This document shows, piece after piece, positions 1 through 44,406 of a DNA stretch of 44,406 nucleotides. Source of the DNA: Patescibacteria group bacterium (GTDB taxonomy: Bacteria > Patescibacteriota > Microgenomatia > UBA1400 > PJMF01). Position numbers and translations under genes: made by a program. The notes beneath the pieces are model-generated. The model did no database searches and was not told where the DNA came from. It saw only the letters and a list, made by a program, of their open reading frames with translations. How positions within the stretch are numbered: position 1 is the stretch's first letter; every line of letters begins with the position of its first letter. The stretch covers positions 1 through 44,406 of the forward strand of contig JBDLIL010000002.1 of assembly GCA_039714855.1 (NCBI GenBank), read 5' to 3'.

Positions 1-66
1 TTTGAAGACCTGGTTAAGCTAATGGTAGAGGCTGAATTAGAATTAGAGTCAAAGACGGATAATTAA
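1..66 (+). CDS. 3' end of a CDS that starts upstream of the window; possibly GDP-mannose 4,6-dehydratase
   Basis: Frame 1 is open from base 1 to TAA at 64-66 and gives FEDLVKLMVEAELELESKTDN*. An F-x-x-L-V-x-x-M-V-x-x-[DE]-L tail is typical of Gmd C-termini. A GDP-fucose synthase gene is present at 32624-33568. Confidence 0.35.
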   Translation, partial: FEDLVKLMVEAELELESKTDN

Positions 67-67
67 T

Positions 68-1252
68 ATGAAAACAGCCACTATTATTATTCCTACCTAT
101 AATGAAAAAGAAAATATCAGCAAGATAGTACCGGTATTGCAAGAAGTTTTTAAAAGCATCAAAAACTGGAATATAAACATATTGGTAGTAGACGATAGCT
201 CACCAGATAAAACTGCCGATGCAGTAAAAAAACTGCAAAAAAAATATAAAAATCTTCATCTTTTGCTAAATAAAAAGAAAGCGGGTTTGGGTAGTGCCTA
301 TTTAAAAGGTATGGCACGCGCCTTTGGAGATTTAAAGGCTGATGTGGCATTTGAGTTTGATGCTGATTTTTCCCACGATCCTAAAAAAATTCCAGAATTA
401 CTAAAGAAAATTGATGAAGGATATGATCTAGTGTTAGGTTCTCGCTATGTCAAAGGTGGCAGTATTCCTGACAATTGGGGCTTACACCGCAAGCTTTTGA
501 GTAGAGTTGGCAATTTAGTAATAATGCTAATTTTGACTGATTTTAGAATTCGCGATTGGACAGCAGGATATAGAGCTATTAGTAAAAAAGTTTATGAGGC
601 AGTTTATAAAGAAATGAGCTCTGAAAGATTTTCTGGTTACACTTTTCAAATAGGGTTTTTGCACAAAACAGTGAGAAAAGGATTTAAGGTAGCTGAAGTG
701 CCAATCAATTTTATAGATAGGACAATAGGTGAATCAAAATTAGGAGCTGAATATATAAAAAATACCTTGATATATATTGTTAAAGTTAGGATTCAGGAAA
801 TAATTAAAAATAGAGTTTTTAAATTTGCTTTTGTAGGGGGTATTGGTACCTTGGTGCAATTGCTTAGTTTGATTATTTTTCGTGCCATATTACCAGAGTT
901 TTCCTGGTTTTTTTGGACAAAGTTTTTGTTGGCTACTTTGATGGCAATAGAAATGGCAATTATTTCTAATTTTATTTGGAATAATTTATGGACTTTTTCT
1001 GATCGCAAGCTAAAAACTTCTCAAATACCTAGCAAATTTATTCAGTTCAATTTAGCTTCTTTGGGCTCAGTATTGATTCAGCTAGTGATAAATTCTAGTG
1101 GAGAGTTCCTCATAGGCTTGCACGACCTTTTCAAATTGCCAATATTGGGTTTTATGGTTGATACAGGTTTAATTTTTGCAATTACCGGGATCATTATTGG
1201 CTTATTTTGGAACTTTTTTGCATACAGCAAGTTTATATGGAGAAAAAAATAA
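68..1252 (+). CDS. GT2 polyprenyl-phosphate hexose synthase (Dpm1/GtrB-like) fused to a C-terminal GtrA-like membrane domain
   Basis: The N-terminus has IIIPTYNEKENI, VVDDSSPDKT, FEFDADFSHDP and GSRYVKGG motifs of the dolichyl/undecaprenyl-phosphate sugar synthase type. The C-terminal ~140 aa (FKFAFVGGIGTLVQL...NFFAYSKFIW) has 4 hydrophobic helices typical of GtrA. Confidence 0.8.
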   Translation: MKTATIIIPTYNEKENISKIVPVLQEVFKSIKNWNINILVVDDSSPDKTADAVKKLQKKYKNLHLLLNKKKAGLGSAYLKGMARAFGDLKADVAFEFDADFSHDPKKIPELLKKIDEGYDLVLGSRYVKGGSIPDNWGLHRKLLSRVGNLVIMLILTDFRIRDWTAGYRAISKKVYEAVYKEMSSERFSGYTFQIGFLHKTVRKGFKVAEVPINFIDRTIGESKLGAEYIKNTLIYIVKVRIQEIIKNRVFKFAFVGGIGTLVQLLSLIIFRAILPEFSWFFWTKFLLATLMAIEMAIISNFIWNNLWTFSDRKLKTSQIPSKFIQFNLASLGSVLIQLVINSSGEFLIGLHDLFKLPILGFMVDTGLIFAITGIIIGLFWNFFAYSKFIWRKK

Positions 1253-2745
1253 CTAAACTGCCCTTATCTAATTATTTAGCAATAGTAATAATTTTAATTG
1301 CGACTTTTTTTCGTCTTTACAATCTTCCCAACACATTAATGTTCCAAGGTGATCAGGGCAGAGACGCCATCATTGTAGTCAATATGCTTAGGGATTTTGA
1401 TCCTGTGTTTATCGGTCCTGTAGCTAGTGTTGGCAACCTATATTTGGGTCCTCTTTATTACTACTTTATGTTGCCATTTTTATTTTTGAGTTTTCCTAGT
1501 CCCTTAGGTCCAGCTTATGCAGTAGCAGTGCTTGGGATAGCAGCTGTTGCCTTGGTTTATCTGTTGGGCAAAAGAATGTTTGGAACTGTGACGGCTTTAT
1601 TTGCAGCTACTTTTTTGGCATTTAATTCCATCGCTATAGAATATTCTAGATTTTCCTGGAATCCCAATCCAGCTCCATTTGTGTCAATTTTGATGATTTA
1701 TTTTACTTTTATGGCTTGGAAAAAATCTCCTAAATATTGGGTTGCTGTAGCTATTTGTTTTAGTGTTCTCATTCAGTTGCATTATGTATTTTTACTTTCG
1801 GCTGCAGGAGCAGGCATTATTTGGCTTTTGCAGTTATTTGAAATAATAAAAATTAAAAACAAAAAAATAATGCATTTAATATTAGCGACTTTGTTTTCGG
1901 CTCTTATCTTTCTTTTATTTTTGTTGCCTCTGATTCTTTTTGATATCAGGCATGATTATCTAAATACTAAGGCATTTTTGGCCATGTTTACCCAAGAAGA
2001 AGCTATGAAGCAAACAGGCGGCTTACTTGCCACTTTGAAGGAAACTCATGGCAGGGGCATGCATATTTTGTTTGAGATTAGTATCGGCAAAAATAGGGCA
2101 CTAAATAGCGCTTTATATTATTTGGCCATAATAAGCTCGCTAGTCATAGCTTTTGATAAAGTTATGAGACAGGGTTACAAAAAAAATAAAGCCTTAATAG
2201 TTTTACTGAGTTTTCTATTTACTGGAATTTTAGGAACAGCTTTTTATAAACATAGTGTTTTTCATCATTATATCCTGTATTTATTTCCAGTGACTTTTTT
2301 GCTGTATGGATTTCTATCAGCCCAGCTTTGGAAGAAGAAAATATTAAGAGTTTTGCCTTTAGGTTTTTTAGCTTTTTTTATATATTTCAATTATTTCAGA
2401 TATCCTTTAGAAGATTTAGGTTGGACTATTAAAGATTACAAGCGTAGTTCTCAAAGTATAATTGATAGAGTAGAAGTAGGAGAAAAATATAATATTGTTT
2501 TACTTTCAGAATCCAAAGATTTGTATGGACAGAGTTATAGATATTTTTTAGAAACCAGTGATAGAAGGCCTGTAGATCCTGAAGAATTTTCTCAAGCAGA
2601 AACTCTTTTCATAATTAATGAAAATCAAAAAGGTAAAGATATTTTAAATTTACCAATATATGAAATTCAAACTTTTCCCAACAAAAAAATATTTGAAGAG
2701 TATAATATTACAGATGGGCCAGAAATTATCATCTTAAAAAGATAA
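1237..2745 (+). CDS. Polytopic membrane glycosyltransferase, GT-C fold (GT39/ArnT-like) with a C-terminal soluble domain
   Basis: More than 10 hydrophobic segments, with a first-loop acidic motif FQGDQGRDA. I prefer the ATG at 1237 over the TTG at 1207 used in the ORF track. It overlaps the upstream GT2-GtrA gene by 16 nt. Confidence 0.6.
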   Translation: MEKKITKLPLSNYLAIVIILIATFFRLYNLPNTLMFQGDQGRDAIIVVNMLRDFDPVFIGPVASVGNLYLGPLYYYFMLPFLFLSFPSPLGPAYAVAVLGIAAVALVYLLGKRMFGTVTALFAATFLAFNSIAIEYSRFSWNPNPAPFVSILMIYFTFMAWKKSPKYWVAVAICFSVLIQLHYVFLLSAAGAGIIWLLQLFEIIKIKNKKIMHLILATLFSALIFLLFLLPLILFDIRHDYLNTKAFLAMFTQEEAMKQTGGLLATLKETHGRGMHILFEISIGKNRALNSALYYLAIISSLVIAFDKVMRQGYKKNKALIVLLSFLFTGILGTAFYKHSVFHHYILYLFPVTFLLYGFLSAQLWKKKILRVLPLGFLAFFIYFNYFRYPLEDLGWTIKDYKRSSQSIIDRVEVGEKYNIVLLSESKDLYGQSYRYFLETSDRRPVDPEEFSQAETLFIINENQKGKDILNLPIYEIQTFPNKKIFEEYNITDGPEIIILKR

Positions 2746-2754
2746 AGTAGTTTT

Positions 2755-3516
2755 ATGTCAAAAATTTATTTATCAGTCGTAATTCCTTCTTACAATGAAG
2801 ATAAGAATTTTAAAAGAGGGGTTTTGGATGAAGTTTTGGCTTATTTAAAAAAGCAAGATTATACTTGGGAGCTAATTTTATCTGATGATGGTTCAAAAAA
2901 AAGCTTTGTAGAAAAGCTGGAAAATTTTGCCAACAAAAACAAGCATGTAAAATTATTGAAAAATATTCACGCAGGTAAATCTGCAGCTGTAAAAAGCGGT
3001 ATTTTAGCTGCTAATGGAGATTGGAGGCTTTTTACCGATTTTGATCAATCAACTCCTTTGAGTGAAATTGAGAAGCTTTTTAGGTACGCCAACAATTCCT
3101 ATGACGTGATTATAGGTTCTAGAGAGATGATAGGTTCCAAGAGGGCTAAAGAGCCTTGGTACAGACATTTGATGGGTAGAGTTTTTAATTTAGTGGTGCA
3201 AACTCTGACCATTCCTGGAATTCTTGATACTCAGTGCGGTTTTAAGCTTTTTTCTAGAGAAGCTGCTGAAAAACTTTTTTCTTCTTTGGTTGTTTATGGC
3301 GATCAAGGAGAAAGATCCAATGCTTTTACTGGAGCTTTTGATGTAGAGGCCTTGTATTTGGCCAAAAAATTTGCTTATAAAATTAGAGAAGTACCAATAA
3401 TCTGGAAGCACTACGAGACCGACAGAGTAAATCCAATAAAGGATTCTGTTCTTATGTTTTTTGATATTTTGAAAATTCGTTTGGCTGAAATGAGAGGCTT
3501 ATACAAACAAGCATGA
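2755..3516 (+). CDS. GT2, polyprenyl-phosphate beta-glucosyltransferase-like (Alg5/GtrB type)
   Basis: Motifs SVVIPSYNEDKN, LSDDGSKK, GKSAAVKSG, FTDFDQSTP and GSRE...QCGFKLF match this type. It is a short soluble GT-A enzyme. Confidence 0.7.
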   Translation: MSKIYLSVVIPSYNEDKNFKRGVLDEVLAYLKKQDYTWELILSDDGSKKSFVEKLENFANKNKHVKLLKNIHAGKSAAVKSGILAANGDWRLFTDFDQSTPLSEIEKLFRYANNSYDVIIGSREMIGSKRAKEPWYRHLMGRVFNLVVQTLTIPGILDTQCGFKLFSREAAEKLFSSLVVYGDQGERSNAFTGAFDVEALYLAKKFAYKIREVPIIWKHYETDRVNPIKDSVLMFFDILKIRLAEMRGLYKQA

Positions 3517-4808
3517 GATTATTTATTCTATATTTTTTACTTTTGATTTTTTATGCTGTTTTTTCTTATTCTCTTACTGCTCCAAATTTAGTTTTAAGCT
3601 CTTGGGAACCTTATTGGAATTTTCAAAGCTTTATGTGGGAGACATTTTTTAATAATAGACAACTGTTGACATGTTCATACTTGATTTTAATTTCATCCCT
3701 ATTTTTAGCTTATTTATTGTTAGTAAAAAAAATTAAAGATCAAAAAATAAAAGTTAAAAGTTTTGCTTTCTTGTTTTTTATTCTTTGTCTTCCATTGTTG
3801 TTCTCTAATAATGCTCTTTCTTATGATGTCTTTAATTACATGTTTAATGCCAAAGAAGTGATTTTGTATAGAGGCAATCCTCACATTCAAATTCCTCTAG
3901 ATTTTCCTCAAGATGATTGGCTCAGGTTTATGCACAATACTCACACTCCAGCTCCTTATGGCTATGGCTGGACAGCGATATCACTAATTCCTTATGTATT
4001 GGGAATGGGGAAATTTCTACCCACTTGGGTTATATTTAGACTCACTAGTTTTTTAAGCATAATTTTATTATTTTTTGCTATCAAATATTTGGCAAAAAAA
4101 CTAAGTTTAAAATTAGATACCTATCACTACGCTATTTTATTTTTAAATCCACTATTTTTAATAGAGATTATTAGCAATTCCCACAATGATCTTTGGATGA
4201 TGGCGCCGGCACTTACTTCGCTAGCGCTTGTAAATAAACAAGAATCACCAAGCACAAAACAACAAACAAACTTTAAATTTCAAATAGCAAAAATATTTAT
4301 TTCTTTGTTATTATTAATCTTTTCTATATCTATTAAGCTGTCAACTCTGGTTTTAGTGCCGATATGGTTATTCTTAATTTTTAAAAATTTGGAAATTAGT
4401 AATTGGAAATTGTTTGGGTTTTTGGATTTGTTATTTGGAATTTTAAAAAAGCATGTAATTTTACTTAGTTCTATTTTGCTTTTTATACCTCTTTTTACAG
4501 AGCGCTCTAAACAATTTTTACCCTGGTATTTACTCTGGTCTTTGGTTTGGATTCCACTTATAGAAGTAAAAATTCAAAATTCAAAATTCAAAACACTGTA
4601 TTTCATTGACAATTATTGGGTAAGTTTGCTTTTAATTTTTAGTTTTACTGCTATGTTGCGCTACACAGCATATTTGTGGTTTGGAACTTATGAGGGTTTT
4701 GTGCCACTGTGGCAAAAGTTTATCACTTGGAGTGCTTTGCCAATTTATTTAATTTGGCTTCTAGTTTTTAAATACAAAAAGAGTTTAAAGACTGTGAGAG
4801 ATTTATAG
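3513..4808 (+). CDS. Polytopic membrane protein, candidate GT-C mannosyltransferase (MptB/GT87, DUF2029-like)
   Basis: ATGA overlap with the upstream GT2. Loop motif SYDVFNYMFNAKEVILYRGNPH followed by HTPAPYGYGW resembles the S-x-D-V-x-x-Y...NPY...YGP signature of polyprenyl-P-mannose-dependent GT-C enzymes. About 11 transmembrane segments. Confidence 0.45.
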   Translation: MRLFILYFLLLIFYAVFSYSLTAPNLVLSSWEPYWNFQSFMWETFFNNRQLLTCSYLILISSLFLAYLLLVKKIKDQKIKVKSFAFLFFILCLPLLFSNNALSYDVFNYMFNAKEVILYRGNPHIQIPLDFPQDDWLRFMHNTHTPAPYGYGWTAISLIPYVLGMGKFLPTWVIFRLTSFLSIILLFFAIKYLAKKLSLKLDTYHYAILFLNPLFLIEIISNSHNDLWMMAPALTSLALVNKQESPSTKQQTNFKFQIAKIFISLLLLIFSISIKLSTLVLVPIWLFLIFKNLEISNWKLFGFLDLLFGILKKHVILLSSILLFIPLFTERSKQFLPWYLLWSLVWIPLIEVKIQNSKFKTLYFIDNYWVSLLLIFSFTAMLRYTAYLWFGTYEGFVPLWQKFITWSALPIYLIWLLVFKYKKSLKTVRDL

Positions 4809-5667
4809 CACCAATTGCTTTTTTAACATTTGTTAGCTCAAAATGAATCTCACTCTTTAGTTTATTGCAATCCATGGCAGTGTTTTTTTGCAATGGCCTG
4901 CTAGCTGTTTTTAAATATTTTTCTAAACTACCTTGCTTAATTTCAAGATCAAGATTCAAAGTTTCATTAATTAATGTTCCAAATTCGTAATCACTAAATT
5001 TTTCGCCACTGCTAGCGTGGTAAAGACCAGTAGTATTTGTTCTAATTACCCAGTCTATGATTCGTGCAAAGTCATCGATATAAGTAGGGCCAAAATAATG
5101 ATCGGTAAATAGTGGAATATTATTTTTAATACTCTGAATAGTTTTTCTCACTTGGTCGGGTTTTTCAAAACTATCTGATCTAAATGGTGTGTCTATTCTT
5201 AAAATAGTATGTTTAATGCCTGAATTTAAAATAGCCTGTTCTGCTAGATATTTTGTTTTCCCGTACCACTCTATGGGGTTAGGATTATCTTTTTCTGTAT
5301 ATAGATCTTCTTTTTCGCCATCAAATACGTACGCGGTGGAGATGTGGATTAAGTGCTTGCCAGTAGCTTCAGCAGCTTCAACAACGTTGCTGGCTCCATA
5401 AACATTAACTCGATAAGCGCTGCCATCTTTGTCACCAGCTTGCTTCCAGGCTTCAGAAACGTTGGTAAAAGCGGCCATGTTTATTACAAAAGGAGCGCTG
5501 AACTCTTCAAATGCGTTTCTGAGTTGAATATAGTCTGTTATATCTACTGGATTTTTAGGATCATTACGATCAAGATTTATAAAATCGTATTCATGAGAAA
5601 AGTCTTTTATTAGCTTGGAGCCAACCAGGCCATTGCCGCCAGTGATTAGAATCTGATTTTTTGTCAT
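4768..5667 (-). CDS. rfbD: dTDP-4-dehydrorhamnose reductase-like SDR (RmlD family)
   Basis: GGNGLVGSKL Rossmann motif. HISTAYVFDG...YGKTKYLAEQ matches the RmlD STDYVFDG / YGxxK signature. It lies directly downstream of rfbB. Confidence 0.65.
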   Translation of the reverse strand: MTKNQILITGGNGLVGSKLIKDFSHEYDFINLDRNDPKNPVDITDYIQLRNAFEEFSAPFVINMAAFTNVSEAWKQAGDKDGSAYRVNVYGASNVVEAAEATGKHLIHISTAYVFDGEKEDLYTEKDNPNPIEWYGKTKYLAEQAILNSGIKHTILRIDTPFRSDSFEKPDQVRKTIQSIKNNIPLFTDHYFGPTYIDDFARIIDWVIRTNTTGLYHASSGEKFSDYEFGTLINETLNLDLEIKQGSLEKYLKTASRPLQKNTAMDCNKLKSEIHFELTNVKKAIGAINLSQSLNSFCI

Positions 5668-5670
5668 AGC

Positions 5671-6690
5671 TTAATTTGAATAATTTTTTTTAAAAAAATC
5701 ACCGGCTTTCTCTTTAAGTGGTTTCCACCAGGATTCATTATTTAAATACCAATCAATGGTTTTTTGCATTCCTTCTTCTAGGCTTACTGATGGCTTCCAG
5801 TCAAGTTCCTGGTTAATTTTACTCCAGTCAACGGCGTAGCGCCTATCATGACCAGCTCTATCTTTAACAAAATCAATCATATCTTCCGATTTATCCATAA
5901 GCCCAATCAGCATTCTTACTAAATCTAGATTTGAAACATCATCACTTAGGCCACCAATCATGTAAGTTTCACCTATTTTGCCACTCTCAAGGATCAAGTC
6001 GATAGCTCGACAATGATCTTGCACATAGAGCCAATCGCGGACATTTTTACCATCACCATAAACTGGTACTTTTTTATTTTCCATCAGATTTGAGATAGCC
6101 AGAGGGATGAGTTTTTCAGGGTGTTGATATTCACCATAATTATTTGAGCAATTACTCAAGGTAAATTTGAGACCATAGGTTTCTCCATAGGCGCGCACCA
6201 AGTGATCGCTACCAGCTTTGCTGGCAGAATATGGACTTCTGGGATCATAAGGAGTAGATTCAGTGAATTTTTGATTTGACCCCAATTCTAAGGAGCCAAA
6301 GACCTCATCAGTAGAGATATGATGGAATTTATCAATCTTGTTTTTTAATGCAGATTCCAATAGCACTTGAGTGCCTAAAACATTGGTGTTTACAAATTGA
6401 CTTGGATTGAGAATAGATCGATCTACGTGAGATTCGGCCGCAAAATGAACGACAGTATCTACGTCGTCCATAATTTTATCTACTAATTCTCTATCAGTAA
6501 TATCACCTTGAACAAAACTATAATTGGCATTATTTTCTATTGACTCTAGAGTTTTTAGGTTGGCAGCATAAGTTAATATATCCAGATTAATAATTTTAGC
6601 ATTGGGGTGCTCTTTAAGATAATAAAGAATAAAGTTAGAGCCAATAAAACCGGCACCTCCAGTAAGCAAAATTTTAGATGAATTTTTCAT
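5671..6690 (-). CDS. rfbB: dTDP-glucose 4,6-dehydratase
   Basis: TGGAGFIGSNF, HFAAESHVDRS, HISTDEVFG, YSASKAGSDHLVRAY, SNCSNNYGEYQHPEKLIP and RDWLYVQDHC are canonical RmlB motifs found across the full length. Confidence 0.93.
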   Translation of the reverse strand: MKNSSKILLTGGAGFIGSNFILYYLKEHPNAKIINLDILTYAANLKTLESIENNANYSFVQGDITDRELVDKIMDDVDTVVHFAAESHVDRSILNPSQFVNTNVLGTQVLLESALKNKIDKFHHISTDEVFGSLELGSNQKFTESTPYDPRSPYSASKAGSDHLVRAYGETYGLKFTLSNCSNNYGEYQHPEKLIPLAISNLMENKKVPVYGDGKNVRDWLYVQDHCRAIDLILESGKIGETYMIGGLSDDVSNLDLVRMLIGLMDKSEDMIDFVKDRAGHDRRYAVDWSKINQELDWKPSVSLEEGMQKTIDWYLNNESWWKPLKEKAGDFFKKNYSN

Positions 6691-6707
6691 AATATTTAAT
6701 TTTAATT

Positions 6708-6923
6708 TTATAAATTATCGTTTCTTCGCGAAATATCTATTAATTCTTGAGTTTTTTCTACTCCCAAAGAACTTCTAACTCTAACATATCTGTCTTCCAA
6801 TCTTTTGTATCTCTTTAATTCAAGTTCAAAAAGGTTTTTATAATAAGCAGCAACAAAAGACAAGATAATTACTATTACAATCAGGCTACGAATAATGTTT
6901 TTTGAAGATATGATTTGTTTCAT
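6708..6923 (-). CDS. Small single-pass membrane protein with a charged helical tail (function unknown)
   Basis: Its ATG overlaps the LCP gene stop as ATGA (6920-6923), which suggests translational coupling. One hydrophobic helix (LIVIVIILSFVAAYY) is followed by a charged region. Confidence 0.5.
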   Translation of the reverse strand: MKQIISSKNIIRSLIVIVIILSFVAAYYKNLFELELKRYKRLEDRYVRVRSSLGVEKTQELIDISRRNDNL

Positions 6924-8032
6924 AAATTTAGTTTATTTTTTACTTCTTCTTTAAATTTTAATTCATCTCTTATGATATAAACCCATTGATTGTTATAATT
7001 TTTAGTATTTGGATGAGTTATTACACCCGTATTTTCATCTGGGTAAATTGATAGTGATTGGCCAGAGAATTCGATATTATTTCTTTGCGGAATTAGAGTT
7101 CTGATGATGTTAGTTAATTCAATGCTGCTTAAATATTGATCAAAATTATTTTGATAAAAAACATAAAGTTTGCCAAGAGTACGCATGTTTTTGAGAGTGT
7201 TTGCACTGCTTAGTTGAGAGATTAAGCTAGAAATTACTTGTTGTTGACGCTCGCTGCGAGCCAAATCTGTTCCTTCGTCTCCTTCTGAGTGTCTACTACG
7301 AATATATTTTAGGGCTCTTTCACCAGACATTCTTTCTTTGCCTTTTTCAAAACTCACAGTTTCGTAAAGCTCTTCTTCATTTTTTGAACTAATGTCAGCA
7401 TTAGTTCTAGGAAATTTATTATCAATAAAACTCTCTTTAATTTCAATATCAACACCACCGACCAAATCTATCATTTGAGCTAATTGATTCAAAGTGAGAA
7501 CAATACTATTATTAATTTCCAGATCAGCTAATTGAGAAATCACATCTTGAGGAAATTTTTCAGGTTTTTCTAGATCCCTTTCTTGACCGTAAATATAGAG
7601 AGCATTAATTTTTGTTTTATACTCCTCTGACCACAAATCCCTAGGGATAGGCAAAGTATATATCTTGCCTGAATTTAAATCGATGGAAAGCAGCATCATG
7701 CTGTCAGTAAAAACAGGATGATCTTCTCTGTTGGAAATCTCATCTGAGCCAAGTAAAAGTATATTTTTTCTAACACCTTTAGCAATTGGCTCTTGTTTGA
7801 GTGTTTTTGTAGCAATTTCTTTTAATTCAGACCAGCTAAGATTGGCAGCAGTTCGAAATTGATTTGTTTTGTATAGAGCAATTGATCCGAGAATTATAAT
7901 GCTGCCGAAAAGAAAGATAAACAAAAAAAACAAAGTATATCCCAATGATTTTATCCAAATTTGAGATGCTAATTTTTTATATCCAGATTGAAGTTCTTCA
8001 GCTTCTTTGGTATCACTTGTAGTTGTGTTCAT
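6920..8032 (-). CDS. LytR-CpsA-Psr (LCP) family glycopolymer-to-peptidoglycan ligase
   Basis: N-terminal transmembrane anchor followed by LLLGSD, DSMMLLSIDL, LPIPRDLW, GGVDIEI, ALKYIRSRH and RSERQQQVI, which are LCP core motifs. Confidence 0.88.
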   Translation of the reverse strand: MNTTTSDTKEAEELQSGYKKLASQIWIKSLGYTLFFLFIFLFGSIIILGSIALYKTNQFRTAANLSWSELKEIATKTLKQEPIAKGVRKNILLLGSDEISNREDHPVFTDSMMLLSIDLNSGKIYTLPIPRDLWSEEYKTKINALYIYGQERDLEKPEKFPQDVISQLADLEINNSIVLTLNQLAQMIDLVGGVDIEIKESFIDNKFPRTNADISSKNEEELYETVSFEKGKERMSGERALKYIRSRHSEGDEGTDLARSERQQQVISSLISQLSSANTLKNMRTLGKLYVFYQNNFDQYLSSIELTNIIRTLIPQRNNIEFSGQSLSIYPDENTGVITHPNTKNYNNQWVYIIRDELKFKEEVKNKLNL

Positions 8033-8083
8033 ATCCTACACTAGAGTATAAGTTATCGCGCTACAAAAACAAAGCTTTTTTAG

Positions 8084-8089
8084 TACAAT
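8084..8089 (+). promoter_or_regulatory. -10-like hexamer TACAAT placed 6 nt before the ATG at 8096 (possible leaderless transcript)
   Basis: TACAAT is followed by the 6-nt spacer gaataa and then ATG. No Shine-Dalgarno sequence. It lies in the 63-nt divergent intergenic region. Confidence 0.3.
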
Positions 8090-8095
8090 GAATAA

Positions 8096-9802
8096 ATGTC
8101 CCATCTTAAAAAAGCATATGTTTTTTTGCTTTTGCTGACAATATTTATTGTATCCAATTGGTCTCTGATTGATTATACAAAATTTTATCGAGGTCACGAT
8201 CCCACCCATTCATCACGCATAGCTGAGATGAGCCGAGCTCTAGAAGATGGGCATTTTCCTGTTCGTTGGACTGAAAATTTTGGATTTGGTTACGGCATGC
8301 CTCTATTTGAATTTTATGCACCATTGCCATTTTATTTGGGATCATTTTTATATTGGCTAAATTTAGATATGTCTTTGGTGATTAATATTTTGTATATGAT
8401 CTCTGGCCTAACTGCTTTGTTGGGAAGCTATAAACTTGCTAGCAAACTTTTTGGCAGTTCAGCAGGCTTGGTTGCTGCAGCTGCTTTTACATTGGCTCCA
8501 TATAGGGCTGTGAACATTTTCGTACGAGGGGCTATGAGTGAAGCTTGGGGGATTATGATAATGCCGTGGATTTTGCTAGAAATAGTCTTAATTTTAGAAA
8601 ATAGAAAAAATAAAAAAGCTTGGATTTTGCTAGTACTCTCTCTATTGGTTATGATGTTGAGTCATAATTTAACAACATTGATGTTCGTGCCAGTTAGCTT
8701 AATATTTGCTGTTTTTTATGCCCTTTACACGGGAGCCATTAATTGGAAAAAAAAGAGACTCGTCAATTCAGTGTTTAAAATTATTAGTGCCTATTTGTTA
8801 TCAATAGGCTTGACTGCCTTTTATCTTTTTCCTGCATTTTTAGAAAAGGATTTCACTAAAATCAGCTCTATCCTGGAGGGATATTTTCACTATTCTCATC
8901 ACTTTTTATATATTAGACAATTTTTAATACCTAGTTGGGGATATGGTGGTAGTGCATGGGGTCCTGATGACGGGATATCTTTTTTCTTGGGCTATGGTCA
9001 GCTATTGGCTCTAATAATTTCTGTTTTAGTTTTGATACAAATATTCGCCAAGAAGATCAGATCTAAAAAAGAAATAGTTAGTTTTTTTAAAAATCACTCT
9101 ATTTACATATTCTTTGGATTAGCTTTTATTTTCTCTCTTTATCTTTCATTATTAAAATCACAATGGATTTGGAACAATCTTCTTCTAATTAATTTTATTC
9201 AATTTCCTTGGAGGTGGTTGACAGTAGCTATCTTATTTTTATCTTTAATAAATGCTTATGCTGTTACCCTAATAAAGAGCAAGGTCAGGCGTTATTTATT
9301 TAGTTTTATTCTTATTTTTGTGTTACTGCTTAATGGTCGATATTTTAGTTTCGACGAGTCTAAAAAAGATTCATGGGAAATTGCTTGTGTGAGTGAGGAA
9401 TGTATTAGGGAAAAAATGAGCCCAATATTGCCCGATTATATCTATATAAATCAAGAACCTGATATTGAGCCAGTAAAAGTGGGGGAAATTACGGATCATG
9501 ATACAGAGATATTAGTTAACAGGGGCCACGAAAAATTATTTAGAGTAAGATCTGAATTTGATGAGAAAATTAATATTAATATTGCTGCTTATCCGGGCTG
9601 GAAAGTGGAAATAGATGGAGAAGGGGTGGATTGGGAAACTCCACTTTGCCAAGGCTTCGGAAACATCATTGTAGAAGTGCCAGCTGGCGATCATCAGGTG
9701 GGAGTTTATTTTGGCTATACTCCAGTTAGATTTTGGAGCGATATTATCAGCTTCTTGAGCTTGTTGATATTCTTATATTTAATTTTAGATATAAAAAAAT
9801 AA
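8096..9802 (+). CDS. Polytopic membrane protein, YfhO / PTPS-related-type GT-C candidate
   Basis: N-terminal loop HDPTHSSRIAEMSRALEDGHFPVRW...GYGMPLFEFYAPLPFY, an internal IQFPWRWL motif and a C-terminal YPGWKVEIDGEGV...VPAGDHQVGVYFGYTP module plus a final transmembrane segment. It is paralogous to 27043-28716. Confidence 0.55.
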   Translation: MSHLKKAYVFLLLLTIFIVSNWSLIDYTKFYRGHDPTHSSRIAEMSRALEDGHFPVRWTENFGFGYGMPLFEFYAPLPFYLGSFLYWLNLDMSLVINILYMISGLTALLGSYKLASKLFGSSAGLVAAAAFTLAPYRAVNIFVRGAMSEAWGIMIMPWILLEIVLILENRKNKKAWILLVLSLLVMMLSHNLTTLMFVPVSLIFAVFYALYTGAINWKKKRLVNSVFKIISAYLLSIGLTAFYLFPAFLEKDFTKISSILEGYFHYSHHFLYIRQFLIPSWGYGGSAWGPDDGISFFLGYGQLLALIISVLVLIQIFAKKIRSKKEIVSFFKNHSIYIFFGLAFIFSLYLSLLKSQWIWNNLLLINFIQFPWRWLTVAILFLSLINAYAVTLIKSKVRRYLFSFILIFVLLLNGRYFSFDESKKDSWEIACVSEECIREKMSPILPDYIYINQEPDIEPVKVGEITDHDTEILVNRGHEKLFRVRSEFDEKININIAAYPGWKVEIDGEGVDWETPLCQGFGNIIVEVPAGDHQVGVYFGYTPVRFWSDIISFLSLLIFLYLILDIKK

Positions 9803-9805
9803 ATC

Positions 9806-11314
9806 ATGATAAATAAGACAGCCATAGATACCAATCCAGACAGTGATGAGGTTTTGCCCACTATCGAAACAGGTATGGGTGAAATTGAAGCCAAAAGGTT
9901 TAAAAAGAAGTCTGTTTCTGGTGCTATTTCTTATACCCTCAGAAGTTTGATTCTTTATGGCATCAGTATGTTTACTGCTGTTATTTTAGCAGGCTATCTT
10001 AGCGCAGAGGAGTTTGGTGTTTACGGCATAGTTACCCAAATAGTGGCTTTATTGCAATTTTTCTCTGACATTGGTTTGGGATACGCACTAATTCAGCAAA
10101 AAAATAAGCCAAGCTTAAAGGAATATAGAACGGTCTTTACTATTCAACAAATTTTAGCGTTATTAATATTTTTGACGACTGTTTTCATTGCCATGAGTGG
10201 TGTTATGCAAGAAAAGGTGGGAATTGCCGGTGTTTGGGTTCTGCTAGCCTTAGGAGCTTCATTTCCACTTAGTTCATTAAAGGTTATTCCGGCCATTATC
10301 TTAGAGAGAGATCTTAACTTTTCCAAGTTGATAATTCCTAATGTTTTTGAACAACTTGTTTACAATGCCATTTTGATTTATATGGTTATTAATGGCAAAG
10401 GTGTGTTTTCTTATGCATACGCTGTAATTGTCAGAAGCATAGTGGGGGTGATTGTCATGTATCTGGTTCAATCGTGGAAGATCGGCTTAGCATTAAATTT
10501 CAAAATTATTAAAAAAACATTGGGTACAGCTTTGCAATTTCAGGCCACTGACTTTTTAGCCAGAATTAAAGATCAGTTATTTTACCTAGTATTGGGTTGG
10601 TGGTTGCCACTGAATCAGTTTGGCTATATTACTTGGTCAAAATCTTGGTCGCAGATGCCGTATATGTTGACAGTGCAAAATGTGGTGGCTATTACTTTCC
10701 CAGCTTTTTCACGGCTTCAACATGATAAAAAACGTTTAGCAAAAGCCATAGAAAAATCATTATTTTTTATTACGCTTTTAATATTCCCCATGTTGGTGGG
10801 CATGAGTGTTTTTATTATTCCTTTAACACAAATTTTTGAGCGTTACCAAAAGTGGCAGCCAGCTTTGATTACTTTTATATTTTTTACTCTCAGTATTGCT
10901 TGGTCGGCTGTCTCCACTCCACTAACTAACACTTTAGCTGCCATAGGTAAAATCAGTATTACTCTTAGGCTAATGATAATGTGGACTAGCTTAACTTGGA
11001 TAATTACGCCAATATTATTGTGGAAATTTGGTTTTAATGCGGTGGCCTTTTCAGCCTTTTTAATCTCTTTTACGTCAATATTGCCAGTGTATCTTACAAA
11101 AAAATATGTCAAGTTTAACGCCTGGGATAATGTTTGGAGACAATTATTAGCAGCAATAATAATGGGGGTTGTGGGTGTATTGGGTTTGCAATACTGGGGT
11201 CAAAGTTTTACTAAAATGCTTATCGGTATACTAATAGTTGGTTTTTCATACTTGCTAATCTTAGCGCTAATCGCTAGAAAGAAAATTATTTTAGAACTAA
11301 AAAGCCTCCGCTAG
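9806..11314 (+). CDS. Wzx-type oligosaccharide/polysaccharide flippase (MOP superfamily)
   Basis: About 12-14 transmembrane segments. The N-terminal KKSVSGAISYTLRSL...LSAEEFGVYGIV...FSDIGLGYALIQ motif is typical of polysaccharide biosynthesis (Wzx) proteins. Confidence 0.75.
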   Translation: MINKTAIDTNPDSDEVLPTIETGMGEIEAKRFKKKSVSGAISYTLRSLILYGISMFTAVILAGYLSAEEFGVYGIVTQIVALLQFFSDIGLGYALIQQKNKPSLKEYRTVFTIQQILALLIFLTTVFIAMSGVMQEKVGIAGVWVLLALGASFPLSSLKVIPAIILERDLNFSKLIIPNVFEQLVYNAILIYMVINGKGVFSYAYAVIVRSIVGVIVMYLVQSWKIGLALNFKIIKKTLGTALQFQATDFLARIKDQLFYLVLGWWLPLNQFGYITWSKSWSQMPYMLTVQNVVAITFPAFSRLQHDKKRLAKAIEKSLFFITLLIFPMLVGMSVFIIPLTQIFERYQKWQPALITFIFFTLSIAWSAVSTPLTNTLAAIGKISITLRLMIMWTSLTWIITPILLWKFGFNAVAFSAFLISFTSILPVYLTKKYVKFNAWDNVWRQLLAAIIMGVVGVLGLQYWGQSFTKMLIGILIVGFSYLLILALIARKKIILELKSLR

Positions 11315-11324
11315 GGAGGCTTTT
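11300..11324. terminator. Bidirectional rho-independent terminator between convergent genes
   Basis: AAAAGCCTCC (11300-11309), loop GCTAG, GGAGGCTTTT (11315-11324). This gives a perfect 10-bp stem with T-runs on both strands. The TAG stop of the flippase gene lies in the loop. Confidence 0.6.
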
Positions 11325-11338
11325 AAAATTAATTTTAG

Positions 11339-11842
11339 CTATTTGCTTTTATCACCAGTTTTTTTAGACTCTCTTGCTTCGTGCAACATCTCGGACATTA
11401 TATTATTAATAAGTGCTTCAACATTCATATCATTAGGAGTTTGTATACCAAGAGGTTCTGAAAGGCTGTCTTTTACTAAAGAAATAAATTCTTCTTTTTC
11501 TGCAACCGTACTTCCCGTATACTCAGATATTTGAATCATTTTTCTAATCATTTCTGAAAGTGCATCGTTTGCAATTTTATTGAAGTTTTCTTCTTCCATT
11601 TGCTCAATAATTTCCTCTTTTAAAGAATTGACACAATTAAGCACATCAATAACCTCCCTATTTAAGTCAAGCCTGTTCATGGCTTCATTATCAGCTAGAA
11701 TATCTTTTGCTTGTTCGTGGGTAAATTCCCAGCTTAGTAGTGCCTGGACAATCTGAGAAATTGCAATATTTTGATTTTCGACTGTTGTATAAAAAGCTTT
11801 GTGCGCATCAATTTTAGACAAATCATGAGTTTCCTTTGGCAT
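11339..11842 (-). CDS. Hypothetical acidic, predicted all-helical cytoplasmic protein (no recognised family)
   Basis: ORF with an ATG at 11842 (MPKETHDLSK...). The TTG-initiated extension in the track (to 11923) runs through a promoter-like element and is rejected. There is no transmembrane segment and no motif I recognise. Confidence 0.5.
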   Translation of the reverse strand: MPKETHDLSKIDAHKAFYTTVENQNIAISQIVQALLSWEFTHEQAKDILADNEAMNRLDLNREVIDVLNCVNSLKEEIIEQMEEENFNKIANDALSEMIRKMIQISEYTGSTVAEKEEFISLVKDSLSEPLGIQTPNDMNVEALINNIMSEMLHEARESKKTGDKSK

Positions 11843-11883
11843 ATATTTCTTTCTGATAGGTATAAATAATATGTAATGATGCT

Positions 11884-11913
11884 GATTTTCTCTGTCTTTT
11901 GAGTTTTTGTCAA
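11884..11913 (-). promoter_or_regulatory. Promoter-like element TTGACA-N17-GAAAAT upstream of 11339-11842
   Basis: The minus strand reads TTGACAAAAACTCAAAAGACAGAGAAAATC, which matches the element at 12413-12442 at 28 of 30 positions. Confidence 0.4.
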
Positions 11914-11944
11914 GCTGGCGCAAAGACCTTTCGGCAGAAAAAGC

Positions 11945-12367
11945 TTAATTGGTATTAGGAGAGTATAGTTTATAATCTATTAAATTTCCCATTGCCACTA
12001 TAATAAAATCACAAATGAATTGATCCATTAATTCAGAATTTTCTACCAAAGATGCTTTTAGGTTTTCATTATTGCTGTACAAGATGAGTGATTGTACTAC
12101 CACTTCAATTTCTTTAATAAGAATCAGGACAAAAGGATATTCATTGCTTATTAATTCGCGATCAAAAAAGCATTCGATTAATGACTTAGTAGATCTTCGA
12201 AGAAAAATCTCAACGTACATTGTGTATTCACTACCCACGTTAAGCCCGTGTGCAAAAAGTAAAAAGATCTCAAGGGCATCAACTGAATTTTGGATATTAT
12301 CTGAATTCAAGTTCTGATATTCTGCTGCCAGTTGCTTTGGTGTTTTTGGACGGGAATAAATATCCAC
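11945..12367 (-). CDS. Hypothetical protein (no recognised family); start uncertain
   Basis: The ORF is open to a TTG at 12460, but that part overlaps the duplicated promoter-like element. The first plausible start downstream of it is GTG at 12367, and the first ATG is much further in (MYVEIF...). The stop is at 11945-11947. Confidence 0.35.
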   Translation of the reverse strand: MDIYSRPKTPKQLAAEYQNLNSDNIQNSVDALEIFLLFAHGLNVGSEYTMYVEIFLRRSTKSLIECFFDRELISNEYPFVLILIKEIEVVVQSLILYSNNENLKASLVENSELMDQFICDFIIVAMGNLIDYKLYSPNTN

Positions 12368-12412
12368 AACAGTGTTTTTTGTAAATATAAGTAGCAAATA
12401 AGTAATTAATGA

Positions 12413-12442
12413 GATTTTCTCTGTTTTTTGAATTTTTGTCAA
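12413..12442 (-). promoter_or_regulatory. Promoter-like element TTGACA-N17-GAAAAT upstream of 11945-12367
   Basis: The minus strand reads TTGACAAAAATTCAAAAAACAGAGAAAATC, a paralogue of the element at 11884-11913. Confidence 0.4.
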
Positions 12443-12463
12443 TATCTTTAGCAACAGCAAAAA

Positions 12464-12472
12464 TGATAAAAT
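12464..12472 (+). promoter_or_regulatory. Extended -10 (TGaTAAAAT) placed 6 nt before the ATG at 12479 (possible leaderless transcript)
   Basis: TGn plus TAAAAT (12467-12472), then the spacer gttagc, then ATG. No Shine-Dalgarno sequence. Confidence 0.3.
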
Positions 12473-12478
12473 GTTAGC

Positions 12479-13384
12479 ATGAAACTATCCGTCGTTATCA
12501 ATACCAAAAACGCCGCTAAAACTTTAGAAAAAACTCTGAAATCTGTCTCAGACTTTGCAGATGAAGTAGTGGTGGTTGACATGGAAAGCAGTGACAAAAC
12601 TTTAAAAATAGCCAAAAAATACAAAGCTAGAATTTTTAAACACAAGGATCTAGGTTACGTAGAGCCGGCTCGCAACTTCGCTATTTCCAAAGCTAAGGGT
12701 AGTTGGATTTTTATTTTAGATGCAGATGAAGAATTGGATGACGAAATAAAGCGAGTAGCCAAGTCAATAGTGAGTGACGAGGTAGGAGAAGCTTTTAAGG
12801 CAGACTGTTACTATATTCCTAGAAAAAATTTAATTTTTAACAAGTGGATTAAGCATACAGGTTGGTGGCCTGATTATCAGCTTAGATTTTTTAAAAAAGG
12901 CCATGTAGAATGGCTGGACGAAATTCATTCTTTTCCTATTACTCAGGGAGTTGTTAAACAATTGCCAGCTAAAGAAGAGTTAGCCATTTTGCACCACAAC
13001 TACGAAGCCGTATCAGATTTTATTACTAGATTGAATAGATATTCAGAAATTCAGGCTAAAGAAATAATAAAGTCTGATGGGGCTAAGCATGACATTTTTG
13101 ATAGTTTTAGTGGAGAGTTTTTAAGTAGGCTTTTTGCCCAAGACGGCATCAGAGATGGAGCTCATGGGTTATCTCTTAGCTTATTGCAAGCCATGAATGA
13201 AGCCGTGATTCAGATGAAGGTGGGTTTCGAAAAGAAAGAAGATGATTTTGATAGTAGAAACTTAATTTTTTCACTCAGAAAATTTCAAAAAGATCTAAAT
13301 TATTGGCTTGCTGACTATGAGCTGTTACATTCTTCAGGATTTAAAAAAATTTATTGGCGACTGCGACGAAAGCTCAAATTGTAA
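12479..13384 (+). CDS. GT2 glycosyltransferase, WaaE/KdtX-like subfamily
   Basis: LSVVINTKNAAKTLEKTL, VVVDMESSDKT, RNFAISKAKGSWIFILDADEEL and WWPDYQLRFF motifs. It is paralogous to 14339-15160 and 25181-25993. Confidence 0.75.
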   Translation: MKLSVVINTKNAAKTLEKTLKSVSDFADEVVVVDMESSDKTLKIAKKYKARIFKHKDLGYVEPARNFAISKAKGSWIFILDADEELDDEIKRVAKSIVSDEVGEAFKADCYYIPRKNLIFNKWIKHTGWWPDYQLRFFKKGHVEWLDEIHSFPITQGVVKQLPAKEELAILHHNYEAVSDFITRLNRYSEIQAKEIIKSDGAKHDIFDSFSGEFLSRLFAQDGIRDGAHGLSLSLLQAMNEAVIQMKVGFEKKEDDFDSRNLIFSLRKFQKDLNYWLADYELLHSSGFKKIYWRLRRKLKL

Positions 13385-13415
13385 ATTCTGGATTCTTGAT
13401 TTTTGATTCATCATT

Positions 13416-13421
13416 TATAAT
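13416..13421 (+). promoter_or_regulatory. -10 consensus TATAAT placed 6 nt before the ATG at 13428 (possible leaderless transcript)
   Basis: TATAAT, then the spacer aagttt, then ATG. No Shine-Dalgarno sequence. It lies in a 43-nt intergenic gap. Confidence 0.3.
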
Positions 13422-13427
13422 AAGTTT

Positions 13428-14342
13428 ATGGATCATGTTGTTATCGTTATAGTTCACTACAATTCCCAGAAAGACAGCTTAGATTGTTTGGAATCACTAA
13501 GAGACATTAAAACTCCAGATTTTAAATCTAGCATTGTGTTAATTGATAATGGATCTTTAAAAAATTTTATTCTTCCCAAAGCATATAAAAATAACAATGT
13601 CGAATTGATTCGCAGTGAATCAAACTTGGGTTTTACAGGCGGCAATAATTTAGGTATCACCTATGCTAGGGAAAAATTTGACCCCGATTATTTTCTACTT
13701 TTGAACAACGACACCAGAGTGGATACAGATTTTTTAAATCAACTTTACAAAAGAGCAAAAAGAGAAAAGTCTTCTTGCTTGATTTGTCCCAAAATTTATT
13801 TCGAAAAGGGTTATGAGTATCACGCTATGAGCTATTCTCCTCGTGAGAGGGGTAAGGTTTTTTGGTATGCTGGTGGTAGTATTGATTGGCCTAATTTGAC
13901 TGCACACCACAGGGGTGTTGATGAAATTGACAGGGGTCATTTCGATAACCAAAAATTAAGTGATTTTTGTACTGGCTGTTGTTTATTAATTCCTCGTAGA
14001 GCCATAGAAACAGTAGGTCTATTGGACAAAAGTTATTTTTTATATTTGGAAGATGTTGACTATAGCTTGAGAGCAAAAGAAGCTGGTTTTAAGCTGTGCT
14101 TTGAGCCCAAATCAATTATTTGGCACAAAAACGCTGGTTCTAGCGGTGGTGCTGGCTCTGGTATCTCAGTTTATTATCAGAGTAGAAATAGATTGTTTTT
14201 CGCAATAAAGCACGGATCACTCAAAACAAAATTTACAGCATTGAGAATTTTGTTGCAGAATTTAATTTCCAAAAACAAATATGAGCGAAAAGCCTCTTTT
14301 GACCTTATTTTTGCTAGAATGGGGAAGCAGCCAATAATATGA
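13428..14342 (+). CDS. GT2 glycosyltransferase, rhamnosyltransferase (WbbL)-like
   Basis: VIVIVHYNS, LIDNGS, NLGFTGGNNLG, LLLNNDT, CTGCCLLIPR and YLEDVDYSLRA motifs. Confidence 0.7.
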   Translation: MDHVVIVIVHYNSQKDSLDCLESLRDIKTPDFKSSIVLIDNGSLKNFILPKAYKNNNVELIRSESNLGFTGGNNLGITYAREKFDPDYFLLLNNDTRVDTDFLNQLYKRAKREKSSCLICPKIYFEKGYEYHAMSYSPRERGKVFWYAGGSIDWPNLTAHHRGVDEIDRGHFDNQKLSDFCTGCCLLIPRRAIETVGLLDKSYFLYLEDVDYSLRAKEAGFKLCFEPKSIIWHKNAGSSGGAGSGISVYYQSRNRLFFAIKHGSLKTKFTALRILLQNLISKNKYERKASFDLIFARMGKQPII

Positions 14343-15160
14343 AAAAAAGTCCCAGCATTTCCGCAATTATTATTGCCAAAAATGAAGAATCAATGATTGC
14401 TAACTGCATTGACACAGTTGCTTGGTGTGATGAAGTTTTATTAATAAACAATAATTCCACCGATGGCACTACTCAGCTTGCCAGAAATATGGGGGTCAGA
14501 GTAGTAGATTTTCACTCAGATAGTTTTGCAAAGATAAGAACAGAAGCTTTGCTCAAGGCTAAGACAGATTGGATCTTTTATATTGACGCTGATGAAAGAG
14601 TGACTCCAAAACTAAGTCAGGAAATCTTAGTAAATATAGAAACTGCCGAAGTTCCAGTTTTAAAAATTAAGCGTAAAAATATGATGTATGGTAAATACTT
14701 CAATCATGGAGGTTGGCAAAATGACTGGATAGAGAGAGTATTTTTGCGCAGCAGTTTAACTGGATGGAAGGGTGTTGTTCATGAAAGTCCTCTATATAAA
14801 GGGGAAGTTAAAAAACTACATCATGAATTGATCCATTTAACCCACCGTAACACTCAATCAAATTTTATTAAATCTGCTCAGTGGACTAAAAAAGAAGCAA
14901 AGTTACTTTTTAAAGCTAAGACTAAAAAAGTTACCTTAGTGACCTTGTTTAGAAAAAGCACAATGGAATTTCTTAGGAGGACAATTATTTTTGGTGCTAG
15001 AAAAGATGGAATGGAGGGTTTGATAGAATCCCTAGTTCAGGGCATGAATAAATTTTTAGTTTATCTTCAGCTTTGGGAATTACAACAGAAACCCAGTTTA
15101 GAAGAAAAATATACTGCTGAAGAAAAAAGAATTGCTAATTTGTGGAAAAAAACAAAATGA
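14339..15160 (+). CDS. GT2 glycosyltransferase, WaaE/KdtX-like subfamily
   Basis: ATGA overlap upstream. Motifs ISAIIIAKNEE, LLINNNSTDGT and KTDWIFYIDADERV. Confidence 0.72.
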   Translation: MKKSPSISAIIIAKNEESMIANCIDTVAWCDEVLLINNNSTDGTTQLARNMGVRVVDFHSDSFAKIRTEALLKAKTDWIFYIDADERVTPKLSQEILVNIETAEVPVLKIKRKNMMYGKYFNHGGWQNDWIERVFLRSSLTGWKGVVHESPLYKGEVKKLHHELIHLTHRNTQSNFIKSAQWTKKEAKLLFKAKTKKVTLVTLFRKSTMEFLRRTIIFGARKDGMEGLIESLVQGMNKFLVYLQLWELQQKPSLEEKYTAEEKRIANLWKKTK

Positions 15161-16266
15161 AGATTCTTGTATATTCACCTTACATGGGCAAGCATTTTGG
15201 AGGAGGGGAAAAATACCTACTTGATTGTGTAAGTATTTTAAAAAAGCAACATCGGGTTTTTATTGGTGTTTCAGAATTCAAAAGTCAAAAAAAGAAAAAA
15301 GAAAGAAAATCAATTAAAGAAAAATATGAAAAGTTTTTTGATATAAATTTGGATAAAGTTAAATTTATAAATTCTCCCCTATTTACCCAAAAATCATTTT
15401 TTGAAAAACTTTATTGGACCAAACAATTTGACCTAATTATTTATGAAACAGATGGGAGTTTATTTTTTAGTTTGGCGAAAAAAAACATTCTTCATATTCA
15501 AACCCCACTAATACTGAATAAATCCACATTTTTAGAAAAATTAAAATTAAAAAATTGGCAAATTAAGAACAGTAATTCAGAGTTTACCAAGCAAGTAATT
15601 GAAAAATACTGGAAGACAAAAGTTGATTTGCTTCATTATCCGATGGTTGATATTAAGAAAACAAAAAACTGGGAGATTGGAAAGAAAAAAATAATTCTCA
15701 ACGTGGGTAGATTTTTTTCTCACCAGCATAGTAAAAGACAGGATATTTTGGTAAAAATCTTTAAAGATTTAAACAAAAAATATTCAGCGGAAATGAAAGG
15801 ATGGAGACTGATTTTAATAGGTACAGTTGAAGATAGGGCATATGCCAGGAAAGTTGAAAAACTAGCAGAGGGGTCAAATGTTAAGATAATTCATCAGGCA
15901 AGTCGCAGGGAAATTATTAACTGGTATCAAAAAGCAAGTATTTACTGGCATGCCACAGGCTTTGATGTTGACCAAGAAAAATTTCCAGAAAAAGTAGAAC
16001 ATTTTGGCATCAGTACAGTTGAAGCTATGAGCTCTGCTTGTGTGCCTATAGTAATTAATAAAGGTGGTCAGCCAGAGGTTTTAGGCTCTGAACTTGAGCA
16101 CTTACTGTGGTCTGATAGCAAAACTTGTGTTGAAAAAACAATTGATCAGATCCAAAATCCAAAAACTAGGATTCAGAATGCAAAGTTAGCTCTAAAAAGA
16201 GCAGAAAAATTTAGCAAAAATGAGTTTGAAAAAAAATTGATGAATATGATAAAGAAGAAAGTATGA
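15157..16266 (+). CDS. GT4 (GT-B fold) glycosyltransferase
   Basis: I prefer the ATG at 15157 (ATGA overlap with the upstream stop) over the GTG at 15142. MKILVYSPY N-terminus and the E-x7-E region EHFGISTVEAMSSACVPIV. Confidence 0.75.
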   Translation: MKILVYSPYMGKHFGGGEKYLLDCVSILKKQHRVFIGVSEFKSQKKKKERKSIKEKYEKFFDINLDKVKFINSPLFTQKSFFEKLYWTKQFDLIIYETDGSLFFSLAKKNILHIQTPLILNKSTFLEKLKLKNWQIKNSNSEFTKQVIEKYWKTKVDLLHYPMVDIKKTKNWEIGKKKIILNVGRFFSHQHSKRQDILVKIFKDLNKKYSAEMKGWRLILIGTVEDRAYARKVEKLAEGSNVKIIHQASRREIINWYQKASIYWHATGFDVDQEKFPEKVEHFGISTVEAMSSACVPIVINKGGQPEVLGSELEHLLWSDSKTCVEKTIDQIQNPKTRIQNAKLALKRAEKFSKNEFEKKLMNMIKKKV

Positions 16267-17105
16267 AATCTGTTTCAATAATTATTCCTAGCTATAATGG
16301 CAAAAAATTACTAGAAAAACATTTGCCAGCTGTGACTGCTTGCATGCGAAAAGGTGATGAGTTGCTCATAATTGATGATGCTAGTAGTGATGACACTGTC
16401 CAATGGCTGAAAAATAAAAAAAACATAAAAGTTATTAGTAATAAGAAAAATTTAAGGTTTGCAGCTACCGTGAATAAAGCGGTGAAATTAGCAAAGCATG
16501 ACTTGGTTTTTTTAATTAACAATGACGTAGCGCCGCATAAAGATTGTTTAAAATATTTATTAACCCATTTTGATGACAAGAAAACTTTTGCTGTTGGTTG
16601 TCAAGAAATAGAAGAAGCGGGAATTCTAGGTGGCAAAAATAAGCTAGAGTTTAAAAGAGGCATTTTTGTTCATTCTCGTGCCAAAGAATTTAGTAGTGGT
16701 GAAACAGCTTGGGCTAGTGGGGGTAGTGCCATCTTCGATCGCAAGAAATGGCTAAAGCTAAAAGGCTTTGATTTGGATTATTATCCCGCTTACTGGGAAG
16801 ACATAGATTTATCTTTCCGAGCTCGAAGAAAAAACTGGAAAATATTTTTTGAATCCAAAGCCAAGGTTGATCACAAGCATGAAACTACAAATAAAATGGC
16901 ATTTGGAATAAGAAAGATGAGAATAATGTCAGTTAAAAACTCCCTAGTTTTTCTCTGGAAAAATGCTAGCTTTTTACAAAAGTTAATGCACTTGCTGTGG
17001 CTACCATATCATTTAACTGTGACAAACATGAAGATGCAAGGAATCTTTTTAGCAGGGTTTATAAGTTTTTTTCACAAAGCTGATCTTGAAAGTGGTAAAT
17101 TTTAA
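16263..17105 (+). CDS. GT2 glycosyltransferase
   Basis: ATGA overlap upstream. Motifs SIIIPSYNGKKLL, IIDDASSDDT, FLINNDV and YWEDIDLSFRA. Confidence 0.75.
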   Translation: MKSVSIIIPSYNGKKLLEKHLPAVTACMRKGDELLIIDDASSDDTVQWLKNKKNIKVISNKKNLRFAATVNKAVKLAKHDLVFLINNDVAPHKDCLKYLLTHFDDKKTFAVGCQEIEEAGILGGKNKLEFKRGIFVHSRAKEFSSGETAWASGGSAIFDRKKWLKLKGFDLDYYPAYWEDIDLSFRARRKNWKIFFESKAKVDHKHETTNKMAFGIRKMRIMSVKNSLVFLWKNASFLQKLMHLLWLPYHLTVTNMKMQGIFLAGFISFFHKADLESGKF

Positions 17106-18477
17106 AATTTGCTTGTTTGGCAATCAATTGTTTTTTTACGTTTAGCTTATCAAACCAATCTCCTTCCATCGCTATCAAATAAAAATCCCCAAAGTTTTCT
17201 TGACAGGTTTTCTGATAATCATATTTATTGATTAGCAGTATTGGTCTATCTAAATCTGCATAAAATATAAATGAAGTATAGTATTCTTCGTTACTGATAA
17301 ATACGTTGCGATCAGTAAGTAATTGGGGAGCAAGAATGGCAATATCAGAAACGCCATTGCTATTTTTAATAAATTCAAACCAATAAGAGTGTAAAAAATA
17401 AGAACTCATAATTATAATTCCCGTAATTAAAATAATTTTTGGCAAAAATTTACTGGAAAAAAACTCAATCAAAGTAAACAAAAATACTGAAATAATTAGT
17501 GACAGTGGAGCTAGAATAGGAATTAAGTGCCAAATTTCGGTTTTACTGGATATAAAATATGGAAAAGATGTTAGCAGTAAGTAGCCCAAAAGCTGCAAAT
17601 TATTCTTGTTTTTTGTAAAAAATGTCAAAATTGATAAGCCAACTGTGGAAATTAAAAACAATTTAAACCACTTATGACAAGCCGCGTGTAAATAATTCAA
17701 GGTTTTGTTTATGGTTTTTAGCCCGACACCATTGGATGATCCTTCTCTAAACCCAATTTCAAACAAGTTTCTTTTTAAAAATTTTGCTCCATATTGCCCA
17801 GTGTTTACCAAATACCAAGGTGACAATATAAGAACAAATAGGGCCGCACTCCTATAGATATCATGCTTGTTTATTTTTTTTTCTTGCAAAAGTTGCCAAC
17901 TAGGATATATGAGTAATGGTGCCAAAGTGAAAGAAATAAGAGACTTGGAAAGCAAGCTAAAGGCAAATGCAGCCCACAGCAAGTATAGATGTCTTTTGAA
18001 TTTAGGGTTTAAAACAAAGTAAAAAACTAGTATTTGAGAGCATGTGAGCAATATGTCCAAATTTCCAGTTCGGGCTCTAAATAAAAACCATCTAGAGGAT
18101 AGTAGTATGAGTGCTGAACTAAAGCCTACCCAATTGTTTTTGATTTTTTTGCCTGTTAAAAAAATCAAAACTATAGTCACTATTCCCAACGTTGCTTGGG
18201 AAAATCTAGCAGAAAAATCATTAATTCCAAAAATTAAAAAGGCCAAAGATTCAAAATAGAAGCCCAAAGGAGGGTGGTCCCAATAGGCAAAAGTATTAAA
18301 TTTTAGGTCAAAAATATTTTTTGACTCAATTATGTTTCTAGAAATACTTGCGTACCAAGCTTCATCCCATGGATGCAGTGATTGCTTGCCCAAATCATAA
18401 AAAACAAAAAATGCTGAGAAAACTATCAATATAGATACTATAAAACTAGTAATAATTTTTTTGTTTTCATCAGTCAT
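17059..18477 (-). CDS. GT-C membrane glycosyltransferase, ArnT/PMT_2 (GT39/GT83)-like
   Basis: First-loop motif HPWDEAWYASISRNI followed by WDHPPLGFY, about 12 transmembrane segments and a short C-terminal soluble domain. It is divergent from the four-gene array. Confidence 0.7.
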   Translation of the reverse strand: MTDENKKIITSFIVSILIVFSAFFVFYDLGKQSLHPWDEAWYASISRNIIESKNIFDLKFNTFAYWDHPPLGFYFESLAFLIFGINDFSARFSQATLGIVTIVLIFLTGKKIKNNWVGFSSALILLSSRWFLFRARTGNLDILLTCSQILVFYFVLNPKFKRHLYLLWAAFAFSLLSKSLISFTLAPLLIYPSWQLLQEKKINKHDIYRSAALFVLILSPWYLVNTGQYGAKFLKRNLFEIGFREGSSNGVGLKTINKTLNYLHAACHKWFKLFLISTVGLSILTFFTKNKNNLQLLGYLLLTSFPYFISSKTEIWHLIPILAPLSLIISVFLFTLIEFFSSKFLPKIILITGIIIMSSYFLHSYWFEFIKNSNGVSDIAILAPQLLTDRNVFISNEEYYTSFIFYADLDRPILLINKYDYQKTCQENFGDFYLIAMEGDWFDKLNVKKQLIAKQANFKIYHFQDQLCEKNL

Positions 18478-18504
18478 AGATTTCGTTCGGGCAAACTTTG
18501 TTGT

Positions 18505-20145
18505 ATGATTAAGCTTGTGTTAAATAAGATACTAGATCACAATAGCTATATAGCGAAAGTACTAGTTATTATTGTTTTAGCGATAATTCTCAGATTTTAC
18601 AAATTAGGAGCGCTTCCCCATGGTATGACTTGGGATGAAGCTGCTATCGGTTATAACGGATATGCAGTTTTAACTAAGAGGCGCGACGAGTGGCTGACTA
18701 GGTTTCCCGTTTCTTTTAAATCATTTGGAGACTATAAGGCTCCTTTGGCTATATATTTGAATGGACCATTTACCTACTTTTTAGGAATGAATTTACTAGC
18801 TGTTAGGTTGCCTTTTGCCCTATCTGGCATTGGAGCAATATTGGGACTAATTTTGCTTTCCAAGGAATTATTTTTATTAGTAGATGAAAATGAGAAAAAA
18901 GCTGAATTTTTTTCGATTGCCTCCGGATTTTTAATAACTTTATCTCCTTGGCATTTCCATTATTCTAGAGTTGGTTTTGAATCCGGCATGTCCTTGATGT
19001 TTGTGCTTTGGGGATTTTATTTCTTAATTAAGAGCTTAAGAAATAAGACTAAAAAACTATTATTTATGATTATTGCCTCTTCTTTGTTAGTTTTTTCCAT
19101 GTACACCTATCATAGTGCAAAGATTCTCGCACCTGTTTTGACTACAATCTTTTTGCTCTCTTTTTGGAAGTTGTTCAGGTCTCAGTTATCAGCAGTTTTA
19201 TTGTCATTTTTTTGGAGCTTGCTGCTTTTGTGGCCCATGCTAAGTGATATGTTAAAAACTAGTGATAGCCAGAGATTTGAACAAGCATCTATTTTTGGAC
19301 AAGATCTTAGCAAAAGTCAATTGATTTCGACATTAATTGCAAACACAGCCAATCATTTTAATTTAAACTTTTTGATATTTGGGGCAACTACCCATTTGAG
19401 GCACGGTGATGGCAAGTGGGGGATTTTATTTTCAACAACTTTAGTACTAATAATTACAAGCATAATATTTTTAATAAAAAATATTAAAAAAAATAAATAT
19501 TTTAAATTGTTTATTTTTTCTTTACTTTGGATAATTGTAGGTTTTATACCTGCTATTATTGGCAGAGATGTACCACACTCAAACAGAGCGCTGTTGGCGT
19601 TGCCTGGATTTTTATTATTAGCTTCGTTGGGAATTGTTGAACTTCTAGATTGGTTAAAGAAGCTGAATATTAATAAAAGAATAAAAGGCAGTCATGCTGA
19701 GAAGAATATTATTCTTAAAATTGTCATTGGTCTTTTCTTCATTATCCACACATTTTTATTTTTAAGTTTTTATAAAAATTATCATTCTAGTTTTGCCAGA
19801 AACTCAGCGAAAGATTTTAAAGATGGTTATTTAGAAGTTTTTGAGTATCTTATTCCTTACGAAAAGGGAAAAAATGGAAAGCAACAAGTAAATCAAATAG
19901 TTTTTTCAAACGAATATGGCCAAGCCTACATTTATGCCTTATTCTCTAGAAAAACTGATCCGATTTGGTATCAAGGGGGATCTCTTAATCGCTATCTTTT
20001 TGTCGATGAGGTTAAAGTTGGAGATTTGGCCAGAGACAATTCTATTGTCGTAGCTACAGGAGAAGATTTAGTTGAAATAGCAGCTGATAAGTATATTTTG
20101 GGTAGTGATGGCTCTGTTAGATTCCGAATTTATCACACAAAATGA
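18505..20145 (+). CDS. GT-C membrane glycosyltransferase, ArnT/PMT-like; tandem paralogue 1 of 4
   Basis: RFYKLGALPHGMTWDEAAIGYNGYAV, SFGDYKAPL, SPWHFHYSRVGFE, YTYHSAKILAP, HLRHGDG and VPHSNRAL motifs, plus a C-terminal soluble domain. Confidence 0.72.
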   Translation: MIKLVLNKILDHNSYIAKVLVIIVLAIILRFYKLGALPHGMTWDEAAIGYNGYAVLTKRRDEWLTRFPVSFKSFGDYKAPLAIYLNGPFTYFLGMNLLAVRLPFALSGIGAILGLILLSKELFLLVDENEKKAEFFSIASGFLITLSPWHFHYSRVGFESGMSLMFVLWGFYFLIKSLRNKTKKLLFMIIASSLLVFSMYTYHSAKILAPVLTTIFLLSFWKLFRSQLSAVLLSFFWSLLLLWPMLSDMLKTSDSQRFEQASIFGQDLSKSQLISTLIANTANHFNLNFLIFGATTHLRHGDGKWGILFSTTLVLIITSIIFLIKNIKKNKYFKLFIFSLLWIIVGFIPAIIGRDVPHSNRALLALPGFLLLASLGIVELLDWLKKLNINKRIKGSHAEKNIILKIVIGLFFIIHTFLFLSFYKNYHSSFARNSAKDFKDGYLEVFEYLIPYEKGKNGKQQVNQIVFSNEYGQAYIYALFSRKTDPIWYQGGSLNRYLFVDEVKVGDLARDNSIVVATGEDLVEIAADKYILGSDGSVRFRIYHTK

Positions 20146-20163
20146 AATTTTATATTGCAATAA

Positions 20164-21879
20164 ATGTTGAATAAATTTTTATACAGACATAAAACAAAAT
20201 TTCTAATTATAGTTTTGCTTTCATTAGCGATCTTTTTAAGATTCTATAAGCAAGATTCTTTGCCGCCATCTTTATATTGGGAAGAGGTAGCTCTGGGCTA
20301 CGATGCTTACTCCATTTTAGAAACAGGAAGAGATCATCATGGAAATTTATTTCCAATAGTAGCCTTCGAATCCTTTGGAGATTGGAAACCATCGCTTTAT
20401 TTTTATGCCATTATTCCCTTCATTTCCAGATTGGGTTTAAGTGATTTAGCAGTAAGATTGCCTTCAATAATTAGTGGAATTTTTATAGTTATTGGAACAG
20501 GAGTCTTGGTCTACCAAATTTCAAATAAAAAAAGGGCAGGCAAGCTTCTTTTGTTGGCGATGCTTCTTACAAGCATTAGCCCTTGGGCTATTCAATTTTC
20601 TCGAGCTGCTTGGGAGGTAAATTTAGCTACGGCTCTTATTTTATGGGGAGTGATTTTGTTTATTAAATTAATTAACTCCAAGCGATCTGTCATGCAATGG
20701 AGCTTGCTTTTTGGCTCAATATTGCTATTGAGTCTATCTATGTATGCTTATCATGCCGCTAGAATAATTGCTCCTTTATTGGGTCTTGCTTTGGTAGTTT
20801 TATGGCTGGCTGAAAAAACTTATTCAAATATAAAAAACAACTTATTTCAAATTATAGCCGCTGTCCTCCTATCATTGCTTTTAATTTCTCCCCTCATCAA
20901 TGGCTTAAGGCAAAGCAAAACTACTCAAAGATTTAAAGAGACTAGTATTTTTTATAATCTAGACATTATTGAAGAGAGCAATGCCAGAATAGAAACTAAT
21001 AATTTTAGTTTAATTTCCAAGGTTTTTTATCATCGCTATGTTTTGTTTTCCAGAGAAATATTAAAGAATATTTTTTCATACTTTGATATCGATTTTCTAT
21101 TTATTAGTGGAGATCAAAATCCCAGACATTCATCTCAGTATTTTGGAACTTTTTATCACATTGAGTTTATATTTTTACTATTCGGAGCTTACTATCTTTT
21201 TAAAAATTGGAATAAATATCATGCTTTTTTAATATTTTGGCTATTTATTGGATTGATTCCAGCTAGTATTAGTAAGACTAATCCTCATGCTCTTAGGATT
21301 TTGCCTACTCTACCAGTATGGATTTTAATAATTTCCTTGGGCACAAATCAGCTACTTATAGGTTTTGGGCAATTATTTTTAAACAAAAATATCAAAAAAT
21401 ATGCTTTAACAATTTTTATCTTAATAATTTCTTTAACTTATCTATTTGAATTCTTGGCCTTTTGGCAATATTACAGCAATGTTTATCCAAAGCAGTGGGG
21501 AAGCGAATGGCAATATGGATATAAGGAGCTAGTAAGTGAAATTTCTTCTTTGACTAAAAATTCAGAAAACAAACAAGTATATATAACTCGCGAACAAGGT
21601 CGACCAGCAATGTATTATTGGTTTTACTCGAGCACTAATCCTGCTTTAGTACAAAATTGGCAGTTGCATGCAAAAAAAGATCAAGGGGAATTTTTAGAAT
21701 TTGAAAACATTAAGTTTGAAAACCCACCTGAACAATCAGATGAGCCTATGATTATAGCCTCAAGTCTAATTTTTCAAGAAAATTACTGTGAAAAAATACA
21801 AAATAACACATGCAAAATTAAAAATGAAATTCTCGGTTTAGATGGCAAAACTATTTGGATAATTTATGAACTTAACTAA
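20164..21879 (+). CDS. GT-C membrane glycosyltransferase, ArnT/PMT-like; tandem paralogue 2 of 4
   Basis: RFYKQDSLPPSLYWEEVALGYDAYS, SFGDWKPSL, SPWAIQFSRAAWE, YAYHAARIIAP, GDQNPRHS and NPHALRIL motifs. Confidence 0.72.
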   Translation: MLNKFLYRHKTKFLIIVLLSLAIFLRFYKQDSLPPSLYWEEVALGYDAYSILETGRDHHGNLFPIVAFESFGDWKPSLYFYAIIPFISRLGLSDLAVRLPSIISGIFIVIGTGVLVYQISNKKRAGKLLLLAMLLTSISPWAIQFSRAAWEVNLATALILWGVILFIKLINSKRSVMQWSLLFGSILLLSLSMYAYHAARIIAPLLGLALVVLWLAEKTYSNIKNNLFQIIAAVLLSLLLISPLINGLRQSKTTQRFKETSIFYNLDIIEESNARIETNNFSLISKVFYHRYVLFSREILKNIFSYFDIDFLFISGDQNPRHSSQYFGTFYHIEFIFLLFGAYYLFKNWNKYHAFLIFWLFIGLIPASISKTNPHALRILPTLPVWILIISLGTNQLLIGFGQLFLNKNIKKYALTIFILIISLTYLFEFLAFWQYYSNVYPKQWGSEWQYGYKELVSEISSLTKNSENKQVYITREQGRPAMYYWFYSSTNPALVQNWQLHAKKDQGEFLEFENIKFENPPEQSDEPMIIASSLIFQENYCEKIQNNTCKIKNEILGLDGKTIWIIYELN

Positions 21880-23542
21880 GAAAAAATATTTTATTTGTTT
21901 TTTGATAATTATGTTTTTGGCTTTTTTGTTGCGTTTCTATAAATTAGGACAAGTGCCAGTCTCACTATATTGGGATGAAGCGGCTATTTTAATTGACGCC
22001 AAAACGGTTGCTCAAACAGGCTTAGACATGCATAGTAGACCCTGGTTTCAATTGCTTTATCCCTCTTATGGAGATTTTAAACTTCCAGTATATATTTGGC
22101 TCAGCTCTATTTCAATCAAATTATTTTCTGTGGGTGAATGGCAATTGAGATTGACAAGTGCCCTAGCTGGAATGGGGAGTATTTTATTTGCTGGTTTAAT
22201 AGCGAAAGAGCTCTCAAATTCAGAGTCAGAGGCTAGGAATTTTAGCTTGGCAACAATGTTAGTAGTTACAATTAGCCCATGGGCAATTATGTTTTCTCGC
22301 ACGGGGTTTGAGGGTCATTTGGCTCAATTTTTTGTAGCTGTTTCAATATATTTTTTATTGCTTTCTAAACGATTGGATAAATATTTAATCTTGATAACAG
22401 CCGTATTATTCGGATCGTTGGCTACTTATACATATTTTTCGGTTCGTTTTGTATGGCCAGCAGTTTTCTTAATATTTCAAGTTTTATTAGGTAGCAAAAT
22501 CAAGATTGATAATAATTTGCAAATATTTTGTTTTTTCCGATGGGTGATTGCTAAGTTACTGTTACCAATTCTTTTGTTTTTTATTTTATTGATTCCCATG
22601 TTTAAATCCCCTTTTTATAAGACCAGTAATCAATATAGATATAGTGCAGATTCTGTATTAAATTGCTGCGAATATGCTTTAGATTCTAATAAATTAAGAG
22701 AGCTAGCTAGCAATAATTTTTTTGACAGATTAATTTTTCATCGACACTTGCTTTTGCTAAAAGAATTAGCTAAAAATTATTCGGATAATTTGTCAGCCAA
22801 CTTTTTGTTTTTAAATGGAGATCCTAATTTACGCCACGGAACTGGTGAGCATGGCTTGTTTTTATTACCACTGTCATTAGCCTTGATTTCAGGATTTTAT
22901 TATTTAGCAAAAAAAGATTGGAAGGTTTTATTTTTTCTGTTGGGATGGTGGTTCGCAGCCTTGCTACCTGCCTCAGTTCCAGAAACAACACCTCATGCGC
23001 TCCGATCTTTAAATGCTTTGCTTCCTATTTCATTAATTATGGGTTTTGGATTAGCTAAAATCATCAAAAATTATTTTTTCAAAAAAACTAAATTTATTAT
23101 TTTTAGTTATTTTTTACTAATAGGTATTAGCTTTGTAAATTTTTCTTATCACTATTTTGTTTATTATCCAAAAGATAGTGCCAGAGATTGGCAAGATGCT
23201 TATAAAGAAATTGCAATGCTTATAGAAGAAAAAAAAGATAACGTAGATATTCTATTAGTGGAACCAAATCACAATAGATTATTTATATGGTATTTGGCAT
23301 ACGTAGTTGATGCTGAAATTATTCAGTCTCTACCAAGCAAAAATTTTAAATTTGAACAGATCGAAAGCATTTATTTTACTGACAATGATTGGAGTAAACA
23401 TCTGAGTTCAGCTAAAAAAATAATTTTAGTGGGTGAAAAAAAATATATTGAAAATCAACTAAGCGAAATTGAAAGAATTCCTATCCAAAATATTGAGATT
23501 AATAATTATGCTAGTACAAATTTTATCTTAGTCGAATTATGA
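21866..23542 (+). CDS. GT-C membrane glycosyltransferase, ArnT/PMT-like; tandem paralogue 3 of 4
   Basis: RFYKLGQVPVSLYWDEAAILIDA, SYGDFKLPV, SPWAIMFSRTGFE, GDPNLRHGTG and TPHALRSL motifs. It overlaps paralogue 2 by 14 nt. Confidence 0.72.
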   Translation: MNLTKKKYFICFLIIMFLAFLLRFYKLGQVPVSLYWDEAAILIDAKTVAQTGLDMHSRPWFQLLYPSYGDFKLPVYIWLSSISIKLFSVGEWQLRLTSALAGMGSILFAGLIAKELSNSESEARNFSLATMLVVTISPWAIMFSRTGFEGHLAQFFVAVSIYFLLLSKRLDKYLILITAVLFGSLATYTYFSVRFVWPAVFLIFQVLLGSKIKIDNNLQIFCFFRWVIAKLLLPILLFFILLIPMFKSPFYKTSNQYRYSADSVLNCCEYALDSNKLRELASNNFFDRLIFHRHLLLLKELAKNYSDNLSANFLFLNGDPNLRHGTGEHGLFLLPLSLALISGFYYLAKKDWKVLFFLLGWWFAALLPASVPETTPHALRSLNALLPISLIMGFGLAKIIKNYFFKKTKFIIFSYFLLIGISFVNFSYHYFVYYPKDSARDWQDAYKEIAMLIEEKKDNVDILLVEPNHNRLFIWYLAYVVDAEIIQSLPSKNFKFEQIESIYFTDNDWSKHLSSAKKIILVGEKKYIENQLSEIERIPIQNIEINNYASTNFILVEL

Positions 23543-25155
23543 AAACGAAAATAATCTTGCTGTTAATAATTTTGCTGGGTCTAGTTTTAAGATTTTACAA
23601 ACTATCTTCTTTGCCTGCTATTTTGAATAGAGATGAAGCAGCAATTGCATTTAATGCTCACTTATTAAATCAAGTACAAAAAGATGAATGGGGAAAATCA
23701 TGGCCGGTAATCCTTGAATCTTTTGGGGATTACAAACTTCCTGGATATCCGTATTTCACTGCCGCAGTGTTTAATCTTGCTCCTGCCAATGACTTATCTG
23801 TTAGATTAGGATCATTTTTGGCAGGCGTAATTCTTATATTGGTGGCTTTTCAAATAGCTCAGCATTCAGAGCTGCTTCATCGTCAATCACTGCACTTTGC
23901 TTTATTGATTGCAATTTCTCCGGTATTTTTTTTCTATTCCAGAATAGCTTTTGAGGCTAATTTTGCACTCATGCTTTTTGTTGCTAGTTTGTTTTTCTTG
24001 CTTTTCATCGAAGCTAGCAAAACTAAGAGGCTGTTTTTTGATGTTTTAGCGATTTTATTATTACTCTTAGCTGTATTTACATATAATAGCCCTTTTCTTT
24101 TGCTTCCATTCGTAATTCTTGTGATACCAGTGGTAAGAGGTATGAAAAAATGGCGAAAATGGACTCTTCCTGTCCTCGGACTTCTGGTGGTTTTTGTCAC
24201 ATCTTTGATAGTTTTTGTACCACTAACATCACAAAAAAGTGGAGTAACAATCTTTTCTGATGAAACTACTTGGACTAATTTGATTCAACATAGACAACAA
24301 TATTCAGGAATCGCGCAAAATATTTTGGGGAATAAATATTTATTTTATAGTCAAATAATTTTTAAAAACTTTATTAGTAGTTTTTCAACGGAATTTTTGG
24401 TCACAAAGGGCAGCGCTCATCCATGGCACTCTTTAAATAATTTTGGACACATGCATTGGGGTGTTTATCTTTTTGGATTATTGGGAATTATTTGGTCACT
24501 AGTAGAAACGAGCAACTGGTTTATGCATAAGTTTATTTACAATAAAAAACATAAAAAAATAAACAAGAGGAGAAGTAAATCAATTAAGCAAGAGCTTTTA
24601 TTATTATATTTGCTTTTCGCTTCCTTGTTTCCAGCTAGTGTTACTGTTGATGCTCCTCATGCTACCAGAAGCTTGCTATTCTTTTTTATTTTTACTTTAT
24701 TTGCTGTCATTGCCATTGAAGATCTTTATCATTTAGAATTTTTTAAAAAATTTGATAAAAAACATTTACTTACTTGGTTTTTTGTTTTTATAAGCATATT
24801 TGAAAGTTCGCATTATTTTTATAATTATTTTACAAATTATCCCAATAAGCAGCCAGAATCTTTGGGAGTTACTTTTGATAAAACAATTCAAAATTTGGAT
24901 AAAAAATATTTAAATCAAAAAATAGCCATAGTAGATCCCGATGGTTACCAGTATATTCTTACATCTTGGTACTTGAAGTTGGCTCCTCAAGTTTATTTTG
25001 ATACCGTAGTGAGACAATTACCAGATCTAATCGGTTTTAGATATGGGGAACAAGTAAAAAACTACCACTTTATTGCAGACAGAGAAGACAGATCAGAAGA
25101 TGAAAGAATCTTGGTAGAATGGAATGGCAATGAGTGGTTAGTAACGGAGTATTAA
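23539..25155 (+). CDS. GT-C membrane glycosyltransferase, ArnT/PMT-like; tandem paralogue 4 of 4 (most divergent)
   Basis: ATGA overlap upstream. RFYKLSSLPAILNRDEAAIAFNA, SFGDYKLPG, SPVFFFYSRIAFE and APHATRSL motifs. The Trp before DE and the GD-x-N-x-RH motif are lost. Confidence 0.68.
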   Translation: MKTKIILLLIILLGLVLRFYKLSSLPAILNRDEAAIAFNAHLLNQVQKDEWGKSWPVILESFGDYKLPGYPYFTAAVFNLAPANDLSVRLGSFLAGVILILVAFQIAQHSELLHRQSLHFALLIAISPVFFFYSRIAFEANFALMLFVASLFFLLFIEASKTKRLFFDVLAILLLLLAVFTYNSPFLLLPFVILVIPVVRGMKKWRKWTLPVLGLLVVFVTSLIVFVPLTSQKSGVTIFSDETTWTNLIQHRQQYSGIAQNILGNKYLFYSQIIFKNFISSFSTEFLVTKGSAHPWHSLNNFGHMHWGVYLFGLLGIIWSLVETSNWFMHKFIYNKKHKKINKRRSKSIKQELLLLYLLFASLFPASVTVDAPHATRSLLFFFIFTLFAVIAIEDLYHLEFFKKFDKKHLLTWFFVFISIFESSHYFYNYFTNYPNKQPESLGVTFDKTIQNLDKKYLNQKIAIVDPDGYQYILTSWYLKLAPQVYFDTVVRQLPDLIGFRYGEQVKNYHFIADREDRSEDERILVEWNGNEWLVTEY

Positions 25156-25180
25156 TCTATTACAATATTGGTATAGCAAT

Positions 25181-25993
25181 ATGATCAGTGTAGTTCTTGC
25201 CACCCACAATGAAGAAAAAAATCTTAGCAGATGTTTGGAGTCTGTAAGGGCTTTTGCTGATGAAATTATTGTAGTTGATGGTGAATCTAGTGACGATACC
25301 GTTAAAATCGCTAAAAAATTTAAATCAAAACTTATTAAAACCACTAATAAGGCCAATTTTCATATTAATAAACAAATGGGAATGGATAGAGCTAGAGGTA
25401 AATTAATTTTGCAACTAGATGCTGATGAAGTAGTAGATGAAGCACTCAAGAATTTCATTCTTGAGTTAAACAATAAATTAGAAGCTTCAAGCTATAAACA
25501 AATTTTGAATTTTAAAATCTCAAGTTCAGAGCTTCCTGTTGCTTGGTGGATTAAGCGCAAAAATCTATTTCTTGGCAGATGGCTTAAAAAAGGTGGCCAA
25601 TATCCTGATCCTGTTATTAGACTTTATATTAATGGCTATGCAAAGTTGCCAAAAAAAGACGTCCACGAACAAATGAAGGTAAATGGCAAGGTTTCTTGGG
25701 CAAAAGGCCATCTGCTTCATTATTCGAACCCAGAATTTAAAGATTACATGGAGAAATTTAATCGTTACACGAGTTTTAAAGCCCAGCAGCTAGAAACAAA
25801 AAAAGTAAAAGTTAATATGAAAAACAGTTTTTTATATTTAATCTGGATGCCACTCAGCACTTTTTTTAGCTTGTTTATTCGACACAAGGGCTTTATTGAT
25901 AGGGTGGCGGGCTTTGTGTTTGCGCTTTTTAGCGGATTGCATCACGCAGTGGCTTATTTAAAACTTTGGGAAATGTCCCGCAAAGCGGGATAA
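25181..25993 (+). CDS. GT2 glycosyltransferase, WaaE/KdtX-like subfamily
   Basis: ISVVLATHNEEKNL, IIVVDGESSDDT and LILQLDADEVV motifs. Same architecture as 12479-13384 and 14339-15160. Confidence 0.72.
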   Translation: MISVVLATHNEEKNLSRCLESVRAFADEIIVVDGESSDDTVKIAKKFKSKLIKTTNKANFHINKQMGMDRARGKLILQLDADEVVDEALKNFILELNNKLEASSYKQILNFKISSSELPVAWWIKRKNLFLGRWLKKGGQYPDPVIRLYINGYAKLPKKDVHEQMKVNGKVSWAKGHLLHYSNPEFKDYMEKFNRYTSFKAQQLETKKVKVNMKNSFLYLIWMPLSTFFSLFIRHKGFIDRVAGFVFALFSGLHHAVAYLKLWEMSRKAG

Positions 25994-25997
25994 AATA

Positions 25998-27053
25998 ATG
26001 AAAAAACTAAAAATTAAAATTGATACCAGTCCTCTCTCTACGGGTCACGCCATCAGGGGGATTGGGGTTTACACAAGGCTTTTGACAAAGTATTTAGAAA
26101 AAATTCCAAGTATCAGGATACTCAAAACTCATGATTTTAAAGAAAAATCAGACTTAATTCACTACCCTTATTTTGACTTATATTTTAATTCACTACCCTT
26201 ATTTTCAAAACAAAAGAGTATTGTAACTATTCATGATCTAATCCCATTGAAATTTCCAGATAAATATAAACCCGGAAAAAAAGGCTCTTTGATATTTAAG
26301 AAACAAAAACTAGCTTTAAGAAGAATAGATGCTATCGTCACCGACTCTCAGGCTTCAAAAACCGATATTGTGAACTTGCTAGATGTAAGTGCTGAAAAAG
26401 TTCATGTAGTTTATTTGGCAGGCAATCCAAATATCAAGAAAAAAAATAAAAAAGAAGTTGACAAAATTAAAATAAAATACAGTTTACCTAAAAAATACAT
26501 TCTATATGTGGGAGATATTAATTATAATAAAAATATTCCCCAATTAATTAAAGCGACCAGATTATTGCCTGAAGATGTTTGCCTTGTTTGTGTGGGTAAG
26601 AATTTTCGCCCTCAAACAATTCCCGAATGGCAGGCGATTGAATCACAAATTGCTCTCAGTAATGTTGAAGAGAAGGTTAAATTTTTAACCCAAATTACTG
26701 GTGATGCTGATCATGAGTTGTCAGCTTTGTACACTGGAGCGTTGGCATACGTACAAGCCTCTTTATATGAAGGTTTTGGCTTACCGGTTTTAGAAGCAAT
26801 GCAATGTCGAACTCCAGTAGTTTGTAGCAAAAATTCTTCATTAATAGAAGTAGGAGGAAAGCATGTTGTTTTTTCAAAATTTGATTACGAATCACTAGCT
26901 GAAAATATTAATCATTTACTATCATGGTCAAAAACAAAAAGAGAGAATTGGGCAAGGGACGCATATAAATGGAGTCAAAAGTTCTCGTGGGAAAAAACTG
27001 CCAAAAATACAATAAAAGTTTATAAAAAAGTACTCTTAAATCATGATTCATAG
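25998..27053 (+). CDS. GT4 (GT-B fold) glycosyltransferase
   Basis: GIGVYTR N-terminal motif and the E-x7-E region ASLYEGFGLPVLEAMQCRTPVV. Confidence 0.78.
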   Translation: MKKLKIKIDTSPLSTGHAIRGIGVYTRLLTKYLEKIPSIRILKTHDFKEKSDLIHYPYFDLYFNSLPLFSKQKSIVTIHDLIPLKFPDKYKPGKKGSLIFKKQKLALRRIDAIVTDSQASKTDIVNLLDVSAEKVHVVYLAGNPNIKKKNKKEVDKIKIKYSLPKKYILYVGDINYNKNIPQLIKATRLLPEDVCLVCVGKNFRPQTIPEWQAIESQIALSNVEEKVKFLTQITGDADHELSALYTGALAYVQASLYEGFGLPVLEAMQCRTPVVCSKNSSLIEVGGKHVVFSKFDYESLAENINHLLSWSKTKRENWARDAYKWSQKFSWEKTAKNTIKVYKKVLLNHDS

Positions 27054-28716
27054 TTTAAGATTCAGGAATGTTTTGTTAGTTCTCGTTGTTGCTGTACTAA
27101 CTTTTATTAATACAAGAGTTTTTTTTCATACTGGGTTTCCCTATACTCATGATGGCGAAAATCATTTAGCTCGTTTTGCCAATTACAAGATCGCGATCAG
27201 GGAGGGTCAGTTTCCACCACGCTTTGCTCCCAATCTGATGAATCATTATGGTTATCCTGTTTTTAATTATAACTATCCTTTAGCAAATATTTTGTCTTTG
27301 CCTTTTTCATTTCTGAAAATAAATTATGAGATAACGTTTAGAATTTTAGTTGCTGCTTTTCTCATATTTGGATTTTGGGGAGTTAATAAATGGTTAGAAT
27401 CTTTGGGTTTTAAGCACAAATCAAAATTGTTTGGAATTAGTGTTTTTACTTTGTCGCCATACTTATTATCCACAATAGTTTTTAGAGGAAATATTGGTGA
27501 AATTATGGCAATGATGTTATTGCCATACTTATTCTATCTTGTAGAGCAAATTAAAAACAATAAATTAAAAATCAAAAGCTTGGGTTTTTTAATGGCAATT
27601 TTATTAACCAGTATGTTTATGCTCTCTCACAATGTTACTGTTCTTTTTGGCATATCGCTACTCTTTTTATACGCAGCTATTCGCTTTGCTAAGAATATTA
27701 ATTTTTGGAAAATTTTTTTACTTTTTAATTTTTATTCTTTAGGCTTAACACTTTGGTTTTGGTTGCCAGCTATAATTGAAAAAAATCAAATTATTTTAGA
27801 TGATGCCAGTCTTTCAAAGGGTTTTGCTGATCACTTTCCCACTTTAAGACAGTTGATTTTTTCGCCACTTGAATTTGGTTTTTCTCAGCTTGGTTCCATT
27901 GATTCATTTGGATATTCACTGGGATTTTTGCAATTAATAATTTTACTTTTAAGCCCAATACTAATGATTAAATTAATAAATAAAAAGAGATTTAAAAAAA
28001 ATTATTTATATTTTACTTTTTATTTTTTAATCTTCTTTCTTACTCTATTTCAACTTAAGTTTACTCAGGCAATTTGGTTGAAGTTGCCGCTAGTTAATTT
28101 TATTCAATTCCCGTGGAGACTAAGCCTTCTTATTACTGTCTTAATTGCTCCACTAGCAGCATTTATTTTTAAAATTACTAATAACAAATTGCGTTTTTGT
28201 TTATTATTAATAGCTTTAATACAAGCTAACTACTTTGTAAAAATAAGAGCTGTAGATTACTTTCATAAGAATAATATTGATTATGATGCTTTTTCACAAA
28301 GCAGCACTACTGCAAATGAAAATCTGCCTAAAAATTTTAAATACAAGCAAATTGATTGGCAACCGGGTCCAAAAATAATTAGCGGAGAGGGTGAAGTAAA
28401 CGTAGAATACTGGAAAGGCTCTGATCGCAAATATCAGTTAAGTTTAAATAAAGAAAGTATAATTGTTGAACCAACTATGTATTATTTGGGCTGGGAGACT
28501 TATACGAAAAACAACGACCAAAATAAAATAAAAGTTAACTATTTGGATAATGACGAAATTCAGGGCAGAATAGCTTATTTTTTGCCAGCTGGCAGTTATG
28601 AAATAAGATCAAAATTTACTCAAAACACTTGGGCCAGGATAGCTGGAAATTCGATTAGCATTTTTAGCTTTTTAGGAATAGTTGTTTATTATCTATATGG
28701 CAAAACCAGAACTTAA
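27043..28716 (+). CDS. Polytopic membrane protein, YfhO / PTPS-related-type GT-C candidate (paralogue of 8096-9802)
   Basis: YTHDGENHLARFANYKIAIREGQFPPRF...HYGYPVFNYNYPL, IQFPWRLS and a C-terminal YYLGWETY...LPAGSYEIRSKF module plus a terminal transmembrane segment. Confidence 0.55.
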   Translation: MIHSLRFRNVLLVLVVAVLTFINTRVFFHTGFPYTHDGENHLARFANYKIAIREGQFPPRFAPNLMNHYGYPVFNYNYPLANILSLPFSFLKINYEITFRILVAAFLIFGFWGVNKWLESLGFKHKSKLFGISVFTLSPYLLSTIVFRGNIGEIMAMMLLPYLFYLVEQIKNNKLKIKSLGFLMAILLTSMFMLSHNVTVLFGISLLFLYAAIRFAKNINFWKIFLLFNFYSLGLTLWFWLPAIIEKNQIILDDASLSKGFADHFPTLRQLIFSPLEFGFSQLGSIDSFGYSLGFLQLIILLLSPILMIKLINKKRFKKNYLYFTFYFLIFFLTLFQLKFTQAIWLKLPLVNFIQFPWRLSLLITVLIAPLAAFIFKITNNKLRFCLLLIALIQANYFVKIRAVDYFHKNNIDYDAFSQSSTTANENLPKNFKYKQIDWQPGPKIISGEGEVNVEYWKGSDRKYQLSLNKESIIVEPTMYYLGWETYTKNNDQNKIKVNYLDNDEIQGRIAYFLPAGSYEIRSKFTQNTWARIAGNSISIFSFLGIVVYYLYGKTRT

Positions 28717-29863
28717 AAAGTTAAGCATATTATTTTTAGTTTGGCGAACTTCTTTGTTTATTATTGGATTTTTGGCACAAAAAGCTTTGCCCTATGATCC
28801 CAGCTTTCCTTATTCCGAAATCATTCTGGCAAAGTCAAATTTGCCTATTTGGCTTTATTCATGGGCCAACTTTGATGGAGTGCACTACTTAACAATAGTT
28901 AGGGAAGGATATTTTGGAACTGGATTAATACAAGCATTTTTCCCTTTGTTTCCAATTTTAGTTAAGCTAATCAGCTTACTAGTAACAAGTAAAGTTTTAG
29001 CTGGCTTAATAATCTCAAATTTATTTTTATTTTTATTTTTTTACATATGGTTTATTTTTGCCAAAGAGGAATGGGGTAAAAAAATTGCTCACTTAAGCTT
29101 ATTTACAATCATGCTTTTTCCAACAAGTTTTTTTATGGGATCTTTATACACAGAATCACTATTTTTATTTTTAATTACTTCTTCATTTTTTTCAGCTAAA
29201 AGAAAAAACTGGGCGTTAGCTGGAGTATTTGCTGCCCTAGCTTCTGCTACTAGAGTAGTTGGCATATTATTAGTGCCGTCCCTATTGATAGAGTTGCTAA
29301 ATCAAAATTATCAAAAACGAATTATTCCAAGCTTGGTAAATATCTTGAAAACTAAAAAGAAAGAAATGCTTTGGATATTTTCTGGTAGTTTGGGGTTAGT
29401 AATATACATGCTTTATTTAAATTATAAATTTTATGACCCACTTTACTTCTTTCATGTCCAATCAGAATTTGGCGGCGGTAGACAAGAGTCTCTGATTTTA
29501 TATCCGCAAGTAGTTTTTAGATACATAAAAATTCTGCTTACTTATAGACCAATTAACTTAAGCTATTATGCTTATGTTCAAGAATTTTTAATTAGCACTT
29601 TAGGATTAATTGCCCTAATATTTTCCTATAAATATGTCAGAAAATCTTTTCTATTCTTTGCTCTAGCTGCTTTTTTTGTACCCACACTCACGGGTACATT
29701 TTCTAGTATGCCGAGATATATTTTAGTTTCTTTTCCCATTTTTATTTATTTGGCAAAATTATTAGAGAAGAAAACAAAATTAAAAATTTTATATTTCAGC
29801 ATATCGACATTACTGCTGATTTTTAATACCATTTTGTTTATTCAGGGATATTGGGTAGCCTAA
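28697..29863 (+). CDS. Polytopic membrane protein, PIG-V/Gpi18 (GT76)-like mannosyltransferase family
   Basis: WANFDGVHYLTIVREGY...QAFFPLFPIL matches the W-x-x-W/F-D-x-x-x-Y-x-x-I-x-x-x-GY...AFFPL signature. I prefer the ATG at 28697 over the TTG at 28682. Confidence 0.5.
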   Translation: MAKPELKKLSILFLVWRTSLFIIGFLAQKALPYDPSFPYSEIILAKSNLPIWLYSWANFDGVHYLTIVREGYFGTGLIQAFFPLFPILVKLISLLVTSKVLAGLIISNLFLFLFFYIWFIFAKEEWGKKIAHLSLFTIMLFPTSFFMGSLYTESLFLFLITSSFFSAKRKNWALAGVFAALASATRVVGILLVPSLLIELLNQNYQKRIIPSLVNILKTKKKEMLWIFSGSLGLVIYMLYLNYKFYDPLYFFHVQSEFGGGRQESLILYPQVVFRYIKILLTYRPINLSYYAYVQEFLISTLGLIALIFSYKYVRKSFLFFALAAFFVPTLTGTFSSMPRYILVSFPIFIYLAKLLEKKTKLKILYFSISTLLLIFNTILFIQGYWVA

Positions 29864-29872
29864 TTTTTTAAT

Positions 29873-29878
29873 AAGGAG
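29873..29878 (+). promoter_or_regulatory. Shine-Dalgarno sequence AAGGAG, 5 nt before the ATG at 29884
   Basis: This is the clearest SD-like motif I noticed at the gene starts I inspected; several of those starts show no SD. Confidence 0.6.
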
Positions 29879-29883
29879 AAATA

Positions 29884-30801
29884 ATGAAAATAATTGTTAC
29901 AGGGGGCTCTGGTTTTCTTGGAAAACACCTACAGCGTGCTTTAATAAAAGCTGGCCACAGTGTAAAAAATATTGATCTTAAAGAAAATGCTGAATTTGAT
30001 ACTACAGTCGCTGATGTTAGAGATCAAAATCAAATGTTGGCAGAAATCAAAGATGCAGATTTGGTTTTTCACCTAGCATCTCTTATAGAAGCTGGTGATT
30101 CAGTTAAAAATCCTCAAAAGTACATTGATTACAATATCACTGGCTCAGTTTCTGTATTGGAAGCCATGAGACAAAATGAGATAAAAACTTTTATATTTTC
30201 TTCTAGTGCAGCCATTTATGGTGAAGCAGAAAAAATTCCTATTCAAGAAGACGATAGAACCATACCTATTAATCCATATGGCATGACCAAGCTGGCTATG
30301 GAAGCCCTGCTTTCATCATATGTTCAAGCTCATGGTTTTACCGGCATAGCCCTGAGGTATTTTAATCTCTATGGTCCAGGAGAAGATCATCAGCCCGAGA
30401 CTCATGCTATACCCAGATTTATAAAACAAATCCACGAAGGCAGTGAAGTAACTGTTTGGGGAAATGGCCAACATAAAAGAGATTATGTTTATATAGACGA
30501 TATCGTAGATGCTCATCTTAAAGCAATAGATTTAGCTCAAAATCAGAGTCAAAAGTATCACTACATGAATCTATCTACTCAAAAACCAAATTCCGTATCA
30601 GAAATTGTTGGGTTAATTGAAAACATAATTGGAAAAACAGCAAATATAAGAAATTTCCCTGAAAGACCCGGAGACCCCTTGGTTTTAACAGCTGATGCCA
30701 GCAAAGCAAAAGAACTTTTAAAATGGGAAACAAAAATAGATATTTCTACTGGACTTAAGCAGACAGTGGACTATTTTCTTAAATTATGGGAATCTAATTA
30801 G
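29884..30801 (+). CDS. NAD-dependent sugar epimerase, UDP-glucose 4-epimerase (GalE)-like SDR
   Basis: VTGGSGFLGKHL, SSSAAIYG, YGMTKLAME (YxxxK) and RYFNLYGPGE motifs. Confidence 0.6.
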   Translation: MKIIVTGGSGFLGKHLQRALIKAGHSVKNIDLKENAEFDTTVADVRDQNQMLAEIKDADLVFHLASLIEAGDSVKNPQKYIDYNITGSVSVLEAMRQNEIKTFIFSSSAAIYGEAEKIPIQEDDRTIPINPYGMTKLAMEALLSSYVQAHGFTGIALRYFNLYGPGEDHQPETHAIPRFIKQIHEGSEVTVWGNGQHKRDYVYIDDIVDAHLKAIDLAQNQSQKYHYMNLSTQKPNSVSEIVGLIENIIGKTANIRNFPERPGDPLVLTADASKAKELLKWETKIDISTGLKQTVDYFLKLWESN

Positions 30802-30834
30802 TAATTCTTGCCCTCCTGAGTTTAAATTTATTTT

Positions 30835-31500
30835 ATGAAAAATTCCATTTGGGTTGTCATGCCCGGATTTAATGAAGAAAAATATATAAAAACTATTCTG
30901 GGTAAAACAAAGGCAATTACCAAAAATATAGTTTTCGTTGATGATGGCTCTAGTGATAAGACTTATCAAATAGCTTGCAAACAAGTTAAGCATACTTTGA
31001 AGCACAAGATAAATTTGGGCAAGGGAGCAGCCATGAAAACAGGATGCGAATATGCCTTTTCTGAACTTGGAGCTTCCAATGTAATTATGATGGACTCAGA
31101 CGATCAGCATGATCCCAAAGAGTTAAGTTTGTTTTTCAAAAAAATTAAAAATGGCGATAAATTGATCTTTGGCATTCGAAAAATTGATAAAACTATGCCT
31201 ATCTTTAAAAGATTAGCCAATAGAGCTTTGTCATACTTACTGTTAATATTATTTGGCAGATTTATTCCTGATATACCTTCAGGATATAAAGCTTTTTCAA
31301 AAACTGTTTACAGACAAATTTCTTGGGGAGCCAGTGGCTATGAAGTCGAGGCTGAAATAGCAGCTAGATCGGCTCGCTATAAAATACCATTCAGCACTGT
31401 TTGCATTAGTACGATATATCATGATATGAATAAAGGCATGAGTTTTTTAGATGCTTTAAAGTTAGCTAGCCCCATATTTAGCTGGAGACTTACTTTATGA
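30835..31500 (+). CDS. Small GT2, polyprenyl-phosphate sugar synthase-like (GtrB/Dpm1 type)
   Basis: VVMPGFNEEKYI, VDDGSSDKT, GKGAAMKTG, MMDSDDQHDP and PSGYKAF motifs. Confidence 0.65.
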   Translation: MKNSIWVVMPGFNEEKYIKTILGKTKAITKNIVFVDDGSSDKTYQIACKQVKHTLKHKINLGKGAAMKTGCEYAFSELGASNVIMMDSDDQHDPKELSLFFKKIKNGDKLIFGIRKIDKTMPIFKRLANRALSYLLLILFGRFIPDIPSGYKAFSKTVYRQISWGASGYEVEAEIAARSARYKIPFSTVCISTIYHDMNKGMSFLDALKLASPIFSWRLTL

Positions 31501-31835
31501 CAATTTTTCAGTTAACTGCTGTTTTTTTTGCCCTGTTTATGTCTTATGTGGTAACAATAAAACACAAGAAGCAAGTTTTAAATTCTTTGGAATTAAGCTT
31601 TTGGCTTTCGATTTGGGGTCTTTTTGTAATTTTTGCCGCGTTTCCTAATTTGCTTTTAGATATGACTGATATTTTGCATTTTTCTAGAGTCTTTGATTTA
31701 TTAGTAGTAGTAGCATTTATGGTTTTATCTATTTTGATTTTTAAAAGCTATTTTGATCAAAAAGAATTAAACAAAAAAATTGAAGATTTGGTTAGACAAG
31801 ATTCAATTTCAGAACTTAAAAAAAGAACTGCTTAG
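31497..31835 (+). CDS. Small membrane protein, DUF2304-like
   Basis: ATGA overlap with the upstream GT2. Three hydrophobic helices plus a charged helical tail. Size, topology and GT2 synteny are as seen for DUF2304 proteins. Confidence 0.5.
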   Translation: MTIFQLTAVFFALFMSYVVTIKHKKQVLNSLELSFWLSIWGLFVIFAAFPNLLLDMTDILHFSRVFDLLVVVAFMVLSILIFKSYFDQKELNKKIEDLVRQDSISELKKRTA

Positions 31836-31844
31836 TAATTTTTT

Positions 31845-32627
31845 ATGCAATTTAACATAGTTACTCCTTCATATAATCAAGATAAATTTCTTGTCAAAAC
31901 TATTCTTAGTGTTTTGAGTCAAAAGGGAGGGTTTAAATTAAATTATCAAGTGATGGATGGAGGCTCAACTGATGCTAGTAAAGAAATTTTAAAAATCTTT
32001 AAAAAAAAACTGAAGTATGAATCAAAAAAAGACAAAGGACAAAGTGATGCGATTAATAAAGGCATAGCAAAATTTAAAAAAATAAGTAAATCAAAAAAAG
32101 CTATTTTTGCTTTTATCAATTCAGATGATTATTATTTACCCGGTGCTTTTAAAAAAGTTATTGAGGTATTTAAAAAAAATCCAAACAAAATGTGGCTGAT
32201 TGGAGACTGTAAAATAATTGATGAAAATAATAAAGAAATTCAAACTTTAATCAAAATTTACAAAAAACTTCTTCGCTTTTTACCACTTACTTGGACTTTG
32301 TCGATATTAAATCCCATTGCTCAACCAGCTGTTTTTATTCGTCAAGAAGCTGTAGAAAAAATTGGCTTACTTGACAACAAGTTAAATTTCACGATGGATT
32401 ATAAATACTGGCTAGAACTTCTTAGAGAATTTAATGAACCCATTAAGCTGCGAGATGAATTGTCTGCTTTTAGAATACACAATAAATCTAAGGGTGGGGC
32501 TAACTATGAAGAACAATTTAATGAAGAGTTGCAAGTAGCAAAAAATTATGTAAAACATCCCTTGCTTTTAACATTGCATAAATGGCATAACAATATAATC
32601 ATCAGTATTTATAAATTTATTAAATGA
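31845..32627 (+). CDS. GT2 glycosyltransferase
   Basis: FNIVTPSYNQDKFL, MDGGSTDAS, DKGQSDAINKG and NSDDYY motifs. Confidence 0.72.
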   Translation: MQFNIVTPSYNQDKFLVKTILSVLSQKGGFKLNYQVMDGGSTDASKEILKIFKKKLKYESKKDKGQSDAINKGIAKFKKISKSKKAIFAFINSDDYYLPGAFKKVIEVFKKNPNKMWLIGDCKIIDENNKEIQTLIKIYKKLLRFLPLTWTLSILNPIAQPAVFIRQEAVEKIGLLDNKLNFTMDYKYWLELLREFNEPIKLRDELSAFRIHNKSKGGANYEEQFNEELQVAKNYVKHPLLLTLHKWHNNIIISIYKFIK

Positions 32628-33568
32628 GAAATACCAAAAAATTTTGGAGGAAACAACGAGTTTTAATTACCGGTGGTCATGGTTTTTTGGGATCACATTT
32701 AGTTAAAATCCTTAAAAAATTTTCCCCCAAAGAAATAAACTCACCTCGTCATGTAGATTGTGATTTAAGAGATAAAAGCAATTGTGAATTGGCAGTAAAA
32801 AATATTGATTTAGTAATTCATTTGGCGGCTAATGTCGGTGGTATTGGTTACAATCAAAAATTTCCTGGCAGTCTTTTTTATGACAACTTAATAATGGGAA
32901 CTCAGTTATTAGAAGCAGCTCGAAAAAGTAAGGTAAAAAAATTTGTTAGTTTGGGAACTATTTGCGCATACCCAAAATTCACTCCAATTCCATTCCAAGA
33001 AAAAAATTTATGGGCTGGTTATCCAGAAGAAACTAATGCTCCTTATGGTTTGGCGAAAAAAATGCTTTTAGTTCAAGGTCAAGCTTACAGACAAGAATAT
33101 GCCTTCAACTCAATTTATTTATTACCTGTAAACATGTATGGTCCTGCTGATAATTTTAATCCTCAATCATCACATGTTGTTCCCGCCTTAATAAGAAAGT
33201 TTGTCAATGCTAAAAAAAATAAACAGAAGACTGTCACTATTTGGGGCACTGGCAGACCAACAAGGGAATTTTTATATGTTAAAGATGCAGCCAAAGGAAT
33301 TTTGTTGGCTAGTGAACACTATGATGGGCAAGATCCTATTAACCTGGGTTCAAGCTTTGAAATTTCTATCAGAGAATTAGCTGAAAACATAAAAAAGCTT
33401 TCAGGGTTTAAGGGCAAATTAGTGTTCGATAAAAGCAAGCCTGATGGCCAAGCAAGAAGAAAACTTGATGTCAGCAAAGCTAAGCAAGAATTTGGATTTG
33501 AGTCAGAAATCAATTTCGAAACTGGGTTAAAAGAAACTATTGATTGGTATAAAAAGCATGGAAGTTGA
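32624..33568 (+). CDS. fcl: GDP-L-fucose synthase (GDP-4-keto-6-deoxymannose 3,5-epimerase/4-reductase)
   Basis: AANVGGI...FYDNLIMGTQLLEAA, LGTICAYPK, TNAPYGLAKK and PVNMYGPADNFNPQSSHVVPALIRKF align motif-for-motif with Fcl/WcaG. Confidence 0.85.
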   Translation: MRNTKKFWRKQRVLITGGHGFLGSHLVKILKKFSPKEINSPRHVDCDLRDKSNCELAVKNIDLVIHLAANVGGIGYNQKFPGSLFYDNLIMGTQLLEAARKSKVKKFVSLGTICAYPKFTPIPFQEKNLWAGYPEETNAPYGLAKKMLLVQGQAYRQEYAFNSIYLLPVNMYGPADNFNPQSSHVVPALIRKFVNAKKNKQKTVTIWGTGRPTREFLYVKDAAKGILLASEHYDGQDPINLGSSFEISIRELAENIKKLSGFKGKLVFDKSKPDGQARRKLDVSKAKQEFGFESEINFETGLKETIDWYKKHGS

Positions 33569-34202
33569 AAAGAACATTGTAATTAGCATTGAGTCTCCTT
33601 GGAAACTTTATAATGAAGTTGTAAGGTTTTTATGTTATCCCTTAGCAAGATTACAGTTTGCTTTAGCAGGAATTAAATGGGGAAATAATTGGAAAATATA
33701 TGGATTGCCCATTTTGCAAATTACTAGGGGCTCTAAAGTAAGCATTGCTGATAACTTAGAATTAAGATCGACCAAATTGAGCAACCCACTAAGTCCATTT
33801 CACCCTGTGTTTATTAGCACTCGTTCACCTCAAGCCAAACTTAAGATTGGGCATAACTTTAGCATGACGGGAGGCTCATTAGTGGCCGCAAAAAAAATTA
33901 GCATTGGTGATCAAGTAATGATTGGGGCCAATTGTTTGATCACTGACACTGATTTTCATCCACTTGATTCTCAACAAAGAAAAGAGCAGCCTCAGGCTGG
34001 AAAAAAAGCTGCTATTAAGATCGGCAATGACGTTTTTATTGGCACCCAAGCTATTTTATTAAAAGGTAGTCAAATTGCCGCAAAATCGGTTATTGGTGCT
34101 CGAGCAGTAGTGACTAAAAAATTTGTTAAAAAATCAACTCTAATTGGCAATCCTGCCAAAATATTAAAACCGATTAATGAAATTCAAAAAAAAATTAGTT
34201 AA
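33558..34202 (+). CDS. Hexapeptide-repeat (left-handed beta-helix) O-acetyltransferase, WbbJ/WcaF/LacA-like
   Basis: Imperfect hexapeptide repeats: ISIGDQVMIGANCLITDTDFH, IKIGNDVFIGTQAILLKGSQIAAKSVIGARAVV. I prefer the ATG at 33558 over the TTG at 33540. Confidence 0.75.
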   Translation: MEVEKNIVISIESPWKLYNEVVRFLCYPLARLQFALAGIKWGNNWKIYGLPILQITRGSKVSIADNLELRSTKLSNPLSPFHPVFISTRSPQAKLKIGHNFSMTGGSLVAAKKISIGDQVMIGANCLITDTDFHPLDSQQRKEQPQAGKKAAIKIGNDVFIGTQAILLKGSQIAAKSVIGARAVVTKKFVKKSTLIGNPAKILKPINEIQKKIS

Positions 34203-35163
34203 AACATCAGTATTTTTATTTCCGTATACAGCTACCTTGGCATACTCTTTTATTTTATTGGAAACTTACACTTACCCCGGATTAATGCTGAAATCAACTT
34301 TTATAGATCTGAAAATCCTTATATTATTTTCACTAGTCTTAGGCTTTGTTTCAACTTTTCCAATTCCTTCGTACAATTATAAAAGTGAGGCAATAAAGGT
34401 TTTGTTTGTAGTCAATCGACTAATTTTACCCGTCTTAATATTTTTTTATTATATATTGCTTTTATCAAGTCAGAATAAATATCCAAACTATATTTTTGCA
34501 ACCTATCACATACACACACAAAGAATTAAATTAATGATTGTGTTTAATCTTGGTCTGCTAGGCATTGATATTTTTAGTGGCAATTCAAAACAAATATGGA
34601 ACTTATTACTAAAGCAATATAGAAAAAAACAATATTCTTTTTTTATAAGTATTTTGACAATTTTTTTAATCTTCTTATATTTTTTAGGCAACATTTTTAT
34701 TTTTGCTCAGCATATAATGCAAAATTATCAATTAATATTGAAGCAACCTCTGGCTACTCATGAAGAAAAAAGTAGATATGCACTAAGTGATTATGGTTAT
34801 TTTAATTTTTTAGCTGACTATAGTGATGACAACGCCATCATTGCCATTCCACCTCAAATGAGCCCTTGGTACACAGTAGGAAATGGAGGATATCTTAGAT
34901 ATTTTACTTACCCCAAAAAAGTAATTAACAGTTCTTTAGATGGTCCATTACCGGTAGAAGCAAATTATGCTGTGATTGCTAAAGGAAGTTGGGATCCGGG
35001 TGATGATGAGCTTTACGGCTGGCCAAAAATAAAATTCGAGGCAGAAAAAATTTGGTATTTTGATAGAGAAACTAACAAAATTACAGAATCTGAGAAAACA
35101 TTTTTTGATCCTACAGATAAAAATAATAAATATAAATGGGGCTTAATTAAACTTAAAAAATGA
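34177..35163 (+). CDS. Hypothetical membrane protein: N-terminal multi-transmembrane region plus a C-terminal ~130-aa soluble domain
   Basis: Long ORF in the operon frame that overlaps both neighbours. There is no motif I recognise. Confidence 0.5.
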   Translation: MKFKKKLVKTSVFLFPYTATLAYSFILLETYTYPGLMLKSTFIDLKILILFSLVLGFVSTFPIPSYNYKSEAIKVLFVVNRLILPVLIFFYYILLLSSQNKYPNYIFATYHIHTQRIKLMIVFNLGLLGIDIFSGNSKQIWNLLLKQYRKKQYSFFISILTIFLIFLYFLGNIFIFAQHIMQNYQLILKQPLATHEEKSRYALSDYGYFNFLADYSDDNAIIAIPPQMSPWYTVGNGGYLRYFTYPKKVINSSLDGPLPVEANYAVIAKGSWDPGDDELYGWPKIKFEAEKIWYFDRETNKITESEKTFFDPTDKNNKYKWGLIKLKK

Positions 35164-36530
35164 CATTACTCTTTGTTCTATTTGGACTTTTGGCTATTAG
35201 TTATTTTGGTTATTTGTTAATCCTAAACATAGATAATAAGTTAAATATTTTAGAATATCTTAGCTTAGGATATTTACTAGGGTTGGGAGTTTTTACTTAT
35301 TTAATGTTTTTTAGCAATCTGGCAGGTTTTGCTTATAATTTTGTTAATATCCTTGGTCTTTTAATCATTTTGGTCTTACTCTTTGCTTTTTTACTAAAAT
35401 TTAGAAAAATAAAATTAACACAAAAAATCAAATTTAAGAAATTAAAGTTAGATAAAAATGAAAAAATATTTTTATTTGCTATTCTTTTCGTGTCCTCAAT
35501 GATTTTTATTGCCAGCTTGTATTGGCCGGTCAAAGACTGGGACTCTTTAGTATTGTATGATTTTAGAGCCAAAGTTTTTCTAGACACTGGTTTTATGGAA
35601 AAGGCAATCGAAGAGGGTTATTTTTTTGGATACCCTCTAATGACATCGCTTTCGCACCTGCTCGTTTACTTATTTGGTTTTAAGCAACCAGGAATTATCC
35701 ACAGTCTTTTTTATATTTGTTTTTTACTAATCTCCTTTTCTCATCTGAAGGATGAATTGGAGCGCAAACAGGCCTTGTTTTGGACTATGATCCTAAGTTT
35801 AACACCTGAGCTATTTGGACCCGCAAATATGACGTATAGCAACCTAGCTTATACTGTTTATTTGCTAATTAGTCTGCTTTATTTGTTAAAATGGGCAGAG
35901 AGCAACAAAGATTCTTATCTTCTCATCTCAGCCTTACTTTTGGGTCTAAGCACATGGGTTAGAAGCTCCGAACCTTTTTGGTTAATACTCGTTATTTTTG
36001 TATGGATAATATCTTGGACAAGAAAAAAGTGGTATTTACTTATTACTTATCCCAGCATTGTTTATGCCTTTCTTTATCCGTGGTCACGGTTTGAAAAGCT
36101 GCACAACGCTGAAGTTGCTTCAGCGTTAAACAGAATTCCGCAGTTCTCAGCTTTACTCGTGAAAGGCTTTGATATATCTAATTTTATATCAGTAATCAAA
36201 TACTTTTATCTTCATATAATTTTCCCAAACAAATTGATTTATTTGCTATTTGTTCTTATTTCTATTCTGCTTTGGCAAAAAAGAAGAAGGGCCAAGCTCA
36301 CTCACTGGCTGCCAATATTTTTTGTCCTTTTCTCTTTAGGAATTACTTTTATGGGTATTTATTTATTCAGTTTATTTTATGAAGATTGGGGGAATATAGG
36401 AGGCTCAGCTACCAGAATGACCATGTTTATTGTTCCCAGCATTATCTACTCTGCAGCATTAATTATTAACCTGGCAAACAAAGAGCTCAAAATTTTAAAC
36501 CTTATTTTACAGAAGATGCGAAAGTCATGA
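35160..36530 (+). CDS. Hypothetical polytopic membrane protein (candidate GT-C or polymerase/ligase)
   Basis: ATGA overlap upstream and about 12 transmembrane segments. An acidic loop, YWPVKDWDSLVLYDFRAKVF, follows the early transmembrane segments. Confidence 0.45.
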   Translation: MTLLFVLFGLLAISYFGYLLILNIDNKLNILEYLSLGYLLGLGVFTYLMFFSNLAGFAYNFVNILGLLIILVLLFAFLLKFRKIKLTQKIKFKKLKLDKNEKIFLFAILFVSSMIFIASLYWPVKDWDSLVLYDFRAKVFLDTGFMEKAIEEGYFFGYPLMTSLSHLLVYLFGFKQPGIIHSLFYICFLLISFSHLKDELERKQALFWTMILSLTPELFGPANMTYSNLAYTVYLLISLLYLLKWAESNKDSYLLISALLLGLSTWVRSSEPFWLILVIFVWIISWTRKKWYLLITYPSIVYAFLYPWSRFEKLHNAEVASALNRIPQFSALLVKGFDISNFISVIKYFYLHIIFPNKLIYLLFVLISILLWQKRRRAKLTHWLPIFFVLFSLGITFMGIYLFSLFYEDWGNIGGSATRMTMFIVPSIIYSAALIINLANKELKILNLILQKMRKS

Positions 36531-37679
36531 ATCAGAATAGCTTTCTAAAAGCTGCTTTGTAATGCCCTCTATAGAGTATTTATTAGCAACAATTTTTTTT
36601 ACATTTTTACCCAGGCTTTTTCTTAAACTCTCATTCTTTGCCAATTTATTAATCGCCACTCCAAGATTTTTAGATTTGGGAGTGACTATCAGAGCAGCAT
36701 TATGGGTAGCAAGCTCGTTGAAATTGCATTTGTTGCTAATAATAAGTGGCAGACCAACACTAGCGGCTTCCAAAATACCTATCGAAAAACCTTCTAGATA
36801 GGATGGATAGATAAATACGTCGCTGGCTTTAAATAGTAAAGATTTTTCTTTTCCAAAACAAACACCTTTTAGTAAAACTTTTTTTGATAAATTATATTTT
36901 TTAATTTGATATTTTAGCTCATCTATGTATCCACTGTCAGAACCAGCAATCACAAAAAAAACATTGGCTATTTTAATTCTTTTAATTGCTTCTATCAAAA
37001 TATCTATACCTTTTAATTGGCTAATTCTGCCCAAAAAAGTAAATATAATTTTATCTTTGGGAAGACTAAGTTTTGTCCTAGCTTGCATTTTGCTCATCTT
37101 TGTTTCAAATTCTTGCGGATCAACTCCGTTGCCTATTCGCAAAATTTTTTCACTATTAAAACCAAGTTTTTTTAAAGTGTTTTCTTCGTTATCAGAACTA
37201 GCTATTAGTTTTTTGGCTCCACTCAACATGAGCTTGCCAAACAAAAAATAAAATATTTTTTTTGCTAAGTCCATTTTCTCCAGTGTACCGTGTACACTAA
37301 TAATATATGGCTTTTTATAAATTTTAGCTAAAAAACAAATCCAAACGTGTTGCAAAGTAAAAAAATCATGAAGGTGTAAAATGTCAAAGCTTTTTATTTC
37401 CCCAACTGCTCGAACAAATAATTTGGGGGTAAAAAACATATGATAATTAAACGCTAAATAATTGCTTAAATTAGCAAAATAATGAATTTTTAAATTTTTT
37501 GTCTTTTTGATTTTTTTAGCAGCTGGCATTCTCTGCTCTTTATCAAAACAGTCAGAAGTATAAACAGTGATCTTGTGCTTATTTTTGACAATTTCATTGC
37601 TTAAATCATAAACTAGTTTGGCTGGTCCACCATAACTCCACGCCGGATAAAAGTAGGGAACTACCTGTAAAATTTTCAT
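36525..37679 (-). CDS. GT4 (GT-B fold) glycosyltransferase
   Basis: MKILQVVPYFYPAWSYGGPAK N-terminus and the E-x7-E region PSYLEGFSIGILEAASVGLPLI. It is the last gene of the minus-strand deoxysugar operon. Confidence 0.78.
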   Translation of the reverse strand: MKILQVVPYFYPAWSYGGPAKLVYDLSNEIVKNKHKITVYTSDCFDKEQRMPAAKKIKKTKNLKIHYFANLSNYLAFNYHMFFTPKLFVRAVGEIKSFDILHLHDFFTLQHVWICFLAKIYKKPYIISVHGTLEKMDLAKKIFYFLFGKLMLSGAKKLIASSDNEENTLKKLGFNSEKILRIGNGVDPQEFETKMSKMQARTKLSLPKDKIIFTFLGRISQLKGIDILIEAIKRIKIANVFFVIAGSDSGYIDELKYQIKKYNLSKKVLLKGVCFGKEKSLLFKASDVFIYPSYLEGFSIGILEAASVGLPLIISNKCNFNELATHNAALIVTPKSKNLGVAINKLAKNESLRKSLGKNVKKIVANKYSIEGITKQLLESYSDS

Positions 37680-37680
37680 A

Positions 37681-38583
37681 CTAACTTGAGAGTGACTCCC
37701 AACACTTTTTCATGCCATCACTGATGTTTGTTTTTGCCTCCCAGGCGAAATCTTTTTTTATAACGGAAGCGTCTAGGACAATTTTTTGTAGGTCACCCAC
37801 AATTTTATCTGAGTATTCAGTTTTAGCTTTCTTTCCAGTGATTTTTTCTGCAAGACTAAGTATTTCATTGACAGAATAACCTTTTGCTGAACCAATGTTA
37901 TAAATACCTGACTTGTATTTTTTAATCGCCTTTAAAAAGAAGACGTTTAAATCATCGATGTATAAAAAATCTCTTGTACTTTTGCCATCACCCCAAATAG
38001 TTATTTTCTCATTCCTGTGAAGCTTATTTAAAACAGTAGTGATTAATCCATGTACTGCAATCTTTCCATATCCCGGACCATAGAGCACAGCAGCTCTAAT
38101 AACAAGTGGTTCTATACCGTGAAGCAATTGATAAAGTTGTAAATATTTCTCAATACTAATTTTAACAATCCCATAAGAAGATGTTGGTTTTAAGGTATCT
38201 GTTTCGGTGGCTAAATTTTGACTGTCACCGTATACAGAACAGCCAGATGAAGGGTAAATTATTTTTTTAACTCCTGCTTTGACCATCAAATCAAGTAAGT
38301 TAATGGTGGGAAGCAAGTTTGCTTTAATGTCAGCACTGGGGTTTAAATTAGAAATACGCGGACTCGTACTCATTATCAAATGAATAACTAAATCAACTTT
38401 TTTTAGAGCTCTTTTTAAAAGTGTTGAGTTCTCATATGACCCAATAAAATATCTGACTCTCTTCTCATTAGATTTAGCTTTTTTTCGCTGCAAAAGATGT
38501 AAATCGTGATCCGTATTCTTGAGTAAAAAGCTCGTTAAGTGTTGCCCCACAAAGCCACTGCTGCCCAAAATTAATATTTTCAT
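37681..38583 (-). CDS. NAD(P)-dependent SDR epimerase/reductase (candidate NDP-sugar 4-ketoreductase)
   Basis: LGSSGFVGQHL Rossmann motif and YGIVKISIEKY (YxxxK). ATGA overlap with the upstream Gfo/Idh/MocA gene. Confidence 0.6.
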   Translation of the reverse strand: MKILILGSSGFVGQHLTSFLLKNTDHDLHLLQRKKAKSNEKRVRYFIGSYENSTLLKRALKKVDLVIHLIMSTSPRISNLNPSADIKANLLPTINLLDLMVKAGVKKIIYPSSGCSVYGDSQNLATETDTLKPTSSYGIVKISIEKYLQLYQLLHGIEPLVIRAAVLYGPGYGKIAVHGLITTVLNKLHRNEKITIWGDGKSTRDFLYIDDLNVFFLKAIKKYKSGIYNIGSAKGYSVNEILSLAEKITGKKAKTEYSDKIVGDLQKIVLDASVIKKDFAWEAKTNISDGMKKCWESLSS

Positions 38584-39464
38584 ACGGCTTTCCTCAACAT
38601 CTCTAACGCCATAGCATCATTAATAAAATCTTTATAAAAAGCACTCCAGTTTCTTTTTGCAATGCTATCAGTGGCAACTTTCAAAAAAACTTCAAAAGAA
38701 TCTGAGGCTTTTATTTTTTTTATTTTGTTATTTACAAGAATCTTATTTTCTAAATCTGCAGGAGTAGTGAATACCCTATCTACACTTACAATCTTATCTT
38801 CAGCAATAAATATGGCATTGTTTATATACCCTGAATTAAAACCACAATTGCCTATAACTATCTTATTTTTTGGATAGCTTGCAAAAAAACTAAAGGCCAC
38901 AGGAACTCCATTTTTGTTATCGGTAACTTCCAGCAAAACTTTTTTTGGCTGGCTAGCAAAGAATAATCTCCCTACACTCATGGCATATGGACCTAAGTCT
39001 TCAATGGCACCGCCGCCAGCTTTTTTGGAATATCTGTAATTATTATTTTCAAATTTTGGAAAAGAGAAATTGATATTAATCTTATTGGGATTTCCCAAGT
39101 TTTTTAGAAATTTAATTTGTGGGTGATAGGCATAAACAGTAGCCTCAGCTAAAAGTAATTTTTTTCTCTTGGCTAAACTGAGTAACTGTCTAGCTTGTTT
39201 TAAATTGCTGGTTGCTGGTTTATCAACGATGACATGCATTCCTGCATCAAGCGCTTTCTTAGCCCATTTGTAGTGTAAGCTATTTATTAGGCTTATATAG
39301 ACAATATCTGCCTGACTTTTTTCCAAAGCCTGAGCATAATTACCCCAATCTGCTTTTTGGGAAATTGATGCAATCTCAATCTTTGTAATGGCATCTATTT
39401 TTCTTATGGCAAAAAGTATTCTTCTTTTAAATATAGAAGATTTCCCCAAAACTAAGATTTTCAT
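38580..39464 (-). CDS. Gfo/Idh/MocA-family oxidoreductase (candidate NDP-hexose C-3 ketoreductase)
   Basis: An N-terminal Rossmann region followed by HYKWAKKALDAGMHVIVDKP (the E/D-K-P motif of this family). It lies immediately downstream of the 2,3-dehydratase with an ATGA overlap. Confidence 0.65.
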   Translation of the reverse strand: MKILVLGKSSIFKRRILFAIRKIDAITKIEIASISQKADWGNYAQALEKSQADIVYISLINSLHYKWAKKALDAGMHVIVDKPATSNLKQARQLLSLAKRKKLLLAEATVYAYHPQIKFLKNLGNPNKININFSFPKFENNNYRYSKKAGGGAIEDLGPYAMSVGRLFFASQPKKVLLEVTDNKNGVPVAFSFFASYPKNKIVIGNCGFNSGYINNAIFIAEDKIVSVDRVFTTPADLENKILVNNKIKKIKASDSFEVFLKVATDSIAKRNWSAFYKDFINDAMALEMLRKAV

Positions 39465-40702
39465 AGAGTTGCAATCAAGCTTCTAGCTTCTACGTTAAAA
39501 TACGATTTTTTTACTAGAGTAAACAGTTCATCTTTACTCATCCAATAAAAATTTGCTGGCACATAAGCAGGGTTTGCTTTTACTATCATATATCTATTTT
39601 GTGCATGGTAAAACCTCCCACCTTCTTCAGACAAAAGAGTGTCAAAATCTATCTTAGACTTCGGTGCATTTAAAAAGTATTCCATTAGAGGAGACATTCC
39701 TTCTGTTTTAAGCCTGTTCTTATAATCTGAAAAAGAAACAGTGGGAGCCAAATCAAATAAATTTCTATTTCCAGCTTCTATTTTTGCCTGAACAAGATAT
39801 TTACCTTCGTGCTCTATGAATCCTATCAAGCCAATGCCGGCATCTTTAAATAGTGGCTGAGTCCACCTGACAACCTCTCTATTTTTTGCTTCAACTTCTA
39901 CAGCTATGACAGAAAAATATTTTTTATCTTTGTGAAAAATTTCCCTCTCATTTCTATTCCATTTTTCGACGTTGTTTAATGATATTAGTTTACTTTCAAG
40001 CCAATATTTTTTCTTTAACTCATTTACCCAATGAATAATTTTATCTACGGGTGCTTTTCCGCTATGCATACAAGATAAGACTGTCCTGGCATCCATGTTT
40101 ATCAAATTATCTTCATGAATTAATGACTTAAGGTTTTCCAAAGAAATCCAGAAAAAATCACTATCGACTTTTATATTTCCATCAATTTCCAAAAGGATAT
40201 TTCTATTTTGCTTTTTATAAAATCTTGCACCCTGCTCAGGCTGTAAAATATCAAATAAAACTTTTGCTCCATTCTCTTTCGGATTTAAAAAAAATTCCAA
40301 GTATTTTGGAAACTTGCCATCATGGACCTTTGTATAGTTGCTTTTTGTTGCCTGCACGGTAGGCGAGAGCTGAACTAAGTTTATATTTCCAGGCTCCATT
40401 TTGGCCTGCATTAGCAAATGTCGCTTGCCATTTACCAATTTGCTAATAATTCCCAAAATGCCTTCTTCTGGCTGATGAATAATTGGCTGATTCCAATTAG
40501 TAACATTGGCGAAATTAGTTTTCACCTCCATGCCCTTCACCGTAAAAAATTTTCCTGATTTATGCTGCAAATCTCCAGTAGTATCATTAAAATACCAGCT
40601 CTCAAGCATATCAAAATTTATTGGCCTAACTCGAAACAGATCTTTTGTTGAGATGCTATTGAACCAATTAAAAAAGCTTGATAAAGTTTTACTTGTATTC
40701 AC
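39461..40702 (-). CDS. NDP-hexose 2,3-dehydratase (EvaA/TylX3/OleV family)
   Basis: Two internal homologous halves are present. The first reads HKSGKFFTVKGM...WNQPIIHQPEEGILGII...LMQAKMEPGN...LSPTVQATKSNY...EQGARFYKKQNR. The second reads WTQPLF...GLIGFI...LVQAKIEAGN...LAPTVSFS...EEGGRFYHAQNR. The start is uncertain: I take the GTG at 40702, while the track's GTG at 40825 overlaps the divergent gene. Confidence 0.8.
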   Translation of the reverse strand: MNTSKTLSSFFNWFNSISTKDLFRVRPINFDMLESWYFNDTTGDLQHKSGKFFTVKGMEVKTNFANVTNWNQPIIHQPEEGILGIISKLVNGKRHLLMQAKMEPGNINLVQLSPTVQATKSNYTKVHDGKFPKYLEFFLNPKENGAKVLFDILQPEQGARFYKKQNRNILLEIDGNIKVDSDFFWISLENLKSLIHEDNLINMDARTVLSCMHSGKAPVDKIIHWVNELKKKYWLESKLISLNNVEKWNRNEREIFHKDKKYFSVIAVEVEAKNREVVRWTQPLFKDAGIGLIGFIEHEGKYLVQAKIEAGNRNLFDLAPTVSFSDYKNRLKTEGMSPLMEYFLNAPKSKIDFDTLLSEEGGRFYHAQNRYMIVKANPAYVPANFYWMSKDELFTLVKKSYFNVEARSLIATL

Positions 40703-40732
40703 TTTGATAGAGAATAACAAAGTGTTAAATAT

Positions 40733-41941
40733 ATGAAAAGTATTGTTATTCTTATCAATCACTTCCAGCCAAAAATTGGCTATCAAGAATTTTTTCTTGC
40801 TAAAGAGTGGAAAAAGCTGGATCACAAGGTTACCGTAGTCACTTCAAATTACTTTTTTCCTTTTCCTAATTATGAAAATACGGTGCAATCAATTTTGGGA
40901 GAAAGAAAAAGAGAAATCGGTAGAAAAAAAGAAAGAGGCATAGACAGCATAAGATTAAAATCTAGTTTTCAGTTGCCAGGAGGGTTTGTTGCTTGGCTGG
41001 ACAATTTGGAAGAAACTTTAGCCAAACTAAAACCAGATTTAGTATTTGCTGATGGCGTGTTTCAACCACTAGCACTGCAAATATCACTCATTAAAAACAA
41101 GCAAAAATTTTTACTCGCTTTTGACTCGCATGCTTCAAGCTTTAATACCGACTTACATTCTAGCTTTTTAAAAAAGAGCTATATGTTTCTTTTTCAGAAA
41201 TTGCTAATTCCAAAAATAAAATCGGCTGCAAATGTTTTTACAGCAGTAGGAGAATCAGAGAGAAAAACATTAATAAAAGAATATGGATTAAAAGCAAGAC
41301 AAGTAAGGCTAATTCATCTCGGAGCAGATACAAGTATTTTTTACCCAGATTTAAAATCGAGATCAATCATCAGGAAAAAGCTTAAAGTCTCTGATAAAGA
41401 AATACTTTTTGTTTATGCTGGAAAAATAACAAAAAACAAAGATGTTCATGTCCTTATCCCAGCATTTGCTAAGCTTTTAGAAAAACAAAGTAAATCTAAA
41501 TTGCTAATCATTGGTACTGGTGCTGATAAATACATGAAAAAATTAGTCAATTTGGCGAAAGAAAGTAACTGCTATGAAAACATAATTTGGCTGCCGCAGC
41601 AAAAACATAAAAAACTGGCTCAATATTATAACGCCGCTGATATCGGCGTTTGGCCGGGTGACTTGTCTAATACTATTCAAGAATGCATGGCGTGCGGCAA
41701 AGTAGTAATACTAGCCAACAAAATTTCCAAACAGCAAAGTAGCAAGCACTTAACAAAAAGCATGGGGGTATTTGCTTTTAAACGAGGGTCTATAAGATCT
41801 CTCTCAAGAGTCATGATTAACCTCTGTAGCTCAAAAACAAAGCTTACTCAGCTGGGAAAAGAATCTCAAAAAACAATAGTCACAGAATTTAGCTGGAAAC
41901 AAATAGCAAAAAAACATTTGGAGGTTTTAACTCATGATTAA
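40733..41941 (+). CDS. GT4 (GT-B fold) glycosyltransferase
   Basis: Two-domain GT-B layout, with FVYAGKITKNKDVHVLI...LLIIGTGAD and a C-terminal nucleotide-sugar binding region. It is more divergent than the other GT4s. Confidence 0.6.
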   Translation: MKSIVILINHFQPKIGYQEFFLAKEWKKLDHKVTVVTSNYFFPFPNYENTVQSILGERKREIGRKKERGIDSIRLKSSFQLPGGFVAWLDNLEETLAKLKPDLVFADGVFQPLALQISLIKNKQKFLLAFDSHASSFNTDLHSSFLKKSYMFLFQKLLIPKIKSAANVFTAVGESERKTLIKEYGLKARQVRLIHLGADTSIFYPDLKSRSIIRKKLKVSDKEILFVYAGKITKNKDVHVLIPAFAKLLEKQSKSKLLIIGTGADKYMKKLVNLAKESNCYENIIWLPQQKHKKLAQYYNAADIGVWPGDLSNTIQECMACGKVVILANKISKQQSSKHLTKSMGVFAFKRGSIRSLSRVMINLCSSKTKLTQLGKESQKTIVTEFSWKQIAKKHLEVLTHD

Positions 41942-43571
41942 GAATAAAATAGTTGTTATTTGTAGCTTAGTATTTGTACTTGTTACAAGCATTAGCGGCC
42001 ATTTGTTTTTTTCTCACCTGGGTTTTAATCCTACAGACGATGGATATCCATTGGCAGCATCTCGCAGGATTCTAGATGGAGAAATTCCTCATAGAGATTT
42101 TGTTTCGGTTCGACCAGCCCTTAGCCACTATATACACGCCCCCATAATATCATTCAATAAAAAACATCTTCTTTTGCTTTCTAGATACTTTGTTTTGATA
42201 GAGTTTTCTCTCATTAGTCTTTCTTGGCTCTTCATAGCGAATAAATTATTAAAAATTAATTTTTTCAAAAACACAAAAAACTTAATGCTTTTTTTTAGCA
42301 TTGGCCTACTTAGCTTTATTTATAATTTACACAACTTCCCCATCATGGTTTGGCAAAGTATTGATGCCATGTTTTTTTCTTCTGTAGGCATAGCTCTACT
42401 CACCCACGCAGATAAAAGAACGAGTCTTAAAATAATGGCTTATATGCTGATTGGTTGTTCTCCACTGCTTAAACAAAATTTTGTTTTAATTCCTATTTTT
42501 ACTTTTATTTTATTTTTTAAAAAAAAGAATTTTTTAGATTCACTAGCTATGGCGATACCTGGACTGCTTTATCTGTTTTTTCTCGCCATTAATAATGCTA
42601 TTGAGCCCATGATTGCTCAGTTATTTTATAAAAATAATTATAATTTTTTTACATATTTGAGAGTTCCAAACAGTTTTCTCATGGTCTTGCTAGGAATAAT
42701 TGCTGGATTCTCTTTGAAGAGTAAAAGTATGTTTCTAAAAAGCTTTGCCTCCCTCTTAAGTTTGGGGTTTTTGATTTATATATCTATGTCACTTAGAAAT
42801 GCTTCAGGTTTTTTGACAAAATATTCATTTTATTTATTTTATTATCTATTGGCACTCAGTATAGCTAGTTTGCTGTGGATCAAAAAAAGTAGAAGCTTGT
42901 TTTTGTTTCAGGTTTTATCATTGCTATCAGCTTTTACTATATCCATATCTCTTGGATATAACAGCCCCGCATTAGCCAGTGGAATCCTGATAATGACAAT
43001 TCTCTTATCTGCGTACAAAGAAATAGAGAAAAAAAACATTGCTCTTGTTTTATCAGGATCACTTTTTTTGATCATGTTTTTATTAAGCTTGCAAAACTTT
43101 ATATTTATGAGAACTTATGGAGTCTATAGAGACAAACCCGCAAAATTTTTGAAATATGACTTGGGAGGAGTTTTGGGAGGAGGAGCTGGTATAAAAACAA
43201 ATAAGCTAACATACCAATACTTAAAAGACTTAAAAGAAATAATTTCCAAAACAAATAAACCATATGTTTTGTTGCCAGATAATTCTATACACTGGGTTAC
43301 TAGCAAACAACGAAATCCACTCTCTGTAGATTGGCCTCAACCCATTGAGTTAGCCAATCAAAAGATAAGAAAAAAAGCACTGAGTGATTTAGACAAGCAT
43401 TTTTCTAGTGGGGGAGTAGCCATCATCCAAAAAATTAATGCGAGCACCCTATTCATTGGAAAAATTAAATTAAACAAAGATGAATATGCCTTAGTAAAAC
43501 ACACAGTAGATTCTTATGAGAAATTTGATGAAACTGAGTTTTTTGCAACTTACAAAAAAGTATCAGAATGA
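41934..43571 (+). CDS. Hypothetical polytopic membrane protein with a C-terminal soluble domain (candidate GT-C or polymerase)
   Basis: 8-nt overlap upstream. First-loop motif NPTDDGYPLAASRRILDGEIPHRDF, about 12 transmembrane segments and a ~170-aa hydrophilic C-terminus. Confidence 0.45.
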   Translation: MIKNKIVVICSLVFVLVTSISGHLFFSHLGFNPTDDGYPLAASRRILDGEIPHRDFVSVRPALSHYIHAPIISFNKKHLLLLSRYFVLIEFSLISLSWLFIANKLLKINFFKNTKNLMLFFSIGLLSFIYNLHNFPIMVWQSIDAMFFSSVGIALLTHADKRTSLKIMAYMLIGCSPLLKQNFVLIPIFTFILFFKKKNFLDSLAMAIPGLLYLFFLAINNAIEPMIAQLFYKNNYNFFTYLRVPNSFLMVLLGIIAGFSLKSKSMFLKSFASLLSLGFLIYISMSLRNASGFLTKYSFYLFYYLLALSIASLLWIKKSRSLFLFQVLSLLSAFTISISLGYNSPALASGILIMTILLSAYKEIEKKNIALVLSGSLFLIMFLLSLQNFIFMRTYGVYRDKPAKFLKYDLGGVLGGGAGIKTNKLTYQYLKDLKEIISKTNKPYVLLPDNSIHWVTSKQRNPLSVDWPQPIELANQKIRKKALSDLDKHFSSGGVAIIQKINASTLFIGKIKLNKDEYALVKHTVDSYEKFDETEFFATYKKVSE

Positions 43572-43588
43572 GCTAATATGGAGACATT

Positions 43589-44406
43589 ATGAAGGTTTTA
43601 GTCACAGGAGGATGTGGTTTTTTAGGTACAAATATATGCCTTTACTATATAAAAAAAGGTGCTCAAGTTGTTGCGTATGACAATCTGGCCAAACATGAGT
43701 TTTCTAGAAACAAATACATGAAGAAAAGTGCTAGAAATTACAATAGAAAAATTTTAAAAGAAAAAGGAGCAAAAATACTAATCAAGGATATTACAAATAA
43801 AAAAGATTTACTAAGAGCTGCCAAAGGATGTGATTATATATGTCACACAGCCGCCCAGCCAGCAATGACTATATCTTGGGAAGATCCAGAACTAGATTTC
43901 TACAGCAATACTCTAGGAACTTTCAACGTACTAGAGGTAGCCAGAAAATTAGATATACCCGTTGCCATATCTTCAAGCGTGCACACATATGGACCAAAAC
44001 TCATCAACTCTCAATTAAAAGAAAAGAAAACTAGGTATGTCAGAAAACCTGTGTCTATTAATGAGAATGAACCTTTGCTTCAGGGCATGATTACACCACT
44101 ACATGCTTCTAAAAGAAGTAATGAGATATATGCCCAATCTTATATAGATACCTACGATATGAAAATTGCCTGCTTTAGATTAACAGGTATCTATGGACCA
44201 AACCAGTTTGGCGGAGAAGATCACGGATGGGTTGCCAATTTCTCCATTAGAGCCTATTTGGGACTGCCCATTACGCTATTTGGAACAGGCAAGCAATTGC
44301 GAGACATACTTTACGAAACAGATGTAGCTAGAGCTTTCGATGCATTTTATAAAAAACAAATACCAGGGATATACACATTGGGAGGAGGGAAACCCAACAT
44401 GATATC
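43589..44406 (+). CDS. NAD-dependent sugar epimerase, CDP-paratose/tyvelose 2-epimerase-like SDR (3'-truncated by the window edge)
   Basis: This gene is not in the ORF track because it has no stop in the window. ATG at 43589 gives MKVLVTGGCGFLGTNI..., with HTAAQPAMT, an insertion before the YxxxK region (HASKRSNEIY) and FGGEDHGWVANF. The frame stays open to base 44406. Confidence 0.6.
   Translation, partial: MKVLVTGGCGFLGTNICLYYIKKGAQVVAYDNLAKHEFSRNKYMKKSARNYNRKILKEKGAKILIKDITNKKDLLRAAKGCDYICHTAAQPAMTISWEDPELDFYSNTLGTFNVLEVARKLDIPVAISSSVHTYGPKLINSQLKEKKTRYVRKPVSINENEPLLQGMITPLHASKRSNEIYAQSYIDTYDMKIACFRLTGIYGPNQFGGEDHGWVANFSIRAYLGLPITLFGTGKQLRDILYETDVARAFDAFYKKQIPGIYTLGGGKPNMI

Follow-up and report, generated by a model that had tools for sequence, protein, structure and literature searches.

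A conserved, GT-C-rich locus of Microgenomates-type Patescibacteria with a probable role in cell-wall glycan assembly

The two-stage synthesis of an envelope glycan that we propose below has parallels in mycobacterial arabinogalactan and the streptococcal rhamnose polysaccharide. In Lactococcus, several GT-A/GT-C glycosyltransferase pairs are found with one flippase for three different polymers, and GacJ is known as the three-transmembrane (3-TM) partner of GacI (reviewed in PMC8035078). The gacA-L cluster, which lacks GacO, offers a precedent for a phosphoglycosyltransferase (PGT) that is encoded outside the cluster (PMC6802508). We found no paper in the literature that describes or characterizes the locus reported here.

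The window, i.e. the whole stretch of DNA analysed, is one entire contig of 44 kb, from an ultra-small, uncultured bacterium, in which nearly all genes belong to sugar-polymer assembly (coordinates are on the plus strand unless marked minus). Pfam reproduced the counts of an initial annotation: Glycos_transf_2 occurs in nine proteins (GT2; starts 68, 2755, 12479, 13428, 14339, 16263, 25181, 30835 and 31845), Glycos_transf_1 in four (GT4; 15142, 25998, 36525 minus and 40733), and there is a single Wzx (Polysacc_synt_3, 9806) and a single LCP ligase (LytR_cpsA_psr, 6920 minus). All ten polytopic proteins previously called GT-C gained sequence or profile support. The three left unassigned divide into two further GT-Cs, o35160 and o41934, and one protein, o34177, that is not a GT-C, giving 12 GT-Cs among 13 polytopic proteins. 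Their genes (6147 aa in total) occupy 41% of the window DNA, and all glycosyltransferases together 69%. By hydropathy, the 13 proteins have 6–11 TM segments each, except o34177 with 4–5. Window proteins of at least 100 aa gave no Pfam match to PGT, Wzy or Wzz families, as had been noted, and no PGT was found in the flanks of three relatives examined. Two minus-strand ORFs at 11339–12460 are the only non-glycan ORFs. The named relatives are all Patescibacteria/CPR, in line with the predicted host.

Four of the GT-Cs reach the Pfam cut-off for PMT_2: o1207 (1237..2745; 28.1 bits versus a cut-off of 26.1; 9 TM), an ArnT-like enzyme (17059..18477, minus; 70.7 bits) and two members of a tandem family A, A3 (21866..23542; 27.8 bits) and A4 (23539..25155; 37.2 bits). 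The other members, A1 (18505..20145) and A2 (20164..21879), are paralogous to A3 and A4 (phmmer E 1e-29 to 1e-59), and the profile of the four matches ArnT in the PDB (E 0.003). The ArnT-like protein itself matches ArnT in the PDB (5ezm, E 8e-10) and in NCBIfam (E 1e-12); its gene is accessory, L019 being the sole relative to carry it there. Family B comprises B1 (8096..9802; 11 TM), with an AftD-like N-terminal core, and its paralogue B2 (27043..28716; E 1e-34). Both match GT-C_AftD 1 bit below the Pfam cut-off (E 5.9e-6 and 5.8e-6 respectively), and AftD is the best PDB match of the family profile over the same region (E 0.12); B1 also scores 26.0 bits with PMT_2. An MptA/MptB-like, GT87-type enzyme (3513..4808; 6–10 TM) was recognized by NCBIfam MptA (E 2.2e-9) and a precomputed match to PF26314 (MptA_B_family), and a PIG-V/GT76-like enzyme (28697..29863) through its orthologues, of which 6/12 match PF04188 (PIG-V; best 1.9e-8) and 4/12 PMT_2. 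Scores for the proteins at 8096, 27043, 28697, 35160 and 3513 lie at or below curated cut-offs.

Profile–profile comparison joined most of these families. With hhalign, family A was linked to family B (96.3%), o1207 (98.7%), the ArnT-like protein (97.6%) and o35160 (88.6%); B1 reached 96% with both family A and o1207, and B1 and B2 reached 96% with the PMT_2 families. In contrast, the Wzx control gave at most 1.1% with any polytopic GT-C; the set consists of GT-Cs and not of transporters. Acidic motifs after the first TM segment are invariant across orthologues, e.g. [DE]-E in A1 (54/54 sequences), H34-D35 in B1 and F-D-G-x-H-Y in the PIG-V-like enzyme. Transferase activity is nevertheless a prediction, as a GT-C fold alone is no proof of it; o1207, the ArnT-like protein and A4 also weakly match the NCBIfam model of Agl23, a 'flippase activity-associated protein'. 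As to gene starts, 1237 and 28697 coincide with a publicly called gene and with an internal ATG, and the gene listed under 17059 runs on the minus strand, with this number as its lower end.

Two GT-Cs are more divergent. The PMT_2-type o35160 (35160..36530), which has no large ectodomain, belongs to a family in which 16/44 members match PMT_2 (best 3.4e-7), D128 is invariant (44/44) and D134 nearly so (43/44). Its neighbour o34177 (34177..35163; ∼5 TM plus a C-terminal domain of ∼150 aa) represents a family of 766 representative clusters and had no match in Pfam, NCBIfam or the PDB. It is not itself a GT-C. We take it as a partner module of o35160, because homologues of the two stand side by side at four further sites (one each in L083 and L087, two in L088) and are fused in two natural proteins (P0174 and P0199), with the o34177 module C-terminal to an o35160-type GT-C. 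The family of o41934 (41934..43571) has no Pfam or NCBIfam model, and none of 24 homologues matched Pfam. A confident AlphaFold model (AF2; pLDDT 92, pTM 0.93) identifies it as a GT-C, as the only Foldseek matches above 0.35 probability were ArnT (1.00, TM 0.47), PglB (0.99) and Pmt1/2 (0.90); NPTDDG is invariant after TM1.

Three of the GT2s had been assigned to the polyprenyl-phosphate-monosaccharide synthase type, and their best NCBIfam models (PgfS, ArnC, AglJ and PpgS) are all polyprenyl-phosphate-sugar synthases. The first (68..1252; PF00535, 104 bits), whose best models PgfS, AglJ and ArnC all stay below their own cut-offs, is fused to a GtrA-type 4-TM domain (residues 252–391; PF04138, 63 bits), and we predict that it combines a synthase with a candidate flippase module. 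The initial count of only one flippase was correct for Wzx but overlooked this domain. The second is a soluble GT2 (2755..3516; best models PgfS and ArnC). The third (30835..31500) is PpgS/DPM-like (PpgS, E 6.6e-29; 100.9 bits against a cut-off of 370) and precedes a 3-TM DUF2304 protein (31497..31835; PF10066, 57 bits), its predicted membrane partner, comparable to GacJ or Rv3632; the pair is also kept in L083 and L087. The Wzx/MOP flippase (9806..11314) was recognized by Pfam and NCBIfam (PF13440, 153 bits; NCBIfam MOP flippase, E 2e-23), as was the predicted LCP glycopolymer-to-peptidoglycan ligase (6920..8032, minus; PF03816, 99 bits; TIGR00350, 77 bits, above the cut-off of 62.3). ATGA-coupled to the LCP gene is that of a conserved 71-aa single-TM protein (6708..6923, minus), with a 77-aa orthologue at the same position in L086.

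Soluble enzymes and sugar supply account for most of the remainder. Orthologues of GT2a (12479..13384), GT2b (13428..14342), GT2c (14339..15160), GT4a (15142..16266), GT2d (16263..17105) and GT2e (25181..25993) occur in 46, 55, 59, 63, 53 and 35 of 80 related loci respectively; all were assigned by Pfam, GT2d also by NCBIfam, and the best model of GT2b is a rhamnosyltransferase subfamily (TIGR01556, E 2.5e-16, below cut-off). GT4b (25998..27053), GT2f (31845..32627), GT4c (36525..37679, minus) and GT4d (40733..41941) were recognized by Pfam and NCBIfam. An RmlD-type dTDP-4-dehydrorhamnose reductase (4768..5667, minus; PF04321, 190 bits) lies beside an RmlB-type NDP-hexose 4,6-dehydratase (5671..6690, minus; PF16363, 281 bits), whose position is held by an orthologue in relatives too. 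The window contains no rmlC, which is present in one relative, and a candidate rmlA lies past the window. Two NDP-sugar epimerase/dehydratases (29884..30801, an SDR, PF01370, 209 bits; 32624..33568, Pfam) and a predicted hexapeptide-repeat sugar N- or O-acetyltransferase (33540..34202; PF00132) follow. A deoxyhexose cassette on the minus strand comprises an NDP-hexose 2,3-dehydratase (39461..40720; 419 aa; PF03559, 424 bits in two halves), a Gfo/Idh/MocA oxidoreductase and an SDR epimerase/reductase, the latter two with putative roles as 3-ketoreductase (38580..39464) and 4-ketoreductase (37681..38583).

We consider it somewhat likely that these genes of a Microgenomates-type bacterium form a conserved locus for a cell-envelope glycopolymer, which would be assembled in two stages and is probably a cell-wall glycan. 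On the cytoplasmic face, GT2a-d and GT4a, followed by GT2e/f and GT4b-d, would build a polyprenyl-diphosphate-linked oligosaccharide from NDP-sugars, among them dTDP-rhamnose (RmlB and RmlD), a 2,6-dideoxyhexose and epimerized and acetylated sugars, with the initiating PGT encoded outside the locus. Wzx would flip this lipid-linked core to the outer face. In parallel, the three DPM1/GtrB/PpgS-like GT2s, one GtrA-fused and another paired with its DUF2304 helper, may charge polyprenyl phosphate with single sugars, from which the twelve GT-Cs would lengthen and decorate the glycan on the outer side. An ancient set of seven GT-Cs recurs in constant order (B1, A1-A4, B2, then the PIG-V-like enzyme), and the accessory o35160 may work with its separate membrane and ectodomain partner o34177. 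Finally, the LCP enzyme would attach the finished polymer to peptidoglycan. Gene families, GT-C fold and homology, acidic first-loop motifs, synteny, orthology and fusion are shown by the analysis; from these we infer the step order, the donors, the acceptor and attachment to the wall. The earlier proposal that much of the glycan is built outside the membrane from lipid-linked monosaccharides is supported, with the donors as its predicted part.

The locus belongs to the lineage's long-established core traits, as judged from the same gene order in dozens of related genomes, and its GT-C density is therefore routine there. Positions 5671–31500 are collinear gene for gene with Pacebacteria-, Woesebacteria- and Microgenomates-type loci, and one relative, L083, prolongs the synteny from 25181 to 41941. 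The comparison used 10-kb flanks, beyond whose reach our left flank (68–4808) lies. At least 10 core genes are present in 36 of the 80 related loci, and the LCP gene heads the locus wherever the flank extends that far. Phylogenetically, the tandem family A paralogues are ancient 1:1 orthologue groups, with single-copy clades for A1 (79 loci, support 99), A2 (63 loci, support 97) and A3 (37 loci, support 99).

The same comparison bears on whether the genes form one assembly line or a collection of at least two pathways that work independently: one for a Wzx-dependent polysaccharide (GT2a-d, GT4a, B1, Wzx and LCP) beside three-component decoration systems (GT2 synthase, flippase and GT-C) that modify other polymers. 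In GCA_034680565.1, the A1-A4 module starts beside housekeeping genes and not beside the B1-Wzx-GT2a-d module, so the two modules could serve two different polymers; the GT2/GT-C pairs 68/1237 and 2755/3513 resemble stand-alone Gtr-type modules, and the use of one flippase for three polymers in Lactococcus also speaks for this reading. However, the modules are contiguous and in fixed order in most relatives (607/619 adjacent gene pairs across the 80 loci keep the window's order), and the 3 donor synthases are too few to pair one to one with most of the 12 GT-Cs. We regard separate pathways as a possible but unlikely alternative.

Rather unlikely, too, is protein O-glycosylation, in which the PMT_2-type GT-Cs would glycosylate secreted or surface proteins (e.g. 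pilins, S-layer proteins or adhesins) and not a wall polysaccharide, either from polyprenyl-phosphate donors or with a Wzx-flipped oligosaccharide transferred en bloc. CPR surfaces are rich in pili, and pilin glycosylation has reportedly been discussed for Saccharibacteria. In some actinobacteria, proteins too are glycosylated by LCP enzymes. The Pfam family matched bears the name PMT_2, two donor GT2s score best with PgfS of a protein-glycosylation system, and Wzx scores best in NCBIfam with the model of an 'O-glycosylation flippase', although its 83 bits fall far short of the cut-off of 720. Nevertheless, no protein has the PMT (PF02366), MIR or PMT_4TMC architecture of true GT39, and Pfam found no STT3/PglB or PglL/O-antigen-ligase family in the window. 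Moreover, an LCP ligase and rml genes at the head of the conserved locus are typical of wall polysaccharides, and twelve GT-Cs plus ten soluble glycosyltransferases far exceed the needs of known O-glycosylation systems.

A membrane-anchored lipoglycan (LM/LAM-like, or a glycosylated lipoteichoic acid), with the GT-Cs extending a glycolipid anchor and LCP serving another polymer, appears improbable. Relatives of the MptA-like and PIG-V-like GT-Cs act on lipid-anchored mannans or GPI, and GT4c weakly matches glycolipid synthases, but Pfam revealed no LtaS, PimA/B-type or acyltransferase gene in the locus, the left flank, which contains the MptA-like gene, is outside the part compared with relatives, and LCP belongs to the conserved core.

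That the locus is a horizontally acquired, strain-variable island peculiar to this genome, the literal sense of the word, is very hard to uphold: the variable edges, with a left flank beyond the range compared, the insertion at 11339–12460, the nearly unshared ArnT-like gene and a dideoxyhexose cassette inverted relative to L083, where the o41934 gene is missing, would fit it, but GC is flat along the window (0.30–0.35), Pfam detected no mobile-element genes in it, and the core already contradicts it, since dozens of genomes share its gene order and its 1:1 orthologue clades. The insertion itself (two minus-strand ORFs of 194 and 171 aa, with no Pfam or NCBIfam match and a 46-nt direct repeat at their 5′ ends) is specific to this genome, being found at this position in 0/80 related loci, and its ORFs probably lie outside the pathway. 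Both edges had been described as cutting sugar genes. At the left, a gene is reduced to its final 21 codons (1..66; FEDLVKLMVEAELELESKTDN, then stop), presumably resembling the C-terminus of a GDP-mannose 4,6-dehydratase; at the right, an SDR epimerase/dehydratase (43589..44406; Pfam) is indeed truncated. Its full-length form of 346 aa is found in the public contig L002, in which the locus, as had been anticipated, goes on past the window edge with the epimerase, an NTP-transferase, a GT2 and a GFO oxidoreductase.

The window is a complete 44,406-bp contig of a marine metagenome, with a flat GC content of ∼0.32. We listed 41 open reading frames (ORFs) of ≥ 100 aa, one of which (36925) is an overlapping artefact, and a conserved 71-aa gene adds one. 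Pfam assigned Glycos_transf_2 (GT2) domains to nine proteins (68, 2755, 12479, 13428, 14339, 16263, 25181, 30835 and 31845), Glycos_transf_1 (GT4) domains to four (15142, 25998, 36525 on the minus strand, and 40733) and a Wzx domain to one (9806, 153 bits); one LCP protein (6920, minus strand) scored above the NCBIfam domain cut-off. By Pfam, these numbers agree exactly with those of the initial annotation. The sugar-nucleotide genes encode RmlB, RmlD, four more SDR epimerases/dehydratases and a hexapeptide acyltransferase, and a further sugar cassette encodes an NDP-hexose 2,3-dehydratase, a Gfo oxidoreductase and an SDR protein. GT-C genes account for 6147 codons (41% of the window) and all glycosyltransferases together for 69%; the only non-glycan ORFs are two on the minus strand at 11339-12460, with no assigned family. 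The left edge holds the final 21 codons of one gene and the right edge truncates an epimerase gene. A public contig from the same sample runs on for 3.3 kb with the rest of this epimerase, an NTP-transferase, a GT2 and a Gfo oxidoreductase, bearing out the earlier suggestion that the locus exceeds the window.

The initial annotation had recognised no gene for an initiating phosphoglycosyltransferase (PGT), Wzy or Wzz, and indeed Pfam found none of these families among the window ORFs of ≥ 100 aa, including PF04932/EpsG for Wzy and PF02706 for Wzz. WecA-type PGTs (PF00953/PF02397) were likewise absent from the window and from the flanks examined in relatives, and no PGT gene lies beside the locus in either GCA_034680565.1 or GCA_030154745.1. 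The PGT gene may reside elsewhere in the genome; the 12-gene gacA-L cluster, which lacks GacO, is a precedent for a PGT encoded outside its cluster (PMC6802508).

The initial annotation had read ten polytopic proteins as GT-C glycosyltransferases and left three unassigned; of these 13, 12 are GT-Cs, the exception being o34177 (34177). A hydropathy scan gave 6-11 strong transmembrane (TM) peaks for each of the 12, and lowering the threshold added further peaks. Four of them matched PMT_2 at or above the curated Pfam score: o1207 (1237), o17059 (17059, minus strand), o21866 and o23539. The genes o18505 and o20164 encode paralogues of the last two (E 1e-29 to 1e-59), and the four form family A (A1-A4 at 18505, 20164, 21866 and 23539), the profile of which matched ArnT with E 0.003; o17059 matched solved ArnT with E 8e-10. 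In family B, o8096 and o27043 (B1 and B2) are mutually paralogous (E 1e-34) and matched the GT-C core of AftD with E 6e-6, 1 bit under the cut-off; AftD was also the best PDB match of the family B profile, in the same region, but only with E 0.12. The o3513 protein matched MptA (E 2e-9) and had a precomputed MptA_B_family match. Among the orthologues of the PIG-V-like o28682 (28697), 6/12 matched PIG-V and 4/12 PMT_2, and 16 of the 44 members of the o35160 family (35160) matched PMT_2. Several of these calls involve sub-threshold scores and are supported only jointly. In a profile-profile network (hhalign), family A was linked to family B (96.3%), o1207 (98.7%), o17059 (97.6%) and o35160 (88.6%), and family B to o1207 (96.5%); the Wzx family, a polytopic negative control, reached ≤ 1.1% against every GT-C family.

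The local Pfam copy returned nothing for o3513, o18505, o34177 and o41934, which were assigned from other evidence, and searches of PDB sequences gave no significant match for the 8096/27043 pair, the o41934, o35160 and o28682 families or o3513. None of the 24 proteins of the o41934 family (41934) has a Pfam match. The AlphaFold model of o41934 is confident (pLDDT 92, pTM 0.93), and Foldseek hits above 0.35 among solved structures were ArnT (probability 1.00, TM 0.47), PglB (0.99) and Pmt1/Pmt2 (0.90), with TM scores of 0.42-0.47 throughout; all transporters remained at ≤ 0.23 probability. An acidic motif placed right after the first TM helix is invariant in families A, B, o41934, o35160 and o28682, with family B at 49/50. 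It reads [DE]-E in family A (54/54 sequences), H-D in family B, NPTDDG in the o41934 family (D-D in 24/24), WDxxxxYD in the o35160 family (D128 in 44/44) and FDGxHY in the o28682 family (F-D-G invariant). Single sequences of o17059, o1207 and o3513 carry WDEAWY, GDQGRD and SYDVFNY respectively. Judging from topology, this motif would face the extracytoplasmic side.

The sugar donors of the GT-C enzymes would be polyprenyl-phosphate-linked, as suggested by co-located GT2 genes of the donor-synthase type. The top NCBIfam models of o68, o2755 and o30835 were PgfS, ArnC, AglJ, PpgS and dolichyl-phosphate hexose transferase, all of which are polyprenyl-phosphate-monosaccharide synthases. We predict that these three proteins are of the same type; their sugars are not assignable, because all scores fall below the equivalog cut-offs. 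Two of the genes stand next to GT-C genes (68/1237 and 2755/3513), the classical synthase plus GT-C layout. The third, o30835 (PpgS model, 100.9 bits; cut-off 370), shares a 4-nt overlap with o31497, which encodes a DUF2304 protein (57 bits) with 3 TM helices; this GT2-DUF2304 pair is kept in L083 and L087, two related loci. PpgS/Rv3632 presumably share this GT2-plus-helper layout. A soluble GT2 with a small 3-TM helper is also the arrangement of GacI/GacJ (PMC8035078). At its C-terminus, o68 carries a GtrA_DPMS_TM domain (63 bits), a candidate flippase. The initial annotation, which counted one flippase, was thus right for Wzx and left this fused domain out. Collectively, all parts of a three-component system are present, i.e. 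synthase-type GT2s, a GtrA/Wzx flippase and co-encoded GT-C enzymes (12). The six remaining GT2s and the four GT4s contain no TM segment in the hydropathy scan and look like ordinary NDP-sugar-dependent enzymes; the nearest model of one of them, GT2b, is a rhamnosyltransferase subfamily.

The remaining polytopic protein, o34177, has ∼5 TM helices and a C-terminal domain of ∼150 aa, and relatives were found in none of Pfam, NCBIfam and PDB. Its AF2 model was poor (pLDDT 68.5) and gave no Foldseek hit above 0.25 probability. With ∼5 TM helices, no family match and no Foldseek match, o34177 was rejected as a Wzy protein, a transporter or a GT-C. An exhaustive HMMER search expanded its family to 766 representative clusters, mostly of 310-360 aa. 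Two members of ∼770 aa carry the o34177 module C-terminally, and in both the N-terminal 430 residues form a GT-C of the o35160 type (hhalign 99.7%, E 3.7e-27) that contains the WDAVALYDARAKF motif. In the window the o34177 and o35160 genes share a 4-nt overlap; their homologues also lie side by side in L083 and L087, and in L088 as two tandem copies of the pair. Because of this fusion and adjacency, we conclude that o34177 is a predicted partner subunit of o35160, a GT-C that has no ectodomain, and it may act in acceptor binding. The pair fits a review's speculation that small GT-Cs may depend on a further protein to bind the acceptor (PMC8035078), and as a natural split/fused system it lets one test whether they need such a separate subunit. 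In three o34177 homologues of 460-495 aa (P0125, P0147 and P0154), the N-terminal TM block is duplicated internally, ahead of the conserved C-terminal domain. The tandem pairs of L088 (3685-8296) lie among SAM methyltransferases and GT4s, and this stretch is a second glycan locus of GCA_034680565.1.

The family A alignment was scanned against one genome per species, which yielded 525 relatives; the best 80 loci were examined, and their ORFs labelled by the best window protein. These 80 loci are either named as CPR (Pacebacteria, Woesebacteria, Microgenomates, Beckwithbacteria, Patescibacteria group) or bear placeholder names that are evidently wrong. It is by the names of such relatives that the window is assigned to the Microgenomates. 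For about half of the loci the source is a third-party assembly with the title 'uncultured Pseudomonadales bacterium', and Vitreimonas, Methylococcaceae or Gammaproteobacteria appear in the titles of single ones; these non-CPR titles are probably wrong organism labels in public records, since GC range and gene order match those of the CPR-named loci. The density of large polytopic ORFs is 0.18-0.47/kb within 10 kb of the A1 orthologue in either direction, vs 0.32/kb in the window. The common order is rmlB and LCP (both reversed), B1, Wzx, GT2a, GT2b, GT2c, GT4a, GT2d, A1, A2, A3, A4, GT2e, GT4b, B2, PIGV, epi and PpgS. Among the best 80 of the 525 relatives, 607 of 619 adjacent labelled pairs follow the window's order, and at least 10 core genes are held in 36 loci despite the flank limit. 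The locus had been described as an island; given a core that is collinear in relatives, that description fails, and by gene order we consider it a lineage-wide core locus. Horizontal acquisition of the core was ruled out by the flat GC content together with synteny. In a tree of 259 family A proteins, A1, A2 and A3 form separate, essentially single-copy clades (79, 63 and 37 loci respectively; support 97-99). Recent tandem amplification of the four paralogues was ruled out, as each groups with its orthologues from other genomes in a separate clade, which makes the tandem copies old and distinct in function.

Outside the core, gene content varies. The minus-strand insertion at 11339-12460 is window-specific, being absent there in all of the best 80 loci; the ArnT-like gene at 17059 (minus strand) is common only to the window and L019, the lack of rmlC is likewise a feature of the window, and the left flank (68-4808) is possibly window-specific. 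GCA_034680565.1 shows gene-for-gene synteny from 25181 to 41941, except that a four-gene deoxyhexose block is inverted and o41934 (41934, plus strand) is missing from its locus L083. The inverted block encodes the 2,3-dehydratase, Gfo, SDR and GT4 proteins (window 36525-40720, L083 11390-15626), and it is in the window that it is inverted relative to its neighbours.

The best-supported model, built on the observed families, folds, motifs, synteny and fusion, is a two-stage assembly, for which we infer the sequence of steps, both the donors and the acceptor, and attachment to the wall. The cytoplasmic GT2/GT4 enzymes would assemble a lipid-linked core from NDP-sugars encoded in the locus, and Wzx would flip it. 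The three donor synthases would yield polyprenyl-phosphate-monosaccharides, to be flipped by the GtrA domain or Wzx; the twelve GT-Cs would then lengthen the glycan and add decorations at the outer face, and the LCP enzyme would join it to peptidoglycan. We tentatively propose, as a possibility that falls somewhat short of probable, that Microgenomates-type CPR bacteria produce a heteropolysaccharide which is linked to peptidoglycan and defines the lineage. Most of it would be built outside the membrane by a fixed and ancient series of at least seven GT-Cs (B1, A1-A4, B2 and PIG-V-like), joined by variable accessory GT-Cs. The mycobacterial arabinogalactan strategy would thereby have been invented independently in ∼1 Mb genomes, and the system would include the model-less o41934 family and a two-subunit 'split' GT-C, with acceptor recognition provided by a separate protein of the o34177 family that has membrane and ectodomain parts.

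The window might instead hold several independent pathways side by side, which we regard as unlikely. In GCA_034680565.1 the A1-A4 module starts beside housekeeping genes, without the B1-Wzx module, and the locus is therefore modular; a single order prevails across the best 80 loci. Slightly more doubtful is a protein O-glycosylation system. The PMT_2 matches of the GT-C enzymes are to a broad family (PF13231); the PMT core (PF02366), MIR and PMT_4TMC domains of GT39 were unmatched in the window, and the NCBIfam Pmt model reached 30 bits vs a cut-off of 800. That the product is a membrane lipoglycan is improbable; LCP belongs to the conserved core.

For the preferred reading, a wall-linked polymer extended outside the membrane, the functionally closest systems are mycobacterial arabinogalactan and LM/LAM assembly and the multi-component systems of Gram-positive bacteria, especially the GacI/J/K/L branch. 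Mycobacteria and corynebacteria build arabinogalactan and LM/LAM with WecA, WbbL and GlfT1/2, followed by the GT-Cs AftA-D, EmbA/B and MptA/B acting on polyprenyl-phosphate donors, and ligation by Lcp1. Shared with the arabinogalactan pathway would be a lipid-linked core made by cytoplasmic GT2-type enzymes with a linked rhamnose pathway, a long series of distinct GT-Cs that extends this core outside the membrane, few polyprenyl-phosphate-monosaccharide donors serving many GT-Cs, a small DUF2304 membrane protein that accompanies a PpgS-like GT2, a ligase of the LCP type, and a PGT outside the cluster. The window also has AftD-like and MptA-like matches, but this similarity is marginal (25 and 37 bits respectively). 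In contrast to that pathway, the Pfam search found neither Emb nor galactofuranose/arabinofuranose donor genes (UGM, DprE, UbiA-type) in the window, flipping is by Wzx rather than an ABC-type transporter, and the host belongs to a very distant ultra-small-genome lineage. The likeness would be one of mode of working and not of family membership.

The Gram-positive systems (CsbB/GtcA/YfhO, GtlA/GtlB and GacI/GacJ/GacK/GacL) likewise combine a GT-A synthase, a GtrA/Wzx flippase and a GT-C (PMC8035078). GacI/GacJ, a soluble GT2 with its 3-TM helper, corresponds to 30835/31497, and the streptococcal group A carbohydrate is also a rhamnose-linked polymer with LCP attachment. However, these systems use one to three GT-Cs to add single side-chain sugars, whereas the window encodes 12, seven of them in a fixed series, an arrangement that suggests synthesis of a backbone and not the addition of decorations; the YfhO family had no match in the window. 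Since the AftD, MptA, ArnT, PpgS and Pmt scores lie far below the equivalog cut-offs, Emb, arabinose-donor and YfhO genes are absent and GT-C number is too high, the locus would on sequence grounds be placed in neither the arabinogalactan nor the Gram-positive enzyme set. ArnT (GT83), the lipid A 4-amino-arabinose transferase, was the best solved match for o17059, the family A profile and the o41934 model and shares the acidic motif of the first loop, but scores were far below the equivalog cut-off (47 vs 567 bits). The acceptor must differ from that of ArnT, because a Gram-positive-type CPR envelope is not expected to hold lipid A. Wzx/Wzy O-antigen and capsule loci share Wzx, a cytoplasmic GT2 and GT4 set and NDP-sugar genes; unlike them, the window has no Wzy, Wzz or PGT match, and its GT-Cs are foreign to the classical pathway.

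CPR/Patescibacteria make up a large share of bacterial diversity and live attached to other cells with tiny genomes; to our knowledge, almost nothing has been established about their surface chemistry. At least 45 kb of DNA is given to glycan assembly here. A gene order that persists in Pacebacteria-, Woesebacteria- and Microgenomates-type genomes speaks for an envelope polymer of major importance, probably an essential one, and a host, a phage or an immune system would encounter it before anything else. Mycobacteria and Gram-positive bacteria already provide examples of the general logic, in which a monosaccharide-lipid donor and a flippase serve a GT-C; new are the scale, the conserved seven-enzyme GT-C series in a genome-reduced lineage, the model-less GT-C family and the split/fused GT-C. 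In a literature search of partial coverage, neither GT-C arrays nor LCP-linked glycan loci of CPR bacteria were the subject of any paper. The three donor synthases, the GT2 with its DUF2304 helper, the model-less GT-C family and the split/fused pair are targets for heterologous assays.

RmlB and RmlD are encoded in the window, their genes directly adjacent (4768-6690) with no rmlC between them, whereas L086 (GCA_030154745.1) has rmlB-rmlC-rmlD; without an rmlC gene at some other place in the genome, the window's rhamnose pathway would not be complete. In GCA_030154745.1, genes for a small TM protein and for rmlB, rmlC and rmlD close the core beyond LCP, and trmD comes next. At 6708-6923 (minus strand) the window encodes a 71-aa single-TM protein, ATGA-coupled to the LCP gene, and L086 has a 77-aa orthologue in the same place, with a shared Y-x-x-L-E-D-x-Y-V-R-x-R motif. 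It is a candidate for a conserved partner of the LCP ligase that annotation has overlooked. The insertion at 11339-12460, between Wzx and GT2a, holds ORFs of 194 and 171 aa without family match, both with TTG starts. A 46-nt direct repeat lies at the 5′ end of each ORF (11868-11913 and 12397-12442, 83% identical). Its reverse complement opens with TTGACA, so the repeat could represent a promoter or 5′ element present in two copies, and translation could actually begin at ATGs farther downstream. Finally, an o41934 homologue with 33% identity stands alone among dnaX, recR and recA in L084 (10001-11734), with a Por_Secre_tail protein close by. This genome is probably non-CPR and Bacteroidota-like, so the o41934 family is probably wider than CPR.

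Follow-up and report, generated by a model that had tools for sequence, protein, structure and literature searches.

A predicted 2,6-dideoxyhexose cassette in a cell-envelope glycan locus of a Patescibacteria group bacterium

Genes of the type that make the 2,6-dideoxy sugars of antibiotics are present in a surface-glycan locus of an uncultivated bacterium of very small size, a member of the Patescibacteria (CPR), although their chemistry has been characterised in actinomycetes only (PMC8987622). Which sugar would they make there, and where would it go? The genes lie in a window of 44,406 nucleotides, the whole stretch of DNA analysed here, and form a four-gene unit on the minus strand (36525-40720) in the order NDP-hexose 2,3-dehydratase, Gfo/Idh/MocA oxidoreductase, SDR and GT4 glycosyltransferase. 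The open reading frame list and Pfam placed all four genes where a preliminary description of the sequence had put them, and each protein matched the family assigned there. We consider it probable that the cassette makes a neutral NDP-2,6-dideoxy-D-hexose, which the GT4 then adds to an envelope glycan.

The genes had been described as ATGA-coupled. The dehydratase/Gfo and Gfo/SDR pairs do overlap by ATGA, whereas the SDR/GT4 junction reads TAG-t-ATG. The dehydratase has a non-ATG start with two candidates: GTG at 40702, the start chosen previously, gives 413 residues, a length equal to that of the relative P0003, and TTG at 40720, the start in the public gene call, gives 419 residues. The longest open reading frame (39461-40825, from GTG 40825) would overlap a second, divergent GT4 gene identified by Pfam on the plus strand (40733..41941). 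The gap between this gene and the dehydratase start is only 12-30 bp, and no promoter-like site was found in these 12-30 bp upstream of the cassette. A 186-kb contig of the closest relative (L002) carries all four genes in this order between syntenic flanks, with the block inverted relative to the window; the proteins are 45-56% identical to those of the cassette.

The first gene (39461..40720, minus strand) encodes a 2,3-dehydratase of the EvaA type. A profile search confirmed the duplicated two-half architecture noted beforehand, with PF03559 (Hexose_dehydrat) matching at E=1.1e-127 in two stretches, and a PDB search gave a full-length match to EvaA (4j7g, E=8e-93 over residues 54-453). The Glu residues of the KMEPGN and QPEQG motifs are equivalent to Glu139 and Glu190, the proposed catalytic residues of EvaA (PMC8987622), and are invariant across 18 dehydratase relatives.

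The second gene (38580..39464, minus strand) encodes a short Gfo/Idh/MocA oxidoreductase (GFO_IDH_MocA, PF01408, E=1.3e-13; GFO_IDH_MocA_C3, PF22725, E=3.9e-9), the predicted NDP-3,4-diketo-2,6-dideoxyhexose C-3 ketoreductase. The expected pairing of the dehydratase with a KijD10-type 3-ketoreductase was borne out by the top PDB match, KijD10 itself (3rbv, E=1.6e-20). The Lys of DKP and the Tyr of DLGPY, mutated in the KijD10 structures 3rcb and 3rc7, are present and invariant in 14 relatives. Relatives carry the JGI name NDP-hexose-3-ketoreductase, and homologues are annotated as dTDP-3,4-didehydro-2,6-dideoxy-glucose 3-reductase. Owing to three small deletions the protein has 294 residues, compared with 309-335 in the other aligned relatives; a 12-residue deletion after beta-2, near the cofactor site, also occurs in two relatives, and a Myxococcales protein shows a parallel deletion. 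The truncation at this place counts against the proposed route.

The preliminary description held this route to be almost exclusively actinomycete. That is true of the characterised enzymes, such as the dehydratases granaticin Gra Orf27, urdamycin UrdS and oleandomycin OleV named in a review (PMC8987622), but not of genomes: among the best 80 species-level dehydratase loci, 33 are from non-actinomycete bacteria, with one archaeon. Every context looked at was a glycan locus, and arrangements of dehydratase, Gfo, SDR and glycosyltransferase comparable to that of the window occur inside Wzy/Wzx-type loci elsewhere. Many other phyla have similar uncharacterised cassettes in their glycan loci; public pipelines already name such dehydratase and ketoreductase proteins, and a literature search found no biochemistry of non-actinomycete members. 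The dehydratase is about equally identical (40-46%) to actinomycete and non-actinomycete homologues, a pattern that would also suit recent horizontal import of the cassette from an actinomycete antibiotic cluster, possibly as non-functional cargo. This explanation, already disfavoured, is scarcely credible. The Gfo protein shares 33-44% identity with neighbours in Omnitrophota, Anaerolineae, Desulfobacterota and others, and only 23-32% with actinomycete ones; the GC content of the cassette (0.32-0.34) is that of its flanks; synteny is kept in a relative whose proteins are only ~55% identical; and the reading frames are intact with their catalytic residues kept. The cassette probably belongs to the resident genes of a cell-envelope glycan locus in Patescibacteria (CPR, Microgenomates-like), where it would serve as a sugar-tailoring module.

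The third gene (37681..38583, minus strand) encodes an extended SDR of 300 residues (PF01370, E=1.3e-49), for which a role as 4-ketoreductase or epimerase had been proposed. The family assignment stands, and co-location and a cofactor motif suggest an NADPH-dependent C-4 ketoreductase. Orthologues adjoin the dehydratase and Gfo pair in L002 (56% identity) and in L091 (47%), and in all three proteins beta-2 ends without the acidic residue, and R-K stands in its place; SDR relatives of 37-38% identity, with no dehydratase nearby, have Asp there. Loss of the acidic residue together with the conserved R-K argues for NADPH turnover over tightly bound NAD+. The nearest solved relatives, however, are 4-epimerases: T. 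maritima GalE (4zrm, E=1.5e-47) is the top PDB match, followed by PelX-like, MoeE5 and UDP-GlcA epimerases. The SDR might then be a GalE-like 4-epimerase of another nucleotide sugar or of the finished sugar, C-4 being reduced by another SDR, while the dehydratase and Gfo would still make an NDP-4-keto-2,6-dideoxyhexose. A candidate for this reduction is the RmlD-like 4-reductase SDR beside RmlB (4768..5667, minus strand; PF04321, E=6.5e-56; 173 bits against TIGR01214, below the cutoff of 224), which has no RmlC gene with it. An RmlD-like SDR takes the place after the Gfo gene in L093 and is also present in the L087 locus, and a third close relative (L090) has dehydratase-Gfo-GT4 without an SDR between Gfo and GT4. 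We nevertheless regard the epimerase role as unlikely, since, besides the R-K motif, the ATGA overlap ties the SDR to the cassette and its co-occurrence with dehydratase and Gfo extends over three genomes, one of them from a distant marine lineage.

The remaining 40 kb of the window contain RmlB, the RmlD-like SDR, an LCP protein, a flippase and many GT2, GT4 and GT-C genes. The dTDP-glucose 4,6-dehydratase (RmlB; 5671..6690, minus strand), correctly recognised at the outset, passed the NCBIfam equivalog TIGR01181 (488 bits; cutoff 365) and could provide the 4-keto-6-deoxy substrate. The gene is 30 kb away from the cassette, and neither RmlA nor RmlC is present in the 44-kb window; the nucleotide carrier is therefore assumed. 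The LytR-CpsA-Psr (LCP) ligase (6920..8032, minus strand; PF03816, E=3.4e-28) is a marker of glycopolymer attachment to the cell wall, and its named relatives, all Woesebacteria, Pacebacteria or Patescibacteria, make it an indicator of the taxon as well. A Wzx-type polysaccharide flippase follows at 9806..11314 (plus strand; PF13440, E=1.6e-44).

Pfam was run on the 39 open reading frames of at least 100 residues, leaving out one listed frame (108 residues, antisense inside a GT4 gene). As anticipated for a locus without PKS, NRPS or aglycone genes, none of the scanned frames had a PKS or NRPS domain, nor an aminotransferase, epimerase (RmlC) or methyltransferase domain. An aglycone cluster just outside the window, suggested earlier as another possible source of the sugar genes, is absent from the 2.45 kb past the right end (L001), and no aglycone genes occur within 10 kb on either side of the L002 cassette. 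An aminotransferase encoded outside the window could direct the cassette to a 2-deoxy sugar with an amino group or another modification (e.g. a 3- or 4-amino-2,x,6-trideoxyhexose). A DegT-type aminotransferase is found near the dehydratase in 19 of the 33 non-actinomycete loci among the best 80; the Gfo subfamily is typical of FdtA-dehydratase-Gfo-DegT-methyltransferase cassettes and elsewhere is mostly accompanied by FdtA and DegT, that is, by amino-sugar routes, which counts against a neutral sugar; and L002 has a DegT gene 4 kb downstream of its cassette. That gene, however, is grouped with genes for a Gfo protein and a hexapeptide acetyltransferase, and we take the three to be the classic UDP-GlcNAc 3-amination set. 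With no aminotransferase in the 44-kb window or its 2.45-kb extension, and with the SDR holding the post-Gfo position in the lineage of the window, an amino sugar is very improbable.

The destination of the sugar is suggested by the fourth gene (36525..37679, minus strand; Glyco_transf_4, PF13439, and Glycos_transf_1, PF00534), a GT4 (retaining GT-B) enzyme that is the predicted transferase of the finished sugar. An orthologue comes after the cassette in L002 (45%) and in L090 (49%), and the divergent second GT4 also has an orthologue (49%) immediately after the cassette in L002. The carriers of all characterised 2,6-dideoxyhexoses are small molecules or, in the case of M. kansasii, a phenolic glycolipid (PMC8987622, PMC12248122). 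The GT4 family includes glycolipid synthases, and the cassette GT4 weakly matches LTA-anchor and diacylglycerol glycosyltransferase models, with scores that fall far short of the cutoffs. Its best NCBIfam similarities, in contrast, are to polysaccharide GT4s (HpsP, XrtY-associated), aglycone genes are absent from the window, L001 and L002, and the neighbourhood is polymer machinery throughout. To our knowledge, natural-product deoxysugar transferases are GT1 and not GT4. Transfer to a small molecule or membrane glycolipid (for example a glycosyl-diacylglycerol anchor, or a secondary metabolite whose genes lie elsewhere) instead of a wall-linked polysaccharide is thus rather improbable.

In the route that we favour, the substrate would be NDP-4-keto-6-deoxy-D-glucose, most likely dTDP-linked and supplied by RmlB. 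The EvaA-type enzyme would dehydrate it across C2/C3 to a 3,4-diketo-2,6-dideoxy sugar, the KijD10-like enzyme would reduce C-3, and the SDR with NADPH would reduce C-4 to yield the neutral NDP-2,6-dideoxy-D-hexose. A D-sugar is expected because a 5-epimerase partner is absent; the product would be of the olivose, oliose, digitoxose or boivinose type, with stereochemistry beyond prediction. The co-transcribed GT4 would place the sugar on a lipid-linked or envelope-bound glycan, and the flippase, GT-C enzymes and LCP ligase of the locus may export and anchor that glycan. The original proposal of a 2,6-dideoxyhexose entering an envelope glycan is supported in part: the enzyme families and the glycan setting stand, and the catalytic residues for dehydration and for C-3 reduction are conserved, whereas the SDR role, the nucleotide carrier, the acceptor and the activities themselves are presumptive.

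In dTDP-D-olivose-type pathways (Gra Orf27/Orf26; UrdS and partners; OleV/OleW), C-3 is reduced by Gfo/Idh/MocA and C-4 by SDR ketoreductases. The cassette follows the same logic, a PF03559 dehydratase, then Gfo/Idh/MocA, then SDR, acting on NDP-4-keto-6-deoxyglucose; it differs in its Patescibacteria host, the lack of an aglycone cluster, GT4 instead of GT1, a shortened ketoreductase of a mostly non-actinomycete subfamily, a GalE-like SDR and an envelope glycan as predicted destination. EvaA is alike over its full length, in the two-domain duplication and in both Glu residues, but feeds a 3-amino-2,3,6-trideoxy sugar (epivancosamine) via an aminotransferase, which the window lacks. KijD10 of Actinomadura kijaniata is the C-3 ketoreductase of dTDP-L-digitoxose biosynthesis, a pathway whose 5-epimerase partner is absent here. 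The window Gfo conserves its Lys/Tyr and the region of the non-canonical G-x-S/A-x-I dinucleotide motif, yet similarity is low, with a weakly conserved alignment confined to query residues 42-268, and the protein falls ~55 residues short of the 350 in the crystallised chain, including the deletion after beta-2.

CDP-linked 3,6-dideoxyhexose O-antigen pathways (E1/E3; abequose, tyvelose, paratose, colitose) also bring a dideoxyhexose to a surface polysaccharide through a 4-keto-6-deoxy intermediate, but deoxygenate C-3 by PMP/iron-sulfur chemistry with other enzyme families, whereas deoxygenation here would be at C-2. The phenolic glycolipid of Mycobacterium kansasii ends in a 2,6-dideoxysugar (PMC12248122) and is likewise a cell-envelope glycoconjugate and not an antibiotic; it is actinomycete, with a PKS-derived lipid carrier instead of a wall-linked polymer, and the likeness drawn here is in the sugar. 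The GT2-FdtA-dehydratase-Gfo-DegT-methyltransferase-GT-C cassettes of Omnitrophota, Thermodesulfobacteriota, Anaerolineae and other phyla share the dehydratase and Gfo subfamily (36-46% identity), and their glycan loci, too, have GT2, GT4 and PMT_2-like GT-C genes. Their 3,4-ketoisomerase, aminotransferase and methyltransferase predict an amino sugar, whereas the SDR that takes the place of these genes in the window predicts a neutral one.

The cassette comprises four ORFs on the minus strand (36525-40825), assigned by Pfam to a 2,3-dehydratase, a Gfo/Idh/MocA oxidoreductase (Gfo, the putative ketoreductase), an extended SDR of the 'Epimerase' family and a GT4 transferase, the last carrying Glyco_transf_4 and Glycos_transf_1 domains. 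The preliminary description had named these four genes and their pathway, and the Pfam families and the EvaA and KijD10 matches reported below agree with it, calling for minor corrections only. It had also described the genes as ATGA-coupled: the dehydratase/Gfo and Gfo/SDR junctions are indeed ATGA overlaps, whereas the SDR/GT4 junction reads TAG-t-ATG. The dehydratase has no ATG start codon and begins at GTG 40702 or TTG 40720; its longest ORF, to 40825, would run into a divergent GT4 gene beginning at 40733. GC content is 29-37% across the window, and the cassette is no outlier.

The nearest relative of the locus lies on a 186-kb contig of GCA_034680565.1 (L002) and encodes proteins 45-56% identical to those of the window. 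The order dehydratase-Gfo-SDR-GT4 is unchanged there and the flanking genes are as in the window, but the block points the same way as the genes around it (window 36525-40720 versus L002 10001-14237, with collinear flanks on both sides), indicating that the four genes of the window are inverted as one unit. The 3' end of the inverted cassette shares 6 bp with a convergent upstream gene; the 5' end is no more than 12-30 bp from the divergent GT4 start. A search for inverted repeats flanking the cassette gave AT-rich chance matches only, and a promoter and terminator scan of 36200-41200 detected no sigma-70-like site upstream of the cassette, sites overall being fewer than in shuffled sequences. 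On the 2.9-kb contig of a third relative (L090) the order is dehydratase-Gfo-GT4, with the SDR absent between Gfo and GT4. Set beside the window and L002, this arrangement leaves dehydratase, ketoreductase and GT4 as the constant core.

A PF03559 profile search, from which two domain matches had been expected, returned two stretches of the dehydratase (E=1.1e-127; 423.8 bits, cutoff 25), corresponding to an internal duplication. The protein matched EvaA (PDB 4j7g) over its full length (E=8.1e-93), residues 54-453 aligning to EvaA 44-459. E139 and E190 of EvaA pocket A, proposed to be catalytic (PMC8987622), have their counterparts in the glutamates of KMEPGN and QPEQG, neither of which varies among 18 aligned relatives. 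Together, these data support assignment of the protein as an EvaA-type NDP-hexose 2,3-dehydratase of the Nudix superfamily, with C-2 deoxygenation as its predicted activity.

In the Gfo protein, the N-terminal Rossmann domain was recognised by PF01408 (52 bits, cutoff 24, profile positions 49-117 only) and the C-terminal domain by PF22725 (37 bits, cutoff 27). Compared with NDP-hexose C-3 ketoreductases of the KijD10/Gra Orf26 type, the protein has the sugar C-3 ketoreductase KijD10 as its top PDB match (3rbv, E=1.6e-20). The KijD10 residues mutated in structures 3rcb and 3rc7, taken here as catalytic, correspond to the Lys in DKP and the Tyr in DLGPY, which do not vary in 14 relatives. At 294 aa the protein is shorter than the other aligned relatives (309-335 aa), the main difference being a 12-aa deletion directly after beta-2 that bears on the integrity of the NAD(P)H site, is common to two close relatives and resembles one in a Myxococcales homologue; we take the deleted region to be a presumably dispensable loop. 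Homologues are named by JGI 'NDP-hexose-3-ketoreductase' or 'dTDP-3,4-didehydro-2,6-dideoxy-alpha-D-glucose 3-reductase', and 60 of the 80 genome loci examined contain a ketoreductase match, in most cases as the next gene downstream of the dehydratase. The enzyme families are textbook ones and the databases already label the proteins; what is gained concerns their distribution and biological role, with no new mechanism.

The SDR has the extended-SDR fold, as judged by PF01370 (E=1.3e-49) and by the motifs GSSGFVG (GxxGxxG) and YGIVK (YxxxK) read from the sequence. Among solved structures it is closest to 4-epimerases, with T. maritima GalE as the best match (E=1.5e-47), as would be expected if it acted as an epimerase and another SDR reduced C-4. 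Similarity of fold would not tell a 4-ketoreductase from a 4-epimerase. However, an acidic residue ends beta-2 in NAD-binding SDRs, and all three cassette-linked orthologues, namely those of the window, L002 (56% identical) and the marine Tara contig L091 (47%), the latter two likewise beside a dehydratase and Gfo pair, have R-K in its place (HLLQRKKA, HVLQRKPA and TSFSRKEI). Metagenome relatives at 37-38% identity have Asp at the end of beta-2 and no dehydratase nearby; a metagenome scan with the SDR returned relatives of at most 38% identity, none adjoining a dehydratase. From established SDR knowledge, loss of the acidic residue together with the presence of R-K favours NADPH and hence a reductase, and we regard the epimerase role as unlikely. 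The SDR is a candidate NADPH-dependent reductase rather than an epimerase with bound NAD+, and this assignment is the weak link of the pathway.

The surroundings of the cassette were analysed by scanning 39 ORFs against Pfam; the window has 40 that reach 100 aa, of which only a 108-aa one antisense inside the GT4 gene was left aside. The window encodes ten GT2 (one a GT2-GtrA fusion) and four GT4 glycosyltransferases, and at least eight GT-C-like polytopic membrane proteins (PMT_2/AftD-like or without assignment). Export and anchoring are represented by a Wzx-type flippase (Polysacc_synt_3) and a LytR-CpsA-Psr (LCP) wall ligase at 6920-8032, whose named relatives are all from Woesebacteria, Pacebacteria or 'Patescibacteria group', which makes the organism most probably a Microgenomates-like CPR bacterium. 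The sugar genes encode RmlB, an RmlD-like SDR, a GalE-like SDR, a GDP-fucose-synthase-like SDR and a hexapeptide acyltransferase. The co-occurrence of these export, anchoring, nucleotide-sugar and glycosyltransferase genes marks a cell-envelope polysaccharide locus; no initiating phosphoglycosyltransferase was recognised in the window. The 39 scanned ORFs include no PKS, NRPS, aminotransferase, RmlA or RmlC, and neither the 10 kb on either side of the cassette in L002 nor the extension of the window by contig L001 contains aglycone genes; the lack of PKS, NRPS and aglycone genes originally noted for the window holds in these stretches too. The locus also differs from an actinomycete-type secondary-metabolite module, defined by GT1 and by aglycone genes of PKS, NRPS or terpene type, in that its linked transferases are GT4 and PKS/NRPS genes are lacking. 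Beside this gene content, a glycolipid or a small molecule as the destination of the sugar appears quite improbable, and an amino-sugar route, which would draw on a distant aminotransferase, very unlikely.

The cassette probably specifies a route to an NDP-2,6-dideoxy-D-hexose followed by GT4 transfer to an envelope glycan. In this route, 4,6-dehydration by an RmlB-type enzyme would be followed by EvaA-type 2,3-dehydration, KijD10-type C-3 reduction and reduction of C-4 by the SDR with NADPH; the GT4 would transfer the product sugar to the envelope glycan, which the flippase, GT-C and LCP proteins of the locus would export and anchor. For the predicted 2,3-dehydration and C-3 reduction there is support from homology and from the conservation of catalytic residues, and we infer the C-4 reduction, the sugar's nucleotide carrier and stereochemistry, and the acceptor. 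Since no 3,5- or 5-epimerase is present, a D-sugar is expected. The RmlB at 5671-6690, which the preliminary description had named as substrate-forming, passes the equivalog TIGR01181 (488 bits, cutoff 365). It is paired at 4768-6690 with the RmlD-like reductase (4768-5667), which scores under the RmlD cutoff, in a window without RmlA and RmlC; the pair may provide a 6-deoxy-D-hexose instead of L-rhamnose or else act in the 2-deoxy pathway.

Further genes of the locus were noted in passing. Logan contig L001 is 99.9% identical to the window over 10.2 kb and adds 2.45 kb at its right end. A group of genes that starts at 43589-44406 and continues over L001 1-3272 opens with a 346-aa SDR closest to CDP-tyvelose 2-epimerase (9rl0, E=3.5e-49). 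Next come a sugar-1-phosphate nucleotidyltransferase (248 aa, AglF/RmlA-long-like), a GT2 resembling AglJ/PpgS and a Gfo protein resembling UDP-GlcNAc 3-dehydrogenase. We had considered this SDR and the nucleotidyltransferase as a local 4,6-dehydratase and NDP-glucose supply, which was dropped given the similarity to 9rl0, and the right-end genes seem to form another sugar-tailoring module, distinct from the first. At 18505-25155 lie four polytopic membrane proteins that are paralogues in tandem (538-571 aa, mutually 27-32% identical, with about 8-9 hydrophobic segments), two without a Pfam match and two with a weak PMT_2 match, and a second paralogous pair (8096-9802 and 27043-28716) weakly resembles AftD-like GT-C proteins; with all classes included, there are roughly ten GT-C-like proteins in 44 kb. 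Two adjacent minus-strand ORFs of 194 and 171 aa with TTG starts (11339-12460), flanked by the flippase on one side and consecutive GT2 genes on the other, gave no Pfam or NCBIfam match.

The dehydratase family is small but real, with 606 relatives at E<=1e-30 among 1.84 billion 50%-identity cluster representatives, and in a set with one genome per species relatives occur at 586 or more loci, the genome of the closest relative not being among those returned. The best 80 of these loci, all 39-46% identical to the window dehydratase, divide into 47 actinomycete and 33 non-actinomycete loci, so that the initial statement that the route is known almost exclusively from actinomycetes stands for characterised enzymes (PMC8987622) but not for genomes. 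The 33 loci belong to Omnitrophota, Anaerolineae/Thermoflexus, Bacteroidota, Verrucomicrobiota, Planctomycetota, Desulfobacterota, Gammaproteobacteria, Acidobacteriota, Armatimonadota, Neomarinimicrobiota and one Aenigmatarchaeota archaeon. The window ketoreductase is 33-44% identical to the proteins encoded next to the dehydratase in ten of the non-actinomycete loci but only 23-32% identical to the actinomycete ones, which argues against recent import of the cassette from an actinomycete antibiotic cluster and leaves that origin hardly credible.

Among the same best 80 loci, a GT2 gene was detected near the dehydratase in 17 of the 33 non-actinomycete loci and FdtA in nine, compared with none of the 47 actinomycete loci in either case. 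A unit GT2-FdtA-2,3-dehydratase-Gfo-DegT-(methyltransferase) recurs (L083 8880-14000, L085 8730-14352, L087 8641-14129) among PMT_2-type GT-C and GT4 genes in Omnitrophota, Thermodesulfobacteriota and other metagenome bacteria. By analogy with Ara4N transfer, this unit suggests an amino-2-deoxy sugar delivered by a lipid carrier; we know of no characterised example. Another locus has the order Wzy-dehydratase-Gfo-(RmlD-like SDR)-GT2-GT4, with a flippase farther along. The recurrence of such units in annotated neighbourhoods indicates that 2-deoxygenation cassettes in glycan loci are common outside actinomycetes; the neutral-sugar form, with an SDR in place of the aminotransferase as in the window, is less common.

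Several relatives have unusual settings or lengths. On the contig of the Aenigmatarchaeota (DPANN) MAG (L004/L086 10001-12794), a DegT aminotransferase directly follows the 2,3-dehydratase (43% identical), in the vicinity of a C-methyltransferase/dTDP-sugar-isomerase fusion and a PMT_2-like protein. On L091 (1549-12807), SDR-GT-dehydratase-Gfo is followed by GCV_T, a 2-phosphosulfolactate-phosphatase-like gene, FkbH_N with an acyl carrier protein, and MBOAT, hinting at an acylated or glyceryl-modified deoxysugar polymer. Some much longer relatives, of 630-936 aa (P0372, P0410, P0415, P0461 and P0488), have the dehydratase part at one end, which indicates fusion proteins in other lineages.

More broadly, we put forward as a serious but tentative proposal that a CPR peptidoglycan- or lipid-linked envelope glycan carries a neutral 2,6-dideoxyhexose, and that 2-deoxy sugars made by EvaA/KijD10-type enzymes are widespread, though chemically unseen, in surface glycans of many non-actinomycete phyla and at least one DPANN archaeon. 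Standard acid hydrolysis in sugar analysis destroys 2-deoxyglycosides, which may be how such sugars have been missed so far. If the proposal is true, 2,6-dideoxyhexoses would extend from antibiotic decoration to cell-wall glycans of uncultivated ultrasmall bacteria, whose surface sugars probably mediate host attachment. The distribution suggests that several hundred or more 2,3-dehydratase/3-ketoreductase pairs exist outside actinomycetes; being soluble, low in GC and differently partnered, these enzymes could be of use in glycodiversification. Both lineage and role are under-studied, and the cassette is a reasonable entry point to the question of 2-deoxy sugars in non-actinomycete surface glycans.

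Our search of the literature on polysaccharides, O-antigen, glycans, Bacteroidetes and Patescibacteria cell-wall sugars found no characterised non-actinomycete 2,3-dehydratase. In a 2022 review of nucleotide-sugar dehydratases, the identified 2,3-dehydratases (Gra27, TylX3, OleV, OssT, UrdS, SpnO and EvaA) are all enzymes of actinomycete antibiotic pathways, and surface polysaccharides contain 3,6-dideoxy sugars derived by 3-dehydratases (PMC8987622). A cell-envelope precedent is the phenolic glycolipid of M. kansasii, which ends in a 2,6-dideoxysugar (PMC12248122); M. kansasii, unlike the bacterium of the window, is an actinomycete, and its carrier is a PKS-derived lipid.
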